Shown: positions 1 through 64,000, counted from the first letter of the stretch. The stretch: 64,000 bases of DNA from an uncultured delta proteobacterium (GCA_963823335.1 CAWGLD010000009.1:1-64000); one strand, 5' to 3'. Numbers and translations: made by a program. The notes: generated by a model from the sequence alone, not told the origin.

Positions 1-85
1 TATTGACTTTTGGTTATCGCTAATAAAGGATACGCAACGACTTATCCTTGAACTTCAGATCTATCGGGGATCAGAGACGATTTAG

Positions 86-1219
<1,134 letters not shown>

Positions 1220-1327
1220 TTTGGAAAAATGTTCCAAAGATTCGGATCCTCAGGCACATAGCGAAAGCATTTCAGTGGGTTCTGCCGTGCGGCAGTGCTT
1301 CGCATGCCGAGGGAAATGCAAGTCTAT

Positions 1328-1636
1328 TTATTTCACAACCTTTAAAACATCACCCTGATTGATCCTCTTTTGCAGTTCCTGCAAAATTATATACGATGCC
1401 TGGTCAGGATTTACCTTTGAAAGACCTGATACGTCACAGCACGATTTCAGGAGAGGCTCATTACCCCATAGTCGAAACTCATTTTTAATAAAAATACCGA
1501 AACTGAGATGGAACTCCATCAACTTTTTTTCATTCATGTTGGCAATCTTGGTTCTGTCCCTGACGGACAAGTCTGACAGAATTTTATCAACGGCCAATTC
1601 AACTGTCGGTGGGAATTTCTCTTTGAACAACTCCAT
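1328..1636 (-). CDS. hypothetical protein (DUF6794-like)
   Basis: 102-aa ORF with upstream AGAGG; HLSFGIFIKNEFRLW resembles the DUF6794 motif as recalled. Confidence 0.65.
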   Translation of the reverse strand: MELFKEKFPPTVELAVDKILSDLSVRDRTKIANMNEKKLMEFHLSFGIFIKNEFRLWGNEPLLKSCCDVSGLSKVNPDQASYIILQELQKRINQGDVLKVVK

Positions 1637-1856
1637 GATGGTACCTCTGAGCTAATTGATTATCGTTTCTATAAATGGGCGCTACCTCTAATTTAAATAA
1701 AATGAAAGATTTTAGCATAATATTGTAATAATGCAACGTTGAACATAAATGACGGCCGATAGTAAGATAGGTGGTTTCAGAATTTGTTCATAGCCACTTG
1801 ACTTTATTGAACTTCTTTGACATTATTGAATCACACTATAATATGAGGACTTTTCC

Positions 1857-2228
1857 ATGAAATGGGTACTCTATCTATTCAGCATACTGTGGATCGTCTT
1901 TGGTTCTTTCGCAATTCTATACACAACCCAGCACAGGGATATTATGAGAAATATCCTCAAGGCAACCCATCTTAAAATCATTGCCGTCTTACCCTTCACA
2001 GCCGGCATCTTGTTAATAGTGTGTTCATCGGCAAGCCATTATCCCTGGTTTATCAGACTCATTGGTCTTTTCGCTATCGTCAAAGGCGTCTTCATTTTCT
2101 CAAATCCCAACCAGATAACCTATAAACTCAACGATTGGTATCTGAGCTCAGTCTCAGATCAAACCTGGAGGCTCTTTGGCATCATTGCGATTCTCCTGGG
2201 AAGTGCTGTCTTTTCCTGGGTTTTATAA
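1857..2228 (+). CDS. small 4-TM membrane protein (DUF2065-like)
   Basis: four hydrophobic segments; GAGGA RBS. Confidence 0.75.
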   Translation: MKWVLYLFSILWIVFGSFAILYTTQHRDIMRNILKATHLKIIAVLPFTAGILLIVCSSASHYPWFIRLIGLFAIVKGVFIFSNPNQITYKLNDWYLSSVSDQTWRLFGIIAILLGSAVFSWVL

Positions 2229-2245
2229 AATCAGGGGGAACAATT

Positions 2246-2527
2246 ATGACACTAACCAAAAACGATATCGTGGAAAAGATTCAGGCAGTCGGCTTCACCA
2301 AGAATATGGCTGTTAGCGCCATGGAGTCCCTGTTGGAAATTATCAAACAAACGCTGGAAGCAGAAGATGACATCCTTGTTACAGGGTTTGGGAAGTTCTG
2401 CGTAAAGGAAAAAAAACCCAGACGGGGCAGGAATCCTGCTACGGGATCCGATATGACCCTCTGGGGAAGAAGAGTCGTGACATTCAAATGTTCCGGTAAG
2501 TTGAGGGAAAGGGTCAATGGATCGTGA
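2246..2527 (+). CDS. ihfA: integration host factor subunit (alpha-like)
   Basis: MTLTK start, GFGKF, RRGRNPATG, RRVVTFK; GGGGG RBS. Confidence 0.9.
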   Translation: MTLTKNDIVEKIQAVGFTKNMAVSAMESLLEIIKQTLEAEDDILVTGFGKFCVKEKKPRRGRNPATGSDMTLWGRRVVTFKCSGKLRERVNGS

Positions 2528-2693
2528 CACGATAAAGTGCTTTTTCTGTGGTGGCAAGGCCAACGTCGAGGAAACAGACGGCCTGAAAATTGTATCCTGT
2601 CCGGCGTGCGGGCGTAAAACTGAGCTGGATACGTACCAGGGTCTGCTTGACGTGTGGATGGGTGACATCCGGAACAAAGACGGTGAAATCTAA
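2517..2693 (+). CDS. 58-aa zinc-ribbon-like protein (not in ORF track)
   Basis: manual translation MDRDTIKCFFCGGKANVEETDGLKIVSCPACGRKTELDTYQGLLDVWMGDIRNKDGEI; two CxxC motifs; overlaps the IHF stop codon. Confidence 0.7.
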   Translation: MDRDTIKCFFCGGKANVEETDGLKIVSCPACGRKTELDTYQGLLDVWMGDIRNKDGEI

Positions 2694-2741
2694 GTTGAAA
2701 GTTAAATTGGGGCCGGTTCCCTTGCGGGCAGACCTGACCTG

Positions 2742-3503
2742 TTATCCCATATCCAGCACTACAGGGCAGTGATCAGAACCCATGATATCATTCAAGATGT
2801 CCGCATTCCTGACAAGGCCGGCCAGACCCGGAGAAACCAGAAAGTAGTCAATTCTCCAGCCTACATTCCGTTTTCGTGCACCGGCGCGATAACTCCACCA
2901 GCTGTATTTTACCGTATCCGGATTTTTGAATCTGTAGCTGTCGATGAATTCGGCTGCCACGATGTTGTCCATTCCATCGATCTCTGCCTGCATATATCCC
3001 GCAGATTTGTTGTAGTTCGGTTCCGGCCGGGCCAAATCGATGGGTTTGTGGGCCACATTGAAATCACCACAGGCCACCACCGGTTTCTCTTTTTGCAGGT
3101 CCACCAGATAGGCCAGGAAGGCCGCATCCCAGTGCTGCCGATACCCCAATCGCTTCAATTCACTGCCTGAATTGGGTGTATAAACCGTTACCAGGAAAAA
3201 CTTATCTAACTCCAGTGCGATGACCCGACCTTCCTGATCGTGTTCTTCAACACCCATATCCAGGCGCACCGACAAGGGCTCGTTTTTGCTTAGAATGGCG
3301 GTACCGGCGTATCCTTTCCTTTCCGCCGAGTTGGTGTAAAGCCGATACCCCTCGATACCCGTCAGGGCCTCAACGACCTGGTCGTCCTGAGCCTTCGTTT
3401 CCTGCAGGCAGAGCACATCGGGCTGCATCGCCGCCAGCGATGCCTTGAAATCCTTTTTAACCGCCGCACGAATACCGTTGACGTTCCATGAAACCAGACG
3501 CAT
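2742..3503 (-). CDS. xth: exodeoxyribonuclease III
   Basis: SWNVNGIRA, LQETK, GDFNVAH, GWRIDYF, SDHCP. Confidence 0.96.
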   Translation of the reverse strand: MRLVSWNVNGIRAAVKKDFKASLAAMQPDVLCLQETKAQDDQVVEALTGIEGYRLYTNSAERKGYAGTAILSKNEPLSVRLDMGVEEHDQEGRVIALELDKFFLVTVYTPNSGSELKRLGYRQHWDAAFLAYLVDLQKEKPVVACGDFNVAHKPIDLARPEPNYNKSAGYMQAEIDGMDNIVAAEFIDSYRFKNPDTVKYSWWSYRAGARKRNVGWRIDYFLVSPGLAGLVRNADILNDIMGSDHCPVVLDMG

Positions 3504-3547
3504 CTATTTTCCTCCGCTCAAAGTAATTGTGTCCCGGGTTTAGCTCT

Positions 3548-3590
3548 TGAACCGCAACAGCCGGCTCCCTCCCCGTTGCTTGCCTTCGGG
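3548..3590 (-). repeat. dispersed REP-like repeat family B, inverted copy
   Basis: reverse complement reads GCAAGCAACGGGGAG...GCTGTTGCGGTTCA, like the copies at 14051, 48751, 52101 and 61961. Confidence 0.55.
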
Positions 3591-3597
3591 AACAAGC

Positions 3598-4368
3598 TCA
3601 TGGCTTATCCTTCAAACCGAAGTCAAGCCGGTACGCGTTAGCACCGCGGCGCAGCACGATGTCGTCGGGATTGATACGGCTGATTCGATACCCCTCGATA
3701 CCATCACCCTCCCGCAGAACCTGGTTGCTGATGACCACCAGGCGTTCCTGGGGGGTTTCTCCCCATGAGATGGCCTGTATCTTAAAGCTGACGCCCTCGA
3801 GCCGGTCCATGGGCAAAGGTTTCTCTTCCCGGACAAGGGCTTCTTTTGATACATCCTCTGTAGAATCGGGTGTATCCTTTTCGTTGGTTGCGATTTGTGG
3901 TTCCGGATCCCGCAATACCACATCCGCCACCGCTTCCTCCATTGCATCTCCTGTTGATTCTACAACCTGAACTCTTTCGGTTTCAATCTCATCGCCGATG
4001 TTTTCATCCGCCGACAAATTAGGCTTCGTTTCGGATTTATTGGATGGCAATGGAACAGGCGCTTTTAACAGGGATGCCAAGGGGCGTTTCTGTTCAAGAG
4101 CGATAGCTTCGGGTTGCGGCGTTTCTTGGGTCTCGGTTTTTACGACCGGCTCCATAACATCGAGCAGGGGCTCGGGTGTTTTTTCAGGGCTTCTAAGATA
4201 ATAAGCCCCAAAACCGATGGCCCCGATACAGACACAGACGAATCCTGCAATTCCCATGGCGATGTTTGAAGTAAATACTTTTCTGTCAGCCCTAGCACGT
4301 TTCAGGGGGTAATCCTGCCGGGACTCCTCCTTCTCCAGCTTGTTCAAAGCATCAAGAATCGAACTCAA
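3598..4368 (-). CDS. general secretion pathway protein GspB/ExeB-like
   Basis: MSSILDALNKLE N-terminus, single TM, C-terminal IQAISW...VISNQVLREGD; follows an ExeA-like gene. Confidence 0.8.
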   Translation of the reverse strand: MSSILDALNKLEKEESRQDYPLKRARADRKVFTSNIAMGIAGFVCVCIGAIGFGAYYLRSPEKTPEPLLDVMEPVVKTETQETPQPEAIALEQKRPLASLLKAPVPLPSNKSETKPNLSADENIGDEIETERVQVVESTGDAMEEAVADVVLRDPEPQIATNEKDTPDSTEDVSKEALVREEKPLPMDRLEGVSFKIQAISWGETPQERLVVISNQVLREGDGIEGYRISRINPDDIVLRRGANAYRLDFGLKDKP

Positions 4369-4408
4369 TGTGTATCATCCTTTGCCGTTTTTACGAGAAG
4401 CGCCTGTT

Positions 4409-6139
4409 TCAGGGCTGGCTCTCCAAGGGGCGTTCATAGGCAACAAGCCGTGGCGCCTTGATATCTTTTTTTTCGTTGTACAGCACGATCTTGGTCAACG
4501 GCCCCACAAAACCGTCTGCAACGATACCGTTTTTAAATTGGAGATCCCTGATTATCACCTGTGTCAGCGTGTCAAATTCCGGTGTCAGGGTAACCTCCTC
4601 GTACCCAATATCACGCAACATCATTTTCAGCATGATAATGGAACCCTTGGGACCACTCAATGGCAAGACGCCTTCAAAGCTTAGAAAATTTTTCCACACA
4701 ATAAAGGCGGTTCCCTTGAACTGGGCCACCAGGACATCATATGGAATCGTAACAGACATCTCCAGTCCCTGCACCCGGAAACGCGCCTGGTTCTGATGAA
4801 TTTTTTCCAGCGTCAGGTACAGCGGTGGTTTTGACTCCGGGCTCTCAAATTTAAAAATGGCCGGTAGATTCAGCTTGCCGATCAAGCCCGGGTTGCCGTC
4901 GATCACCTGGACTTCCAGGCCATGTTGCCTTGTGACCAGATTGAAGAATGTAGTGTCGTCCGGAAGGCTTTCAAGGTAGGGCTGGATATGATCCCCGACT
5001 CCCCACAGAGACAGCAGCCGCCGCATGGCGTTGTATCGTGTTGCAGCAGGATCCGCCTGTTCAAGAAATGTTTCCAGCGCCACCGTCTTGACCGCCTCGG
5101 CAGGTACGGATTCCGCGCTGATGGTTTCCATTTTCTCCGGAACTGCCGGGTAATAGACCACGGCAGGCGTATCCTTAACTCCTGACACCGTGTCGGGCAA
5201 CATGGCCGATGGATCCGGATCAGCCTTGCGCTGAAAGAGCCCCGGCAGGAGGAAGACGCCTAAAACGGCCGCCACGGCAATCATTACCAGCGCGGTCGTA
5301 CGGATTTTCAAAGGAAATCCTGTCCGAAGATCACCACGGCTCGACAATTCCCGAATGGCCAGCCGTACGATACCACCGGATATCTTTTTACGGTTCCGGC
5401 TGTAGGCAATCAAAAGCGATCGGTCACATATAATATTGATCAAACGGGGGACACCGCCGGTATAGGAATAGATCTCCTTTAAAGCTCTTTTTGAAAACAG
5501 GTGCCCTGGTTTTGTAAGGGCAATCTGTATTCGGTGTTCAATATATGCGCAGGTTTCCTTAAAGGTGAGCGGCGCCAGGTAACAACTCAGAGTCACCCGT
5601 TGACCGAGCTGCCTGAGTTCATGTGAGTCCAGCATTTCTCCCAGCTCGGGCTGTCCCACCAGGATGATTTGAAGAAGCTTGCTTTGCGTGGTTTCCAGGT
5701 TGGATAAAAGCCGCAGCTGCTCCAGGACTTGGATACTCAGGTTCTGGGCCTCGTCAATGATCACGATGACATTTCTGCCGGCAGCCTTCTGCCGCATGAG
5801 AAAGATGTTCAGGGCATCGATCAGGTCCTTTGTATTGTCTGCTGAAGAGTCGATGCCAAGCTCGTCATTGATGGTTTTGAGCAACTGCACTTCATCCAGC
5901 CTGGGATTGAATATATAGGCAGCGGTGGTGTCGTCGAGCAGGCGCTCCAGAAAAACCCTGCACAAAGTGGTCTTGCCAGTGCCGACTTCTCCGATGATCT
6001 CCACAAACCCGTCCCCGTGCTGCAGCGTGTATTTCAAGTGTGCCAGTGCTTCTTCATGGCTTTTGCTTAAGAACAGATAGGTCGGATCCGGAACCAGCTT
6101 GAAAGGACGCTCCTTGAAGCCGAAAAAGTGGCTGTACAT
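4409..6139 (-). CDS. ExeA/GspA-family AAA ATPase with C-terminal peptidoglycan-binding domain
   Basis: MYSHFFGFKERPF, GEVGTGKT, IIDEAQ, LVGQPEL, GGVPRLIN, C-terminal DGFVGPLT. Confidence 0.92.
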   Translation of the reverse strand: MYSHFFGFKERPFKLVPDPTYLFLSKSHEEALAHLKYTLQHGDGFVEIIGEVGTGKTTLCRVFLERLLDDTTAAYIFNPRLDEVQLLKTINDELGIDSSADNTKDLIDALNIFLMRQKAAGRNVIVIIDEAQNLSIQVLEQLRLLSNLETTQSKLLQIILVGQPELGEMLDSHELRQLGQRVTLSCYLAPLTFKETCAYIEHRIQIALTKPGHLFSKRALKEIYSYTGGVPRLINIICDRSLLIAYSRNRKKISGGIVRLAIRELSSRGDLRTGFPLKIRTTALVMIAVAAVLGVFLLPGLFQRKADPDPSAMLPDTVSGVKDTPAVVYYPAVPEKMETISAESVPAEAVKTVALETFLEQADPAATRYNAMRRLLSLWGVGDHIQPYLESLPDDTTFFNLVTRQHGLEVQVIDGNPGLIGKLNLPAIFKFESPESKPPLYLTLEKIHQNQARFRVQGLEMSVTIPYDVLVAQFKGTAFIVWKNFLSFEGVLPLSGPKGSIIMLKMMLRDIGYEEVTLTPEFDTLTQVIIRDLQFKNGIVADGFVGPLTKIVLYNEKKDIKAPRLVAYERPLESQP

Positions 6140-6282
6140 CGTATCTCTCCTCAACGTTGAACAACATAAAGCCCGGAAATTCCACAAACCCGATCGGCTC
6201 TTTCGATTTCATGAAATGCTCGGGATAGAACATTTTGTCTATCATAGCCTAAGGCTGCCACATTTTCAACTGTATGCGTTCC

Positions 6283-7395
6283 CTAAATCTTTTTGTTCAG
6301 AGCACAGTGTAATGCCTCACCCTTGACAAGGTTCTCAAAACACTTGTTGCATGATATGCAATCCGCCCTGGCCCGGTCTCCGCTTCTCCATGAATTGATG
6401 ATATGGGGACTTTTTATCAATGGACGGCACAACGAAATAAAATCCGCATCACCTTTCTCCACGATCTCTTCCATGAGCCCGATGGATCTCAAGCCGCCGA
6501 CCATCATGACGGGTGTGTTCACCAGGCGCTTTACCTCTTTGCTCCAGTCCCGAAAATAGGCCTCTTTTTCGACCCGGTTTATTTTTGTGCGAAATTCCGT
6601 CTCCTCGTACCAGTTTCCTCTCAAGCCCTGGCTTAACTCCAATGCATCAAACCCCCACTGGGAAAAGCGTCTGGCCGCTTCCCTACCCTCACGAAACTCG
6701 AGCCCCCCTGCAAACCCGTCTTGACCTCCTGTTTTTATTAGCACTGGATAGGCTTCGCCTACCTTTTCTCTGACGCTCAGGTATATCTCCCGGTGGAATC
6801 GTAAACGGTTTTCAAAAGAACCGCCATATTCATCGTCCCGACGATTGGTGTATGGAGAGAGAAACTGACTGAGCAGGTATGCATGGGCACCATGGAGTTG
6901 GACAGCATCGAAACCGGCTGCTTTTGCTCTTTCCGCCGCATCGCCGAAAGCCTGGATGATCGTCCGGATGTCTGCTACTGTCGCCGCGCGGCATTCTTTT
7001 CTGAAAAAAGGGTCGTTGGGTATGATGGACGGGGCGATCGCCTGCTCCTTTACTGACTCAAGAAACCTGGCCGATTCTCTGCCTGCATGAAATAGCTGGA
7101 CGGCGATTTTTGCGCCACGGTCGTGGACTGCCCGGGTCAGTCGTTTTAAGCCGGGTATCGAATCATCATGGGCAATGCTGTTCTGAAATGGGGAAATCTG
7201 GCCGGATGGGTGAACATAAGCGATACCCGTTACAATGAGACCGACACCACCTTCAGCAAGATCCGTAAAGAGCTTGATCTGTTTTTCCGTAACCCGGCCA
7301 TTTCTGTCGCTGCATCCGTCGTAAGTGGCCGATCTGACGAAGCGGTTGCGCAATGTCAGATTTTTTATTCGTATGGGTTCAAAAAGAATGTTCAC
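6283..7395 (-). CDS. NADH:flavin oxidoreductase (Old Yellow Enzyme family)
   Basis: LRNRFVRSAT, GFDAVQLHGAHAYLLSQFLSP, NRRDDEYGG. Confidence 0.93.
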   Translation of the reverse strand: MNILFEPIRIKNLTLRNRFVRSATYDGCSDRNGRVTEKQIKLFTDLAEGGVGLIVTGIAYVHPSGQISPFQNSIAHDDSIPGLKRLTRAVHDRGAKIAVQLFHAGRESARFLESVKEQAIAPSIIPNDPFFRKECRAATVADIRTIIQAFGDAAERAKAAGFDAVQLHGAHAYLLSQFLSPYTNRRDDEYGGSFENRLRFHREIYLSVREKVGEAYPVLIKTGGQDGFAGGLEFREGREAARRFSQWGFDALELSQGLRGNWYEETEFRTKINRVEKEAYFRDWSKEVKRLVNTPVMMVGGLRSIGLMEEIVEKGDADFISLCRPLIKSPHIINSWRSGDRARADCISCNKCFENLVKGEALHCALNKKI

Positions 7396-7634
7396 AATTT
7401 TTTATAACTCTTTTTTTTGAGAAAATCGTGGAAGACAGAGATCCAGAAACTATTTGGCCAAATCTTTATTCTTCACATCGACTGAATTCTGTCAATAATG
7501 AAACCTGGCCTTCTTGTATTCCATAATCTAATGTGTCAATGGGCATCCCCAAAGACTCCCAATGGGCTCAAATATAAGAATGTCAATATTTCACCATCGT
7601 CCCGTAAACCCTGATGCTATTCATTTCCTCCACA

Positions 7635-7856
7635 TCAATGCTCTTTATCTTCATTTGTGTGGTCATATGTAACCCTTTTCAGCTTATAGACAATTCCCAG
7701 GCAGGCAAATAATAGTGCGATTAGCCCGATTAAAATTGTTGCCTTCTTTCCAAGGATTGATGACAGAATAAATATCACGAAAATCAGCAATACAGCAATC
7801 TTGATGTATTCATTTTTAGAGCCAATATTAGAAAATAGTTTCTTATACTCATCCAT
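7635..7856 (-). CDS. small 2-TM membrane protein
   Basis: GGAGG RBS before ATG 7856; two hydrophobic stretches. Confidence 0.6.
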   Translation of the reverse strand: MDEYKKLFSNIGSKNEYIKIAVLLIFVIFILSSILGKKATILIGLIALLFACLGIVYKLKRVTYDHTNEDKEH

Positions 7857-7914
7857 ATCTAACCTCCAGACATGCTTTGCACATCTTTGACAGTATGTCC
7901 ACGGTCTGGTCATT

Positions 7915-8017
7915 TATACCGCTTGTCATAATAATGTTCCGAAAATAGGATGGCGGCATAAGGGATTGTAGCGGAAAAAAGGTCCTCAATCGGAACGTTT
8001 TTCTGACAACCCCTATA
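7915..8017. mobile_element. 103-bp MITE-like element, copy 1
   Basis: near-identical to 57578-57680; imperfect terminal IR (TTGTCAtAAtAAtGTTCCGA / TCGGAACgTTtTTcTGACAA) flanked by TATA. Confidence 0.8.
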
Positions 8018-8251
8018 ACGCAAACCAATGTGGCTGGTTGATTATGGTCAGCTGCATATGGGGATTTTTCAAGTAAGGACATGTTTCTGTTTTCCAGTTC
8101 TGAGATCTGGTGAAGTTCAGAGTTTCTGTAAGTGCTTGGTTTGGCATGGTGGAACCCCTTGGAAGAGGTTAGATGCTGCTGAGATAGTGCCATGGTTGGT
8201 GTGTATGATCAAGACGGAATTGGTTCGGATGGAATGCGGATGGGTATGGTG

Positions 8252-9526
8252 CTACCTCGCTGTAAGTTTCATTTCGATACGTCTGTTTTTTCGGTATGCT
8301 TCGAGAGTTTCAGCTGGGTCGATGGGATGGAATTTGCTGAACCCGGTTGCTGCCATTCGATCCTCTGGGATTTCATTACTTGCAAGAAACCGTACCACAG
8401 ACACAGCTCTGGCAGTTGACAGTTCCCAGTTTGATGGGAAAAACTGGGTGTGAATGGGCACACGATCTGTGTGTCCGTCAATCCTTAGGATCCAGTTGAG
8501 ATCATCAGGAAATTTTTTGGATAGTTGCTGTAAAATAGCTGCAATCTGGATCAGGTGCTGTTTCCCTTCCTCCCCAAGATCAGCAGAACCGGACTCAAAT
8601 AATAATTCTGCTTGAAGAACAAAACGGTCACCTTCAACACGCACATAAGGGCTATCACCCAGTATTTCTCTCAAGCGGCCGAAGAATTCCGACCGATATT
8701 GTTCCAGCAGGTTGACACGCTTAGCAAGTATGATGTTTAACCGTTTGCCAAGATCCTCCAATTCAGCTGCCTGAACTGACTTTTCTGATTCAGCTACCTT
8801 TAAGGCCTGGCTGATTTCTTCAAGCTGTTTTTTCAGATTTGTGATTTGCTGATGCAGCAAAACCACTTCCGCCCGTGCATTTTGTGAAAGTTGACGCTCA
8901 TCGTTTAAAGCCTTTTCTTGCTCGCCAACAACTGCAGCTAATGCCTGTATGCGAATTTCACGCTGGCCAATGATTTCTTGAGCCAAGACAGTTCGTTCCT
9001 TTTCATCGGCCAAACGTGTCTCGAGTGACATGGTCCGGTCTCTCAGAGCACCCAATTCGATTGTTTTAGTTGAAAGCGCCTCAGCAAGCTGACCTACTTT
9101 CGCCTCCAGTTCACGTCTCATAAAACGCAATGTATTGATATCTTCTTGAAGACTTGCAATGAGCAAAAACTGTCTTTTTATCTCGATCTCGTCCAGTTCG
9201 GAACGTTCGGTCAACTCGAACAAGCGTGAACTCAATGACTCTTTTTCCTGGGTAATATCAGTTATTAATCCAGACAAACTGGCAATTTCAGTTGTCAGTA
9301 CCTCATTTCGCTCATTTTCCAAACCAAGCAATCCAACAAGTTCATCCATACGCCGATGGAGAGACACCAATTCGCTCTCTTTTCCAGATAAGATCTCACT
9401 TAACAAAAATTGAGTGAGCGTAAAGATGAGAACGACAAATATTACCACCATGAGAAGAGCAGACAAGGCATCGACATATCCCGGCCAAACATTGCTTCCC
9501 ATTGCACGCCTACCGGAGTTTATCAT
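8252..9526 (-). CDS. MotB/OmpA-family peptidoglycan-binding protein with long coiled coil
   Basis: WPGYVDALSALL TM segment with conserved Asp; LFESGSA, IDGHTD, NWELSTARA, NRRIE; start may be 9499. Confidence 0.9.
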   Translation of the reverse strand: MINSGRRAMGSNVWPGYVDALSALLMVVIFVVLIFTLTQFLLSEILSGKESELVSLHRRMDELVGLLGLENERNEVLTTEIASLSGLITDITQEKESLSSRLFELTERSELDEIEIKRQFLLIASLQEDINTLRFMRRELEAKVGQLAEALSTKTIELGALRDRTMSLETRLADEKERTVLAQEIIGQREIRIQALAAVVGEQEKALNDERQLSQNARAEVVLLHQQITNLKKQLEEISQALKVAESEKSVQAAELEDLGKRLNIILAKRVNLLEQYRSEFFGRLREILGDSPYVRVEGDRFVLQAELLFESGSADLGEEGKQHLIQIAAILQQLSKKFPDDLNWILRIDGHTDRVPIHTQFFPSNWELSTARAVSVVRFLASNEIPEDRMAATGFSKFHPIDPAETLEAYRKNRRIEMKLTAR

Positions 9527-10383
9527 ATCTGTTTCTTCTCTATGTTGTTTTTCTGAATTTCAATCAACTGTTCAAGACCTTGCTGATTATTCCGTATTTC
9601 TCTTATTAAACTTTCGAGATTACGTTCAATTCTCACCATGCCGGGTTCGCTTATCATCCCATCCACATCTTTGTCGTCACTACTATCGACAAGCTGTGTG
9701 ACACCAGACAGCCATTCTTCCATATCATTAAAAAAGCGATTCTGAGCATGACTGGCTTGAATATCTATAAAACCAAGTACCAAAGATCCTCCCAGGCCAA
9801 ACAACGACGAGCTAAACGCTGTCCCCATGCCTTGCATCGGCTTTAGAAGACCTGTTTTCAATGATTCGAACGTCCCGACAAAATCATTGGTTCCGACGTT
9901 TAATCCACCAATTACCTCACCGACAGCGCCAATCGTTCCGAGAAGGCCCCAAAAAGTGCCCAGGAGTCCTAGAAATATCAACAGGCCAATCATGTAGCGA
10001 GAAATCTCTTTAGATTCATCCAGATGAGCTCTAATGCCCTCAAGTACCGTACGCAATGATAACGCGGACAGCTTGAATCGATCTCTGTGAACCCCATGAA
10101 GATGTTTTATCAGGGGTTTGAGCAAAGCCGGGTCTTCTTCTGCCACCGATCGCCCTAATTGACCGGTTCGAAAAATATTCATCCATTCGATTTCTGGTTC
10201 AAGCCGCAAAACCTGGTACATATTAATTCCGATACCGGTAGCCAGAGTACAAAGGATCATTAGATTAAAACCCCAGTTGGCCATGAAGGCAGACTTCAAA
10301 GAACTAAATAGAAGTGCACAGATTACACAGACAACAGCCAAGCATATAAACATTAGGTAAAGATAATGACGTGGATTCCTCAT
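9523..10383 (-). CDS. MotA/TolQ/ExbB-family proton channel protein
   Basis: LGLLGTFWGL and GMGTAFSSSLFG; abuts the MotB-like gene. Confidence 0.88.
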   Translation of the reverse strand: MRNPRHYLYLMFICLAVVCVICALLFSSLKSAFMANWGFNLMILCTLATGIGINMYQVLRLEPEIEWMNIFRTGQLGRSVAEEDPALLKPLIKHLHGVHRDRFKLSALSLRTVLEGIRAHLDESKEISRYMIGLLIFLGLLGTFWGLLGTIGAVGEVIGGLNVGTNDFVGTFESLKTGLLKPMQGMGTAFSSSLFGLGGSLVLGFIDIQASHAQNRFFNDMEEWLSGVTQLVDSSDDKDVDGMISEPGMVRIERNLESLIREIRNNQQGLEQLIEIQKNNIEKKQI

Positions 10384-10720
10384 GATACACCTGTAGTCCT
10401 GTCAATTGAATTCAACTCCCATAATCAAATAATAACGCATGCCGATTTACAGATTTAATGTCCTTAGTATCATATTTTATATCATTTAGTTAGTTCAATT
10501 ATCAGATTAGAATGAACTTCAATGAAATCTAATGAATCAGAGAGATGTTTTCTGTGATTTGTTGACCTTTTCTTGACCTGACTGGTCAAAAGACGAAGAT
10601 TCCCCGACAGTATTGTATCCTAAGAGTTACTTGACCTGACACCCACAAAATATGGTATCTATACTTGTACATGACTGGCACTATTTCTCCATGTATCAAA
10701 GGAAGAAATCATACTGAATA

Positions 10721-11173
10721 ATGAAAGGAGGCCAACGAATGCAAGGCATAAATGTTGTTGGTAAGTGGAAACTCATATCCGCTAAGGCCGAAAACCCGGA
10801 TGGAGATATATGGTATCCATATGGTGAAGATGGGTTTGGGATTCTGATGTATGATGCCCATGGTTATATGTATGCCCTGCTTATGAGACGTGGCCGATCA
10901 AAATTTGTTTCAGGTGATCCACTGGGTGGCACCTCCGAAGAGCTGAAGGAGGCATTTGAGGGATTCGATGCTTATTGCGGAACATACGAATTGGATATAG
11001 AAAATGGGAAAGTTACTCACCATGTCGAAGGCGCTCGTTTTCCGAATTGGGAAGGGACTGATCAGCAACGCTTTTTTGAGCTTTCCGATGATCGACTGGA
11101 TATTAAGACTGAACCTATCCCTGCACTTGGAACAGAGTGGGTTGTGAGTCTGATATGGGATCGTGTGGTTTAA
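10721..11173 (+). CDS. lipocalin-like domain protein
   Basis: VGKWKLIS, G.LMY..G.M, AYCGTY, PNWEGTDQQR; start may be 10739. Confidence 0.85.
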   Translation: MKGGQRMQGINVVGKWKLISAKAENPDGDIWYPYGEDGFGILMYDAHGYMYALLMRRGRSKFVSGDPLGGTSEELKEAFEGFDAYCGTYELDIENGKVTHHVEGARFPNWEGTDQQRFFELSDDRLDIKTEPIPALGTEWVVSLIWDRVV

Positions 11174-11197
11174 ATTATTCCTATGCCTATTGGGTGA

Positions 11198-11365
11198 TTC
11201 CAACAAAAACAAAGTTATCAGACCCCTAAAATTTTACCTGTGTGCGAAAATAATCACAAAAGACTAAATCTTGCATTCATAGGTTCTTCCGTGATATTTT
11301 GGGGAGGATAAAATAGTATCGGTGATGTTTCATTAAATTTAAGTAACAAAAGTATTCTCCATATC
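11198..11365 (+). repeat. cassette-boundary element (family A), copy 1
   Basis: TCCAACAAAAACAAAGTTATCAGACCCCTAAAATTTTACCTGTGTGCGAAAATAATCACA...ATCTTGCATTCATAG...CTCCAT. Confidence 0.85.
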
Positions 11366-11386
11366 CATGCAGTTTCAAGGGATGTC

Positions 11387-11776
11387 ATGGACACATCATT
11401 ATTGAGAAAAATCGATCTTAAAAGCGGCCTGGAGTTGGAGATTTATGACATCTCAAGAAAACTGGCCGGCGACAGATGGTATGTCGGATTTATAGCGCGC
11501 GTTGAAATCCCCATAGCTTTTCTTGCAGGCCATGCCGATTCACCTCAGGTTGATATAGAAAAGATGAAAGATATGCTGGGTGAAACCGTTCGGTTTGAAC
11601 AGAAGCGCGACCGGCATTATATCGACGAAAAAGAAAAAATTACCCTGTTGAACGGTCTCATAGATGATTTCCTGGCGAGCACCCTGCCGTATTTTTCTGA
11701 AAAGGACTTTGCGAAGAAATATGTCCTTAAAGAATACCAAAAAAGGCTTGTAAAAGCCTCGTGGTATAAGACGTGA
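11387..11776 (+). CDS. hypothetical protein
   Basis: 129-aa ORF with RBS; no family recognised. Confidence 0.75.
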   Translation: MDTSLLRKIDLKSGLELEIYDISRKLAGDRWYVGFIARVEIPIAFLAGHADSPQVDIEKMKDMLGETVRFEQKRDRHYIDEKEKITLLNGLIDDFLASTLPYFSEKDFAKKYVLKEYQKRLVKASWYKT

Positions 11777-12049
11777 AATGTCCGGGTCAGATTCATGGGA
11801 CAGGAACCTGTTAACTTTGCTTGAAGATATCTGTACAACTGCTTAGATAGTGGTAGTCTCCATGTATCTGCTATTCTTTATCCAAAGCACAAACCATAGC
11901 ATATTGATTCCCATGGTAACTAAGTTTCTATTAGCAATAAATTACATCTCTCGCATATTTGTTATATAGTTTGAGTTCGTTGCCAATCTATCGAGACACC
12001 GCTACTAATTCTTTTCAAATTAAGAATACCACCCTGTATTGTTAATTGT

Positions 12050-13095
12050 TACAAAATTCATTAGAAACAGGCCTCAACTGGCAACGCATTTGTACCAGGT
12101 CGAGGTTCTTTTGATCCAATCAGCATCATTGGCTTTGCGGAGTTTCTAATGTGAATAAATAAACCATAATGAAACCGTAGTGTCAGCCTTGTGTCTTCGT
12201 AGTTTCATTTACGTGGTCTTCGCCGACAATTTGTTGTTCACCTGGCTGACCGATCATATTTATGTCGCGCTCACGGGCTTCACTTATGTATCGACCTCAA
12301 AATACGGTTTCACTTCGCCTCTAACGGCACCAGGTTAAAGCCAAGATACTTGGCTCTTGATTTTAGCGCTTTTATTCGTTTTTCTTTGCTCTTTGACATA
12401 AGATACGCTTCGCCAAGATCGACAAACGATTTTCCATATTTAATGATATGATAAACTGCTTTGGTGATTCGATGGGCTATGGCGACAATGGCTCTTTTGG
12501 CCCCCCGCCTGGATTTAAGACGATGATACTTGTCTTTATAGTAGGAGCCTTTTGTCCTCACAGCAGCCCAGGCAATTTCGATCATCAGTTCCTTAAAAGG
12601 GTGTTTGCGCACCGGACTTCTTCCACTTTTTCGTTTCCCGGCACTCTCATTGTTGCCGGGACAAAGCCCTCCCCATGAAGCTAAAGCTTTCTCTGATCTA
12701 AAGGCTGTTAATGTATCACCAATATGACCGATGATCGATTGGGCTGTTTTTTTATCAATGCCGGGAACCTGATCTAGTTGGTCGATCATCTCCTGATGGG
12801 GAAGCATAATATCATCCAGGCGTCTGGTAATAGCTTCAATTTCACTCTCAAGGTGATTGATAGTCTGCATCATCATTTTCAGCTGAAAACGATGAAACCA
12901 TGTCCTTGTGGACATCTAACCCGCAACAAATAGGGTGTACAACGGAAATAATTTTGCTACTGTTTTTCTGTGTCATAGCTATCCTCCTTCATTTGATAAA
13001 TTTTCATGCTCCATTTTTTAGAGGATAGCTATGGCATTTCAATATAAATTTATGTTTCATGCTTCGTTGTGCGCGTTTGGGCATGAAAATTTATT
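12050..13095 (-). mobile_element. internally deleted IS110-family element with structured non-coding flanks (ends approximate)
   Basis: transposase remnant plus multiple hairpins on both sides. Confidence 0.65.
12310..12976 (-). pseudogene. IS110-family transposase with large internal deletion and frameshift
   Basis: GAAGGAGG RBS, then MTQKNSSKIISVVHPICCGLDVHKD (DEDD N-terminus), joined out of frame near 12901 to a C-terminal part with VPGIDK...LASWGGLCPGNNESAGK...AIVAIAH. Confidence 0.9.
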
Positions 13096-13136
13096 CATAA
13101 TGCAATCTTGTCTAAACAACAAGGAAAGGAGGCTCC

Positions 13137-14006
13137 GTGTTCGACTCACTGATCAAGCTCATTGATGTCCAATCCTTGGTTACCCGGTTTATCGCTTATC
13201 TGCCGAATGTTGTTAGCGCACTGGTGTTACTACTCATTTTCTGGGTGGCAAATAAGGCCAGTCAGAAAATGCTTTCGTCAGCCCTGATTCGTATGAAAAT
13301 CGCCCGACAGGCCCAAGGGCTAATACTACGTGCAGCTGGTGTTGCGTTGTACATTTTTGCCGTGCTCACCGTTGCTGACCAACTCAAGATTAATATCACT
13401 TCCCTACTCGCAGGTGTGGGGGTCATGGGGCTTGCCCTGTCCTTTGCCGCTCAGGATACCGTCGGCAACATTATTTCCGGTGTGGTTATTATCATTGACG
13501 GCCCCTTCAAGGAAGGTGATTGGATTTTAATTGATGGGATGCATGCCAATGTCACGGAGATTCGGTTGCGCACCACTTTACTGACGACCTTTGACAATGA
13601 AAGCGTGGTAGTACCGAACAAGCAGTTCTCTCAGGAGCGGATCGTCAATTACACAATGACACCAAATAGCCGGATAAAGGTTCCCATAGGAATCGCCTAT
13701 AAAGAAGACATGCAGCAGGCGCGCGGCATCATGCTGGAAACTATCAAGGGAGATGATCGCATCCTCTTGGACCCGGCACCCAACGTTATTGTCACCGATC
13801 TGGGGGAAAGCAGTGTCAATATGCAACTGCGGTTCTGGACGGAGGACCCCCTGCTGAAATTCAACCTCATGTGGGAATACACTGAAAAATGTAAGCAAGC
13901 GATGGATCAGGCCGGTATTGAGATCCCTTTTCCGCACATGCAGCTATTTCTGGAAAAAACAGAGGGATTGCAACTGCTGGCCGCCGGGAAAGGTACAGAA
14001 GATTAG
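13137..14006 (+). CDS. small-conductance mechanosensitive channel (MscS family)
   Basis: GLALSFAAQDTVGNIISG, PFKEGDWI, VPNK, AGIEIPFP. Confidence 0.93.
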   Translation: MFDSLIKLIDVQSLVTRFIAYLPNVVSALVLLLIFWVANKASQKMLSSALIRMKIARQAQGLILRAAGVALYIFAVLTVADQLKINITSLLAGVGVMGLALSFAAQDTVGNIISGVVIIIDGPFKEGDWILIDGMHANVTEIRLRTTLLTTFDNESVVVPNKQFSQERIVNYTMTPNSRIKVPIGIAYKEDMQQARGIMLETIKGDDRILLDPAPNVIVTDLGESSVNMQLRFWTEDPLLKFNLMWEYTEKCKQAMDQAGIEIPFPHMQLFLEKTEGLQLLAAGKGTED

Positions 14007-14050
14007 TCGACTACCCTTGATCAAATATTTGAATAGCGAATTTGCCCGCT

Positions 14051-14095
14051 AACCCTGCTGCAGGCTATGGGGAATGTGTTCGCTGTTGCGGTTCA
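14051..14095 (+). repeat. dispersed REP-like repeat family B
   Basis: AACCCTGCTGCAGGCTATGGGGAATGTGTTCGCTGTTGCGGTTCA. Confidence 0.65.
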
Positions 14096-14140
14096 ACGTC
14101 GGCCGTCGTCTGTGTTCATTAATCTTAACAACCTTCTTTC

Positions 14141-15115
14141 CTAAATCCACTTGAGTTTTCTAAACCATGCCAAAAGAAAAACTGCGAGACCGATCAACAG
14201 GACGGTTACCAAGGCAAACGCCCACTTACTTTCAGTGCCGGGTATACCGCCGACGTTAATACCGAGCAGGCCGGTCAGGAGGCCGAGCGGCAGAAAAATG
14301 GCTGCCACTATAGACAAGACGTACATGGCCTTGTTCATCTGTTCAGACAATCGATTGTTGAGTTCTTCCTGGGTAACAGCGGCCCTCTCTCGCGCCGAAT
14401 CGATGTCTTCAACGTAGCGGGCGGTTCTTTCGGCGACTTCTCTAAGATGAGCGCGATCCAAGTCCGTAAGCCACGATATCCGGTCATGAAGCAGGCGGGC
14501 CATAACATCCCGCTGGGGTGCAATATAGCGGCGGAGGCTTATACTCGTCCGTCGAAGGTCCGCCAATTGACCTCGCAGCTCATGGCTCTCAGCAGTTAAA
14601 ACTAAATTTTCAAGCTCACCCGCCTTGTCGTCGATTTCAACCACCACATCGCCCATACGGTCGGCAATCAACTCTGTGATCATCACCAGAAACTCTCCGG
14701 TTTTCATGGGGCCTTTGGCCTTGTCTATGGCTTCCTTAATATCCTGAACAACCATTATGCGTCGATATCTCATCGATATAATTCGATGTTCAGTTAATAA
14801 CATACGGATGGCAACCATGTCTTCAGGGTCCGCTCCGGGGTTGCAGTTTACCCCCCGCAGGATGAGAAGAAGACCGTCATCCGATTGAATATTGCGAGGT
14901 CTCGTTTCCTGTTCCAACAGGGACTCGCATGTCAGTGAACTCAGGCCACTTTTTTTCTCCAGCCATGCCTGTGCCTCTTGATTTTTCGAATCAAGGTGTA
15001 TCCATAAGAGACCATGATCTGAATTCCAGGATTCCATGTCATGCATGTCAACAGCCGTGCCACCACCCTTGCCGTCAAGTAAATAAGCAAATACCAGCGC
15101 ATTTCCATTGTTCAT
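14141..15115 (-). CDS. zntB: CorA-family zinc transporter ZntB-like
   Basis: AYLLDGKGG, LWIHLD, ILRGVN.NPG, GLLGINVGGIP (GIN motif); GAGGAGG RBS before ATG 15115. Confidence 0.88.
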   Translation of the reverse strand: MNNGNALVFAYLLDGKGGGTAVDMHDMESWNSDHGLLWIHLDSKNQEAQAWLEKKSGLSSLTCESLLEQETRPRNIQSDDGLLLILRGVNCNPGADPEDMVAIRMLLTEHRIISMRYRRIMVVQDIKEAIDKAKGPMKTGEFLVMITELIADRMGDVVVEIDDKAGELENLVLTAESHELRGQLADLRRTSISLRRYIAPQRDVMARLLHDRISWLTDLDRAHLREVAERTARYVEDIDSARERAAVTQEELNNRLSEQMNKAMYVLSIVAAIFLPLGLLTGLLGINVGGIPGTESKWAFALVTVLLIGLAVFLLAWFRKLKWI

Positions 15116-15168
15116 GACGCCTCCTCTGGCAATATAAGGCACACGTTCTTTTTCCGAGTCAGGCTCTT

Positions 15169-15378
15169 TTAACTCAGGTCTTTTTTTGATTTCCTGAACA
15201 TCTTGGGAAATATCCATCCGGTGAACAATCCAATTACGAATGTGACCATCAGGACAATTGCCCGGGACGCCTCTATTTTCCAAAAAAGAAAACTGGCCGT
15301 AACAACTTGGGCATTCTGAAAGACAAAAACGGCAAAAATGAACAGGACAACTATGGCGATAACAAGCGTCGCATTCAT
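15169..15378 (-). CDS. LapA/DUF1049-family small membrane protein
   Basis: FVFQNAQVV..SFLFW motif; two TMs; AAGGAG RBS. Confidence 0.82.
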   Translation of the reverse strand: MNATLVIAIVVLFIFAVFVFQNAQVVTASFLFWKIEASRAIVLMVTFVIGLFTGWIFPKMFRKSKKDLS

Positions 15379-15723
15379 TTTTGTTCTCCTTTGTGGCAAT
15401 AAAAGAATAAAATTACCTTGCCCCTATAATTATTTTTAACTAACATAAATATACAATGCGGTCAAAACGAAACGACCCAGTCATTTTGCTTATTCTACAG
15501 AGACGTATCTTATGCCCAGTGATGTCAACGGGTTGGCACTCGTCCTCAGTGGCGGTGGTGCGCGGGCCGCCCTCTTGGCGGATATTTATCCAATACAAAA
15601 GACTACAACCGTTAATGGTAAACGGGCATTCAATGGCATGATTAAAGATTTGATCAAATCCGGATATTGCGGCCAGCTAATGATAATATGATTAAACTTT
15701 CGGCCAGCAAATACTTGCCGACA

Positions 15724-15788
15724 ATGACCAAATGGTATCGGTGATTTTAACGGAGAGATTGATAACTGGACTTGTCTCCATCTATCGG
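15724..15788 (+). repeat. family A element, right (hairpin) half only
   Basis: ATGACCAAATGGTATCGG...TTGATAACTGGACTTGTCTCCATCTATCGG. Confidence 0.8.
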
Positions 15789-16015
15789 TTCGCAACACCT
15801 TTTGGTTTTCTGAATATATTGGCCATTTAAATGTCCCAAAAACTCATTTCTTGACCAATTCCCAAAGGTCATGTATGTATCTTATATTGCAACCAAATTA
15901 CACCTGATCTGAAGCAGCGTTTATACAACTGGACCTGAACTGACCTAATTCTCGACCTGTTCGTACCTTTCTATTTCGTATCATCTTCTCCAACCCCTAA
16001 CCAGAAGGTGATCTA

Positions 16016-19000
16016 ATGCCCACAGACCAAGATAAAACCATTCGCAAACTCAGAGCAATCCTCAGTGCCGATGTTAAGGGCTATTCCCTTTTAATGGCTA
16101 ACTATGAAGCCTACACAATTAAAAAGTTGGAAGCCTACCGTGATAGCATGTCAGGCTTGATACTATCTCATTCTGGCCGAGTTGTCGATGCTGTAGGTGA
16201 TAATCTATTGGCCGAGTTTTCAAGTGTTGTCGATGCCGTCCAATGTTCAGTCGAAATCCAAAGAGACCTTCAACAGAAAAACGCAAACCTCCCAACAGAC
16301 AAGCGTTTGGAGTTCCGTATCGGTGTGAATATCGGGGATGTGGTTCAGGAGGGTGACCGGATATATGGTAACGGAGTAAACGTTGCAGCTCGTATAGAGG
16401 GGTTGGCTGATCCCGGAGGGGTATGCGTTTCAAGAAATGCGTATGATCACGTTAAGAACAAACTGACCTTGGGGTACGAATACATAGGTGAGCATTCCGT
16501 AAAGAACATCAAAGATCCTGTTAGGGTATACAAGCTCTTGATGGACCCTGAAGACGCTGGGAAATTGATAGGTGATGTACCTAAAAAAGTGGCAAGGAAT
16601 TGGATTTGGGCGACTGCCATACTGGCTGCAGTTATTATCGTAGCCGTTTCGATTCAGGTTTATCGGGATTTTGCCAAACCGGAGTATGAGCCTACGAGGA
16701 TTGAGGAGATGGCATACCCATTACCTGATAAGCCATCCATTGCTGTGCTTGCCTTTGACAACATGACCGGAGACAAAACGCAGGAGTATTTTAGCGATGG
16801 TTTAAGCGAGGAGATTATTACCGCACTTGCCAGTGTCCCGGAGCTGTTTGTCATTGCCCGGAACTCCAGTTTCACATACAAGGGAAAACCTGTCAAAGTC
16901 CAGCAGATCAGTGAAGAGCTGGGTGTGCGATACGTTTTAGAAGGAAGTGTCCGCAAGTCAGGGGATAATATCCGCATCACTGTCCAGCTCATTGACGCAC
17001 TTAAAGGACATCATTTATGGGCAGAAAACTTTGATCGAAATATTGAAGATCTGTTTACTCTACAAGAAGAAATAGCGGTAAATGTCATTACCGAACTTCG
17101 AGTGAAATTAAGAGACAATGGAAAAGGTGTTCGCATAGCAGAACCATGTTCTAAAAATCTCAAAGCTTATTTAGCGTACTTGAAAGCAGTTGATAATTTA
17201 AGAAAATTTACTGTGGAAGGTAACCTTGAAGCCAGACGTTTTATTGAGAAAGCAATCGCACTGGATTCATTATATTCATGTGCATATTCATTCTTAGGAA
17301 GTACGTACAGACTGGAGGTATACTTAGGGGCTGCAGAGTCTCCCATGAAGTCTTTTGCTGCTGCCAGGAAGTGGTATGAAAAAGCAATTGATGTAAACCC
17401 CTCCAATCCAGGTGGCCAAGCTGGGCTTGCGGATATTTTGAGCGAAATGGGATTTTATGAACAGGCAATAGAGCAGGCAGAAAAAGCGCTAACGATTGAT
17501 TCTAATTTTGTGATGTCAAATCAAGCTATGGGTTTTGCCTTATACCGTTCGGGCAGATCAAAAGAAGCCATCCCTTTCTATGAGAAAGCGCTTCGGTTCG
17601 ACCCGTATTCAACCATCACCCTTAGACAGTTAGGACAGGCCTATTTTCTCAGTGGACAACATGAACAAGCGATTCAAACATGTAACATATTAATAGATCG
17701 CAGGCCTCAATATTTGCCTGGCCATCTTATTCTTGCATCCGCATACAGTGCTGCTGGCCATGCAGAGGAAGCCAAAGCTGCCGCATCAACCATCCTCAAA
17801 ATGAATCCAAAATTCACTCTGGAGGCATATTCTAAAAGGTTGCGATTTAAAAACCCGGCAGATAAAGAGCTCATTATTAGCAATTTGCACAAAGCGGGGC
17901 TGCCTGAATATCCTCCCGGCAAAGAAACACCTAAAAAACCCTCCATCGCAGTCCTCCCATTCGACAACCTATCCGATGACCCTGAGCAGGAATATTTCAT
18001 TGATGGTATTGCCGAGGATATTATCACCGCTCTTTCAAAGACCGACCAACTTGTTGTGATTGCGAGAAACTCATCATTCACATACAAGGGCAAGCCAGTC
18101 AAAATTAAGCAGGTAGCGGAGGAACTCGGTGTTCGCTATGTGTTGGAAGGAAGTGTCCGAAAAACTCAAGATCGTGTGAGGATAACTGCGCAATTGATTG
18201 ATGCCACCACAGAACACCACCTGTGGGCTGAACGCTACGACCGCGAAATGAAAGATATTTTTGCTTTGCAAGATGAGATCACTATGAAAATTGTGGGCAG
18301 TCTGCAAATAACGCTTACATCTGGTGAACAAGGCCGCATGCTTGAAAGGCAATATAAGACTTTAGAAGGTCAAATGAAATTTTCGGAGTTATTATCGGCG
18401 TGGAATGAAGGTACAAAAGAAGGCCGTATTCGGCATGGCCAGCTGTCTCAGGAACTTATCGAATTGGAGCCTGATTCTCCTGCTGGATACAGCTCCTTGG
18501 GTTGGTATTACTATAATCTTGCGAAACTTGGCATATCACCTCGGGAATCTATCGGAAAGGCTTATAAACTTGCGCAAAAGGCCATCTCCCTGGATGATTC
18601 TAATCCTTTTTCATATGCTCTATTAAACGCTGTCTATTTATTAATGAGGAAGTATGAAGAGGCGATCGCGGCAGGAGAGCGATCTATAGAACTTGATCCA
18701 AATGGAGCCTTTAGCCACTTGATTCTTGGTGAGACACTGGGATACGCAGGGATGCTGGACGAAGCCTTTTACCACATTAAAAAGGCGATTCGTCTCCAGC
18801 CCCACCCTCAATGGTGGTACTATTATCATTTAGGACGCACCTATTGGCTGAAAGGACAGTATGAAAACGCACTAAAAGAATTTAGGAAAACGCTTCATCT
18901 CGTTCCAGACGTCTGGTATATCCATGTTCATTTGGCTATTACATATGCAGCATTGGACCGGCAAGAAGAAGCTGAGGCAGCGGCTATAAAAGCTATGGAG

Positions 19001-19111
19001 ATGAATCCTAATATATCGGTGTCTCTTATTTCCAAATCATCGAGGTTTAAAAATCAAGAGCCCACTCAGTATATTATCGACGCCATGCGAAAGGCCGGGT
19101 TTCCAGAATAA
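16016..19111 (+). CDS. class III nucleotidyl cyclase + TM + two TolB-N/TPR modules
   Basis: ILSADVKGYS, GDNLLAEF, FRIGVNIGD, GVNVAARIE; two KPSIAVLxFDN modules, each followed by TPRs. Confidence 0.93.
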   Translation: MPTDQDKTIRKLRAILSADVKGYSLLMANYEAYTIKKLEAYRDSMSGLILSHSGRVVDAVGDNLLAEFSSVVDAVQCSVEIQRDLQQKNANLPTDKRLEFRIGVNIGDVVQEGDRIYGNGVNVAARIEGLADPGGVCVSRNAYDHVKNKLTLGYEYIGEHSVKNIKDPVRVYKLLMDPEDAGKLIGDVPKKVARNWIWATAILAAVIIVAVSIQVYRDFAKPEYEPTRIEEMAYPLPDKPSIAVLAFDNMTGDKTQEYFSDGLSEEIITALASVPELFVIARNSSFTYKGKPVKVQQISEELGVRYVLEGSVRKSGDNIRITVQLIDALKGHHLWAENFDRNIEDLFTLQEEIAVNVITELRVKLRDNGKGVRIAEPCSKNLKAYLAYLKAVDNLRKFTVEGNLEARRFIEKAIALDSLYSCAYSFLGSTYRLEVYLGAAESPMKSFAAARKWYEKAIDVNPSNPGGQAGLADILSEMGFYEQAIEQAEKALTIDSNFVMSNQAMGFALYRSGRSKEAIPFYEKALRFDPYSTITLRQLGQAYFLSGQHEQAIQTCNILIDRRPQYLPGHLILASAYSAAGHAEEAKAAASTILKMNPKFTLEAYSKRLRFKNPADKELIISNLHKAGLPEYPPGKETPKKPSIAVLPFDNLSDDPEQEYFIDGIAEDIITALSKTDQLVVIARNSSFTYKGKPVKIKQVAEELGVRYVLEGSVRKTQDRVRITAQLIDATTEHHLWAERYDREMKDIFALQDEITMKIVGSLQITLTSGEQGRMLERQYKTLEGQMKFSELLSAWNEGTKEGRIRHGQLSQELIELEPDSPAGYSSLGWYYYNLAKLGISPRESIGKAYKLAQKAISLDDSNPFSYALLNAVYLLMRKYEEAIAAGERSIELDPNGAFSHLILGETLGYAGMLDEAFYHIKKAIRLQPHPQWWYYYHLGRTYWLKGQYENALKEFRKTLHLVPDVWYIHVHLAITYAALDRQEEAEAAAIKAMEMNPNISVSLISKSSRFKNQEPTQYIIDAMRKAGFPE

Positions 19112-19154
19112 GCATTGTTAATTAATAATTTCATGTATCGTCTATCGCAGATAA

Positions 19155-19323
19155 CTCTTACAAAACGGTAGATATCAGGTCCCTAAAATATCACCGATGT
19201 TTAAAAATAATCACAACCAACCGAATCTTGTATTCGTAGTGGCTTCCATGGTACCGTGGGCATAACCAGATGATATCGTTAATATTGCCTGATTTTTCAA
19301 AATGTCAGGTGTCCATATATCTG
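19155..19323 (+). repeat. family A element, copy 2
   Basis: CAAAACGGTAGATATCAGGTCCCTAAAATATCACCGATGT...AATAATCACA...ATCTTGTATTC...CCATGGTACCGTGGGCATAACCAGATG. Confidence 0.85.
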
Positions 19324-19325
19324 TA

Positions 19326-19590
19326 TTGCGACACGAAGTCGCGTATTTTGACTGTTCAGCAAAAGGTGTTTAAACCTTTTGTCTGAACCCAGCGTCCCGT
19401 CGCTGCGATCCTATGGAAGCATGCGCTCAAGGTGCATTCTTGATGGGTATGAAGCCTTCCTGACAATGCGCCGAAGTTCGCCTGTGCGAACGGTGTGGAA
19501 GCCGTGAGGTGGAAACGCTCCTGGAAGCTCCGTCCGGGTGAGGGGTTAGGATAGGATACTATGGTCAACGCAAGTGAACACTCGTACCCG
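19326..19590 (+). mobile_element. probable 5' fragment (domain I) of a group II intron
   Basis: starts TTGCGACACGAAGTCGC (GUGCG-like 5' end); GGTGTGGAAGCCGTGAGG, GAAGCTCCGTC and GGTCAACGCAAGTGAAC resemble bacterial group IIB domain I as recalled; no RT ORF or domain V follows. Confidence 0.55.
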
Positions 19591-19629
19591 GTATGCCGCT
19601 GATAATTGATATTTTAACTATAAAAATAC

Positions 19630-19909
19630 AAATGCGTGCCTCGTGACCGATATTTCAATGCCCGGCATCGGCGGGCTGGGACTTCAGGCAGAAATGGTTA
19701 GGAGGGGAGGCATCCTTCCGGTTATTTTTATTACGGCTTTTGATACACCGGAAACCCGTGACCTGGCAAAAAAGGAAGGGGCGACCGGGTATTTACGAAA
19801 ACCAGTGGATGATCAGGCGCTTCTGGATCTCATCCGTTGGGTAATAACAACAACAGGATTCATGACATTTTTTTTAACGGAACGTATTTTGAATAAGTAT
19901 TTAGGATAA
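19630..19909 (+). pseudogene. 5'-truncated receiver-domain response regulator
   Basis: CLVTDISMPGIGG...PVIFITA...YLRKP; N-terminal acidic pocket absent. Confidence 0.75.
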
Positions 19910-19972
19910 AAGTCTAACCAGATTTTTTACCGTGCAATAAAAAAGCTAACCCAAAAGAAAAGGAGTATCGTC

Positions 19973-21508
19973 ATGGAAAAACGAAAATTTTTATTTCTGC
20001 TTTTGCTGTCAGCGGCAATGATCTTATTGCCCCTTAGCAATGCAGCTGCAGCGACAAAAGCCAAACCCAACATCCTCGTCATTTGGGGCGATGACATTGG
20101 TTATTCCAACCTTAGTATCAACAACCAAGGAATGATGGGCTACAAGACACCCAACATTGATCGTATTGGACATGAAGGTGCCGTATTTACAGATTGGTAC
20201 GCGCAGCAGTCCTGTACAGCAGGCAGGGCTGCTTTTATTCTTGGTCAGCATCCTTTCAGAACCGGACTCCTGACAATTGGTATGCCGGGGAGTGATCAGG
20301 GCATTAAAGATAGCCAGCCTACCATTGCCGAATTATTGCAACCGCTGGGCTATACGTCCGGTCAATTCGGGAAAAACCATCTTGGTGACCGCGATGAAAT
20401 GCTGCCAACCAATCATGGTTTTGATGAATTCTATGGAAACCTGTATCACTTAAATGCTGAAGAAGAACCGGAAACTTACTACTACCCCAAAGATGCGGAG
20501 TTCCACAAAAAATATGGTCCGCGCGGTGTTATTCACAGCTATTCCGATGGAAAAATTGAAGATACCGGTCCAATGACCCAAAAAAGAATGGAAACGGCTG
20601 ATGACGAATTCACCAATGCCGCCATCGATTTTATCGAACGCGCTCATGCTCAGGGCAAACCGTTTTTTGTCTGGCTAAGTGCAACCCGCATGCATGTCTG
20701 GACTCGCCTCAAGGCGGAAAGTGTCGGCGTGACCGGGATAGGCCTGTATCCCGATGGTATGGTGGAACATGATAAAGCAGTTGGTACAGTACTTGCAAAA
20801 TTAGACGAACTGGGAATTACCGATAACACAGTGGTTATGTACTCTACCGACAATGGCGCTGAAAAGTTTACCTGGCCTGATGGCGGAACCACGCCGTTTT
20901 ATGGTGAGAAAGGCACCACATGGGAAGGCGGTTTCCGTGTTCCCAGTGTCATTCGCTGGCCTGGTGTGATTAAACCCGGAACAATCGACAACAACATATA
21001 TTCTCACGAAGACATGATGCCGACGCTTCTTGCAGCGGCAGGTGTTCCTGATGTTAAGGAAAAACTCTTAAAGGGCTACAAAGCCGGGGGCAAAACCTTT
21101 AAGGTTCATTTAGATGGTTATAATATGATGCCCTTCTGGAAGGGTGATGTGAAAGCTGATCCCCGAAAAGAAATTTTTTATTTTGATCAGATGGGTAATT
21201 TAAACGCCATCCGTTATGATAACTGGAAACTGAACTTTGCAATTACTGAAGGGGCTATAAATACCGCTTATCGCAAAACACCGGCATGGCCTGTTCTGAT
21301 AAACTTAAGAGCTGATCCTTATGAAACAGCATGGAAAGACTCGGCAATGTATGTCCGCTGGTTTGCCGATAACATGTGGACGTTTGTTCCTGCGCAAGCG
21401 ATCACTGGTAAGTTTTTGAAAACATTTGTTGAGTTTCCGCCTGTGGAAGGTTCTGCTTTAGGTATCGATAAGGTTTTACAGCAATTGCAGGCAACACCGC
21501 AGAATTAG
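19973..21508 (+). CDS. arylsulfatase (Cys-type, signal peptide)
   Basis: KPNILVIWGDD, SCTAGRA (CxAxR), GKNHLG, STDNG, GEKGTTWEGG. Confidence 0.95.
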   Translation: MEKRKFLFLLLLSAAMILLPLSNAAAATKAKPNILVIWGDDIGYSNLSINNQGMMGYKTPNIDRIGHEGAVFTDWYAQQSCTAGRAAFILGQHPFRTGLLTIGMPGSDQGIKDSQPTIAELLQPLGYTSGQFGKNHLGDRDEMLPTNHGFDEFYGNLYHLNAEEEPETYYYPKDAEFHKKYGPRGVIHSYSDGKIEDTGPMTQKRMETADDEFTNAAIDFIERAHAQGKPFFVWLSATRMHVWTRLKAESVGVTGIGLYPDGMVEHDKAVGTVLAKLDELGITDNTVVMYSTDNGAEKFTWPDGGTTPFYGEKGTTWEGGFRVPSVIRWPGVIKPGTIDNNIYSHEDMMPTLLAAAGVPDVKEKLLKGYKAGGKTFKVHLDGYNMMPFWKGDVKADPRKEIFYFDQMGNLNAIRYDNWKLNFAITEGAINTAYRKTPAWPVLINLRADPYETAWKDSAMYVRWFADNMWTFVPAQAITGKFLKTFVEFPPVEGSALGIDKVLQQLQATPQN

Positions 21509-21711
21509 GAAAACAAAAGCGTTTTTTAATGCTGCAGAATTGATCGGTTGACAGTATCCCGGCTGCAGGTTTGAAAAAAATTATACTTCTGCAGCCGGGA
21601 TATTCATTTATTATACCCGGTTTCTCAAAGCGAGGCATCGGAAGATGTCATTTCGCAACAGACATTTTTTTCACATACCAATATAAATATCTACAAAATG
21701 GGAGCATAAAT

Positions 21712-22695
21712 ATGCCTTCAATCAAGAACCCCCTTGAGGTGATGCGTGATCTCAAGTCTATGGTCCAGGAATCCATTATCGGCCAGGAACAGGTCGTCGA
21801 GCGCCTGATTATTGCCTTGCTGGCCAACGGAAATGTGTTGATGGAAGGACTGCCCGGCCTTGCCAAAACCCGTGCCATCAAAAGCCTGGCCAAAAACCTC
21901 GAATCCGTGTTCAGCAGAATCCAGTTTACCCCGGATCTGCTGCCCTCGGATGTTACCGGTACGGAGGTTTACTATTCAGAGGGCGGCAAGGGCATGTTTA
22001 AATTTCAGCCCGGCCCGATTTTCGGGAATCTCATCCTGGCAGACGAAATCAACCGGGCGCCGGCAAAGGTTCAGGCCGCGCTTCTTGAAGCCATGGAAGA
22101 GCGGCAGGTCACAGTTGCCGGGACAACGCATAAACTGCCGGATCTTTTTATGGTAATGGCCACACAGAATCCGGTGGAGCAGGAAGGTACGTATCCGCTG
22201 CCCGAGGCCCAGATGGACCGCTTCCTGATGCATGTGATGATCACGTATCCGGATGAAGCATCGGAACAGAAAATTCTTCGTCTGGTCAGGGGTGAGGAAA
22301 AGTTAAAAGGTGGAAAAGCTGAAACGTCCAAAAGGATTTCCCAGCAGGTTATTTTTGATGCGCGGGAAAAAATTTTGAATATTACAATGGCAGATGCTGT
22401 TGAAAAATATATTGTATCGCTTATTTATGCGACCCGTTACCCGGAAAAATACAGTGAGGAACTTAAAAAATGGATCCATGTGGGCGCCAGTCCCCGCGGG
22501 ACCATTGCGCTGGATAAAACCTCCCGGGCGCATGCCTGGCTCAACAGTCAGGAGTATGTAACGCCGGACAATGTCCGTGCTGTTATACATGATTGCCTGC
22601 GACATCGCATCATGCTCAGCTACGAGGCAAATGCGGAGGGGATAACTTCAGATGACGTAATCCGTGAGATTGTGAAGCTGGTGGGGGTGGCGTAG
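21712..22695 (+). CDS. MoxR-family AAA+ ATPase
   Basis: EGLPGLAKT, RIQFTPDLLPSD, DEINRAP, ATQNPVEQEGTYPLPEAQMDRF. Confidence 0.96.
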   Translation: MPSIKNPLEVMRDLKSMVQESIIGQEQVVERLIIALLANGNVLMEGLPGLAKTRAIKSLAKNLESVFSRIQFTPDLLPSDVTGTEVYYSEGGKGMFKFQPGPIFGNLILADEINRAPAKVQAALLEAMEERQVTVAGTTHKLPDLFMVMATQNPVEQEGTYPLPEAQMDRFLMHVMITYPDEASEQKILRLVRGEEKLKGGKAETSKRISQQVIFDAREKILNITMADAVEKYIVSLIYATRYPEKYSEELKKWIHVGASPRGTIALDKTSRAHAWLNSQEYVTPDNVRAVIHDCLRHRIMLSYEANAEGITSDDVIREIVKLVGVA

Positions 22696-22795
22696 TCAGT
22701 GAACAGTAATCAGTAAAAAAAGTAATCAGTTATCGATAGTCATCAGTTACTGAACACTGATTACTGATCACTGAATACTGATAACTGATTACTCA
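22696..22795. repeat. degenerate heptamer (CAGTnnn) array with inverted counterpart; similar arrays fill most intergenic gaps of this operon
   Basis: TCAGTGAACAGTAATCAGTAA...ACTGATTACTGATCACTGAATACTGATAACTGA; also ~23793, 25676, 26592, 27200, 28250, 29340, 30030. Confidence 0.85.
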
Positions 22796-22810
22796 TAAGT
22801 TGGAAAAACA

Positions 22811-23788
22811 ATGGAACATCCCAGAGTAAAAACAAGGCCTCCGAAAAAGAACCCTTCCACGGCCGGCGTCTACGCTGATCTCGACGAGCTCATCCGTCTT
22901 CAGTATAAGGCGCAGGGGTTTTCCTTTCTGCCGCGGCAGCCGGTGCACAGCATTCTTGCGGGCCGTCATGCCTCTCGTTTAAGGGGGCGGGGCCTTAATT
23001 TTGAGGAAATCCGTAATTATCTGCCCGGCGATGATATCCGGAATATGGACTGGAAAGTCACGGCTCGGACGCAGAAACCCCATGTGCGGGTATACACGGA
23101 AGAGCGGGACCGTCCGGTGCTGCTTCTGGTGGATCAGCGGATTGGTATGTTTTTCGGCAGTCAGCGGAACATGAAATCCGTGACAGCGGCCGAAGCCGCT
23201 GCCCTGTCTGCCTGGCGTGTTTTCAGCGCGGGCGACAGGGTCGGGGCCATTGTTTTTAACGATTCAGATATGACCGTCATCGAACCCCGGCGCAGCCGGC
23301 AGCAGGTGATGAAAATACTGAAGGCGGTTGTGGAAAAAAATCATCAACTGGGCTTGGGCAAAGGGATTCGATCCAACCCGGGCATGTTCAATGAAGCGAT
23401 GGAACGGGCGCTGCGTCTGGCAAAACATGATTTTCTCGTATGCAGTATCGGCGACGGCAATGGCGTAAATGAAGAAACCGTAAAACTGGCCACCTTGTTA
23501 ACCGCCCACAATGACATGCTGGCCGGGTTTGTTTATGACCCCATCGAAGCGGATTTGCCGGATACGGGACGACTTGTGGTGGCTGAAGAAGAGCTTCAGT
23601 TGGAAGTGGAAACTTCAGATAAAAAGTTTCGGAAGCAATTCTCAGATAAGTTCAACGACCGGCTGAACTGGATAAAAGAAATGTCAAGGCTGCGATCGAT
23701 CCCGGTTATTCCTATTCATACGGGCGAGGGCGTGGCGGAGCAGATTCGGAAGTCTTTGGGGTATCATCCGCCGGTGAGGAAGGTTTAG
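22811..23788 (+). CDS. DUF58 family protein
   Basis: GRGLNFEEIRNYLPGDDIRNMDWKVTAR; follows MoxR. Confidence 0.94.
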   Translation: MEHPRVKTRPPKKNPSTAGVYADLDELIRLQYKAQGFSFLPRQPVHSILAGRHASRLRGRGLNFEEIRNYLPGDDIRNMDWKVTARTQKPHVRVYTEERDRPVLLLVDQRIGMFFGSQRNMKSVTAAEAAALSAWRVFSAGDRVGAIVFNDSDMTVIEPRRSRQQVMKILKAVVEKNHQLGLGKGIRSNPGMFNEAMERALRLAKHDFLVCSIGDGNGVNEETVKLATLLTAHNDMLAGFVYDPIEADLPDTGRLVVAEEELQLEVETSDKKFRKQFSDKFNDRLNWIKEMSRLRSIPVIPIHTGEGVAEQIRKSLGYHPPVRKV

Positions 23789-23972
23789 CCGTATTCAGTA
23801 AACAGTAATCAGTGACCAGTATCCAGTGGTCAGTAAACGGTGAGTTGAAAAGTTACAAAGTTAAAAAGTGGCAGGGTAGAAGCGGGAAAAGGTAGAAAAG
23901 CAAAACATAAAGGTTAAAGGGTTAAGAAATTTAAAAGTTACTGAGTCAAAAAGGTTGAAAAGGAGAAATAAA

Positions 23973-25667
23973 GTGAAAATCAAATTTTTATTCATTTTTC
24001 TGATGGCTGCATTTTTTGTGAATGTTAATGGCGCAATCGCTGCGGATTCAGCCCCAAAACTAATTCTCCAGATTACCATCGACGGGCTTCGGGGCGATAT
24101 TCCGGGGCGGTACCTCGACCGTTTTGACAAAGGCGGTTTTAAATATTTTTTTGACAAAGGCATTGTATACACCAATGCCCAATACCAGCACAGCAACCTG
24201 GAGACGGTGGTCGGCCATGCCGTTCTGGCAACCGGTGCTTTTCCGGCAGCCCACGGCATGGTGGCCAATGTATGGATGGACCGGGAGACCGGTCTGCTGG
24301 GATATGCCATAGAAGACAGCAATTATGACATGGTCGGCGCTGCCGGAGGCGTGGATAAAGACACGGAAATCGACCCGACCCAGGCCGCTGCAAAGTCAGA
24401 GGGACGATCTCCCCGGGCGATTCTGTGCTCTACATTTTCAGATGAGCTGGCCGTGCATACGGCCGGACGTGCAAAAATTTTTGGTGTATCGGTAAAGGAC
24501 CGCGGGGCAATCACCCTGGCCGGTCATGCGGGAAAGGCGTTCTGGTTTTCCAAGAAGACCGGCGGGTTTGTATCCAGCACGTATTATTATGATCAGTATC
24601 CGGACTGGGTAAATGCGTGGAATGAACGCCGGCCGGCGGATGTCTATGCGGGAAACTCCTGGGAACTGCTCAACGATCCGGCTTCCTATATTTGTAGGGA
24701 CACGGATGACCGGCCCTATGAAACGGCACTGCCCGGATATGGCCGGGTGTTTCCCCATCCGTTTGGCAAAAAAGACAGCAAACTGTTTTACACCCTGCTG
24801 ACACTCAGCCCGGTGGGCGATACGTTGACCCTTGATTTTGCCAAATCCCTGTTGATTAATGAAAAACTTGGCCAGGACAACATCACCGACTATCTGTCCA
24901 TCAGCTTTTCCGCCACGGATTATGTGGGCCATGTGTTTGGAATTGCCAGTCTGGAAAACGAGGATAATATGCTCCGGCTGGACCGTACACTTGCCGATCT
25001 GTTAAAATTTGTGGATGAAAACGTCGGGTTAAAGAATACCCTGATCGTTTTGTCGGCAGATCACGGAGCGCCTGAAGCACCGGAATATATGGCAGAGCGG
25101 GGTATGGCGGTGGACCGGCTGGTGCCTTCAAAATTTGATGTTGCCCCGGGTATTGCCGCGTTGAAAAAACGATTTGGCATCGGCAAAGAACTCATTAGAA
25201 TGTATGAACATCCCTATATTTATCTCGATCATCAGCTGATCAGAGAAAAGGGTTTGGATTTGGGAGAAGTGGAACGCGCTGTTGCAGAAGAAATGATGAA
25301 GTTTGATGGAATTGCCCTGGCGATTTCCAGCACTGACATCAGAAACGGCCGCCTGCCCGAAGCACCCGTCATCGAACAGATCCGCCGCAACTTTCATCCC
25401 AAGCGCTCTGGCGATATCTATGTGCTCCAGGAACCCTATTGGTTTTTGTATACGGATGAATCCCTTCCGCTGTGCACCATTCACGGATCTCCCTGGCGAT
25501 ACGACACCTATGTGCCGATCATGTTTGCCGGAAAAAATGTTAAATCCGGCCGAGTCAGCCGCCTGGTCCACCCGGTGGACATTGTTGCCACGCTGGCCTT
25601 GAGCGCCGGTACCAAACTGCCTTCAGGGGCTGTGGGGTGTCCTTTGACCGAGGTGATGGGGAAGTAG
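23973..25667 (+). CDS. alkaline phosphatase family protein (PafA-like)
   Basis: ITIDGLR, ETVVGHA, SVKDRGAI, SATDYVGH, SADHG, HGSPWRYD; GTG start after AGGAG. Confidence 0.9.
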   Translation: MKIKFLFIFLMAAFFVNVNGAIAADSAPKLILQITIDGLRGDIPGRYLDRFDKGGFKYFFDKGIVYTNAQYQHSNLETVVGHAVLATGAFPAAHGMVANVWMDRETGLLGYAIEDSNYDMVGAAGGVDKDTEIDPTQAAAKSEGRSPRAILCSTFSDELAVHTAGRAKIFGVSVKDRGAITLAGHAGKAFWFSKKTGGFVSSTYYYDQYPDWVNAWNERRPADVYAGNSWELLNDPASYICRDTDDRPYETALPGYGRVFPHPFGKKDSKLFYTLLTLSPVGDTLTLDFAKSLLINEKLGQDNITDYLSISFSATDYVGHVFGIASLENEDNMLRLDRTLADLLKFVDENVGLKNTLIVLSADHGAPEAPEYMAERGMAVDRLVPSKFDVAPGIAALKKRFGIGKELIRMYEHPYIYLDHQLIREKGLDLGEVERAVAEEMMKFDGIALAISSTDIRNGRLPEAPVIEQIRRNFHPKRSGDIYVLQEPYWFLYTDESLPLCTIHGSPWRYDTYVPIMFAGKNVKSGRVSRLVHPVDIVATLALSAGTKLPSGAVGCPLTEVMGK

Positions 25668-25800
25668 AGGGAAGAGGCAGTAGTCAGTATCCAGTGAACA
25701 GTAATCAGTGAGTGGAAAAGCTGAAGAGTAAAAGAGTTACAAAGTAGAAAGGTAAAAAAATGCACAACGGTTTGAGACAAAGGCAGAGAAAAGGAGCACC

Positions 25801-26100
25801 ATGAAGAAGATTGATGAAGAAAACAGATACTTTTTCGGCGGTAAGATCGAGATGGAAACCATAATGGGGTGGGGGTATTCCCGGTACATTGTCAGCCAAT
25901 TGGGACCAATGGGGGGCACCCTGATGGCGGTTGATCCAAATGCGCCAAAGGTGGACCGGTTTATCAGAATCGGTGGCGATCCCTACCTGATCCGTTACAA
26001 TAGCCGTCTGCCAGTTGTTGTATATGCGCCTGAGGGTGTTGAAGTGCGTTATCGGTTATGGCACGCCGAGCCGGAGGAAAAGGCGATGGAAAATGGCTGA
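25801..26100 (+). CDS. ecotin-family serine protease inhibitor, N-terminally truncated
   Basis: GWGYSRY, GTLMA, RYNSRLPVVVYAPEGVEVRYRLW; no signal peptide or N-terminal third. Confidence 0.78.
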   Translation: MKKIDEENRYFFGGKIEMETIMGWGYSRYIVSQLGPMGGTLMAVDPNAPKVDRFIRIGGDPYLIRYNSRLPVVVYAPEGVEVRYRLWHAEPEEKAMENG

Positions 26101-26587
26101 TCCGGCGAGTTTACAGAATCTTCATGATATAATAATGCCGTCACCGGTTCCCTGGTGGCCTCCGGCGCCGGGGTGGTATGCAATATTCGCAGGTAGCGCT
26201 GTTGTTGCGGCATGGTTCTGCTGGCGACAATTTAGGAGCTGGCGGGTAAACGCTTATCGCCGCGCGGCATTGGATGAACTTGCCCGGATAAAGGGCCTGG
26301 TTGATTCCGGTGATCGGGAACCGGCCATGAGAAAACTTCCGGAACTGATCAAGCGGACAGCAATGTCTGTGTGGCCCCGGGAAAAAGTGGCTGCGCTCAC
26401 AGGCAGCGGGTGGCTGCAGTTTTTAGATCAGGCTGCAAATACAGACGAATTCACCAAAGGATCTGGGCGGATCCTGTTGGATCTTTCTTATGCAGGGAAT
26501 CAGAAACTGAATGTGATGCCTGATGATCAGGTTTATTTGTTAATTCAGATCGTTGAAAAATGGATCAGGGAACACCGGGTTGGGTAA
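26093..26587 (+). CDS. DUF4381 family protein
   Basis: LHDII.P.PVPWWPPAPGWY, NAYRRAAL, LTGSGWLQFLD. Confidence 0.9.
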   Translation: MADPASLQNLHDIIMPSPVPWWPPAPGWYAIFAGSAVVAAWFCWRQFRSWRVNAYRRAALDELARIKGLVDSGDREPAMRKLPELIKRTAMSVWPREKVAALTGSGWLQFLDQAANTDEFTKGSGRILLDLSYAGNQKLNVMPDDQVYLLIQIVEKWIREHRVG

Positions 26588-26725
26588 GAAGTATTCAGTG
26601 ATCAGTAAGCAGTGAACAGTAAAAGATTGAAAAGTATAAAAGTTGAAGAGTTAAAAAGTGCAGTAATCAGTATGAAAGATAGACCGATAATTTGTCATTT
26701 ATAATCAGGAATTGCGGAGATAATA

Positions 26726-27199
26726 ATGAAAAAAGCAGGTATCGAATATAAAAGCATTCGAAAAAGCAGGAAAAATTTTCTGGTACCAGTGATCTGCTTA
26801 ATCTTCATGTGGCTGTCTGCAGCAGTTGTATATGGTGCAGCGAATGAGTCGCCGGAAGACGCAGCAGCAAAAAAATCACAAAAAAATGAAACGCCTGATT
26901 TCAATCGTCTGGTCGGGAGCTGGGTGCGTCCTGACGGAGGTTATGTTATTGAAATCAGTAAAATACATCCGGATGGCACTGCGGATGCGGCATATTTAAA
27001 TCCCCGGCCGATCAATGTCGCTAAAGCAAAGGTATCCGAAATTGATGGAATGCTCGGACTGTTTATTAAACTTGAAGACCAGGGATATCCGGGGAGCACT
27101 TATGCACTGAAGTATAATCCGGAGTATGACGCAATGGTTGGGGTTTATTTCCAGGCAGCCATTAAACAGTCGTATGATGTGATTTTTCAGAGAAAGTAA
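26726..27199 (+). CDS. hypothetical exported protein
   Basis: signal-like N-terminus; LVGSWVRPDGGY; co-oriented within the operon. Confidence 0.75.
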   Translation: MKKAGIEYKSIRKSRKNFLVPVICLIFMWLSAAVVYGAANESPEDAAAKKSQKNETPDFNRLVGSWVRPDGGYVIEISKIHPDGTADAAYLNPRPINVAKAKVSEIDGMLGLFIKLEDQGYPGSTYALKYNPEYDAMVGVYFQAAIKQSYDVIFQRK

Positions 27200-27268
27200 C
27201 AGCTTGAAGTTAACAGTAATCAGTTATCGGTAATCAGTAGTTACTGAACACTGAATACCTGGAAAAAT

Positions 27269-28282
27269 ATGATCGAATTCAATTACATATGGGCTTTTAT
27301 CCTTCTGCCCCTGCCGCTGGTTCTCAGGTGGTTCCTGCCGGAACATCGTGAGCCGAGGTCGGCCGTCGGGGTGCCGTTTATGGAGCGGTTGTCGGTTATT
27401 ACAGGCCGAAAGCCGGCCCCGGGTGCTGCGATTATTCAAGGGTCTTTCATGCAGATGGTGTTTTTAATTCTGGCGTGGGTCCTGGTTGTCACTGCAATGG
27501 CCCGACCCCAATGGATTGAAAGCCCGATAACAAAAGAAGTGCCGACCCGGGATTTACTTCTTGCCGTTGATCTTTCCGGTTCCATGGAAACCGAGGATTT
27601 TACGGACGCATCAGGCAAAACAGTGGATCGTCTGACGGCCGTTAAGCAGGTTTTGGACGAATTTCTGGCCCGGCGAAAAGGGGACCGGGTGGGGCTTATC
27701 TTTTTCGGGTCAGCCGCCTTTGTCCAGGCACCGTTTACCGAAGACCTGGAAGTCATCCGGACTTTGATGGATGAAGCGCAGGTGCGCATGGCCGGTCCCC
27801 AGACCATGATGGGGGATGCCATTGGTCTGGCGCTTCATGTTTTTGAAAACAGTGAAACACAGGACAGAGTGCTCATTGTGCTCACCGACGGAAACGATAC
27901 CGGCAGCCAGGTGCCGCCGCAAAAAGCATCTGAAATTGCAAGGGATAAAGACATCACCATTCATACGGTGGCCATTGGTGATCCAAAGTCCGTGGGCGAG
28001 GATAAACTGGATGCAGAATCATTAAAAGCCATGTCCCGGATTACCGGCGGCAGTTATTTTCACGGGATGAACCGGAAAGATCTCGAAGAAATCTATAACA
28101 AGCTCGATGCCCTTGAAACCCGGCAGGTTGAAACCATCAGCCACCGGCCGAAAACAGATCTTTTTTTCTGGCCGCTTTCTGTTTTTTTCGGATTGGGACT
28201 GGTGTTTCACGGGGCGGCGATCATTCGGAACAGGAAACTTATAGCAGGCAGTAATCAGTTTACAGTAACCAGTAATCAGTAG
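27269..28282 (+). CDS. VWA domain protein (BatA-like)
   Basis: DLSGSM MIDAS motif, GDRVGLIFF, LTDGND. Confidence 0.93.
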   Translation: MIEFNYIWAFILLPLPLVLRWFLPEHREPRSAVGVPFMERLSVITGRKPAPGAAIIQGSFMQMVFLILAWVLVVTAMARPQWIESPITKEVPTRDLLLAVDLSGSMETEDFTDASGKTVDRLTAVKQVLDEFLARRKGDRVGLIFFGSAAFVQAPFTEDLEVIRTLMDEAQVRMAGPQTMMGDAIGLALHVFENSETQDRVLIVLTDGNDTGSQVPPQKASEIARDKDITIHTVAIGDPKSVGEDKLDAESLKAMSRITGGSYFHGMNRKDLEEIYNKLDALETRQVETISHRPKTDLFFWPLSVFFGLGLVFHGAAIIRNRKLIAGSNQFTVTSNQ

Positions 28283-28376
28283 AAAAAAGTGAGCAGTTGT
28301 CGGTTGTAATTAGTTACTGACCACTGATTACTGATAACTGAACACTGACCAAACTCTCCAGGCAGGCAACGAACAG

Positions 28377-29336
28377 ATGAACGAGTTGATAATAAACTTC
28401 CACTTCCTCCGACCCTGGTGGCTGGCAGCAGCGTTGCCAGCAGGGTTTCTGCTGTGGCTGATTGCCGGGCAGTCGGATTCCAGACGGGCATGGAAAAATA
28501 TTATTTCCGGTCATCTGCTGAAGCATCTTCTGATCGGGGAGTCCGCACAAAGCCGGCTGCGGCCCTGGCATCTTTTGGGGGTGGTATGGCTGATTTCAAT
28601 TATCGCGCTTTCCGGTCCGGCCTGGCAGATTGAGCCGTCGCCGTTTGCGGAAGATCAGTCTGCCTTGTTTATTGTTTTAAAAGTTGCGCCTTCCATGAAG
28701 GCCGAGGATATTCAGCCGTCACGTTTAACTCGGGCGGTCCATAAAATCCGGGATCTCATGGCTTTACGTAAGGGAACATTAAATGGCCTGATTGCCTATT
28801 CAGGCAGCGCGCATTTGGTGATGCCCCTGACCCGGGATAATGACATCATTGAATCTTTTGCCGGTGAATTGTCACCGGAAATCATGCCGTCTGAGGGAGA
28901 CGCACTGGCAGAAGCGGTTTTGCTTGCAAATGATCAGTTAAAAAAATCCGGTTTGAGCGGTTCGGTGCTTCTGATAACTGATGCGGTCTCTGAAGATCAG
29001 CTCCAGGAACTGGCCCGCAATCAAAAGGAAAACACGTTTCCGGTTCATTTGCTGGCCATTGCGTCAGAAAATCCCAGCGGAATCGTTTCCGCTCCGGCCA
29101 TTGATAAAACTATGCTGGGAAAAGCCGCCCGGGCGCTCGACGGTTCACTGACAATCGTTACACCGGATGAACAGGATGTGGAAAATATTGCGTCCAAGGT
29201 TGAAAAAGATCTGACCACAATGATTTTGCCAGACAGCGGACAGCGCTGGAAAGATTCGGGTTTCTGGCTGGTGCCTTTCATCGCGTTTTTTACTTTGATC
29301 TGGTTCCGGCGAGGGTGGGTGGTGAGGTATGAGTGA
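28377..29336 (+). CDS. VWA domain protein (BatB-like)
   Basis: HFLRPWWL, SMKAEDIQPSRL, MPLTRD, LITD. Confidence 0.9.
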   Translation: MNELIINFHFLRPWWLAAALPAGFLLWLIAGQSDSRRAWKNIISGHLLKHLLIGESAQSRLRPWHLLGVVWLISIIALSGPAWQIEPSPFAEDQSALFIVLKVAPSMKAEDIQPSRLTRAVHKIRDLMALRKGTLNGLIAYSGSAHLVMPLTRDNDIIESFAGELSPEIMPSEGDALAEAVLLANDQLKKSGLSGSVLLITDAVSEDQLQELARNQKENTFPVHLLAIASENPSGIVSAPAIDKTMLGKAARALDGSLTIVTPDEQDVENIASKVEKDLTTMILPDSGQRWKDSGFWLVPFIAFFTLIWFRRGWVVRYE

Positions 29337-29442
29337 AAGGAAGTGTTCAGTAATCAGTGAACAGTAAAAGCATAGAAAAAATATATCGTTAATACTGATC
29401 ACTGGTTACTGAAGACAGATTACTAAAACAAACGGTATAGAA

Positions 29443-30045
29443 ATGAAATACGCAATCATAATGATATTGCTCATAATTGGAACCCCCGGCTGCTCCGCCG
29501 ACTATTGGTTCACCCCGGATCAGCAGGGGGACCGGCTGATGAAGTCTGAAAAGTTTGAAGACGCAGCCAGGGTTTATGTTGACCCCTTAAGGAAAGGGGT
29601 TGCGCTGTTTCGCAGCGGGGATTTCGAAGCGGCCGCTGCCGCGTTCGGCCGTCTGAACACCGCCGAAGCCCATTTTAATCGGGGAAACGCCCTGGTGATG
29701 CTTGGAAAGTATACGGATGCGGTTTCTGCCTATGACCGGGCGCTGGATTTACAAGAAAGTTGGAAAATGGCGGAGGACAACAGGGAAATTGCCCGTATAC
29801 GCGCTGAGAGAATGGAACTTGAGGGTGGTGACATGACCGGCGGTATGCTCGGTGCGGATGAAATCGTGTTTTCAGAAGGCGGAAAAAACAAATCCGGTGG
29901 AGAAGAAATCGTTGAGGCAGATGCCGGAGCGCCGCTTTCGGATGAACAGATAAGCTCCCTCTGGCTGCGGCGGGTGCAGACAAAACCCGCTGATTTTTTA
30001 AAAGCAAAGTTTTCGTATCAATTCAGTAAAAGAAGTGAACAGTAA
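29443..30045 (+). CDS. TPR protein (BatC-like)
   Basis: TPDQQG, FNRGNAL TPR, WLRRVQTKPADFL. Confidence 0.88.
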   Translation: MKYAIIMILLIIGTPGCSADYWFTPDQQGDRLMKSEKFEDAARVYVDPLRKGVALFRSGDFEAAAAAFGRLNTAEAHFNRGNALVMLGKYTDAVSAYDRALDLQESWKMAEDNREIARIRAERMELEGGDMTGGMLGADEIVFSEGGKNKSGGEEIVEADAGAPLSDEQISSLWLRRVQTKPADFLKAKFSYQFSKRSEQ

Positions 30046-30114
30046 CTGAAAACTGATTACTGAATACTGACTACTGATTACTTCGATTACTGATCACTGA
30101 AAAAAAGGTTCCGC

Positions 30115-31470
30115 ATGGAATTATTGTCCAGAAAAACCTATATTTTCGTTCTAATCGTTTTGGCATTCAGTTTGTTGCCAAACTGTTCAGCCCATGCCGC
30201 ATCTCCTCAAGTCCGGGTTAGTATCGACACCACTCAGTCATACTGGGTCGGCCAGAAAATACCCTTTTATGTGGATCTGCTCAGCCCGGGATTTTTTTCC
30301 GGTTCCCCGAAGTTTGATCTGCCGGAAATCTCCGGTGTGCTGGTAATGAAAATTCCGGAACGCCCGGTGATGGGCACGGAAGAAATTGAGGGACACAGTT
30401 TTACCAGGCAGCGTCATGAGTTTGTTTTTTTTCCCCAGCGTCCGGGACAGTTGAATATTCCGTCGTTTACGGTAAGGTTTGGTGTTTCCGGACAGGCGGG
30501 TGCACCGCCCAAAGAAATCGCTTTAAAGACAACCCCTTTGACCCTGACCCCCAAAATGCCGCCAGGTGCTGAAAAGCTTGGCACAATTATTTCCACCCGG
30601 GATCTGAAGGTTACTGAAGGCTGGGACCCTGCGCCGAAAGATGCCGTGACCGGAGATGCTTTCACGAGAACCATTACGTTTCAGGCGCCGGACATCCCGG
30701 GCATGGCATTTCCGCCCATGCCGGAGTTGCAGATTCCGGGGATCGGAATTTATCCTGAAGCGCCGGTGGTGAATGACCGGATGGAACGCGGTGATTTTGT
30801 CGGGGAAAGATCTGAAACAGTAAGCTATGTGATGGAGGATGACGGCAAGAGGATCATTCCGGCCATTTCGTTTCACTGGTTTGACATTGCGTCACAAACA
30901 TTAAAATCAGAGCAATTGCCGGAAGTAACATTTAAAGTTTCTCCATCGACAACAGGTCCGTCTTCGGGCCAGCCTTTCGGGCAGCCTGCAATTGCCGGAT
31001 CTCTAAAGATGATATTCGGTATGGCATTTATTTTGATGATCATCGCTGCTGTGGTTTTGTGGAGTCGGCAAAAATATTTGACCGTTCATATCAAATCATG
31101 GCAGGATAAGCAGAAAGAAAGTGAATCCGGTTATTTTAAGCGACTCATCACGGCATGCCACGGAAATGATCCGCAGACCGCTTTAAATGCATTGATGAAA
31201 TGGGTGGATCGCGTGAATCCAGACTTGCAGGCAGCTACCCTGGCCGGGTTTGTCGAAGCCTGGGGCGATCCGGAACTGGCATCCGAAGTGGCCGTACTTC
31301 AAAAGTTGTCTTTTTATCAGGAAAAAGAATCCGGCCTCGGGAAAATGAGAAAATCATGGTCCGGGCAGAAGCTGAAGCGGCTTATAATAAAAGTCAGAAA
31401 ACGGATGAAAAACAGCAAACATATACGGGGAGGGGCGGCCGGTGATCTGATGCGGCTAAATCCAATATAA
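30115..31470 (+). CDS. BatD-family protein
   Basis: signal peptide, WVGQ, GDAFTRTI, C-terminal LNP; last gene of the Bat operon. Confidence 0.85.
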   Translation: MELLSRKTYIFVLIVLAFSLLPNCSAHAASPQVRVSIDTTQSYWVGQKIPFYVDLLSPGFFSGSPKFDLPEISGVLVMKIPERPVMGTEEIEGHSFTRQRHEFVFFPQRPGQLNIPSFTVRFGVSGQAGAPPKEIALKTTPLTLTPKMPPGAEKLGTIISTRDLKVTEGWDPAPKDAVTGDAFTRTITFQAPDIPGMAFPPMPELQIPGIGIYPEAPVVNDRMERGDFVGERSETVSYVMEDDGKRIIPAISFHWFDIASQTLKSEQLPEVTFKVSPSTTGPSSGQPFGQPAIAGSLKMIFGMAFILMIIAAVVLWSRQKYLTVHIKSWQDKQKESESGYFKRLITACHGNDPQTALNALMKWVDRVNPDLQAATLAGFVEAWGDPELASEVAVLQKLSFYQEKESGLGKMRKSWSGQKLKRLIIKVRKRMKNSKHIRGGAAGDLMRLNPI

Positions 31471-31479
31471 TAATTAAAT

Positions 31480-32595
31480 GAGGGGTCGGGGAGTTTATCC
31501 CAAGACCTCGGTTTTAATTTTCCAAGTTGATCGTTTTTCTTTAAAAGCGTTGAGTTGATGCATTTGGACCGTAAGCCCCATTGCGGCAAATAACCATCGA
31601 TTGTTTGTGGCACCTCGCATCCAACAATGCTCAAGATCAAAGATATCTTTAACAAGTCCTTGCATGGGCTCAACACGGTAAGATCGTTCTTTGTAAATTT
31701 GTTTCAGTTTCGGTTTTTGCAAATGCTGGTGCATGAGAATCCGGTTTTCAGTTTTATTCTCTTTACGTCGACTACTGGTTACCAACGTCATCTTTCTTTG
31801 GTGTCTGAACTCTCTGTAAAGTGGGTAACTATCAGCCTTTGAGTCCATTGACACATAATCGACGAAGGCTTTTAGAGATGCTGTCTCACGCCACATTCGT
31901 TTGGCTTCATTGCCACTGTTGGGCATCCACATGAAGCAGCCCAACGTTGGGTATCGATGGCTGGTTAAAGCAAAACTGCCATGACCATATATCCAGCCGT
32001 CAGCATGAGATGTGCACCAGGTAGCCTCCTCATCGAGGTCACGCAAACGATCGGGCACAATGCCCTTGTCTTTTTGCTTTTTATGCCGGATGGGCCCTTT
32101 GGCCCGGTTCATCATTTTGTCAGCACTGATGACGCGGTCATTGCTCCAGTTCAGGAAACATTTGAAAAATGAACGCTGCTGGCTTTCGAGGGTGATGGCA
32201 GATTTTTTTTAAGCGATCGCGTAGTTGGCGTTCGCTAATCGGCGTTAAGCCAGTATCCTGGGAAATTTCATCCCAGTAGTCCATCACCATCTTGTGTATT
32301 TGTACATAGGTCTTGACTTTGAGTTTAACTGATAACACCGCAATAAACATAATCATCCACTCAGGATATAAAAACTTAGGACCTCGTTCACCGATACGTT
32401 CTGGGTCGGGAAAATCGGTTTCATCGAGAAATTTCCTAAATATTTCGCGGGTTTTCTGTATCCAACGTTTCGATATCCTGCATGGTTTTGCCGTCATGAA
32501 TCGTCTCCTTTGAAAAGTTATTAGAGACTATTCATATATACAAACTTTTAGTAAAAATCTAGACAATTATTTTTAAAAAAACTCCCCGACTGCTG
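31480..32595 (-). mobile_element. 1116-bp IS (DDE, IS4/IS5-superfamily-like)
   Basis: terminal IRs GAGGGGTCGGGGAGTTT / AAACTCCCCGACTGCTG; AAT on both flanks (possible 3-bp TSD). Confidence 0.85.
31495..32497 (-). CDS. DDE transposase split by a frameshift at an A8 run (~32203-32210)
   Basis: ORF1 ends LRDRLKK; the +1 frame continues KKSAITL...VISADKMM...MDSKAD...YKERSYRVEP. Confidence 0.8.
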
Positions 32596-32698
32596 AATTA
32601 CTCTCTATATTTCGAGCTCATATTTTGTTCAAAACAGTTAAGATTAAGAATCAAATGCATAGGGAATACTTTCTTCGGCTTACTTTTAAGGGAGAAGC

Positions 32699-33448
32699 AT
32701 GAATCTACGTGTTCTATCATATAATATCCACCGGGCCATCGGGCTTGACCGCCGTTTCCGTCCGCAACGCATTGCCACGATACTGGAACACCATGATGCC
32801 GATATCGTCCTGCTGCAGGAAGTGGATGTAGGGGTGCCCCGCTCCCGGGGGTTGGACATAGCCCAGGAATTGGCCGACCGTCTCGGGTATCCACATTATG
32901 CGGTGGGGCTTAATGTGAAGCTGCGCGAGGGGATGTACGGGAACGCTACCTTGAGCCGCTATCCCATTGTTAACGAACGGAATATCGATCTAACCATTGA
33001 ATCCGGTAAGGCCCGGGGTTGTTTGTATACCGATATCGTCCTGCCGGCAAAAAATATGGGGCATGCGGAAATCGCGGTCTTTAATCTTCATCTTGGGTTG
33101 TCTTTTAAGGAAAGGCCTCGCCAAATCGGCATGCTGGTGCGCTCTGACGAGTTCCGTGCCCTTGGCTTGCAGGATTTATGCCTGGTAGGTGGTGACCTGA
33201 ATGACTGGCAGACGCGCCTGGCGCCCATCTTTACCGAGATATTGGAATTTGAATGCGCCACCAACCATGGCTGGGGGTATCAGAAAGCCTTTCTTACCTA
33301 TCCTTCCTTTTCACCAAGAGGCGGCTTGGATAAAATATTCTGCAGGGGCGTGTTGGAAATCGTGGGTGGTCGGCGATGTCGTCTGCGGGTCTCCAAAGTT
33401 GCCAGCGATCATCTACCGGTTATTGCCGATATTAAGGTGAAAATGTAA
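32699..33448 (+). CDS. endonuclease/exonuclease/phosphatase family protein (YbhP-like)
   Basis: SYNIH, LQEVD, GNATLSR, HLGL, GDLND, SDHLP. Confidence 0.92.
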   Translation: MNLRVLSYNIHRAIGLDRRFRPQRIATILEHHDADIVLLQEVDVGVPRSRGLDIAQELADRLGYPHYAVGLNVKLREGMYGNATLSRYPIVNERNIDLTIESGKARGCLYTDIVLPAKNMGHAEIAVFNLHLGLSFKERPRQIGMLVRSDEFRALGLQDLCLVGGDLNDWQTRLAPIFTEILEFECATNHGWGYQKAFLTYPSFSPRGGLDKIFCRGVLEIVGGRRCRLRVSKVASDHLPVIADIKVKM

Positions 33449-33592
33449 GCCTTCCTGGCAAAAAAAGCCCAGTTGCCATGCGGTTGGGTCTTTTATCAAA
33501 AAAGATCGCGGTTAAAATGAGAAACAGGTTTTTTCGATTGTTCTCACCGTATCTCTAAAACTTCCTTCTCCCACCCCTGGGAGAGGATTTCC

Positions 33593-33628
33593 GGGCCGCC
33601 CCTAAAATTATAACTTAAGGGGCGGCCC
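33593..33628. other. GC-rich inverted repeat (11-bp arms)
   Basis: GGGCCGCCCCT-AAAATTATAACTTA-AGGGGCGGCCC. Confidence 0.6.
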
Positions 33629-33839
33629 CATTATGCCATCAAATGATTCCAACAACAATAACAGCCGATTGTCGGAATCTTGCTTGAAATTTTCCTTTAA
33701 ACTGCACTACTATTAAAAATGGTAAGTATGGTTCAATTCTGAATCTTATTGATTTCTATAGACTAATCTTTGGTCTGCTTGCATCCTTCAATATTTCAGT
33801 ATTATGATTGTAGTGTTAATGATTAAGGGAAACCGTGCT

Positions 33840-35012
33840 GTGACTCGAATGATCCCAAACAATCAGATTACCCTTTTGCAAAACGGTGAAGCATATTTTC
33901 CAGCAATGGAAGCAGCGCTGGACCGGGCGATGCATGAAATTTACCTGGAAAGCTATATTTTCGAAAATGACAATACCGGAAAGCGTGTTGTGGAAGCGAT
34001 TAGACAGGCGGCTTTTCGCGGCGTAAAAACCCACATGCTGATCGATGGCTTCGGATCGAATCGTTTTCCGAAAACCATGATCGATTACCTTGAAGCGGCC
34101 GGCGTAATGGTGCTGAAGTTCCGGCCCAAGATATCACCTTGGACGCTACGACGCCGGCGCTTGCGCCGCTTGCACCGGAAAATCGTGGTCGTGGACCAGG
34201 AGATTGCCTTTGTCGGGGGCATTAATATTAATGATGATATGGATAGGCCGGATCAGACATCGCCTCGTTATGACTATGCGGTAAGTGTGGAAGGGCCTCT
34301 GGTGGCGGAAATTAATCGTTCTGCCCGCAGGATGTGGTCGCGAGTGGCGTCGACCCGATGGCGATCCGGCTTAGTTTTGGGAAAAGAGAGACACGTGCTT
34401 TCCATCAAACCCAAGGGCAATATGCGTGCTGCTTTTTTGCTGAGGGATAACATCCGCCATCGACGCGATATCGAAGATGCCTATCTTCAGGCGATGGATC
34501 AGGCACAATTCGAAATCATTCTTGCAAGCGCCTATTTTTTCCCCGGGTTCAATTTTCGTCGTGTTCTTTTAGCTGCTTCCGGGCGCGGTGTCCGGGTGGT
34601 TTTACTGTTGCAGGGAAAGATGGATCACCCATTACTTCATTATGCCTCACATGCCCTATTTGGCAATTTCCTCGATGCAGGGATTGAGATCTATGAATAC
34701 AGCAAGAGCCTCCTGCACGCCAAAGTTGCAGTGATCGATGAACATTGGGCCACGGTGGGATCCTCAAACCTTGACCCTTTCAGTCTGCTGCTTTCTCTTG
34801 AGGCAAATGTCATTATTGACGATGCAAATTTTGCAAAAAAATTGAAATACAGCTTGGAGCAGGCCGTCAAGATGGGAGCTCGACAGGTATTTAAAAACAA
34901 CTGGAGAGCGCAGACAAAAAGGCTGCGGCTGGCGAGTTGGCTTTGTTACGGTTTGGTGCGATTTTTGATAGGAATTGCGGGATATGCCAAGGAAAAAAAC
35001 CGGGTCAAGTAA
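33840..35012 (+). CDS. clsB: cardiolipin synthase ClsB-like
   Basis: two HKD motifs (HRKIVVVD, HAKVAVID); follows a YbhP-like gene; start uncertain (33804-33849). Confidence 0.88.
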   Translation: MTRMIPNNQITLLQNGEAYFPAMEAALDRAMHEIYLESYIFENDNTGKRVVEAIRQAAFRGVKTHMLIDGFGSNRFPKTMIDYLEAAGVMVLKFRPKISPWTLRRRRLRRLHRKIVVVDQEIAFVGGININDDMDRPDQTSPRYDYAVSVEGPLVAEINRSARRMWSRVASTRWRSGLVLGKERHVLSIKPKGNMRAAFLLRDNIRHRRDIEDAYLQAMDQAQFEIILASAYFFPGFNFRRVLLAASGRGVRVVLLLQGKMDHPLLHYASHALFGNFLDAGIEIYEYSKSLLHAKVAVIDEHWATVGSSNLDPFSLLLSLEANVIIDDANFAKKLKYSLEQAVKMGARQVFKNNWRAQTKRLRLASWLCYGLVRFLIGIAGYAKEKNRVK

Positions 35013-35190
35013 AGCCGATCAAGAACGAAGCTTGAAAGCCAGGCGCGATAGCGGCTACCGAAGATAAGCATCAGCTTCACACCATGATGTAGTGCGCATT
35101 GACTTGGAGCTAAAATCTGCGATTACTTCTTGAGATCAAAAGCAAAATAGTGACCTGATTTCCGTTGATCCCTCCAACAAAAAAAAGAAA

Positions 35191-35511
35191 ATGACATTTA
35201 CTATTCGGTCAGAATGCGCGAATAGCGGCAGACAGATAGAGATTGCACTTGACAGCGAACTGAATATTACAAATGTGACTGATGGTTCCGATCCTATGTT
35301 CTGCTTACCATTAGTGTCTCTTGCAAAAACAAAGAGACCAAGCATTGTGGACGTATTCTGACGGAAGTCATTGCTCTTCTGGTCAGAAGAAGATGTAAGA
35401 GAATATAAAAAGAGGGCGCTTGATCTTAGAATATATATGAACCTGAGTAAAAGAGCTCTTGCAGGTGTCAAAAGAATGCAGACATCGATTTTCGGTTTTG
35501 ATGAAACATAA
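35191..35511 (+). pseudogene. C-terminal half of a MerB-like putative selenoprotein (in-frame TGA at 35359)
   Basis: MTFTIRSECANSGRQIEIALD...SIVDVF-U-RKSLLFWSEED; TCTTCT-GGTC-AGAAGA hairpin with loop 19 nt after the TGA. Confidence 0.72.
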
Positions 35512-35544
35512 ATTAAGAATTTTGTTGAAGGGTTATAGCACATA

Positions 35545-35973
35545 ATGAATATATCTGAGACTTTGATAAAGGTCAGAAATTATCACGCGGACAATCACAA
35601 CCATGTGAACAATGCACGGTATCTTGAATTTTTTGAAGAAGGTTCTTGGGATTTTCTGGAAAAATACCCGCATGTTGGAGAGATGTTCACATCACTCATA
35701 AAAAGAGGGATCATTCATGTTGCAGTGAATATTAACTGTAACTACAGAAGCAGCGCTATTGTAGGTGATGTTCTACGAATTGAAACTGCATTGGCGCGGA
35801 CTTCTAACAAAAGTTATACCTGGTCAAAGAAAGTATATAAGAATAATACGAATAAATTAGTGGTGGATGCTGAGATTACTTGTGTTTTTATCGATTCTGA
35901 TTCTGGCGAAGTCATTCCGATCAGTGAAGAAATGAAAGCTGTATGGCCCGAACTTGCAGAGCTGAAGATTTAA
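35545..35973 (+). CDS. acyl-CoA thioesterase (YbgC/4HBT family)
   Basis: HADNHNHVNNARYLEFFEE. Confidence 0.9.
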   Translation: MNISETLIKVRNYHADNHNHVNNARYLEFFEEGSWDFLEKYPHVGEMFTSLIKRGIIHVAVNINCNYRSSAIVGDVLRIETALARTSNKSYTWSKKVYKNNTNKLVVDAEITCVFIDSDSGEVIPISEEMKAVWPELAELKI

Positions 35974-36079
35974 TGGAATTAGGTGGCTATTGAAGGATGG
36001 GCGTTCAAAGAAAAGGCATAACCTTTCACTGATGCTGATGGCGTGTTGCCGCCGCACAGTTCCGACACCGTTGATATCT

Positions 36080-36159
36080 GGTACCTTTCCTGTAGATAGA
36101 TTTTGGGGAGGCGAGCGAGCCCGAAGGGTATAGCTCGCGGAGCCTCCGCAAAGCTATCT
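36080..36159. repeat. 80-bp palindromic (REP/MITE-like) insert
   Basis: AGATAG..TTTGGGGAGGC..GCGAGC-loop-GCTCGC..GCCTCCGCAAA..CTATCT; TATCT at both junctions. Confidence 0.6.
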
Positions 36160-36218
36160 CCAACAAAACGGTAGATATCAGACCCCTAAAATATTACCGA
36201 TGTGCGAAAATAATCACA
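36158..36218 (+). repeat. family A element, left half only, adjacent to the recombinase 3' end
   Basis: CTCCAACAAAACGGTAGATATCAGACCCCTAAAATATTACCGATGTGCGAAAATAATCACA, then diverges. Confidence 0.88.
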
Positions 36219-36223
36219 GTTTG

Positions 36224-36258
36224 AAGGGTGGTTCCGGGCAAAGGGAGCCACCCTTTTT
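36224..36258. terminator. hairpin downstream of the recombinase gene
   Basis: AAGGGTGGTTCC...GGAGCCACCCTTTTT. Confidence 0.55.
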
Positions 36259-36263
36259 CCCTT

Positions 36264-36749
36264 TTAGCTGTAGATGGTTTCAATCCATTTCAGCGCCTCG
36301 GTATCGCTGATCCTGCCCAAATATATCTGAGTGGTCGACAGGTTTGAATGCCGGAGAATGATCTTACTCACAATTTCAAGCGGCACTCCTGAACGGGAGG
36401 CAAATGTTGCAGCATGGCGTCGCAAATCATGAGGTCGCAGATGGATGCCAACCAACTTACCAGCTTTTGCCACAATCGAACGGGCAGTCTCATAACAGAT
36501 CGGAAATATACTTTCCTGTAATCCGATTTTCTGAGTTTCGACATATTCCCTAAGGCGATCAGCCACCTTTTGGGGAATAAATATCATTTCACACTCACGA
36601 CCGCTTTTCGGTTCCCTTAACAATATTTTCCTTTCAGAAATATCATTGGGTACGATTTTCAACACCTCACCTATTCGTATAGCACAACGAGCCATGAGTT
36701 CGAGCATCAAACGGTTCCTGGGATGAACTGTCCGAAAAACTATTGACAT
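36264..36749 (-). pseudogene. tyrosine recombinase, catalytic domain only (N-terminus missing)
   Basis: IRIGE (R), PKSG (K), HDLRR (HxxR), LRH, TTQIY (Y); no IntI-specific insertion; only 161 aa. Confidence 0.9.
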
Positions 36750-36872
36750 AACTGGTTGTTATGCTAGTCGGGATACTGACAAGATACACTAACTGTTATT
36801 CATTCTAAATAAAAGAAAACGGGAAGGCTTAAAAACCACCTCCCCGTTAAATACTAAAGGGCTAAAAAAGGG

Positions 36873-37136
36873 TTACTTGCTCTTCGCTGCCGGTTTCTTT
36901 GCCGCCGGTTTCTTCGCCGCCGGTTTCTTTGCTACCGGTTTCTTCGCCGCTGTTTTCTTTGCAGCCGGTTTCTTTGCAGCCGGTTTCTTTACTGCTGTTT
37001 TCTTCACTGCTGTTTTCTTCACTGCTGTTTTCTTTGCAGCCGGTTTCTTTGCTACCGGTTTCTTCGCTGCTGTTTTCTTTGCTGCCGGTTTCTTTGCTGC
37101 TGTTTTTTTTGCCGCCGGTTTTTTTGCTGCTGCCAT
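36873..37136 (-). CDS. histone H1-like Lys/Ala-rich DNA-binding protein
   Basis: almost entirely (A/V)KK(P/T)A pentapeptides; GGGAGGG RBS; varied codons. Confidence 0.82.
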
Positions 37137-37505
37137 GGAACCCTCCCTAAATGTTTAAATTGTTAGGATCATCACATAGCCCTTTAGCTTAGAAAATAAT
37201 ATTAGCATGAACAATGCATTTTGTATTAAAATTTAGATATGCTACTATATATAGTATGTCAAGCTTATTGATTGATGGATTTTTAAATTAATTAGCAAGA
37301 TAGATGCTGCTCCGCTTGGGAAAAATGAACATCACTATCAAACTGATGCTCCCCTTCTAATTAATATACCTAACAGCCTGAAGCTTTAAAAACTCATAAC
37401 TTGCTATGCACATTAACAACCTTGTGTTATCATAGAGTCCTAAAGAATATTGCTCTAACAGAATAATAATTAAAAAAATTGAAACTCAATAGAAAGGAGA
37501 AAGCT

Positions 37506-37775
37506 ATGAACAAAGGAGATTTAATCAACGAAGTTTCAAAAGTCCTAAAAACCAAAAAGGATGCTCAGGCAGCCGTGGACTGTGTTATTTCAAGCATTAC
37601 CAAGGCATTGGAGAATGGAGACTCTGTATCATTGATTGGATTCGGCACATTTAAAGTGGCTGATAGGAAGGCGCGTCAAGGCAGAAATCCCCAGACAGGG
37701 GAAGAAATATATATTGCAGCAAGTAAGGTGCCTAAGTTTGTTGCAGGAAAGGTATTGAAGGATGCTGTGAAATAG
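37506..37775 (+). CDS. hup: HU family DNA-binding protein
   Basis: [40 protein letters not shown]. Confidence 0.95.
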
Positions 37776-37802
37776 TTGTTCGTTTGTTGGTATGTTACAA
37801 GT

Positions 37803-37831
37803 GCAGGGTCAGCGATGGCCCTGCTTTTTTG
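37803..37831 (+). terminator. intrinsic terminator after HU
   Basis: GCAGGGTCA-GCGA-TGGCCCTGC-TTTTTT. Confidence 0.8.
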
Positions 37832-37849
37832 ATACTGTATTGCCGATGC

Positions 37850-38020
37850 CTCTAACAAAAACAAAGATATCATACCCCTGAAAAATCACCGGTGTGCAAA
37901 TATTATCGCAACCGGCGTAATCTTGTATTCATAGGGACTCCCGTGGTACGCTGGGCATAACCAGATTGTATCGGCAATAATTTGGTTGAGCTTGATAACT
38001 GGACATCTCTCCATGCATCA
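37850..38020 (+). repeat. family A element, copy 3
   Basis: full match including CACCGGTGTGCAAATATTATCGCA, TTGTAT-N18-TACGCT and CCAG...TTGATAACTGG...CTCCAT. Confidence 0.88.
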
Positions 38021-38250
38021 GTAATCAGCTGATATTTGGTTTTTAGAATTGATATCACATGCAACAATCTTGCAAATAACGAATCCCTTGACCCTTTCTC
38101 CCAAATCAGGTACTTATTTTATAGTCGCTTAAATCACACCTGACCTGATACTGATTTCCAAACTTGATCCTGAGCTGATCTCATTCTCGACCTGTCTGTA
38201 CATTTCCAAGACGTATCATCTTCTTCAACCCCCAACCAGAAGGTGATCTA

Positions 38251-41200
38251 ATGCCCACAGACCAAGATAAAACCATTCGCAAACTCAGAGCCATCCTTAG
38301 TGCAGATGTCAAAGGTTATTCCCTCCTAATGGCAAACGATGAAGCCTTCACGATAAAGACTCTCAAAGAGTATCGGAAGATCATGTCCGACTTGATCAAG
38401 CAGTATAGCGGTCGTGTTGTGGACTCTCCTGGCGATAATGTTCTGGCTGAATTTTCCAGTGTTGTTGATGCGGTGACATGTGCAACTGATGTACAGAAGG
38501 TTCTCAAGGTGAAGAATGAAGGGCTTCCTGATGATAAAAAGTTGGAATTTCGTATCGGAGTCAACATAGGTGATGTTGTTCAGGATGGAGATCGTATTTA
38601 TGGCAATGGCGTAAATGTCGCTGCCCGTATAGAAGGTCTTGCTGAACCTGGTGGAGTAAGTATTTCACGTAATGCCTATGACCACATCCGGGACAAGTTG
38701 GAGTTAGGCTATGAGTATCTTGGTGAACATAGTGTAAAAAACATTAAACATCCTGTCAGGGTGTACAAGATACTAATGGACCCAGAAGACGCCGGCAAAT
38801 TAATTGGTGATGTACCTAAACTCGTGGTCAAGAATTGGATCTGGGTGACCATTGTTTTGGCTGCGGTGGTTATTGCGGTAGTTGGTACGATGGTTTATCA
38901 GAACGTGACTGAGCCGGAATTTGAACCTGCAAAAATTGAAGAGATGGCATACGCACTACCAGATAAGCCCTCGATAGCTGTCTTGCCCTTTGACAATATG
39001 AGCGGCAACCCGGAACAGGAATATTTCGGTGACGGCATTACCGAAGATATCATCACCGCTCTTTCCAAAATCGATGACCTCTTTGTAATTGCACGCAACT
39101 CGACGTTTACCTATAAGGGCAAGCCGGTCAAGATTAAGCAGGTGGCAGAGGAACTGGGCGTACGCTATGTGCTCGAAGGAAGTGTCCGAAGATCGGAAGA
39201 TCGGATAAGAATTAACGCTCAGTTGATCGATGCGGTAGAGGGAAATCACCTATGGGCGGAACGCTACGATCGTAGTCTGAAAGACATCTTCACTTTGCAG
39301 GATGAGATCACTATGAAGATCGTTACCGGATTACGAATAGAGCTTACTGAGGGTGAACAGGCTCGCATGTTTGGTGCGCGGAGCACAAATCTTGATGTAC
39401 AGTTAAAAGTTATGGAGGGCCTTTCGCTTTGGCGAAAAGGCACCAAAGAAGGTCTAATAAGGTATGGCCAGATCGGAAAGGAAATCGTCGATATGGCGCC
39501 CGAAGCTCCGTTTGGTTACATCGCCTTGACTGTGTATAACTGGACCCTTGCAATGCTTGGTGAATCACCCGAGGAGTCCATTTCAAAGGCCTTCAAAAAT
39601 GCGAAAAAGGCTCTCTCCCTGGATGAATCTTTCGCCTTGCCTCATGCCATATTAGGCAATGTCTACATTTTGATGCGAAAGTATGAAGAGGCAATTGCCG
39701 CGGGGGAACGAGCTGTAGAACTTGAACCAAATGGCGCTGATGTGCATGTGCTTTTGGGCAGCACGCTCGGTTACGCCGGAAGGCTGGACGAAGCCATTGA
39801 GCATCTTAACCAAGGGATCCGTCTCAACCCTTTTCCCCCTTCGTGGTACTTCATTCAATTAGGCCGTTGCTTTAGGCAGAAAGGAATGTACGAGGAAGCG
39901 CTGACAGCATATGAGAAAGCTGTTCAACGTAGTCCAGAAGATATCCATAACCATATATCATTAGCTGCTGTTTATGCTATATTAGACCGAAACGACGAGG
40001 CTGAGGCGGCGGCTAAAAAGGTCTTAGAGATAAATCCCAATTTTTATATTAAAATAGCTACAAAAGCCTGGCCATATAAAAATCCAGCCGATTTGAAACT
40101 TTTTATCGATGCCTTGCGTAAAGCTGGCCTTCCTTACGAACCATCAATCCCACTATCCGATAAACCCTCCATCGCAGTCCTGCCGTTTGACAATCTCAGC
40201 GATGACCCAGAGCAGGAGTATTTCAGTGATGGGATCTCTGTGGAAATTATCAACGGTCTCGTTAGGTGGCCTTCGATAGTAATCATACCTAAAAGTTCAA
40301 GTTTCATTTATAAGGGCAAAACCGTGGACGTGCAGGAAGTGGGACGAGAGATGGGTGTGAGGTACGTCCTGGAAGGAAGCGTCCGTCGTGAGGGGAACAG
40401 GGTTCGTGTCACCGTCCAACTCGTCGACGTTACCACCCTAAAGCACCTCTTCTCCGAACGTTACGATCGTGAAATGAAGGATATCTTTGCTATCCAAGAT
40501 GAAATCACTATGGGTGTCTTAACTGCCATGCGAGTATCGCTTTCCGGCACAGGAGTTCCATCACATCGGGGCATGCCTACAAAAAGCATTGAGGCCTACC
40601 TGAAATTATTACAGGCAGAGGATATATTTCTATCCATGAATCGAGATGCCCAAGCCCGGGCAAGGCAATTGGCTGAAGACGCCATTGCCCTGGATTCTGA
40701 ATATTCACGGGCACACGCCTTGATGGCGGCCACTATTGGAAATGAGGTTCTACTTGGCGTTTATAACAACTCTCAAGAAGCCTTACAACGGGCCATAGAA
40801 CTTGCCGATAAGGCAATCCAGTTAGATGATTCCGAAAACATGGCGCATAGAGTTCGTGGGTTCTTGGCTTTGCAAAACAAGGACTACGATAAAGCCATTG
40901 CCGGAGCCAGGCGAGCTGTCGAACTGGCACCTAATTCCGCCATTGCCCAGGTTATCCTTGGTTATTTTCTTTACAGCGCCGGTAGAACAGAGGAAGCCAT
41001 TCCGATTCTTGAAAATGCCATGGCGCTCAACCCAATTCCTTCTCCTCGCGCACTTAGTCACTTGGGAATAGCCTATCGAAAGGCACGGCGATATGAAGAA
41101 GCGGTTGAGGTTTGCAAAAAACTGATTCAAATCCAGCCGAATTACATTTACCCTCACCTTACACTTGCCGCCACGTTTGTGGAGATTGATAAAATGGATG

Positions 41201-41343
41201 AAGCCCATACGGAGATCAAAGAAGTCTTGAGAATCAACCCAAATTATTCTGTTAAACTTATCCCAAGGTCTTTCCCTTGGAAGGAGCAGAATGAGTTGGA
41301 TCGATTGGCCGATTCCTTGAGCAAGGCAGGTCTCCCCGACTGA
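38251..41343 (+). CDS. class III nucleotidyl cyclase + TM + two TolB-N/TPR modules
   Basis: paralogue of 16016 with a nearly identical 5' leader and start. Confidence 0.93.
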   Translation: MPTDQDKTIRKLRAILSADVKGYSLLMANDEAFTIKTLKEYRKIMSDLIKQYSGRVVDSPGDNVLAEFSSVVDAVTCATDVQKVLKVKNEGLPDDKKLEFRIGVNIGDVVQDGDRIYGNGVNVAARIEGLAEPGGVSISRNAYDHIRDKLELGYEYLGEHSVKNIKHPVRVYKILMDPEDAGKLIGDVPKLVVKNWIWVTIVLAAVVIAVVGTMVYQNVTEPEFEPAKIEEMAYALPDKPSIAVLPFDNMSGNPEQEYFGDGITEDIITALSKIDDLFVIARNSTFTYKGKPVKIKQVAEELGVRYVLEGSVRRSEDRIRINAQLIDAVEGNHLWAERYDRSLKDIFTLQDEITMKIVTGLRIELTEGEQARMFGARSTNLDVQLKVMEGLSLWRKGTKEGLIRYGQIGKEIVDMAPEAPFGYIALTVYNWTLAMLGESPEESISKAFKNAKKALSLDESFALPHAILGNVYILMRKYEEAIAAGERAVELEPNGADVHVLLGSTLGYAGRLDEAIEHLNQGIRLNPFPPSWYFIQLGRCFRQKGMYEEALTAYEKAVQRSPEDIHNHISLAAVYAILDRNDEAEAAAKKVLEINPNFYIKIATKAWPYKNPADLKLFIDALRKAGLPYEPSIPLSDKPSIAVLPFDNLSDDPEQEYFSDGISVEIINGLVRWPSIVIIPKSSSFIYKGKTVDVQEVGREMGVRYVLEGSVRREGNRVRVTVQLVDVTTLKHLFSERYDREMKDIFAIQDEITMGVLTAMRVSLSGTGVPSHRGMPTKSIEAYLKLLQAEDIFLSMNRDAQARARQLAEDAIALDSEYSRAHALMAATIGNEVLLGVYNNSQEALQRAIELADKAIQLDDSENMAHRVRGFLALQNKDYDKAIAGARRAVELAPNSAIAQVILGYFLYSAGRTEEAIPILENAMALNPIPSPRALSHLGIAYRKARRYEEAVEVCKKLIQIQPNYIYPHLTLAATFVEIDKMDEAHTEIKEVLRINPNYSVKLIPRSFPWKEQNELDRLADSLSKAGLPD

Positions 41344-41371
41344 CCTTTCCACCATGCTTGAACGGTGATAC

Positions 41372-41545
41372 CTCCTACGATTCGGTAGATATCAGGTGCC
41401 TTAAAAACCACCGATGTGCGAAAATAATCGCAATGGGCTAAATCTTGCAGAATTAGGAGTTCACGTGGTACCGTGGGGATGACCAGATGGCATCAGTAAT
41501 ATTGTCTGTAATTCCAGCAACAAAGCTGATCTCCATCAATCACAG
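41372..41545 (+). repeat. family A element, copy 4
   Basis: CGGTAGATATCAG...CACCGATGTGCGAAAATAATCGCA...CGTGGTACCGTGGGGATGACCAGATGG...CTCCAT. Confidence 0.85.
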
Positions 41546-41685
41546 GTCTGGATTTCAGCTATTTCAGTTTAAAATATCCCATTTCTTGACCCATCCTGCA
41601 AAATCATGTATCAATTTTATAAATCCCTTTATTCACTTCATTTTCATATAGAATCATCTTCAAACCCTAAACCGAAGGTGATCTT

Positions 41686-43458
41686 ATGCCCAACGAACAA
41701 AAAGTCACCAGAAAACTTAGAGCCATTCTCAGTGCCGATGTAAAGGGATACTCCCTCCTAATGGCAGACGATGAGGTTCATACCATCCAGACGCTGAAGG
41801 CGTACCGCAGCCTGATGTCTGATCTTATCCAACAGCATTCCGGTCGTGTTGTAGATAATCCCGGTGACAATCTTCTGGCAGAGTTCTCCAGTGCCGTAGA
41901 TGCTGTAGATTGTGCTGTGCAGGTCCAGAACAGGCTGAAGAAAGAGAATGCAAAGTTTGTCGAGGGCAAGAAACTTCAGTTCCGTATAGGCGTAAACATC
42001 GGTGATGTTGTTCAGGATGGTAATCGGATCTATGGAAGTGGTGTAAATGTTGCTGCTCGAATTGAAGGGTTGGCTGATCCGGGTGGTATATGCATATCAC
42101 GGAACACCTATGATCATGTGAAGGGCAAACTTAATATTGGCTTTGAGTACCTTGGTGAGCATGAGGTTAAAAATATTGGGGAACCTGTACGAGTATATAG
42201 GGTACTGTTGGATACAGATTCACATAAGCCACTGGTAGAAGAACTGCTTGAACTACCGGATAAACCCTCAATTGCCGTTCTTCCATTCGATAATATGAGT
42301 GATGATCCAGAGCAGGAATATTTCTCTGATGGAATAACAGAAGATATCATAACAGCTTTGTCACGCTCTTCATGGATGTTCGTGATAGCACGAAACTCCA
42401 GCTTCGCCTACAGAGGAAAGGCGGTTGATGTAAAAAAAATCAGCAAAGAGCTTGGGGTTCATTATGTTTTGGAAGGAAGCGTAAGAAAGGCAGGAAAAAA
42501 AATACGTGTAACAGCACAACTGATTGATGGGATTAGTGGAAAACATGTATGGGCTGAGAAATATGATGGCGATCTTCAGGATATTTTCAACCTACAGGAT
42601 CAGATAACACAAAAAGTTGTGGCTTCTACCTATACACAAGTTGCCTTGAGTATTGGGGAGGTTGAAACGAAGGTTAGAAGGGAAAATATCCGCACTTGGG
42701 AATTAATCGCTAAAGCTTGGAAATATGGATATGATTTTACAGAAGATAGTCTTGATTATGCAGAGAAACTATTGAGATCAGCGTTAGATTTAGACTCAAA
42801 TAGTGGAATGGCCAATTGTCTCTTAGGAAGTATGTTAATTCATAAGGTTATGATGGGCTATGTCCCTGGGAAAGTTCGTCAGATCATAGATGAATCTTAC
42901 CAATTTGCACATAAAGCAATATCAATTGATGAACAACTTGAGTTCGCTCATTGGGTTATCGCCATTATTCATTTGATGTCAGGAAAACATGATCTTGCAC
43001 TCGCTGAGTTTCAGCGTACAATAGAGATAAACCCTAATTTTTCATTAGGTTACGGAGCCCTTGGCTCTGCTCTCGCCTTTTGTGGAGAAACAGAAGAAGC
43101 GATTAATAATAACGAAATTGCAATAAGAATAAATCCCAGAGATTCGAGCATCTTTTATCGCTATTCTGATATAGCTTTATCCCATTTTTTAGCAGGAAGA
43201 TACACAGACGCAATTGAATGGTCAAAAAAAAGCATACAGAGAAAATCGTATTGGCAGATGGGCCACGCAATTCTTATATCCTCCCTCGGTCATCTTGATC
43301 GTCCAGAAGAGGCTAAAAGGGCGATAGAAGACTTTCGAGAATCGTTTTTCGGGAAAAGAATTTCAACTTTTAAAAACTTACCGTTTAAGTATTCCGAAGA
43401 TTCGATTAAGTTTCAAGAGGGGCTTCGAAAAGCAGGATTATTTGAACAGATACCATGA
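41686..43458 (+). CDS. class III nucleotidyl cyclase + single TolB-N/TPR module (no TM)
   Basis: same cyclase motifs; KPSIAVLPFDN; TPRs. Confidence 0.93.
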   Translation: MPNEQKVTRKLRAILSADVKGYSLLMADDEVHTIQTLKAYRSLMSDLIQQHSGRVVDNPGDNLLAEFSSAVDAVDCAVQVQNRLKKENAKFVEGKKLQFRIGVNIGDVVQDGNRIYGSGVNVAARIEGLADPGGICISRNTYDHVKGKLNIGFEYLGEHEVKNIGEPVRVYRVLLDTDSHKPLVEELLELPDKPSIAVLPFDNMSDDPEQEYFSDGITEDIITALSRSSWMFVIARNSSFAYRGKAVDVKKISKELGVHYVLEGSVRKAGKKIRVTAQLIDGISGKHVWAEKYDGDLQDIFNLQDQITQKVVASTYTQVALSIGEVETKVRRENIRTWELIAKAWKYGYDFTEDSLDYAEKLLRSALDLDSNSGMANCLLGSMLIHKVMMGYVPGKVRQIIDESYQFAHKAISIDEQLEFAHWVIAIIHLMSGKHDLALAEFQRTIEINPNFSLGYGALGSALAFCGETEEAINNNEIAIRINPRDSSIFYRYSDIALSHFLAGRYTDAIEWSKKSIQRKSYWQMGHAILISSLGHLDRPEEAKRAIEDFRESFFGKRISTFKNLPFKYSEDSIKFQEGLRKAGLFEQIP

Positions 43459-43509
43459 TAAGAATGCAAAATACACCACGTTTCTTTAGGCCTCTTATTG
43501 ATGGCATAA

Positions 43510-43682
43510 CTCCAACAAAAACAAGGTTATCAGACCCCTAAAATTTCACCGGTGTGCGATTATAATCACAACAGGCTGAATCTTGCATTGATAAGAATTT
43601 CCGTGGTGCTTTGGTGATGCCCAGATGGTATCGCTGATATTTACATCAAACTTGATAACTGGACTTATCTCCATTAATCACA
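43510..43682 (+). repeat. family A element, copy 5
   Basis: full-length match to the other copies. Confidence 0.88.
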
Positions 43683-43757
43683 AGCTGGAAATTCGAGGTT
43701 TATTAGCGTCTCCATTTTTGCATTATTTTCAATAACTTCAAGGTATGGAGGTTCGTT

Positions 43758-45203
43758 GTGCAACGCAGAAACCTATTCTATCTAATATCCGCTGTAGTCC
43801 TTTTGATAATATGGACCCAAACGATTGTGTGTGCTTTGGCTCTTGAAAAAAAACCAACGGCATTCATTCATGCAAACCTGATACCCATGACAACCGAAAA
43901 AGTACTACCAGACCAGACTGTGATCGTTGAAGGTAAGCAGATTGCAGTCATAGGTCCTTCCAGCCAAACGGAGATACCTTCCAATGCTATTGTGATCAAT
44001 TGCCAAAACGCGTTCATTATGCCTGGTTTATCTGACATGCATATGCATCTCCGATACGATTGGAGTAGGAATGTTTGGCCGGTGTCCCCCTTGAAGCTTT
44101 ATCTTGCCAATGGCGTCACGACAATTCGTTGCTTGGGACCAAGAGGAAAAACTGGCCGGTACGGTCTTACATGGCGGAGGGAGATCGATGCTGAGCATCT
44201 TGTTGGTCCAAATATATTGACATGTGGCCCTCAACTTCGCGGTCATTTCAAAAAGAATCCAGAACAAATTGTTATTGAGCAAAAATACCAAAGATTCGAT
44301 TTCATTAAAATCTATTCCTTCGTAACAAAGGAAGAATATCATACTATCATGTCAACAGCCAAAAGGCTTGATTTTTATACCGTTGGCCACATCCCATTTC
44401 AGGTGGGTCTGGAAGGTATTTTGGCAGAAGGCATGAATGAAATCGCTCATGTCGAAGAGCTTTTGTATGAATTTTATAATCTCGATCGCAGGCGCTACTT
44501 TGAAAAAGAAGGGGAGTGGATGGCTTATGCCAACCATAGCGGTTTCTATCAATTTGAGAACTATTTCAATCTCGATCCAAAGGATAGAGATCAAAAATTA
44601 GATGATATGGTTGCACCGGTGGTTAACAAGCTGAAAGATAAGGATATTCCAGTCTGCACCACACTGGTATTGGATGATATTCTTGTACAAAAGCTATTCG
44701 AACCGGATCTTTTTTTGAAGAAACCAGAAATTCGATTTTTGCCCGAGTGGTACAGGAAGCAATTTCTATCCGGAAAGGAGAAGCACCAACAACAGTTCAA
44801 GGGTGGTGAAGTGTTTGCTCAATTTAAATACGGGTTGGATAAAAAGCTTTTAACAAGTTTAAAAAAAGCAGGTGTCCAGTTACTGTTGTCTACAGACTCC
44901 GGGTCAGGAGCAATGGGTGTCGTACCGGGGTTTTCCATTCATGATGAACTCAGCATTCTGGTTGACAACGGCTTTACACCTTATGAGGCGCTTGCCGCTG
45001 GAACCGTCGTGGCTTCTAAAATTGTGAAAAGAATGAATGGACGAGATGATTTTGGAACCATCGTGCCTGGAAAAAGAGCAGATCTTATTTTATTGCATCA
45101 AAATCCACTGGAGGATGTTGCCAATGCCCGCAAGATAATTGGCGTCATGGCTGCCGGTCGATGGTATGATCAAAAGGCCATCGCTGAGATGTTGGATCAT
45201 TGA
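43758..45203 (+). CDS. amidohydrolase family protein (exported)
   Basis: MPGLSDMHMH, GVTTIR, STDSG, GKRADLILL..NPLED. Confidence 0.92.
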   Translation: MQRRNLFYLISAVVLLIIWTQTIVCALALEKKPTAFIHANLIPMTTEKVLPDQTVIVEGKQIAVIGPSSQTEIPSNAIVINCQNAFIMPGLSDMHMHLRYDWSRNVWPVSPLKLYLANGVTTIRCLGPRGKTGRYGLTWRREIDAEHLVGPNILTCGPQLRGHFKKNPEQIVIEQKYQRFDFIKIYSFVTKEEYHTIMSTAKRLDFYTVGHIPFQVGLEGILAEGMNEIAHVEELLYEFYNLDRRRYFEKEGEWMAYANHSGFYQFENYFNLDPKDRDQKLDDMVAPVVNKLKDKDIPVCTTLVLDDILVQKLFEPDLFLKKPEIRFLPEWYRKQFLSGKEKHQQQFKGGEVFAQFKYGLDKKLLTSLKKAGVQLLLSTDSGSGAMGVVPGFSIHDELSILVDNGFTPYEALAAGTVVASKIVKRMNGRDDFGTIVPGKRADLILLHQNPLEDVANARKIIGVMAAGRWYDQKAIAEMLDH

Positions 45204-45350
45204 ATCCATTAATCAATCAATTCACAGATATTATCACACATCAAATGGCTTTGAGATACTGAAAAACAGTTGTGCCATATATAAGGGTTCTTACGAGCAC
45301 AATAAGCTGAAGATTTCTTGCATAAACCTATTGCCCTGCACCGTTGATTT

Positions 45351-45520
45351 CTCCAACAAAACGGTAGATATCAGACCCCTGAAATTTTACCGGTGTGCGA
45401 AAATAATCACAACAGGCCAAATCTTGCATTCATAGCATCTGCCATGGTACCGTTGGGATGACCAAATGGTATCTGACAAATTCCCAAATTGTCGGATAGT
45501 TGGACTTGTCTCCATGTATC
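45351..45520 (+). repeat. family A element, copy 6
   Basis: full-length; preceded by CACCGTTGAT; hairpin TATCTGACAA/TTGTCGGATA. Confidence 0.9.
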
Positions 45521-45645
45521 GGTAATGTAGATTGTTGGCTATTTCTGTAAGATAGTGTTGAAAATTTTTTTCAGTTGAATTATAGGCTTATCGTTCCCTT
45601 CTGTCTCATTTCCGTTACCCCAAAACTAACAGTTAAGGAGAAAAC

Positions 45646-46320
45646 ATGAATCTGAATCTCGCAAAGCATTTCCTTGGTATTATCATGTTTCTTACTATTG
45701 TATCTGCATGTATTCTCTCTACCTCTTTTGCATATGCCCAAGGCGCTCCCTCATTCAGTATTGGTGCGTTTGGCGGATTTACTTCAGACATGTCCTCAGA
45801 GGCTGTGGAAGATTATGATGATACTGAGTGGGAGGCCGGTACAGCCTATGGCGGCAGTGTTATGTACCGTATGGCAAACGGTTTTGTTTTGGAGCTTATT
45901 GTTAAACAGTTCGAAATGGATGCAGAGGAGAATGGCGATGAAATTGGAACCTTGAAAGTGACACCCATACTCTTGATGATCGGCTACCAAAGCATGCCGA
46001 AAAATCAAAGCGGATTTGCTTTTCACGCCTCGATTGGGGGTGGGTATGCATCGTCAGATTTTGATAAAGGTGACGATATCAAAGACCTGGAAAGAGCTAA
46101 TGGCGTTAAAATCGACATCGACAATGACGATGCCTTCATGTTCGAGATGGGCGCCGGAGTCGATTACTTTTTCACAAGAAACATAGCACTGACGTTGGAC
46201 GGTCGGCTTGTAGCCGGGGATATCGATTCGGAATGGGATTTTAGTAATGGAGATTCGGAAGATTTTACGTTTCAGACGGGTCATTTCGAAGGCTTGGTGG
46301 GGCTTAGGCTCTGGTTTTAA
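45646..46320 (+). CDS. outer-membrane beta-barrel protein (OmpW/OmpA-TM-like)
   Basis: signal peptide, amphipathic strands, GAGVDYFF, C-terminal Phe. Confidence 0.85.
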   Translation: MNLNLAKHFLGIIMFLTIVSACILSTSFAYAQGAPSFSIGAFGGFTSDMSSEAVEDYDDTEWEAGTAYGGSVMYRMANGFVLELIVKQFEMDAEENGDEIGTLKVTPILLMIGYQSMPKNQSGFAFHASIGGGYASSDFDKGDDIKDLERANGVKIDIDNDDAFMFEMGAGVDYFFTRNIALTLDGRLVAGDIDSEWDFSNGDSEDFTFQTGHFEGLVGLRLWF

Positions 46321-46802
46321 TGATAAGACCATAACCTAATAGCCCTATTTGTAACGAAGGTTACATTCATTCATCGATCCATCAATGAATCATTATTCCT
46401 ATTTGTATAAGTTGCATAGATTAAAGTGGCAGAGCTACCTTAGCTCTGCCACTTCTTTATATATCACATATGGTTCTGAAGGTTGTAAAGTTGCACTAAC
46501 TCCTACACATCGGTATTTAACGATATTTACAGGTTTTACAGCAAATCACCACCATAGCCATTTTTAGACAACCTGTATTTTTATGTTATCATCAGGGAGA
46601 ATCGTTTCGGCGGTTTTCCCTTTTTTGCAAATTTGTAAGAAAAATGGTATCTGTAACGACATATTGGGCATTTCGATGTCAGATATGCTCAGAAAACACA
46701 GGTTTTTTGGGCGGGGTGATAACCTGAACATCTCTCCATCTATCTTTACCCCACAGGGGCACAAATATCTGAAAAACATGATCCCGTAACTTGGAAAAGA
46801 AC

Positions 46803-47264
46803 ATGCAGCTTAAGCCAATAGGAAATATTCAGACGCCTTATAAAGCAAAGGAAGATTGTCCGATTCAACCAATTTACGCTTCTAATGCTGAAGGTAAAAT
46901 AGAGATCTTCGAGCAATATGCTCCTGGCCTTAAGGATATAGAGGCTTTTTCACATCTCCACATCATATATTTATTCCATCGAGCAGGAGAGGTTCAACTG
47001 ATACGCCCTACATTTTTAGATGATGAACCTCATGGAATATATGCATCAAGGCACCCATGCCGACCAAATTCTATAGGCATGTCGATTGTTCAACTTAAAA
47101 AGAGAGTTGGGAACACACTAATTGTCAAAGGTGTTGACGTTCTTGATGGCACGCCACTTTTGGACATAAAACCATACATCCCAAAATTTGACATTATAGA
47201 ATCTGCCTCCAACGGTTGGGTTGATGGCACTCAATGGCGCCCTAAACCAAGAAATCGCGAGTAG
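46803..47264 (+). CDS. tsaA: TrmO/TsaA-family tRNA methyltransferase-like protein
   Basis: LKPIG.IQTPY, GIYASRHPCRPNSIG, DGTPLLDIKPY. Confidence 0.9.
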   Translation: MQLKPIGNIQTPYKAKEDCPIQPIYASNAEGKIEIFEQYAPGLKDIEAFSHLHIIYLFHRAGEVQLIRPTFLDDEPHGIYASRHPCRPNSIGMSIVQLKKRVGNTLIVKGVDVLDGTPLLDIKPYIPKFDIIESASNGWVDGTQWRPKPRNRE

Positions 47265-47266
47265 GA

Positions 47267-47418
47267 ACCCCCTAAAATTTTACCGGTGTGCGAAAATAAT
47301 CACAATCGACCGATTCTTGCATTAACGGTGGTCCCCATGGTACCGTGGGCATGACCAGATGGTATCGGCAATAATTTTGTTGAGTTTGATAACTGGACAT
47401 TGTCTCCATGTATCACAG
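47267..47418 (+). repeat. family A element, copy 7 (5'-trimmed)
   Basis: CCCCTAAAATTTTACCGGTGTGCGAAAATAATCACA...TTGCAT-N18-TACCGT...TTGATAACTGGACATTGTCTCCATGTATC. Confidence 0.88.
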
Positions 47419-47520
47419 ATCGACCAATCCGACCGCCTGCCTGTAAATCTCAATGTATCAGACCTTTGGGGATAAATAGAGAGAGATTATCGTCCATGAT
47501 TAATCATCCGAGCCAAACGC

Positions 47521-47549
47521 TTGACAATACCACAATGTAGTCATATAAT
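47521..47549 (+). promoter_or_regulatory. consensus sigma70 promoter
   Basis: TTGACA-N17-TATAAT upstream of the cupin gene. Confidence 0.85.
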
Positions 47550-47618
47550 TTAACATTCATATGGAACAGAGGTTTCGATATTTCGCCCAAGTAACAGGAT
47601 AACAAAGAGGATATTATC

Positions 47619-48005
47619 ATGCGCATAGCAAAAGAAGATGTGCCAGTTCAGATCGATGTGCCCGGCGCTACAGCCAGGCAGCAAACCGAATTTGGCGACG
47701 TTACTGGATATGAAAAGATGGGGGCAGAATATTTTTCTTTTGGAGCCGGTACTGACATAACGGAGTTGCTTCATGGACTTGATGGTGACCGCTGTCAGTG
47801 TCCACACTGGGGTTACGTTGTGAAGGGGGCCATCACTGCAATTTACACAGGTGGAGAAGAAGAGACGGCACGTATCGGCGATCTGTTCTATTGGCCTCCC
47901 GGACACAGTGTTAGAGCGGAAGAAGACACCGACATCGTGATGTTCAGTCCACAAAAAGAACACAGCGAGGTTATAGCGCATATTCTGAATAAGGTTAGCA
48001 CCTGA
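47619..48005 (+). CDS. cupin-fold protein
   Basis: CQCPHWGYVVKG...GDLFYWPPGH. Confidence 0.85.
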   Translation: MRIAKEDVPVQIDVPGATARQQTEFGDVTGYEKMGAEYFSFGAGTDITELLHGLDGDRCQCPHWGYVVKGAITAIYTGGEEETARIGDLFYWPPGHSVRAEEDTDIVMFSPQKEHSEVIAHILNKVST

Positions 48006-48430
48006 CACGCAGCATTCACTTTAGGTAGAAAAAACGCCTATTGTGCCAGTTGCGAAGCTTTGTTTCTTCAACAGAAAAAAAATACAAGCGGCCACGTGAC
48101 ATGAGCGGGTTGAACTTTGGTTGCGTGTGATGCTCGACTTTAATCAAAAATACTTATCGTTCCAACTCATCAGAATTGGACAATCTCACCAAAGCCCGAT
48201 TTCCAGAGACGGATTTCGGGCTTTTCTTCGTCAATCACTATGCGTATGTTTTTTAGCGGTGAAAAATGGATTCACATCGATCTTGGCCGTTTCTGGTATA
48301 AAGCTGCACCTTGGAGGGTGGTGACAACTCCAAACGGTGTACGAAGCTTCTGAGAATCTGATACCATATTGTCAAGCGATGTACTGGCCTTAATGTCAGT
48401 CTTGTCAAATCAAGTGTAGGTCAGGACAGC

Positions 48431-48697
48431 TTACTTCAACTGACTGTCTTTACTGCCACGTCGATTGATACCCGGTGGTAGCTTCTGCTTTTTTTCGTGT
48501 TCTGACTGGCAACTGACACATAGACAAACGCCAGGGACAGCTTTTCGGCGAGCATCTGGAATAACCGTATCGCATTCCGCACAATGACGCAATCCACCGC
48601 CACCGGGCAACCGGCTCCTGGCCCGATTTACAGCGTCTTTTACACTGGCGTCTATTTGTTCCTGAACAGCCCCATCACGGGTCCAACCACCTGCCAT
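48431..48697 (-). CDS. DksA/TraR C4 zinc-finger protein (YbiI-like)
   Basis: MAGGW.RDGAVQEQI, CAEC...CVSC, NRRGSKDSQL. Confidence 0.92.
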   Translation of the reverse strand: MAGGWTRDGAVQEQIDASVKDAVNRARSRLPGGGGLRHCAECDTVIPDARRKAVPGVCLCVSCQSEHEKKQKLPPGINRRGSKDSQLK

Positions 48698-48750
48698 AAT
48701 TGCTCCTGCTATCAATTAGAGATTGAGGTCACATCCTGATGGTTGATTGA

Positions 48751-48797
48751 AACTCCGCGCCGCAAGCAACGGGGAATGTTCTCGCTATTACGGTTCA
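48751..48797 (+). repeat. dispersed REP-like repeat family B
   Basis: CCGCAAGCAACGGGGAATGTTCTCGCTATTACGGTTCA. Confidence 0.65.
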
Positions 48798-48817
48798 AGA
48801 TGTGACCCCATATACTG

Positions 48818-49102
48818 CTAGGCCTCATAGGTCGTGATTACAACATTGGCGGCCTCTTCCCTGAGAACGATCAGTGACTGATACTTTTCGGAATGATACC
48901 AATCCTTGAGTGTGGGATAGTCAGGAAATTCGATTACGACAACACGATCATAGTCATGTTTGCCTGCAAGAACTGAAACAAGCTGACCCCTGAAAAGAAT
49001 CTTAGATTCATAGGGCGAAAGTGATTCTCGAACTCCTGCTACATACGCCTGCCAAAGCTCACCATTTTTTACTGAGATATGCCCTACAAGATATGCAGAC
49101 AT
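48818..49102 (-). CDS. DUF1330 family protein
   Basis: MSAYLV, RVVVIEFP, WYHSEKYQ. Confidence 0.88.
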   Translation of the reverse strand: MSAYLVGHISVKNGELWQAYVAGVRESLSPYESKILFRGQLVSVLAGKHDYDRVVVIEFPDYPTLKDWYHSEKYQSLIVLREEAANVVITTYEA

Positions 49103-49146
49103 TTGCTACTCCTATACTCAAATTTGGTATAACTTCACGATCCGAG

Positions 49147-49344
49147 TCATCGACAACCAGAAGGTTGGTTCGAAGTAACCATATATTTCAGTATGGTCAA
49201 GCGATAACGTCTTTTTGCTTCAAAAAGCCATTGAAGCCAACTTCTGCGGTCCTTTGCGAACGTCAATACGAAATCTCTTTTGTGGCATCGGTGGGTTATA
49301 TGCCATATCATACCGGGTATGTGGTGTCGTTTTGCTCGCGCCAT
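49147..49344 (-). pseudogene. N-terminal fragment of a REP-associated (Y1/HUH) tyrosine transposase
   Basis: MARAKRHHIPG.IWHITHRCH...YMVTSN, cut just before the HUH motif. Confidence 0.82.
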
Positions 49345-49562
49345 GGCTATATCGCCGTTTTTGTCCCCCAAAAGTGGGGTATAGAACCTATACAGGGAAT
49401 ATATTGAAGGATATTTTATGTTAATTCAATTCGTTAGCTTGGTCTGTTAGCTTGGCCCGACCCCCTTGATACCCCTTGATATCTTGGGCAAATGATGTCA
49501 TATGCGGCGCAGGAGAGCATATACCAAGAACGTCACGCATCATATCAACAGCAGGAGATGAC

Positions 49563-49775
49563 ATGTCTGAAAATATCATCGAAAAATTTCAGCAAGAACG
49601 GAAGGCACTGAACGATCTTGTCATGCAATACGCTGGTCTCGGCACCAAGCGTTTTTACAGTCTTGGCTCCCAAGCCTACCGTGAAGGTGCCCTGCCGGTC
49701 AAGACAAAGGAACTGCTGGGTCTCGTGGCATCATTCGTGCTGCGTTGCGCGATGACTGCATCAAGTACCATCCAA
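49563..49775 (+). pseudogene. carboxymuconolactone decarboxylase/AhpD-like fragment
   Basis: GALPVKTKELLGLVASFVLRC, then a 2-nt insertion before DDCIKYH; truncated. Confidence 0.78.
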
Positions 49776-49813
49776 CTTTCGTATCACCCTTGTATCACCC
49801 TCGAACCCTGCTC

Positions 49814-50278
49814 TTATCCCCCGTGCAGCACCTTCAATTTGGCATCGATAAGCTGCTGATGAGACAGACGTAACAGATTTTTTAGCTTGTTCATCAGATA
49901 ATGTTCATACTGGTCCATCTTACCATCCACATAAACAATTCGCCACAAGGTCTCGACAATCTCAATTTTCTCCTCGTTGGTATAATTCTCGTTGATCAGC
50001 CTTGCAAACTGCCACAGGTCAAGGCTTCTATCCAGTTCGGCTTCGGCTTCGGCAATCAAAGCATCGGCGTGTTCCTTTGACAAATCGTATTTGTCCTTGA
50101 GTATCGACAGAACGGTTTCCAACTCCACGTCCGTAAAGGTCTCGTCAATACGCCCGATCTCCACCAGAAGTGCGCACGTGGCAACCCGGATATCGTGTTC
50201 CCTGGACGGACCCGGTCCTGGTTTCTGTTCATTATCTCCCTGTTTTTTTTCAAAAAAACGTTTTATTGAATCCAGCAT
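49814..50278 (-). CDS. TerB-family protein
   Basis: ATCALLVEI, DLWQFARLIN, LWRIVYVDG...EH. Confidence 0.88.
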   Translation of the reverse strand: MLDSIKRFFEKKQGDNEQKPGPGPSREHDIRVATCALLVEIGRIDETFTDVELETVLSILKDKYDLSKEHADALIAEAEAELDRSLDLWQFARLINENYTNEEKIEIVETLWRIVYVDGKMDQYEHYLMNKLKNLLRLSHQQLIDAKLKVLHGG

Positions 50279-50479
50279 ATTTTTCCTCTCTGATCCTTAC
50301 CCTGAATCGGATTTATTATGAAGATAAAATAAGAACCAAAAGTGGCTTCAAAATTACAGATCACGCCCAAGAAAAAGGCCTGGGCTGATAAAAAAACGCA
50401 GCCTACATCATGTGTGTGAGCATTTTGTGGAAGCATACAACCCATTTGTTGTGCGTTAGATGTGCTTTTGAAGCCGCTG

Positions 50480-52003
50480 TTACCGGTAATCCCTGTAATC
50501 TATTCCATTCTGCTTGGCCTTGTAGGCAAATTTCCGTACCGTCGTCTGAAGGAGTTCGGCGGCCAGAGTGATATTGCCCCGCATGTTTTTCAAGGCATCG
50601 ATGATCATTTCCCGCTCGAGCTTATGCACGGCATCTTCCAGGGACAGTGCCGGCATGGTATTGGTTTCCTTTCCGGTCTGCAGTGTCGGGGGCAGATGAT
50701 AACTGTGAACGACACCCCCGTCACACAGCAGGACAGCACGTTCGATACAGTTCTCGAGTTCCCTGACATTACCGGGCCAATGGTATTCCACCATCATGTC
50801 GATGGCAGGTGTTGAAAGCCGCTTGATCTCCTTGTTGTTCTCCCTTACATATTTTTCCAGAAAAAAGTCGGCCAGGAGCAGCACGTCGGTCTTGCGTTCC
50901 CGCAAGGGCGGCATGTAGATGGGAAATACATTCAGACGGTAATACAAATCTCCCCTGAAACTCCCATCTTCAACCGATTCTTCCAGATTCTTGTTGGTGG
51001 CGGCAATGACCCGCACGTCACATTTGATGGTTTGATGTCCCCCGACACGTTCGAATTCTCTCTCCTGGAGGACTCTCAGAAGTCGAACCTGAACATCGAG
51101 ACCGATGGCTCCGATTTCATCCAGAAAAATCGTGCCCTTGTGGGCCTGTTCAAACTTACCGAGTTTTTGATTGATGGCACCGGTAAATGCCCCTTTTTCG
51201 TGACCGAACAATTCACTTTCGATCAGGTTGGCCGGAAGTGCCGCACAGTTGACCTTGACAAAAGGATTTTTGACTCTCAGGCTGTTGTAGTGAATCGAAT
51301 TGGCCACCAGTTCCTTGCCGGTGCCACTTTCTCCCCTGATCAGTACAGTGGCATTGCTCTTGGAAACCTGGGATATCATCTGGAAGACGTCGCGCATCTT
51401 GTTGCTGTTGCCGATGATGTCGGTAACGCGGTATTTTTTTTCAAGCTCGCCCCGCAAGCGTTTGTTTTCTTCGCGCAGGCGATCTTTTTCCAGTCGTATC
51501 GTCTCCAGGTTAATCACGTGCCTGGCCAGCATGGTGGCGATAACCGTCATGAGTTTTTCACCCTCCTTCAGATCGTAGGTTTCATCATATGGTTTGTCTA
51601 CGCTGAAAGCTCCGATAACCTGATTTCTCTTTTTTATGGGGGCACAGATAAAAGACATCTCCTTATCCATTTTTTTCTTGCGGGATGCCGTGCGGTTGAG
51701 AAACAGGGGTTCCTGGCTGATTTTTGGGATCGTCAAGGCCTTGCCCGTCTGGAAAACCCGTCCGGTGATGCCTTCCCCGATCTGATACCTGACGCTTTCG
51801 ACATCTTTTTTTGAAAGACCGTGGGCAACCTCGATATTTATTTCGTTTTTTAGCGGATCCAGTATGGTGATGGTTCCACGAACCATGTTCATAGAATTGG
51901 ACAAAATATCAAGAACCCGGTATAAAGATTTCTTTAGATCCAGGTGCGCATTCAGCGCGACACTGATTTCGTAAAGGAGGGTCACTTCTTCGATTTTTTT
52001 CAT
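50480..52003 (-). CDS. sigma54-dependent activator, GAF-AAA-HTH (NifA-like architecture)
   Basis: [34 protein letters not shown]-terminal GAF. Confidence 0.94.
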
Positions 52004-52018
52004 TTTAGTTACCCTACC

Positions 52019-52097
52019 CGGACAAGCCGGAAAAGAAAAAGATCTTTTATCACAAAATCACGAAAGTGTGAAATTGCGAAAAAGACCATCAAAATTT
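52019..52097 (+). repeat. ~75-bp dispersed repeat; inverted copy at ~58611-58690
   Basis: CCGGAAAAGAAAAAGATCTTTTATCAC...CACGAAAG...CGAAAAAGACCAT matches the reverse complement at 58.6 kb. Confidence 0.75.
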
Positions 52098-52100
52098 GAA

Positions 52101-52146
52101 GAACCTCGCAGCATGCTACGGGGAATGCGCTCGCTTTTTCGGTTCA
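52101..52146 (+). repeat. dispersed REP-like repeat family B
   Basis: CCTCGCAGCATGCTACGGGGAATGCGCTCGCTTTTTCGGTTCA. Confidence 0.65.
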
Positions 52147-52221
52147 TGTAAGAATCAGTTAATAACATTTTTGTAATAATTTACAACAACCAATTCAATT
52201 TTGTAGTCTGAGTGTTTCTTT

Positions 52222-52815
52222 ATGATCATTCACGTCGACATGGATGCCTTCTATGCATCGGTGGAACAACTGGGCAAATTAGGGCATCGATTGATAGACC
52301 TTTCCAACGGAACCGACCCAACACCGGTGTCCCCCGTATCGGAACACAAATCCGTCAGTTCTGAACTAACCCTGGCAAAAAATATCATGGACACGGACTC
52401 TCTCAAACAGACGCTTTTAAAACAATCAGAAGGGGTCGGCAAGGAACTCAGGAAAATGGGTGTCAAGGCCAAGGTAATAACTTTGAAACTGAAACATGAT
52501 GACTATAAACAGGTCACACGTCGTGTTACCATCCAATCGCCGACCCAGTTCACAGACACCATTTATACGGCAGCGGTCAGGCTTCTGGATCAATACGGTC
52601 TGGCCCAGAAAGTCCGGCTGGTGGGTGTGGGGGCTTCCGGCTTTGTGAGCGCCGCCGAACCCGTTCAGATGGACCTCTTCGAAAATACCCTGCCCGGAAG
52701 CAGAAACTGGGAAAAAGTGGACAAAACCCTCGACCATATCGGCAAAAAGTTTGGAAAGGACATTGTTCACCGGGCATCCTTGTCAGGCAGTACCAAGAAT
52801 AGATCATCATCTTGA
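52222..52815 (+). pseudogene. dinB: DNA polymerase IV with in-frame internal deletion
   Basis: MIIHVDMDAFYASVEQL fused directly to the thumb end/little finger (KSVSSE.T, LKLK, VRLVGVG); the SIDE motif is missing. Confidence 0.88.
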
Positions 52816-52981
52816 GCCGGCAGTAGTGCCGGAAAGAGAATCCTCTTCTTGTAAAAGCTTCTTGTTGACGCAGACCAGGCAATCATTTATTGAAGGCTGG
52901 ACAAGCTGTAAGCTTTAAGCGGTAAGCGGCTTATAGCTTAATGCTTATTGCTAACCGCATAACATAGAAAGGAAGAATGAT

Positions 52982-54928
52982 ATGGCCGGTGGCTATGCAG
53001 GCAAATATTGTATTATCGATCTTGGATCTCAAGCTGTGGAAATTGTCGAACCGGATGATGCATTCTATCGCAAATATCTGTCTGGATATGGACTGGGTGC
53101 CGCCGTCATCATGGAAAAGCAGAAAGCGGGTCTTGATCCCTTTTCTCCGGAAAGCTATCTTGGATTCTGCTCCGGTCTTTTAACCGGAACCAAGGCATTT
53201 TTCTCCGGGCGTTTCATGGTCGTGGGCAAATCACCTTTAACCGGTGGATGGGGGGATGCAAATGCCGGAGGGTTTTTGTCCAGAGAATTGAAGCGAACCG
53301 GATATGATGCCATCTTTTTTACCGGGAAAGCGGCAACCCCCACCTGGGTGGATATCACGGAAAAGGGAATCACGTTCCATGATGCCACGGAGATCTGGGG
53401 TAAAGACATCATCGAAACAGAACAACTCATCAAAAAGATGATTGAGGACAAATGGACCCAGATCGCTTCCATTGGCAAAAGCGGCGAAAAGCTTTCACGA
53501 ATATCCGGTATTGCCACCGACCGCGGCAGGATTGCGGCAAGATCCGGTCTTGGCGCCGTCATGGGTTCCAAGAACCTGAAAGCCGTGGCATTTCATGGAC
53601 AGGCCACGATCCCCGTTGCACGACCCGATGAGCTCAAATCCATCAACCGAAAATTTCTGGAAGATTACAAAAAATCAAACCTGGCCGACAGACTCACGGT
53701 TCGCTACATGCATACGGTAAGTAAAATCATTGCCCGAACAGGTATTTCGGTTCCGTCACAACCCTCTATGTTACGGGAGTTGTACAAGCAGTACGGAACA
53801 CCGGGTCTGACGGTTTATTCCGCCTTGACAGGTGATATGCCAATCAAAAACTGGAGCGGCGTGGGGCTCACCGACTATTCCTACGAAAGTGCCGCCAGAA
53901 ATTCGGACAGAAATGTCACCAAATACCAGAAACGAAAATATGCCTGCCAATCCTGCCCCCTGGGATGCGGGGGTATCATCGATATCGAGAAAGGCCGTTT
54001 TGAAGGTACCCAGGGGCATAAACCCGAATATGAGACCCTGGGGGCTTTCGGCGGTCTGCTTCTGAACGATGACCTGGACACCATTATCGAGTTGAACGAA
54101 ATGTGCAACCGCGCCGGTATCGACACCATCTCCGCCGGGGGTGTCATGGCGTTTGCCATCGAATGCTTTGAAAATGGCTTGATCGATACAGCAGATACCG
54201 ATGGCTTGACCCTTAAATGGGGGAAGCCAGATGTCCTGGTCAAACTGCTGGACAAGATCATCGACCGAAACGGCATCGGCGACATCCTTGCAGACGGCGT
54301 TAAAATAGCCGCTGAAAAAATAGGAAAGGGCGCTGAAAAATTTGCCATGCACGCCGGCGGGCAGGAACTCCCCATGCATGATTCCAGGCTCGATCCCGGA
54401 TATGCCATCGCTTATGAATGCGAGCCCACCCCGGGACGGCACACCATATCCTGCTACCTGTATGCCGGGTTGTTCGGTGTCAAGCACAGTTTTCCAGCTG
54501 CCAATCTCATGATCAAGAAAACAAAAGGCAAAGTAGCCAGGAATGTCCGTCTCTATGCAGCAGGTTCTTTTTATATGCAACTGATCAACTGTGCCGGTAT
54601 GTGCATGTTCGGCGCCATGACCAGCCGGCTGCCGCTGGTGGAATACTTCAATGCCGTGACCGGTTGGAATCTTTCTGCGGATGCGTACTTCAAGGCCGGG
54701 GAACGAATCTTAAGTCTGCGCAAGGCATTCAACGCCCGCGAGGGCATCAAACCCGGAGACCACGCATTGAGTGGTCGTGCCATCGGAGAGACACCCCTTG
54801 CCAGCGGTCCTTTAAAAGGTGTCACCATTGACATGCAAAACCTCAGGGAAGAATTTTTCAAGGTGGTAGGATGGGACCTGGCTACCGGTGGTCCCACACC
54901 CGACAAGATGAAAGAACTGGGAATTTAA
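52982..54928 (+). CDS. aldehyde:ferredoxin oxidoreductase family protein (tungsten)
   Basis: KSPLTGG, ARSGLGAVMGSKNLKA, CQSCPLGC, PEYET, GIDTISAG. Confidence 0.95.
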   Translation: MAGGYAGKYCIIDLGSQAVEIVEPDDAFYRKYLSGYGLGAAVIMEKQKAGLDPFSPESYLGFCSGLLTGTKAFFSGRFMVVGKSPLTGGWGDANAGGFLSRELKRTGYDAIFFTGKAATPTWVDITEKGITFHDATEIWGKDIIETEQLIKKMIEDKWTQIASIGKSGEKLSRISGIATDRGRIAARSGLGAVMGSKNLKAVAFHGQATIPVARPDELKSINRKFLEDYKKSNLADRLTVRYMHTVSKIIARTGISVPSQPSMLRELYKQYGTPGLTVYSALTGDMPIKNWSGVGLTDYSYESAARNSDRNVTKYQKRKYACQSCPLGCGGIIDIEKGRFEGTQGHKPEYETLGAFGGLLLNDDLDTIIELNEMCNRAGIDTISAGGVMAFAIECFENGLIDTADTDGLTLKWGKPDVLVKLLDKIIDRNGIGDILADGVKIAAEKIGKGAEKFAMHAGGQELPMHDSRLDPGYAIAYECEPTPGRHTISCYLYAGLFGVKHSFPAANLMIKKTKGKVARNVRLYAAGSFYMQLINCAGMCMFGAMTSRLPLVEYFNAVTGWNLSADAYFKAGERILSLRKAFNAREGIKPGDHALSGRAIGETPLASGPLKGVTIDMQNLREEFFKVVGWDLATGGPTPDKMKELGI

Positions 54929-55045
54929 CTGATCATGGTATCTGCACTGTGGTCAGACTGATACTTATCTCAAACTATAAGGATGGTCTCTATGGATACT
55001 GTTGAGAGACTCGCTTCATCCAACGTTTAAAAGAAAGGAGGAGAA

Positions 55046-55744
55046 ATGAGTAACGCTGACGTGTTGGACAAAACGTTTCATTTTATCCTGAAACGGATGG
55101 TGGAAACAGGTCAGGCACCGCATTATACAGAGATTGCGGTCGAACTCAGCGTTTCACCTGAAGACGGTCGAAAAGCGATGCATAAGCTGTTTACGTCCGG
55201 TATTTACGGATGGTTGCAGCCGAACACGGATTTTATTTCTTCCTTCGCACCTTTCAACAACCAACCAACCCAGTTCCGCGTTTCAGTTGAAGGTGAGCAA
55301 AAATGGTTCGCGCAGTGAGCTTTCGAATCGCTGGCGGTCAGCTGGCTGTTTCCGGGAAAAAAGGTCCGCATTGAATCACCATGTCTTGATTGCGGAGAAC
55401 CCACCACCATAGTAATGCGTGACGGCATCATCGAAAAAGCCGATCCGGGGGGATTGATCGGCTATGTAGCTGTTCCCGTTTCCAAATGGAAGGCGGATGT
55501 CGCTTACGCCTGAAGTACGATGCTTTTCTTCCGGTCGGAAGAGCATTTGAAAAACTGGGCGCAATACAATCCTGCCACAGAAGGTGGTATTTCCCAAATA
55601 GAAGGGTTGTTATCAATGTTTTCCTGCAACCTCTTCAAAAAGCGTATGGACCCTGATTACTTCTCCAGCATGAAAACATATTTTGGTGAACTGTTTGAAG
55701 AAGTCGCCAACAATGATAAAATTGGTTCCTTTTTGAAATCTTAG
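55046..55744 (+). CDS. MerB (organomercurial lyase)-like protein with two putative selenocysteines (232 aa)
   Basis: single frame with TGA at 55316 (WFAQ-U-AFE) and 55511 (YA-U-STMLFF); FAPF..QPT and IESPCLDCGEP motifs; GGTC-loop hairpins after both TGAs. Confidence 0.85.
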
Positions 55745-55780
55745 TCCGATGCGGTTCAAGTATAGGCAGGACAGGTAAGA

Positions 55781-56476
55781 TTATGCTGTAAGGGCATATT
55801 CAACGGCTGCTTGGGCATGAATCAGCGTGGTATCGAACAAAGGAACGGGGCTGTCTGACTGCTTTATCAGCAAACCGATCTCCGTACATCCCAGAATCAC
55901 GCCTTCTGCGCCGGCCGCTTCCAGACGCTTGATGACTGCAATATAATTATCCTTTGAGACATTCTTGATCAGCCCCAGGCACAGCTCCTCAAAGATAACC
56001 TGGTGAATCATTTCCATGTCTGCATCAATGGGTGTCACCACCTCCAGTCCATGGTCACGCATCAGCTTTCCCTTATAGAAATCCTCCTGCATGGTAAACC
56101 GTGTCCCTAACAATCCAATTTTGCGGATGCCCAGCGACAGAACGCTCTCTGCCGTGGGATCGGCAATGTGCAGCAGTGGAATACGGATCTGCTGCTGGAC
56201 CACTGCCGCAACCTTGTGCATGGTATTGGTGCATATCAGCAGAAAATCCGCCCCGCCCTTCTGCAGATATCCGGCAGCTTCGCCCAAGAGCCTGCCGGCT
56301 TCATCCCATAGCCCCTGGTTCATAAGGCTTTCGATTTCGTGAAAATCCACCGAATACATCAGACACTTGGCGGAATGCAATCCGCCCAGGCGCTCCTTCA
56401 CCAGTCGATTGATAATCCGATAGTATTCCAGAGACGATTCCCAGCTCATACCGCCCAGCAGGCCTATTGTTTTCAT
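55781..56476 (-). CDS. aspartate/glutamate racemase family (YgeA/RacX-like)
   Basis: IGLLGGMSWES, ICTNTMH, LGCTEI. Confidence 0.95.
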   Translation of the reverse strand: MKTIGLLGGMSWESSLEYYRIINRLVKERLGGLHSAKCLMYSVDFHEIESLMNQGLWDEAGRLLGEAAGYLQKGGADFLLICTNTMHKVAAVVQQQIRIPLLHIADPTAESVLSLGIRKIGLLGTRFTMQEDFYKGKLMRDHGLEVVTPIDADMEMIHQVIFEELCLGLIKNVSKDNYIAVIKRLEAAGAEGVILGCTEIGLLIKQSDSPVPLFDTTLIHAQAAVEYALTA

Positions 56477-56495
56477 GATGGTTACCTCACCTCAG

Positions 56496-56543
56496 TTATA
56501 ACTCAACTTTCGGGATTCAGGAAACGCGAAAGTTGAGTTATAA
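56496..56543. other. 17-bp perfect inverted repeat followed by an AAGC heptamer array
   Basis: TTATAACTCAACTTTCG / CGAAAGTTGAGTTATAA. Confidence 0.75.
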
Positions 56544-56607
56544 GCTGTAAGCAATAAGCGACAAGCAGCTTATGGCTTACAGCTCATAGATATATCCTCT
56601 TTTATAA

Positions 56608-57558
56608 TCACTTCTCGTAGATCATTACTCTGCTGAAAAAATTGACTATATTTTTGGTAAACAAATAAAGCACCACAAAAAAGGTCAAGGGGAAAATAAT
56701 GCAGTCAAAAACATATCCGGCAATGAGCTTCAAGGTCAGAACCGCCATGTGGTGGGTCCTTTCTTTGAAAAAACTACCGATGTATTGAATACGATCCCTG
56801 GTGTTTTCGTATTTTGCTTTGAAATCAAAACCCGGGAACAGGGATCCTTCCTTGACATTCTCTGGAAAGAAACCCTTGTTCAGGTAACCGGGCGAAAACT
56901 CTCTGTGAATGTCCTCAAATCCGGTCTGGCTCTCTTCGATAATCGGTTGGGTAATTTTATTCGATAAATACGAAGCACCGGTAATGGATATGGGCAGGAT
57001 CACATACAAGATCACGGTCAGGGTAACCAGAAAAAGGGTCGCTTCTCGAACAATTCGCGTCGTCCTCTGACACCCTGAAAAAAACCAGCGAAAAATCAGA
57101 TAAACGCCGAGTCCCAGCAGCAGCACTGACAGACACCAGTGATCGACCAACGCCACTGCTTCCAGACACAAGCGGGTCAGCAGCAGAACCGTACCACCGG
57201 CCAGCGCCGTTTTCCAGGCCACATCCACATAATCGTAAACTGCTTGCACGATATCACCAATTTCCAGGTTGAACCCGATACCCACCTCGGAGCCTTCGAT
57301 AATGGCCAGACCGCTCTTGATACCCGACAACACCAAAAAACCCGCCAGGCTCCGATCAAACGCGTCATCCAGATAGGCATAATTCGCATCTGAAATTCTT
57401 CCCATGCCTGCAGCACCCACCAGGATGTCCCCATATCCGGCAGCCGCCAGAATACCAGCGACGAAGATGAGAACAATCAGCAGACTTTTCTTGGCATATT
57501 GTTTTTTCATTGGCATATCTATTTGCAGGTCATTTACGGTCATGTATAATAGCGGCAT
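56608..57558 (-). CDS. hypothetical membrane protein
   Basis: long ORF with several TM segments; start uncertain. Confidence 0.8.
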   Translation of the reverse strand: MPLLYMTVNDLQIDMPMKKQYAKKSLLIVLIFVAGILAAAGYGDILVGAAGMGRISDANYAYLDDAFDRSLAGFLVLSGIKSGLAIIEGSEVGIGFNLEIGDIVQAVYDYVDVAWKTALAGGTVLLLTRLCLEAVALVDHWCLSVLLLGLGVYLIFRWFFSGCQRTTRIVREATLFLVTLTVILYVILPISITGASYLSNKITQPIIEESQTGFEDIHREFSPGYLNKGFFPENVKEGSLFPGFDFKAKYENTRDRIQYIGSFFKERTHHMAVLTLKLIAGYVFDCIIFPLTFFVVLYLFTKNIVNFFSRVMIYEK

Positions 57559-57577
57559 CTTGACCCGTTGTCAAAAT

Positions 57578-57680
57578 TATACCGCTTGTCATAATAATGT
57601 TCCGAAAATAGGATGGCGGCATAAGGGGTTGTAGCAGAAAAAAGGTCCTCAATCGGAACGTTTTTCTGACAACCCCTATA
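57578..57680. mobile_element. 103-bp MITE-like element, copy 2
   Basis: near-identical to 7915-8017. Confidence 0.8.
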
Positions 57681-57714
57681 TAACGCTAATATCGGTTCGG
57701 GGGTAACGCATACC

Positions 57715-58530
57715 ATGCTGAAGGTGGCACTCTGGTCTCTCGTGCTTTATGTTGGATATTGTCTGCTTCTTTTTGCAGTCCAAAGACAGATGCTGTTTCC
57801 CCGATACATGCTGCCGCCTTTGGCCGCAGAAGAACGCCAGAAAATACGTTCTCTGGAAACTATTTGGATTCAAACACGTTTTGGCAAAGTGGAGGCATGG
57901 TATTTACCACCGGCAAGGCAATCTGAAATTGAGCCCGCTCCGCTGGTGATTTTTGCCCATGGGAATGCAGAACGTATCGATTTCTGTGCCCGGGAACTGT
58001 TTCAATTTACGCTTTGGGGTATCGGGGTCTTGTTGGTGGAATTTCCGGGTTATGGTCGATCCGAAGGCAAGCCGTCCCAGGCAAGTATCACAGAAACATT
58101 TGTAACTGCTTATGACCTGATGGCTCTCCGAAAAGATGTCGATGCATCAAAAATAATCTTTTACGGCCGTTCCATTGGAGGAGGTGCCATCTGTTCTTTG
58201 TTAAAGCATCGTCGTGCGGCAGCAGTCATTTTGATGTCAACGTTCACGAGTGTCCGCTCGTTTGCGTCAAGATATCTCGTTCCCGCTTTTCTTGTACGTG
58301 ATCCGTTTGACAATCTAGCTGCTTTACAAACATTTCAGGGACCGCTACTGATCCTGCACGGAAAACATGACGAGGTCATTCCCTATACCCACGGAAAGTC
58401 CCTTTACCAGGCGTCTCCGAACGCCCGGTTTCTTTCATATGCTTGTGGTCATAATGACTGCCCGCCGGATTGGTCTAGGTTCTGGGAAGATATAGCAATG
58501 TTTCTGAAGGATGCCGGCCTGACACCTTGA
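57715..58530 (+). CDS. alpha/beta hydrolase
   Basis: HGNAE, PGYGRS, GRSIGG, HGKHDE, GHND. Confidence 0.92.
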   Translation: MLKVALWSLVLYVGYCLLLFAVQRQMLFPRYMLPPLAAEERQKIRSLETIWIQTRFGKVEAWYLPPARQSEIEPAPLVIFAHGNAERIDFCARELFQFTLWGIGVLLVEFPGYGRSEGKPSQASITETFVTAYDLMALRKDVDASKIIFYGRSIGGGAICSLLKHRRAAAVILMSTFTSVRSFASRYLVPAFLVRDPFDNLAALQTFQGPLLILHGKHDEVIPYTHGKSLYQASPNARFLSYACGHNDCPPDWSRFWEDIAMFLKDAGLTP

Positions 58531-58841
58531 ATCCTGGTAGCCTTTTAGTCCCTTAACTGTATAATTTGTGTGTTTTATGGCAAAAAATAAAAACAATCAC
58601 GAAAACACGAAAATGTTCATGGTCTTTTTCGTGGTTTCGTACTTTCGTGATTTCGTGATAAAAGATCTTTTTCTTTTCCGGTTTATCCGGTTTGGGTGTT
58701 TAGGGTGTTCGTTGGGTTTGTTGCGTTTGTTGCGTTGCCTGCAGCGGCTAGCTCAAAGACGGTTTAAAGCTTACAGCTGAAAACCTTCCCCTCGAACCCT
58801 CAGACCCTTGTATCCCCCTCCAACCCTCTCTCCCTGCATAG

Positions 58842-59511
58842 CTACTTCGCCACCATCGCCCGCATCATGTCGCCGGCATTTTCAGCATGATCTGCGATGG
58901 AACCGATAATTTCAGCCAGTCTGACAATATGGTAAACGGTAACGGGTTCGACATCCATATTGAATATTTTGGTCTTTATCGTGTGCTCCACACGGTCGGC
59001 TTCCCGTTCCTGGAGACGCAAGCGTCCGGATGATGTCTTTGACAACAATACGTTGTTTTTCTTTGTAATTACTAAAATATTTCCTGGCTTCCGTCACCAT
59101 GCTGCTCAGTTCATCGATGGGGTCCACCACCATGTCGACCAGGTGAAAAATATCTTGCTGAATATCCTTTGGAATCTTTTCATCGGGTCTGAGGTCAAGC
59201 CAGTCCAGGGCATCTTCCACAGAATCCATTACGCTGTCCTGCTCTCTTAAATATCGAAACAGCTGAAATTTATCCACCGGCATGAGCGTTCCTTTTGGAA
59301 GATGTCCCCGAATTCTGCGTTTGATGGCATCGGCTTCTCTCTCCATCTCGATAATATCACCCCGCAGGGAGTCAAAACGGGAACACTTATAGGAAATATG
59401 GCATTCCACTGCTTCCTGGAACACCCATGCACAGTCTTTTACGACCTCGGCATGTTCCTGCAGACCCTCGAACGGTGATGTCATGAACATGGATAAGAAA
59501 GGTAATCTCAT
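58842..59511 (-). pseudogene. DUF47/TIGR00153 phosphate transport regulator with a 1-nt frameshift (~59022)
   Basis: EREADAIKRRIR in ORF1; RLQEREADRVE...IADHAEN in the other frame; downstream of PiT. Confidence 0.85.
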
Positions 59512-59523
59512 GGCCCCTCTCCT

Positions 59524-60756
59524 TTAATAAAAGATCCGGATAATTTTATAAATAATCATACTGGTTATGGCTGACGCCGGAACCGTCAGAACCCAGTAGA
59601 TCATGATCTGAAAGATGATCCTGAAGTTAACGGCCTCGAAACCCCGGGCAAGACCGACGCCCATAACCCCACCCACAGCCGCATGGGTCGTAGAAACGGG
59701 CAAGCCCATCTTTGATGCCAGCAAGACCGTCGTGGCAGCTGCAAAATCGACTGAAAACCCGCGGGTATTGGTGAGGGTGGTAATCTTGGTTCCGATGGTC
59801 GTCATCACCCGGTTGCCTGCCATGCCAATACCTAAGGCGATACCGACACCACCGAACAGCAGCAGGAAGATCGGCACAGGAACCTTGGCACCGACGGTAC
59901 CCGTCTTGACCAGAAAGTAAATCACGGCCAGGGGGCCGATGGCATTTGCCACATCATTGGCACCCTGTGCCAGGGCCACATAGCAGGACGTGCCGATTTG
60001 AATCCGTCGGAAAACCGTTTCGGCACCGTTGTTGTTATCCTGGTTTTCCACAAGAAATTTCCGCAGTAAGACCTTACCAATATATCCCAAAACAGCCGCC
60101 AAAACAAACGCAATGATCAGGGCCATGGGCGTTGATATGGAAAGTTTGTTGCCAAGGGGGGTCTTAAAAAGAAACGAAAGAACCACCACAAAGATGGCGA
60201 TGCCGATAAAATAGGGCGATAAGCGTATGGATCGGTCGAATACGGCATCTTTTGAAAGAATGACCCGGACAATCACCTTGAACATCACAAAGGCGATAAC
60301 GAGGCTGAAGACAGGCGAGATAACCCAACTTAAAACCACTGCCCCAAGTTTTCCCCAATTGATCACGGAAAGTCCCCCCGCCATGATACCAAAGCCGATC
60401 ATGGCTCCGACGATGGAATGGGTTGTCGAAACCGGAAGAGAGCGCCAGGTGGCAAAGCTGACCCATAAGGCAGCAGCCAGAAGAGCCGCGAGTGCACCGG
60501 CCAAGGCAACATGAGGGTCCGACATCACCTCGGTGGAAACAATGCCTTTTCGAATGGTGTTGGTAACATGCGAGCCGATAAACGTCGCGCCCACGATATT
60601 CAGTATGCCGGCAATTAAAACGGCCTGGCGGATGGTAATCGCCTTGGCCCCCACTGCCGATGCCATGGAATTGGCAACATCATTGGCACCGATGTTCCAG
60701 GCCATATAAAAACCAAACACAAAACCGATGATGAGAATCAGGTATTCAGCCGACAT
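59524..60756 (-). CDS. PiT-family inorganic phosphate transporter
   Basis: two GANDVAN and two PVSTTH motifs. Confidence 0.96.
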   Translation of the reverse strand: MSAEYLILIIGFVFGFYMAWNIGANDVANSMASAVGAKAITIRQAVLIAGILNIVGATFIGSHVTNTIRKGIVSTEVMSDPHVALAGALAALLAAALWVSFATWRSLPVSTTHSIVGAMIGFGIMAGGLSVINWGKLGAVVLSWVISPVFSLVIAFVMFKVIVRVILSKDAVFDRSIRLSPYFIGIAIFVVVLSFLFKTPLGNKLSISTPMALIIAFVLAAVLGYIGKVLLRKFLVENQDNNNGAETVFRRIQIGTSCYVALAQGANDVANAIGPLAVIYFLVKTGTVGAKVPVPIFLLLFGGVGIALGIGMAGNRVMTTIGTKITTLTNTRGFSVDFAAATTVLLASKMGLPVSTTHAAVGGVMGVGLARGFEAVNFRIIFQIMIYWVLTVPASAITSMIIYKIIRIFY

Positions 60757-61007
60757 AACTCCATTATATCCTTATGGTTCGCAACGTCCATATCATTTGA
60801 TGCATGTTAAAACAATGATAAATATAAATGTTATTTATGGTTATTGTTGGTAATTAAAAAGATTTTATTTCTGGCAAAAAATAAAATTATTGACCAAAAA
60901 TAACTTTAAATATAAATGCTTGCTGTGTTGACCATAATCGTTCACCAGGACACTGCGGACAACCCGTCGTTACGTTACCCTATTTTTATGGAGAGGACCC
61001 GCCATTG

Positions 61008-61913
61008 ATGAAAGACCTGATGACCACCAAGCAAGTCTCCGCCTTTCTCAACATCAACGAGAAGATGGTATATACCCTCGTGTCGGAAAAAGGTTTGCCT
61101 GCCACCAAAGTGACCGGCAAATGGCTGTTTCCCAGACACCTCGTGGAACAGTGGATTGAAACCAACACCAAAAATTATCCTGAAGCAGGAACCCGGATGC
61201 CGCCTTATCAGGGTCTTCTCATCATCGCCGGCAGCAATGATCTGCTTCTGGACAAAACCATTTCTCTGTTCAACACCCGCTACCCGGATCACCTGGCTGT
61301 TTTCGGGAACCTGGGCAGCATGGGCGGGTTAAGGGCGCTGAAAAGGGATATGTGTCACATCGCGTCCAGCCACTTGCTTCAGGACAACGAAAGTGAATAT
61401 AATTTTTCCTTTGCCTCTGAAGAACTCCAGAAAATGCCGGCCGTGGTCAATTTTTGCAAGCGCGAGCAGGGCATTCTGCTGCAGAAAGACAATCCCAGGC
61501 ACATAAAAAACGTAGCCGATCTCGGGAAAAAGGGAGTTCGGGTCGTCAATCGAAGCCTCGGGACCGGCACCCGCCTCTTGTTTGACAAAGAACTGAAAAC
61601 AGCCGGTCTTCAGGGCGATAAAATCGATGGGTACCACCATATTGTAAACCGGCACATGGATATCGGCCTCGAGATATTGTCAGGGCGTGCCGATGCCGGC
61701 CCGGGTATCCGCCCGGTTGCATCGCTTCTGGGTCTCGGCTTCCTGCCCCTGAGATGGGAACGATATGATCTGCTGATATCCCGGGAGCGCTTTTTTGAAC
61801 AGGGAGTACAGTATTTTCAGGCGCTTCTGCATGAAGACGCGTTCTTCAAGATTTCAAAGAATCTTGATGGTTACGATATCAGCGAACGGGGGAAAATGAG
61901 ATTCTCCCAATAA
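61008..61913 (+). CDS. excisionase-like HTH + PBP-like regulator (TaoR-like)
   Basis: LMTTKQV..L...LPATKVTGKWLF; GSNDL, GSMGGL, NRSLGTGTR; upstream of tupAB. Confidence 0.85.
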   Translation: MKDLMTTKQVSAFLNINEKMVYTLVSEKGLPATKVTGKWLFPRHLVEQWIETNTKNYPEAGTRMPPYQGLLIIAGSNDLLLDKTISLFNTRYPDHLAVFGNLGSMGGLRALKRDMCHIASSHLLQDNESEYNFSFASEELQKMPAVVNFCKREQGILLQKDNPRHIKNVADLGKKGVRVVNRSLGTGTRLLFDKELKTAGLQGDKIDGYHHIVNRHMDIGLEILSGRADAGPGIRPVASLLGLGFLPLRWERYDLLISRERFFEQGVQYFQALLHEDAFFKISKNLDGYDISERGKMRFSQ

Positions 61914-61960
61914 ATTTGCTCCGCAAATTTATCTGACGCGACCGTGTCGCTTTTTTTTAA

Positions 61961-62010
61961 GAATCTCCCAGCAAGCTGCCAGGAATGTTCTGCCTTACTG
62001 TTGCGATTCA
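61961..62010 (+). repeat. dispersed REP-like repeat family B (degenerate)
   Basis: CCCAGCAAGCTGCCAGGAATGTTC...CTGTTGCGATTCA. Confidence 0.55.
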
Positions 62011-62066
62011 AAATATATATCCACAATTTTTTTCGACTACATTGATTTCAAATTTGAAAGGAGAAA

Positions 62067-62897
62067 ATGATGAAAAAATTTCTGGTTTGCGGGTTCATTG
62101 CTTGTTTGATGGTGGGGATGTTCGCTGGTGTTTCACTGGGGGCAGATAAGGTACTGATGATGGCCACCACCACGAGTACGGACAATACCGGCTTGCTAGA
62201 TTATCTTGCGCCGGCCTTTACCAAGGCCACGGGCATCGATTTGCGCTGGACCGCGGTGGGAACCGGCAAGGCTTTGAAGATGGGCGAAAACTGCGATGTA
62301 GATGTCTTACTGGTTCATGCACCCGCTGCCGAAAAGAGCTTTGTCGATGCAGGCTTCGGTACCAAGCGTCGGGAACTCATGTATAACGATTTTGTCATCA
62401 TCGGGCCCGCGTCCGACCCTGCCGGAATCAAAGGTCTCTCCATCGGCAAAGCCATGACGGGTGTCCAAACCTCAAACGCGTTGTTTGTCAGCAGGGGGGA
62501 CAATTCCGGCACCAATAAAAAAGAGCTCCTTCTCTGGAAAGATGCCGGTATGACTGTACCGGATAAAGAGCCCTGGTACATTCAGACCGGTCAGGGGATG
62601 CTGGCAACCATTCAAATCGCCGAGCAGCGCAATGGCTACACCATGACGGACAGGGGCACGTATATCAAATACAGCCACAACAGCGGCGGCAATCCTGCGC
62701 TGAAAGTCATTGTGGAGGGCGATGCCATTCTTCTCAACCAGTACAGTGCCATTGCCATCAACACCGCCAATTGTCCCGATGCAAAGTTCGACCTGGCCAT
62801 GGCCTTCAGCGACTGGATGGCCGGCCCTGAAGCCCAGCAGCTGATCAAGGATTTCAAGCTGCTGGGACAGCAGTTGTTCACGCCGAATGCAAAATAG
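62067..62897 (+). CDS. tupA: tungstate ABC transporter substrate-binding protein
   Basis: ATTTS motif, GTGKAL, SRGDNSGT, DRGT. Confidence 0.93.
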   Translation: MMKKFLVCGFIACLMVGMFAGVSLGADKVLMMATTTSTDNTGLLDYLAPAFTKATGIDLRWTAVGTGKALKMGENCDVDVLLVHAPAAEKSFVDAGFGTKRRELMYNDFVIIGPASDPAGIKGLSIGKAMTGVQTSNALFVSRGDNSGTNKKELLLWKDAGMTVPDKEPWYIQTGQGMLATIQIAEQRNGYTMTDRGTYIKYSHNSGGNPALKVIVEGDAILLNQYSAIAINTANCPDAKFDLAMAFSDWMAGPEAQQLIKDFKLLGQQLFTPNAK

Positions 62898-63115
62898 AGG
62901 GTCCAGGGTTGAAGGGGGATACAAGGGTTCGAGGGTGGCTGACAGCTAAAAGCGGACAGCAGCAGCACAGCATACAAGGGTTTAAGGGAAATAGGGTTCA
63001 TTGAGTTTGTTGCGTTTCTTGAGTTCATTGGGTTGATGAAACGGAAACGCGTTGAAAGCTCTATTCCGATGGCCATCAGCAACACAATAAACCCAAAGAA
63101 CTCAATGAACCTCTT
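62898..63115. repeat. low-complexity octamer/nonamer repeat block; related blocks at 63858-64000 and inverted at ~58790-58830
   Basis: GGGGGATACAAGGGTTCGAGGGTGGCTGA.AGCTAAAA.CGGACAGCAGCA shared. Confidence 0.75.
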
Positions 63116-63170
63116 AACCTAAATATAAGCGGCGAAGCCGCGTTTTATAAAATTGTGAAACAATTTTATT

Positions 63171-63857
63171 ATGGATTACATCTTCACAGGATTTATTCAG
63201 GCGTTTCAACTTCTGTTCAGCGGAGATGAGCAGACTTATTCCGCCATTTTCGTGACGGTCAGGGTGACAGGCTATTCCATGACGGCAAGTCTGTTGATGG
63301 GCATACCCCTGGGGTTTATGCTCGGCCACTTCGAATTTAAAGGTAAACGACCCTTACGTCTTCTGGTGGATACCGCCCTGGCCCTGCCCACGGTCTTTAT
63401 CGGGCTCGTGGTCTATGCCTTCCTGTCCAACCGGGGACCTCTGGGGCATATGGGCCTCTTGTTTACACTGCCGGGTATCGCCATCGGTCAGACCATCCTG
63501 GCATTGCCTATTGTCACCGCCTTGACGGCAGCTGCCGTCGAAAGCATGGACCGCCAGCTGAGAACAACCCTCATGTCACTGGGTGCCGACCGGAGACAGC
63601 TGCTCCTCAGCAGCCTCTGGGAGGTTCGCTTCAGTATTACGGCGGCAGCATTGACCGCCTTCGGCAGGGTCATGACGGAAGTGGGCATATCCATGATGGT
63701 GGGCGGCAATATCAAATGGCACACCCGGACCATAACGACGGCCATTGCCCTGGAAACCAACAAGGGGCTCTTTGGCATGGGCATCGCCCTCGGGCTGGTC
63801 CTCTTGATGATCGCCTTTGCAGTGAACTTATCGGTGGCGGTGGTGAATAAGAGATAG
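63171..63857 (+). CDS. tupB: tungstate ABC transporter permease
   Basis: LPTVFIGL, GPLG, FGRVMTEVG, GGNIKWHTRTITTAIALET. Confidence 0.93.
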   Translation: MDYIFTGFIQAFQLLFSGDEQTYSAIFVTVRVTGYSMTASLLMGIPLGFMLGHFEFKGKRPLRLLVDTALALPTVFIGLVVYAFLSNRGPLGHMGLLFTLPGIAIGQTILALPIVTALTAAAVESMDRQLRTTLMSLGADRRQLLLSSLWEVRFSITAAALTAFGRVMTEVGISMMVGGNIKWHTRTITTAIALETNKGLFGMGIALGLVLLMIAFAVNLSVAVVNKR

Positions 63858-64000
63858 GGTTGGAGGATTGGAGGGTTCAAGGGTTGGAGGGGGATACAGG
63901 GGTTCGAGGGTGGCTGAAAGCTAAAAACGGACAGCAGCATCCCAGCTTCCAAGTATCCTGGCGTCCCAGCATGAAAGGGTTCAAGGGTTCGAGGGTGGCT

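Follow-up and report, generated by a model that had tools for sequence, protein, structure and literature searches.

The element described here, which we call E, would form the joints in a chromosomal gene-cassette system in Desulfobacterales, shuffled by a Xer-type recombinase whose gene sits in a few copies of E; we put the probability of this reading at about 0.5. The window, a stretch of 64,000 nt from an uncultured delta proteobacterium (GCA_963823335.1 CAWGLD010000009.1:1-64000; genome G000, a sediment sulfate reducer), had first been noticed for a repeated co-oriented element, and this observation is confirmed: the element is real and larger in extent than first noted. The genome-wide profile scan proposed in the original prediction, with a profile built from seven window copies and run over the whole 4.37-Mb genome, returned 88 copies of E, 57 of them near full length, clustered and co-oriented beyond chance. 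Another copy was found within 10 kb of 83 of the 88 (uniform expectation 33%), and 61 of 63 neighbouring pairs in the genome had the same orientation.

E is about 172 nt long. A repeat search in the window recovered seven copies of 171 nt each, all on the + strand, starting at 11198, 19155, 37850, 41372, 43510, 45351, and 47244. The seven near-complete copies and two halves originally listed thus stand, with the correction that the copy placed at 47267 is the one at 47244; the repeat search put the left half at 36157-36218 and the right half at 15724-15786. Their placement just after + strand stop codons also holds for the full window copies, which start 18-140 nt past the stop of a + ORF, and fails for the copy at 47239, which overlaps the stop (Table 1). 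E is non-coding, with codon-position entropies of 0.68/0.65/0.76 and a 42-codon minus-strand frame that is open in only ~25 of the 57 near-full copies. Half copies break at recurrent places: nine left halves stop at profile positions 71-82, and six right halves begin at positions 117-119.

Table 1. Features of the window, in nucleotides from its first letter.
Feature	Position	Strand	Remarks
Third-family element, right end	10625..10697	+	core 10686-10697
E copy, full	11191..11374	+	repeat search and profile
Sister-family element, right end	11800..11868	+	core 11857-11868
E right arm alone	15724..15788	+	profile positions 118-182; heads first cyclase-TPR cassette
E copy, full	19146..19330	+	group II intron fragment next
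Hairpin module H	36065..36150	+	upstream of E or E2 at several loci
E left arm alone	36153..36218	+	profile positions 6-71; abuts recombinase remnant
Terminator-like hairpin	36223..36256		between recombinase stop and E left arm
Truncated Xer-type tyrosine recombinase	36264..36749	-	161 aa of ~278; 96% identical to C1 copy
E copy, full	37842..38028	+	repeat search and profile
Cyclase-TPR cassette gene	38251..41343	+	1030 aa
E copy, full	41363..41550	+	repeat search and profile
Cyclase-TPR cassette gene	41686..43458	+	590 aa
E copy, full	43504..43688	+	repeat search and profile
Amidohydrolase cassette gene	43758..45203	+	
E copy, full	45343..45528	+	left-end core 45351-45357, right-end core 45509-45520
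OMP cassette	45509..46496	+	right-end core to E2 left edge; 98-99% identical to G005:C2
E2, complete second-family element	46497..46745	+	same end motifs; right-end core 46733-46744
TsaA/TrmO-like cassette	46741..47269	+	~93% identical to G004:C19, other neighbours there
E copy without first ~25-38 nt	47239..47422	+	TsaA-like gene end replaces ~25 nt

The ends of E are sharp. Both contain a TCTCCA core as a direct repeat, in the form CTCCAAC at the left end and TCTCCATnTATC at the right, and each end also holds short inverted GATA-type repeats; the earlier statement that the ends lack visible terminal repeats was therefore wrong. Nearly all of the 57 near-full copies share these two end sequences, which are direct, not inverted. 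Where ~2 would be expected, the genome has 55 right-end cores: 38 are ends of E and the other 17 are ends of sister families or solo sites. Cassette 3' ends show a further regularity, a GAT two bases ahead of the left core (18 of 47 copies, ~0.7 expected). Among the remnants listed originally, those at ~10674, ~11846, and ~46718 are genuine, each carrying the 12-nt right-end core of a sister-family right end, while that at ~35162 has no similarity elsewhere in the genome, lacks the core motif, and was not confirmed. One candidate element-free junction was seen, on contig C1 at ~146,650-146,671.

The segments between elements look like cassettes. Exactly one ORF of at least 90 aa was found in 39 of 61 segments, and 89 of 106 ORFs run in the direction of E; together with the orientation of neighbouring copies, these counts bear out the original view of a co-oriented cassette array. 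As in integrons, most of its units have one gene. Cassette content is diverse and has no common function, 16 of 47 genes belonging to no Pfam family.

We examined eight blocks that are common to other species or duplicated within the genome, hence 16 block ends. Fifteen of these lie on landmarks of E: eight on the right-end core, four on the left edge of the element that follows, two on the left-arm/centre junction, and one on a truncated E; the last lies elsewhere. As an example, a 1.27-kb duplicate on contig C7, comprising a gene and its downstream E, is 99-100% identical to a second copy at a distance of 13 kb within the array, and both of its ends fall within the 12-nt right-end core. Between species, cassettes of G000 are 98-100% identical to those of G005, G007, and G004, compared with only 82-88% for the gene flanking the C7 array and 68-92% for a syntenic operon, and the neighbours of inter-element genes change from one species to another. 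The original reading of the modules as cassettes is partly supported: they have moved between species and have also been copied inside the genome, the breaks lying at element ends. The companion claim that the element is a recombination site needs amending: breaks do occur at the element, yet both of its ends are junctions, rather than one internal site. The spread of block ends over four landmarks, and not at one crossover point, counts against a recombinase-driven cassette model, and homologous recombination could also break at the left-arm/centre junction, which comes after a 25-nt nearly invariant block. All genomes except the Desulfosarcina records are metagenome bins, in which assembly error at repeats is possible. 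No excision circles were seen in four public runs; contig joints in these runs, considered as excision products, were rejected as mosaic matches between different copies of E.

The enzyme linked to E is a tyrosine recombinase of the Xer type. The 278-aa protein combines a SAM-like core-binding domain (PF02899/PF13495/PF14659) with a catalytic domain (PF00589) and has no arm-binding domain. Its best family match is the XerA-type model NF040815 (126 bits, cut-off 220); XerD/XerC-type models also score under their cut-offs (TIGR02225, 68 vs 330; TIGR02224, 65 vs 335), and the best solved relatives are XerA and XerD chains (4a8e, 1a0p, 5hxy). The family has one to three copies per genome, often broken and in accessory regions. 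As a family the recombinase is intact. The reading frame of the first ~18 codons differs from that of the rest at 47 of 55 family loci, and a run of eight or nine A residues sits at the frame switch in 42 of these 47; most members need a shift at the A run. G000 has just two copies. The link originally drawn between element and recombinase holds for the family in a physical sense. The gene in the window is a truncated remnant; the full copy lies on contig C1, running opposite to E and flanked by its left and right arms in a ~1.1-kb unit, of which the 172-nt form and a form with a 110-nt centre look like internal-deletion derivatives. The same placement between arms was found in G000 (twice), G001, G015, and G053, and G002 retains 11 nt of the left arm. 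In each case the gene replaces profile positions ~73-117 of E, where half copies also end. It points away from an array beginning at its right arm in the window, on C1 of G000, in G001, and in Desulfosarcina variabilis, whose complete genome has a related recombinase unit with arms of its own heading a small co-oriented array. No E arms were detected at 71 loci of more distant family members (E-value ≤0.01). Contrary to what had been supposed, E also occurs far from the recombinase, since most G000 arrays have no recombinase of this family.

The centre and right arm of E have the conservation pattern expected of an outward promoter followed by a leader. In the E alignment, T86 T87 G88, T107 G108, T110 A111, and T115 are at least 90% conserved or invariant around a variable spacer, and two other centre types show TTGACA-N18-TAnnnT at the same place. 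In the copy at 45343..45528 the rightward -35 would lie at 45424-45429, the TG at 45445-45446, and the -10 at 45448-45453, and a leftward promoter-like site is found on the - strand at 45412-45384. The rightward candidate matches the sigma-70 consensus at three of six positions per hexamer and was not called in a promoter scan; the region has 35 promoter-like sites against 26.3 (sd 4.3), an enrichment that is not clear. The right arm contains a hairpin in which 66.8% of cells are paired (29-43% with the partner slid) and whose G-U pairs are compatible with the + strand only. Conserved end-to-end pairing of E was absent on either strand. A search of the window against Rfam 15 at gathering scores left E without a match, as did one at E≤1 over 43400-47500, a segment holding three E copies and E2.

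From these sequences we infer that the recombinase cuts at the ends of E. It would act in trans on E cores, so that gene segments, with or without E, are excised as circles and reinserted at other cores, a cycle that would build arrays, shuffle them, and carry cassettes from one species to another. Expression of the recombinase may be throttled through the slip required at the A run. The E centre would give a rightward promoter (TTG...TGnTAnnnT) and the right arm a hairpin-bearing leader for the downstream gene; with promoter and leader supplied by E, each cassette would bring its own expression signal. From the leftward promoter-like site of the left arm, transcription would reach the recombinase gene only if the unit were circularised. 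More tentatively, at somewhat less than even odds, this may be a second, independent integron-type gene-capture platform, widespread in Desulfobacterales and other Thermodesulfobacteriota, in which a slippage-gated Xer-type recombinase inside its own ~172-nt element assembles promoter-equipped cassettes and exchanges them between species. The two heterologous end sites of E would then permit the swapping of elements as well as genes.

The competing explanation that survives best, which we regard as unlikely, is that E is a non-autonomous deletion derivative of the ~1.1-kb unit that inserts site-specifically at TCTCCA-type targets, the genes being no cassettes and the arrays being insertions piled up between genes. 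Three centre types do form a deletion series (the recombinase gene; 110 nt with the terminator of the gene plus a promoter; 45 nt). The arms of the C1 unit and of the copies with a 110-nt centre align with those of E, as in MITE/IS pairs, where gene-less copies are internal deletions that keep the ends of the gene-bearing copy. The 6-nt direct repeat that the two ends of each copy share, the candidate element-free junction on C1, and the OMP and DnaJ comparisons, in which gene segments are 98-100% identical and adjoining elements differ, also speak for it. However, E copies are old and diverged (74% mean column identity), with no burst of near-identical copies, and the sole identical pair travelled together with a gene. 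Independent insertions do not predict the co-orientation of copies and ORFs. The change of neighbours that inter-element genes show across species also speaks against this explanation.

A quite unlikely alternative would make the recombinase unit a parasite that targets the E centre as its own attachment site, the joints being made by another enzyme, either host Xer or a tyrosine recombinase adjacent to an array. The constant break points around the gene, shared with the half copies, fit this idea, as do the many E-rich genomes without a close recombinase copy. For instance, G005 (94% complete, at least 16 E copies) has no recombinase homologue at E≤1e-20, and in G004 and G007 (at least 33 E copies) the best homologues are 57-63% identical and have no flanking E arms; these genomes also count against the main reading. 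Candidate enzymes exist too: other tyrosine recombinase genes lie beside arrays on C1 (1515953-1516633), C7 (~240.6-241.1 kb), and C4 (~151.8-152.1 kb), and separate full-length Xer-like genes on C3 (~153.9-154.8 kb) and C5 (~425.6-426.3 kb). Yet none of these is consistently linked to E, and in the four cases above the gene points away from the array at its right arm, as the array's own enzyme would.

It is improbable that E is just a portable regulatory module of an accessory-gene regulon, shuffled by ordinary homologous recombination between copies. The promoter-type conservation, the + strand hairpin, the persistence of E in recombinase-free genomes, and the two block ends just past the longest invariant block agree with such a module. 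Against it, 12 of the 16 block ends lie at extreme element ends, where partner homology stops; the C7 duplicate, with a core on both sides and 13 kb off, does not resemble unequal crossing-over; unrelated cassette ends have short motifs in common beside the cores; and the genes have no function in common. A classical integron or CALIN (attC cluster without integrase) with unusually long attC is extremely improbable: array layout and cassette content do resemble sedentary chromosomal integrons, but the best TIGR02249 score in the genome is 88.5 bits (cut-off 265), an intact member of the linked family reaches 52.5 bits on this model and 26 on NF011946 (cut-off 435), the ends of E are direct, and no palindromic fold is conserved across it, in agreement with the original reading of a non-IntI recombinase and a site that is neither attC nor an Rfam family.

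If the cassette reading is true, gene-cassette platforms arose more than once, here from a Xer-type enzyme paired with an unrelated site, and the traffic of accessory genes among species of sulfate reducers that abound in marine sediments would have an explanation. As a means of controlling a tyrosine recombinase, the conserved frame switch at the A run would be unusual. The system would also offer genetic tools a new recombinase/site pair, possibly with two heterospecific sites, and it can be tested at the bench, since cultured Desulfosarcina strains whose genomes are complete have relatives of the recombinase unit.

Integrons, defined by IntI and attC, are to our knowledge the only well-understood bacterial device for stockpiling and reshuffling single genes so far. 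Like sedentary chromosomal integrons, E arrays are long and one-way, hold mostly single unrelated accessory genes, and have a conserved element of ~0.1-0.2 kb as the spacer; a tyrosine recombinase stands at the head of some arrays, facing away, while a promoter is directed into the array; genes move in one block with their element, and recombinase-free arrays occur, comparable to CALINs. They differ in having a Xer-type recombinase far below IntI models, and in E itself: attC is an imperfect palindrome with inverted core sites (RYYYAAC ... GTTRRRY), whereas E has direct TCTCCA cores and both of its ends are junctions, each E apparently has its own promoter, and the recombinase gene is enclosed by a copy of E. 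Acinetobacter pdif modules and other Xer-dependent mobile elements are likewise reported to shuffle accessory genes as modules between short Xer-family sites. However, dif modules use host XerC/XerD at sites of alternating orientation, an arrangement that E arrays do not show: here the sites are at the ends of a 172-nt chromosomal element, in one direction (61/63), and a small dedicated recombinase is carried in E. With IS/MITE and REPIN-RAYT families E shares many short gene-less copies, one or two enzyme-bearing copies, and the same arms in both, and a slip at an A run is an expression device known from insertion sequences; but its enzyme is a tyrosine recombinase and not a DDE or HUH enzyme, it has neither terminal inverted repeats nor a variable target duplication, and its copies are old, co-oriented, and clustered, marking exchangeable genes. 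The protein itself resembles archaeal XerA and bacterial XerC/XerD in its SAM-like core-binding and catalytic domains and its length of ~278 aa, and differs from them in falling below every curated cut-off, in being embedded in a repeat element, and in its A-run frame switch.

A repeat search recovered the seven near-complete + strand copies of E, the ~172-nt element under study, that the original prediction had listed (171 nt; 11198, 19155, 37850, 41372, 43510, 45351 and 47244), together with two half copies, both +: a left part alone at 36157 and a right part alone at 15724. The supposed remnants fared unevenly: those at ~10674, ~11846 and ~46718 are real, being right ends of sister families with the terminal 12-nt motif, while the one at ~35162 has no right-end motif and was not confirmed. 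Turned into a profile, the seven copies matched 88 sites (E ≤ 0.01) in the host genome (4,367,180 bp, 11 contigs, with the window on contig 9), 57 of them near full length. Another copy lies within 10 kb of 83 of the 88 (33% expected under uniform placement), and 61 of 63 neighbour pairs, counted at 250-6000 nt apart, are co-oriented, so that the copies are not scattered in both orientations. The largest array, at 199.8-235.8 kb on contig 7, has 20 copies, + throughout. Exactly one ORF of at least 90 aa occupies 39 of 61 inter-element segments, and 89 of 106 such ORFs share the direction of E. Among 47 elements surveyed, the first gene after E varies widely in function (for example GNAT, cytochrome c', Ni-SOD, MscL, LysE, GGDEF, PAS-LuxR, MttB, a beta-lactamase fold and several DUFs), and 16 of the 47 have no Pfam family. 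A reading of 36.15-46.5 kb as DNA inserted into another repeat was rejected: the supposed halves are separate modules, the hairpin module H and a complete element of the second family, E2, which ends in the same right-end core as E.

Several other repeats and transposons were noted. A 1.8-kb DDE transposon (DDE_Tnp_1_6) is present on contig 7 (231150-232953) and contig 4 (535465-537268), 97% identical; on contig 7 its insertion point lies 7 nt short of the end of an E copy, which is cut at profile position 173. At ~146650-146671 on contig 1 the right-end core directly follows cassette-3'-type sequence, without E, and this may be an element-free junction within an array. The window itself holds an IS110-family transposase fragment (12056-13094; ORF 12310-12915, -), found again on contigs 1 and 4 at 99.3-99.9% identity; arrays of 7-nt words (families D8, D11, D12 and D17) filling the gaps between MoxR/DUF58/VWA/BatD-like operon genes (22716-30077); a 57-nt repeat (14040-14097) that recurs at least nine times, at 82-88% identity, on contigs 1, 4 and 6; and two two-copy direct repeats (7914-8017 and 57577-57680, 98% identical; 62899-62978 and 63874-63953, 88% identical).

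Aligned over ~172 nt, 57 copies of E have a mean column identity of 74%, with conservation in solid nucleotide blocks. A minus-strand frame of 42 codons, considered as a small protein gene, is open in only ~25 of the 57, with no third-position excess and no periodicity in codon-position entropies (0.68/0.65/0.76); block conservation, the broken frame and the lack of periodicity together indicate that E is non-coding. As predicted, no Rfam family falls on E, whether the whole window is scanned at gathering scores or 43400-47500 at E ≤ 1. The window's sole Rfam match is at 19388-19545 (+), where a group II intron fragment, a full-length match to group-II-D1D4-7 (81 bits), lies 58 nt past an E copy, with no reverse-transcriptase ORF, no domain V match after it and a sulfatase as the next ORF. 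A 437-nt composite of E and this fragment occurs three times in the related genome G007 (L053 = G007:C20 1-344, 3733-4169 and 8626-9062; 80-84% identity).

E consists of a left arm, a centre and a right arm, and half copies show two fixed break points: the nine left halves stop at profile positions 71-82, the six right halves begin at 117-119. Its centre comes in three types: the usual 45 nt; ~110 nt that include a TTGACA-N18-TAnnnT site and a terminator-like hairpin, seen in two contig-1 copies; and a complete tyrosine recombinase gene on the opposite strand, with its terminator and a divergent promoter-like site of the same kind. TCTCCA stands at both extreme ends as a direct repeat (CTCCAAC left, TCTCCATnTATC right), and short inverted GATA-type repeats surround each core. 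The 12-nt right-end motif is found 55 times in the genome against ~2 expected, 38 times at E ends and otherwise mostly at sister-family ends. GAT precedes the left core by two bases in 18 of 47 copies (~0.7 expected), in unrelated DNA left of E, and the DNA right of E falls into few recurring start types; the gene segments thus themselves carry part of the sites.

Three array stretches of 14-20 kb were searched against five genomes of the same genus, and six between-genome blocks (≥500 nt, ≥90% identity) were aligned along with two within-genome duplicates (see table). The block set leaves out two matches in the recombinase region, a flanking gene (L002 19117-20000 against G007:C13) that runs off the query, and two short 96% matches (L001 6572-6850 and 10857-11075). 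Fifteen of the 16 block ends fall on element landmarks: eight on the right-end core, four on the next element's left end, two on the arm/centre junction and one on a truncated E. In each between-genome comparison the block has other neighbours. The upstream E copies in the OMP comparison are only 74-84% alike. The flanking gene of the contig-7 array shares 82-88% identity with the same five genomes, and a syntenic operon 68-92% with G004. The cassettes at 98-100% are hence of more recent date than the splits between these species, a sign of horizontal cassette exchange. The gene left of this array is kept in G005 with other DNA beyond it, and the array's two flanks are on different contigs in G007; neither comparison yielded an empty site.

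Elements, exchanged blocks and recombinase genes (G000 unless a second genome is named)
Feature	Location or comparison	Strand	Identity	Left side	Right side	Remark
E2	window 46497-46745					complete second-family element
OMP cassette	vs G005		98-99%	right-end core of E	left edge of E2	
DnaJ-domain cassette	vs G007		98-100%	right-end core	within next E's left-end site	module H there in G007
Ni-SOD cassette	vs G004		98-99%	right-end core	next E's left-arm/centre junction	
TsaA-like cassette	vs G004		~93%	right edge of E2's core	truncated-E junction	
287-aa gene	vs G001		~90%	after core-type ends, both genomes	left edge of E	
183-aa gene	vs G004		98%	inside a gene	left-end core of E	
Lcl_C gene + downstream E	within contig 7, 13 kb apart		99-100%	12-nt right-end core	12-nt right-end core	
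~1-kb block	contigs 10 and 5		98.7%	right-end core	left-arm/centre junction	
Window recombinase	window 36264-36749	-		 		161-aa remnant; adjoins left arm + terminator; upstream part replaced
Contig-1 recombinase	contig 1			right arm 163771-163843	left arm 164784-164850	
Other tyrosine recombinase	contig 1, 1515953-1516633	+				
Other tyrosine recombinase	contig 7, ~240566-241057	-				
Other tyrosine recombinase	contig 4, ~151821-152108	-				

The best-supported reading of these comparisons is that E arrays form a cassette system with joints at the two E ends, and that gene units, with or without an E, move within and between genomes. Two observations count against a simple version of this story. 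Block ends fall at four different landmarks, and the proposed check for circle junctions, made in the contigs of four public DNA runs, saw no circles; no piece spanning the stretch was found there either, and among public runs none of RNA is listed as a holder of this sequence. Joints in these contigs, considered as excision products, link one E copy to the matching position of another, with other sequence in between, and are further mosaic E copies from the community. E might alternatively be a MITE-like insertion that lands between genes, as the three centre types, a deletion series, could suggest; the near-uniform co-orientation and the matching blocks that end on E landmarks speak for the cassette system.

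By a sequence-only covariance model, 23 of the 61 genomes examined from the order have E, counting G000, among them 7 of 9 other members of the genus and 12 of 14 other family members, with up to at least 41 copies per genome; E was absent from the plasmid and phage collections searched. The recombinase family (E ≤ 1e-20) is present in 21 of the 61, and 13 genomes have both, 10 only E and 8 only the recombinase, these genomes being related to each other. Among named records, Desulfosarcina variabilis, D. widdelii and D. alkanivorans, each with a complete genome, also have family members; there the recombinase forms a recurrent ~1.1-kb unit with its own conserved arms, and gene-less arm copies lie close by, co-oriented. 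E is absent from these Desulfosarcina recombinase loci; in D. variabilis, around 5.183-5.192 Mb of the chromosome, the gene faces away from two multi-gene segments split by repeats.

Only two copies of the recombinase were found in G000 by tblastn. The one in the window is a remnant beside an E left arm; the one on contig 1 lies between two arms and faces away from three further E copies. The arm-gene-arm layout recurs in G001, G015 and G053 (G015 belongs to another family, and its recombinase is 84% identical), and G002 keeps an 11-nt left-arm remnant. No E arms were found at the homologue loci L032-L040 beyond G001, G015 and G053, nor around homologues in 71 named-record loci. The recombinase might be a parasite of E rather than its enzyme: most arrays are without one, and G004, G005 and G007 are E-rich but have no close copy of it, both of which also count against the simple cassette story. 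The orientation of the gene in G000, G001 and D. variabilis, away from an adjoining array, is what one would expect of an enzyme belonging to the array.

Intact relatives have ~278 aa, with SAM-like and catalytic domains; the top curated family is of XerA type (126 bits, cut-off 220), and among solved chains XerA and XerD are nearest. The first ~18 codons are in another frame than the rest in 47 of the 55 loci whose gene is near-complete (L028-L040 and L068-L130), and a run of A8-A9 coincides with the switch in 42 of these 47; three one-frame loci (L032, L068 and L069) are without the A run. Because the frame break is kept across proteins only 50-98% identical, it looks like programmed slippage rather than decay. 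A runs in insertion sequences act through transcriptional slippage. Unrelated tyrosine recombinase genes or fragments stand at the edge of or within three more E arrays of G000 (see table). Between the recombinase remnant and an HU gene (37479-37775, +) lies a Lys/Ala-rich ORF of 87 aa (36873-37136, -) that matches the histone H1-like HC2 (PF07382) and is made of 15-nt tandem repeats (36851-37165); in G007 each of the two recombinase homologue copies (L060) has an HU-family gene convergent with it. The HC2-like and HU proteins may be architectural partners.

The 45-nt centre conserves the positions of a sigma-70-type extended -10 promoter (TTG 86-88, TG 107-108 and TA...T 110-115, numbered on the alignment's first row), all at least 90% conserved or invariant, around an 18-nt spacer that varies. 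The -35 of the other two centre types is better and lies equally far from the right arm. The rightward site of the 45-nt centre is weak by consensus (3/6 in each hexamer), and a promoter scan did not list it; the scan listed a leftward left-arm site, TTGTGA-17-TAAAAT, in two window copies. Sigma-54 and CRP-type readings of the conserved blocks, made by eye, were dropped because the spacing is unsuitable. A global RNA or ssDNA fold of E was likewise rejected, since neither RNAalifold nor an all-pairs scan produced a convincing conserved structure for either strand. The only fold with support, which is moderate, is a right-arm hairpin, in which 66.8% of cells pair against 29-43% with the partner slid by 1-3 columns. 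Its base stem is paired in 44-56 of 56 copies, and its many G-U pairs are compatible with the + strand only. The right arm would then be the leader of a transcript begun in E and continuing into the next gene.

Such signals would also suit a purely regulatory E, shuffled by homologous recombination; the 12 of 16 block ends that stand at the outermost ends of elements fit this less well. For the cassette system, conservation and position suggest that E would bring a promoter and a leader to the next gene, and that a slippage-gated Xer-type recombinase carried inside E would be the likely enzyme. A true integron, which the arrays resemble, is the weakest alternative: the recombinase is non-IntI, as predicted (52.5 bits with the integron-integrase model against 265), and no gene in the whole genome reaches the IntI cut-off.

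Literature searches turned up no account of E or of an Xer-type cassette system in Desulfobacterales, and the 'IntDes' group of PMC8138268 is Desulfovibrio-only and distinct from the E recombinase. Among known systems, the E system works like a sedentary chromosomal integron but fails both defining tests, IntI and attC. It has its enzyme class in common with Xer/dif modules, from which it differs in site layout and in the use of the host enzyme. IS/MITE and REPIN/RAYT pairs likewise consist of one enzyme-bearing copy and many gene-less copies.

Follow-up and report, generated by a model that had tools for sequence, protein, structure and literature searches.

A modular intergenic repeat with a candidate promoter in cassette-like gene arrays of an uncultured Desulfobacterales lineage

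Introduction

What kind of element recurs between the genes of a 64,000-nucleotide stretch of DNA (CAWGLD010000009.1:1-64000, here called the window) from an uncultured delta proteobacterium (GCA_963823335.1)? The question was raised by positions 45424 to 45515, for which an initial annotation had proposed a fixed-spacing promoter followed by a covarying hairpin of ~65 nt, with selection acting on the structure of a multicopy small RNA or leader, or of an attC-like folded single-stranded DNA substrate. The genome that holds the window (4.37 Mb, 93.9% complete) belongs to an uncultured Desulfobacterales lineage. It is referred to as G000 and its relatives by other G numbers; C denotes a contig, and L followed by a number denotes a locus.

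Co-oriented unrelated genes between related repeats are a feature of integron arrays, sedentary chromosomal integrons, and CALINs, which are clusters of attC sites without an integrase; the cassettes of classical integrons are promoterless. Putative mobile promoters (PMPs) are highly similar upstream sequences found before non-paralogous genes, with a criterion of at least 80% identity over at least 50 nt upstream of non-paralogous genes within one genome (Nijveen, Matus-Garcia, and van Passel 2012, PMC3575422). In the literature on mobile promoters and integron/attC cassettes, represented mostly by titles and abstract openings, no description of the repeat was found.

Results and Discussion

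Anatomy of the repeat

The stretch in question is the middle and right part of a ~172-nt modular intergenic repeat with left (L), middle (M), and right (R) modules. The repeat families of the window included seven copies of a 171-nt unit, eight of its left 62 nt, and six of its right 63 nt, and partial matches placed the module borders at model positions ~1 to 63 (L), ~64 to 107 (M), and ~108 to 171 (R). At 45.4 kb, where the nhmmer match spans 45344 to 45530 on the plus strand, L occupies 45350 to 45411 (repeat family D5, nhmmer, and alignments), starts with TCTCCAAC, and contains the highly conserved core TTACCGGTGTGCGAAAATAATCACA. M (45412 to 45455) holds the candidate promoter P1, which consists of the −35 hexamer TTGCAT (45424 to 45429), an 18-nt spacer ending in TGG (45430 to 45447, with TG at 45445 to 45446), and the −10 hexamer TACCGT (45448 to 45453); the predicted start lies near 45455 to 45460. 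R (45456 to 45520; repeat family D6, alignment, and folds) runs from conserved ATGACCARATGGTATC on its 5′ side through a variable block to conserved GATAACTGGAC/GATAGTTGGAC-TTRTCTCCATSTATC.

Within R of the 45.4-kb copy, CCAA (45462 to 45465) lies opposite TTGG (45500 to 45503) as an outer stem, and TATCTGACAA (45470 to 45479) lies opposite TTGTCGGATA (45489 to 45498) as a 10-bp inner stem with one T.G pair. The inner stem is part of the minimum-free-energy fold, and the hairpin as a whole (45462 to 45503, plus strand) is kept in a subfamily of R designated TATCT. The promoter letters, the CCAA/TTGG pair, and the inner-stem letters of the initial annotation were all recovered at their positions in this copy. 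The hairpin length needs correction, as the pairing spans 42 nt (45462 to 45503) and ~65 nt is the length of the whole R module.

Further full copies, all on the plus strand, were located by nhmmer at 11192 to 11376, 19148 to 19331, 37843 to 38029, 41365 to 41552, and 43505 to 43689, together with a copy lacking the first ~25 nt of L at 47244 to 47423. An R-only copy (15724 to 15789, plus strand, model positions 116 to 181) lies upstream of a cyclase-TPR gene, and an L-only copy (36153 to 36218, plus strand) heads a sub-array at 36 to 47 kb and is followed by a terminator-like hairpin (36223 to 36256) and a recombinase gene fragment. The gene downstream of the 45.4-kb copy encodes a 224-aa outer-membrane beta-barrel protein (45646 to 46320, plus strand; Pfam OMP_b-brl, E = 7e-09) and starts 116 nt after the end of the nhmmer match and 126 nt after R. 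A distant longer relative of the repeat, E2 (~245 nt, 46500 to 46745, plus strand), has a CTCCTAC start, a terminator hairpin at 46594 to 46621, and an R-like end, ...GATAACCTGAACATCTCTCCATCTATC.

Placement and distribution

A profile built from the window copies gave 87 nhmmer matches in the genome, 57 of which cover at least 150 model positions. All 57 near-full copies are intergenic, and crude ORF calls give the repeat the orientation of the downstream gene in 51 and that of the upstream gene in 52 of them. The median gap between the upstream gene and the repeat is 54 nt, and that between R and the downstream gene is 167 nt, the distance from R to the next start codon ranging from 17 to 316 nt between the 10th and 90th percentiles. 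Same-orientation arrays occur on C7 (199 to 236 kb, 19 copies), C1 (86 to 117 kb), and C4 (145 to 181 and 538 to 547 kb), as well as in the window. The element is not simply placed after a stop signal, since a canonical terminator was found just upstream of only 7 of 83 copies.

The repeat was present in 11 of the 14 other genomes searched from the same family and in the single genome searched from one other family, and in none of the 25 genomes searched from the remaining 25 families of the order. Exact 25-nt matches came from metagenome-assembled genome (MAG) records of uncultured Desulfobacterales or deltaproteobacteria and from one 2.6-kb contig labeled otherwise. No match was obtained among viral contigs, searched with an exact 25-nt degenerate pattern, or among plasmids, searched with blastn.

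In marine-sediment and salt-marsh metagenomes, the summed contig depth over the L core (45366 to 45426) was 2369 and 3808, and the E2 core (46586 to 46646) reached 1029, compared with ~7 to 12 over unique flanks. This jump in depth indicates that L-core and E2 repeats are very abundant in those sediment and salt-marsh communities.

A promoter-like motif in the middle module

The conservation of M was evaluated in an alignment of 96 distinct near-full copies (101 before duplicate removal), 57 from the genome of the window and the rest from relatives. TTGNNN-N18-TANNNT was found at the expected place in 83 of the 96 copies, 80 of which also carry the TG. Two of the 13 failing copies have a 1-nt change in spacer length (by eye), and most of the others fail by substitution. 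The TTG of the −35 element and the T, A, and last T of the −10 element, each conserved at 0.9 or above, are among the best-kept columns, and the mid-spacer (0.4 to 0.7) is the least conserved part of M. The initial observation that the length of the spacer is constant and its letters variable was thus borne out, as was the recurrence of the motif in the window at 11.3, 19.2, 37.9, 45.4, and 47.3 kb. The 41.4-kb copy also carries the motif, as TTGCAG, and the 43.5-kb copy, which has TGCTTT in place of the −10 hexamer, lacks the −10 A. Because the copies are homologous, the recurrence of the motif is largely a matter of common descent, and since all columns of a recently spread repeat are conserved, conservation alone is no proof of function.

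Alternative middles share the geometry of M. In a second version of the repeat, V2 (four copies by a strict pattern and two more by eye), L is followed by a T-tailed hairpin, TTGACA-N18-TAGACT/TAGATT, eight nucleotides, and then CCAGATGG. The distance from the start of the −35 element to R (CCAGATGG) is 38 nt, a register identical to that of the common form, V1, and yet the V2 middle can hardly be aligned with the common middle. It matches the sigma-70 consensus at 10 of 12 positions. A version that bears a recombinase gene has TTGACA-N18-TATTCT-N7 before R, facing R and one base closer to it.

P1 itself matches the sigma-70 consensus at 6 of 12 positions, plus the TG, when a consensus like that of Escherichia coli is assumed for the host, and it was not listed by a consensus scan that required at least 9 of 12. 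The scan did list an overlapping candidate, P2, with TGGGCA-18-AATAAT at 37952 to 37981 and 47346 to 47375; in the same register, two genome copies have TTGACA-17-TAAAAT and a third has TTGACA-17-TAATTT. A start from P2 would fall inside the variable block, so the hairpin would be left out of the RNA. Metatranscriptome contigs from a single RNA run, which cannot reveal start, end, or strand, cover 45373 to 45410 and 45613 to 45824 within 45000 to 46800. Of the earlier suggestions, that of a promoter within each module survives as plausible: the conserved motif and the in-register promoter that V2 rebuilds speak for it, and the 6-of-12 match and the competing P2 speak against it.

The motif with its fixed spacing is real, and a promoter is the best-supported functional reading of it. 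The most likely content of M is a weak promoter of the sigma-70 type, with an extended −10 element (TTGCAT-N18-TGgTACCGT). The anatomy, copy number, placement, orientation, and conservation pattern of the repeat are observed, as are its alternative middles and the absence of a family-wide structure; promoter activity, the start site, and any role of the hairpin are inferred. That a promoter-bearing L-M-R repeat, with its promoter firing rightwards, would explain the stretch is our favored proposal, to which we give slightly less than an even chance. The repeat separates single genes, unrelated but alike in orientation, within long arrays of accessory genes. If P1 fires rightwards, the leader of the following gene would open with the ~65 nt of R. 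In the TATCT subtype, the stem-loop at 45470 to 45498 would then stand right at the start of the transcript, a position that suggests an mRNA-stabilizing or regulatory role. Stem-loops at the 5′ terminus, such as that of the ompA leader, stabilize bacterial mRNAs. The TATCT-subtype hairpin resembles them in that it would begin a few nucleotides after the predicted start, but the start is a prediction here, and most copies of the repeat have no stable hairpin.

The wide spacing between R and the start codon (median, 167 nt) counts against the promoter reading. Nor does that reading account for the L core, the conservation of which exceeds that of the promoter.

The best-conserved block of the repeat is located in L (45387 to 45411 and the equivalent columns), not in the promoter. 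It consists of ACCGGT and then TGTG-N10-CACA (TGTGCGAAAATAATCACA) and resembles a dimeric protein-binding site. The arrays contain several adenylate/guanylate cyclase genes and a gene for a cNMP-binding transporter, which raises the idea that the L block may respond to a cyclic-nucleotide-responsive regulator. The consensus scan also lists a minus-strand promoter candidate in L (TTGTGA-17-TAAAAT; 45412 to 45384 and 47305 to 47277), the −10 letters of which vary in about one-third of the aligned copies (by eye). For the TGGTACCGTGGG block, sigma-54 and ECF promoters were considered and discarded, as the GG-to-GC spacing is 10, not 12 (by eye).

The repeat as a possible recombination junction

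It is possible, although somewhat unlikely, that the repeat serves above all as the junction at which an integron-like cassette system recombines, the promoter being added or incidental. Site-specific recombination within the repeat would then insert, excise, and exchange array genes, most likely in the last ~35 nt of R, where GATAA-CTGGAC-TTATC forms an inverted repeat around a 6-bp spacer. The agent would be a tyrosine recombinase, perhaps the XerA-like enzyme whose gene lies within some copies of the repeat.

The composition of the arrays fits such a system. As in integrons and CALINs, long arrays consist of co-oriented, unrelated single genes with a related repeat between each, and these single-gene cassettes make up arrays that differ between close relatives. 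In a Pfam scan of 54 plus-strand ORFs from the C7 and C1 arrays, with 12 minus-strand ORFs and the 35 ORFs of C4 set aside, 36 matched one of more than 30 families, including GNATs, hydrolases, and transporters, and 18 matched no family. Units shared between the genome of the window and its relatives terminate at repeat edges. The last ~25 nt of R together with the outer-membrane protein gene recur in G005:C2 at 95 to 97% identity, where the remainder of the repeat differs, and a unit in G007 (98%) runs from 19 nt before the end of R through a DnaJ gene to 8 nt into the next L. G004 shares a TrmO-like gene alone (92%), a Ni-SOD gene together with L-M of the repeat that follows (95%), and an SDR gene plus the downstream repeat (92%). 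A unit duplicated within C7 is bounded by the ends of two successive R modules. Furthermore, 10.35 kb of the window (36148 to 46499), opening with L and the recombinase gene, is absent between sequences that are contiguous in G007:C20.

These borders can also be read differently, since many of the junctions are merely the border between repeat and unique DNA. Junctions between differing repeats were mapped to model columns 8, 12, 26, ~63, ~118, 143, 144, 158, and ~166. They are concentrated at both ends of the repeat, most often in columns 138 to 171, but they are not limited to a single point as they are in integrons; such scatter is expected from homologous recombination, and homologous exchange between repeats that are 75 to 90% identical could account for it.

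Neither an integron integrase nor an attC fold was found. The best match to IntI (TIGR02249) in the genome scored 88.5 bits against a cutoff of 265, and the top matches were XerC/D-like genes on C3 and C5. An attC-type fold was absent from both strands, whether 81 whole elements were analyzed with RNAalifold or the 45.4-kb copy was folded as DNA (z = −1.05 for the plus strand and −0.47 for the minus strand), and the proposal of an attC-like folded substrate thus failed both the fold and the integrase test. The left end reads CTCCAAC or CTCCTAC in most copies, and CTCCAAC resembles the attC inverse core RYYYAAC, but its first base is not R. At the right end, the core GTTRRRY is present, as GTTGGAC, only in the smaller R subtype, which has GATAGTTGGAC; the majority has AACTGGAC. 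The repeat differs from integron sites in conserving sequence rather than structure, with no R″/L″-L′/R′ fold and no IntI, and in being ~172 nt long and seemingly promoter bearing, whereas classical cassettes have no promoter.

Another likeness to integrons is the divergent tyrosine recombinase gene with an outward-facing promoter that heads some arrays. The full gene (G000:C1:163905-164738), antisense between L and R, encodes a 253-aa tyrosine recombinase that is only XerA-like (NF040815, 94.7 bits versus a cutoff of 220). The window has a 5′-truncated copy (36264 to 36749, minus strand; 161 aa; Pfam Phage_integrase, E = 6e-18) that adjoins the L-only module and is 93% identical to the full copy. 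The layout L-terminator-recombinase(antisense)-promoter-R, which recalls intI-Pc-attI, was found in G000:C1, in the window (truncated), in G001:C18, and in G002:C127, and further repeats follow the recombinase in the first three. In both cases with a visible upstream side, the recombinase-bearing repeat is the first of its array. Five of eight matches to tyrosine recombinases other than XerC/D lie inside an array or no more than 5 kb from one. However, no repeat flanks the homologues at 55 to 63% identity, a single event may have given rise to the four flanked copies, and four incomplete MAGs (G005, G012, G013, and G014) with 5 to 19 scored repeats each have no close recombinase (E ≤ 1e-30). 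With unflanked homologues and several repeat-rich genomes lacking a close copy, the link between recombinase and element is suggestive only.

The full recombinase locus (L098, G000:C1:163901-164738) has a ribosome-binding site and an ATG followed, ~20 codons on, by a frame break at a run of nine A residues, and the long ORF resumes in the frame expected from one A fewer. The nine A residues and the two-frame layout were present in all five homologues inspected (L098, L100, L101, L102, and L107), which are 55 to 97% identical and come from different assemblies; the exact conservation of nine A residues points to programmed slippage rather than decay or sequencing error. The window copy ends before the A9 site.

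Combining these elements, one could envision a new kind of integron-like gene capture that operates without IntI or attC folds, at junctions that are ~172-nt sequence-conserved elements each with a promoter, and by means of the XerA-like recombinase. We consider this doubtful. Recombination would occur close to GATAA-CTGGAC-TTATC, where R ends, and at CTCCAAC, where L begins, and expression of the embedded recombinase would itself depend on slippage at the conserved A9 run.

Several other elements were noted in the window. A second repeat family comprises a GC-rich hairpin element, X (36072 to 36147), and E2; the two are contiguous in G007:C20, are separated in the window by the 10.35-kb array, and both recur in G001, G004, G005, and G007. 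A group II intron (19388 to 19545; Rfam RF02012, 81 bits) with a reverse-transcriptase ORF, extending to ~21508, begins 57 nt past the repeat at 19.2 kb. The same flanking sequence, which includes small hairpins, stands downstream of three other repeat copies (G000:C1:96186, C1:147872, and L051) and suggests that the end of R moves together with the intron or its target. A 15-nt tandem array (36851 to 37165) contains an ORF (36873 to 37136, minus strand) for an 87-aa repeat protein with the appearance of a histone H1/AlgP-like tail. It is adjoined by an HU-family gene (37479 to 37775), and HU genes are also located beside recombinase homologues in G007:C16 and within the C1 array. Arrays of 7-nt CAGTNAN-type words (repeat families D8, D11, and D15) occupy the spaces between genes from 22716 to 30077. 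There are also two two-copy direct repeats, one of 104 nt (98% identity, 49.7 kb apart; 7914 to 8017 and 57577 to 57680) and one of 80 nt (88% identity, 975 nt apart; 62899 to 62978 and 63874 to 63953).

Comparison with mobile promoters and selfish elements

By identity and placement, the repeat falls within the definition of PMPs: 15 of 39 other scored genome copies are 80 to 88% identical to the 45.4-kb copy over more than 100 nt, and the downstream genes are unrelated. Like PMPs and Correia, ERIC, and REPIN elements, it is a highly similar noncoding sequence upstream of many non-paralogous genes, is multicopy, orientation dependent, and common to related genomes, and has promoter-like hexamers (PMC3575422). 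In contrast to this group of elements, it has neither terminal inverted repeats nor a REP-type hairpin. It also departs from them in having three exchangeable modules, in being packed one copy per gene in arrays rather than scattered, and in that one version bears a tyrosine recombinase gene, not a DDE or RAYT gene.

An alternative is that the repeat is a selfish, MITE-like or conversion-homogenized element without a function in cis, its features being accidents of the founder copy, which was perhaps the flanks of the recombinase gene. V2 does resemble the recombinase-bearing version minus the gene, with similar terminator hairpins and TTGACA promoters. The mosaic combination of L, M, and R variants, folding energies no different from those of shuffled sequences, and the depth of the L core (2369 and 3808 versus ~7 to 12 on the flanks) would also suit such an origin. 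We nonetheless judge it improbable. The ends of the repeat do not pair, and so the terminal inverted repeats of a MITE are lacking, and neither a target duplication nor an empty site was found. Moreover, the orientation bias is near-absolute relative to both neighbors, the spacer keeps its length and not its letters across species, and discrete R subtypes are common to several genomes. For two solitary copies (G000:C1:1737056 and C5:9853), the relatives yielded no filled/empty pair because synteny is lost on one side; the gene upstream of C1:1737056 is conserved in five of five relatives, and nothing past the repeat is syntenic.

The hairpin and the possibility of a structured RNA

The initial annotation pointed to a structured RNA, in which case the fold of R would be selected across the family, as a multicopy small RNA or a cis-regulatory leader. 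On the evidence of folding, this is very unlikely. The 65-nt R module at 45.4 kb folds as RNA at −16.8 kcal/mol (z = −1.29), only modestly better than shuffles, 23 of 200 of which were as good. For the 54-nt R core of 95 copies, compared with 100 dinucleotide shuffles each, the mean z was −0.18 and the median −0.15, and 14% of copies fell below −1.5. The plus strand folds slightly better than the minus strand (mean, −8.3 versus −6.8 kcal/mol in 95 copies), T.G pairs would suit RNA or a top-strand fold, and some window copies beat their shuffles, the best at 37.9 kb (z = −2.18) and 41.4 kb (z = −2.55). However, z ranged from −2.55 to +0.56 among eight window copies folded on the plus strand, and those that fold well do so with different helices in different registers. 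RNAalifold returned an open chain without consensus structure for R of 91 to 95 copies on both strands, and whole elements (81 copies) gave −1.57 (plus) and −0.59 (minus) kcal/mol with no long-range pairs.

A 14-pair model of the annotated hairpin was paired in 71% of cells across 95 copies, compared with 66.4 ± 0.6% in column shuffles, none of 500 reaching the observed value, and with 28 to 42% for slid partners. The pairing came mostly from conserved columns, and the three inner pairs (125-141, 126-140, and 127-139) are intact in only 34, 37, and 30 of the 95 copies, respectively. The replacement of CCAG/CTGG by CCAA/TTGG, offered earlier as covariation, did not withstand the larger sample: of 95 copies, only 5 have A-T at this pair, 18 have G.T, and in 37 the two positions do not pair. 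The mutual-information signal was confined to the variable block and linked all of its columns, paired or not, which indicates a haplotype effect, not pairing.

The difference lies between subtypes of R, which are discrete and common to several genomes. In the TATCT subtype (22 of 96 copies, including that at 45.4 kb), 89% of cells are paired, and in one copy (L055) both partners have changed at two positions of the stem. The TATCG majority (67 of 96 copies) has 67% of cells paired; there, the three inner pairs hold in 12, 23, and 9 of 67 copies, and only a marginal helix (CCAG/CTGG, TATC/GATA) is possible. The strong stem is a trait of one R subtype, not a family constraint. The hairpin is genuine at 45.4 kb and kept in the TATCT subtype, and its inner pairs are mostly broken in the majority. 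The broader claim of family-wide selection on structure is not supported by the 91 to 95 copies analyzed, which fold no better than shuffled sequences, share no consensus structure, and only very rarely show changes on both sides of a pair. A multicopy small RNA is further disfavored, as no terminator was found 3′ of the hairpin and no Rfam family matched it. At gathering thresholds, Rfam 15 returned only the group II intron, and an E-value search of 45250 to 45700 gave only a chance-level snoRNA match (E = 2.8).

Least credible of all is a 42-aa minus-strand protein encoded by R and M, or a relic of one, and this coding reading was rejected: the frame (METSP...IIFAHR, 45515 to 45387) is intact in three window copies, is exactly 42 codons long in 19 and at least 42 in 26 of 57 genome copies, and rarely suffers indels, but it is stopped earlier in 31 copies, shows no codon periodicity (entropy of 0.68, 0.64, and 0.76 at codon positions 1, 2, and 3), has no Shine-Dalgarno sequence before its ATG and no Pfam family, and in a set of 5.8 billion proteins is represented beyond its own length only by a spurious 217-aa read-through of another copy.

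Implications

Overall, the element is best described as a junction repeat of cassette-like arrays that is specific to the family and probably bears a promoter. Its family specificity, together with its abundance in sediment and salt marsh, makes it a practical marker for these bacteria and a source of breaks in the assembly of their MAGs. If recombination at the repeat is what built the arrays, cassette arrays could be assembled by a recombinase and a type of site unlike IntI and attC, which would widen the search space for gene-capture systems that integron finders miss. If the promoter reading is correct, dozens of unrelated accessory genes in this lineage would be under one portable, modular control region, which would provide a clean natural case of promoter propagation with subtype-specific leaders that are open to testing.
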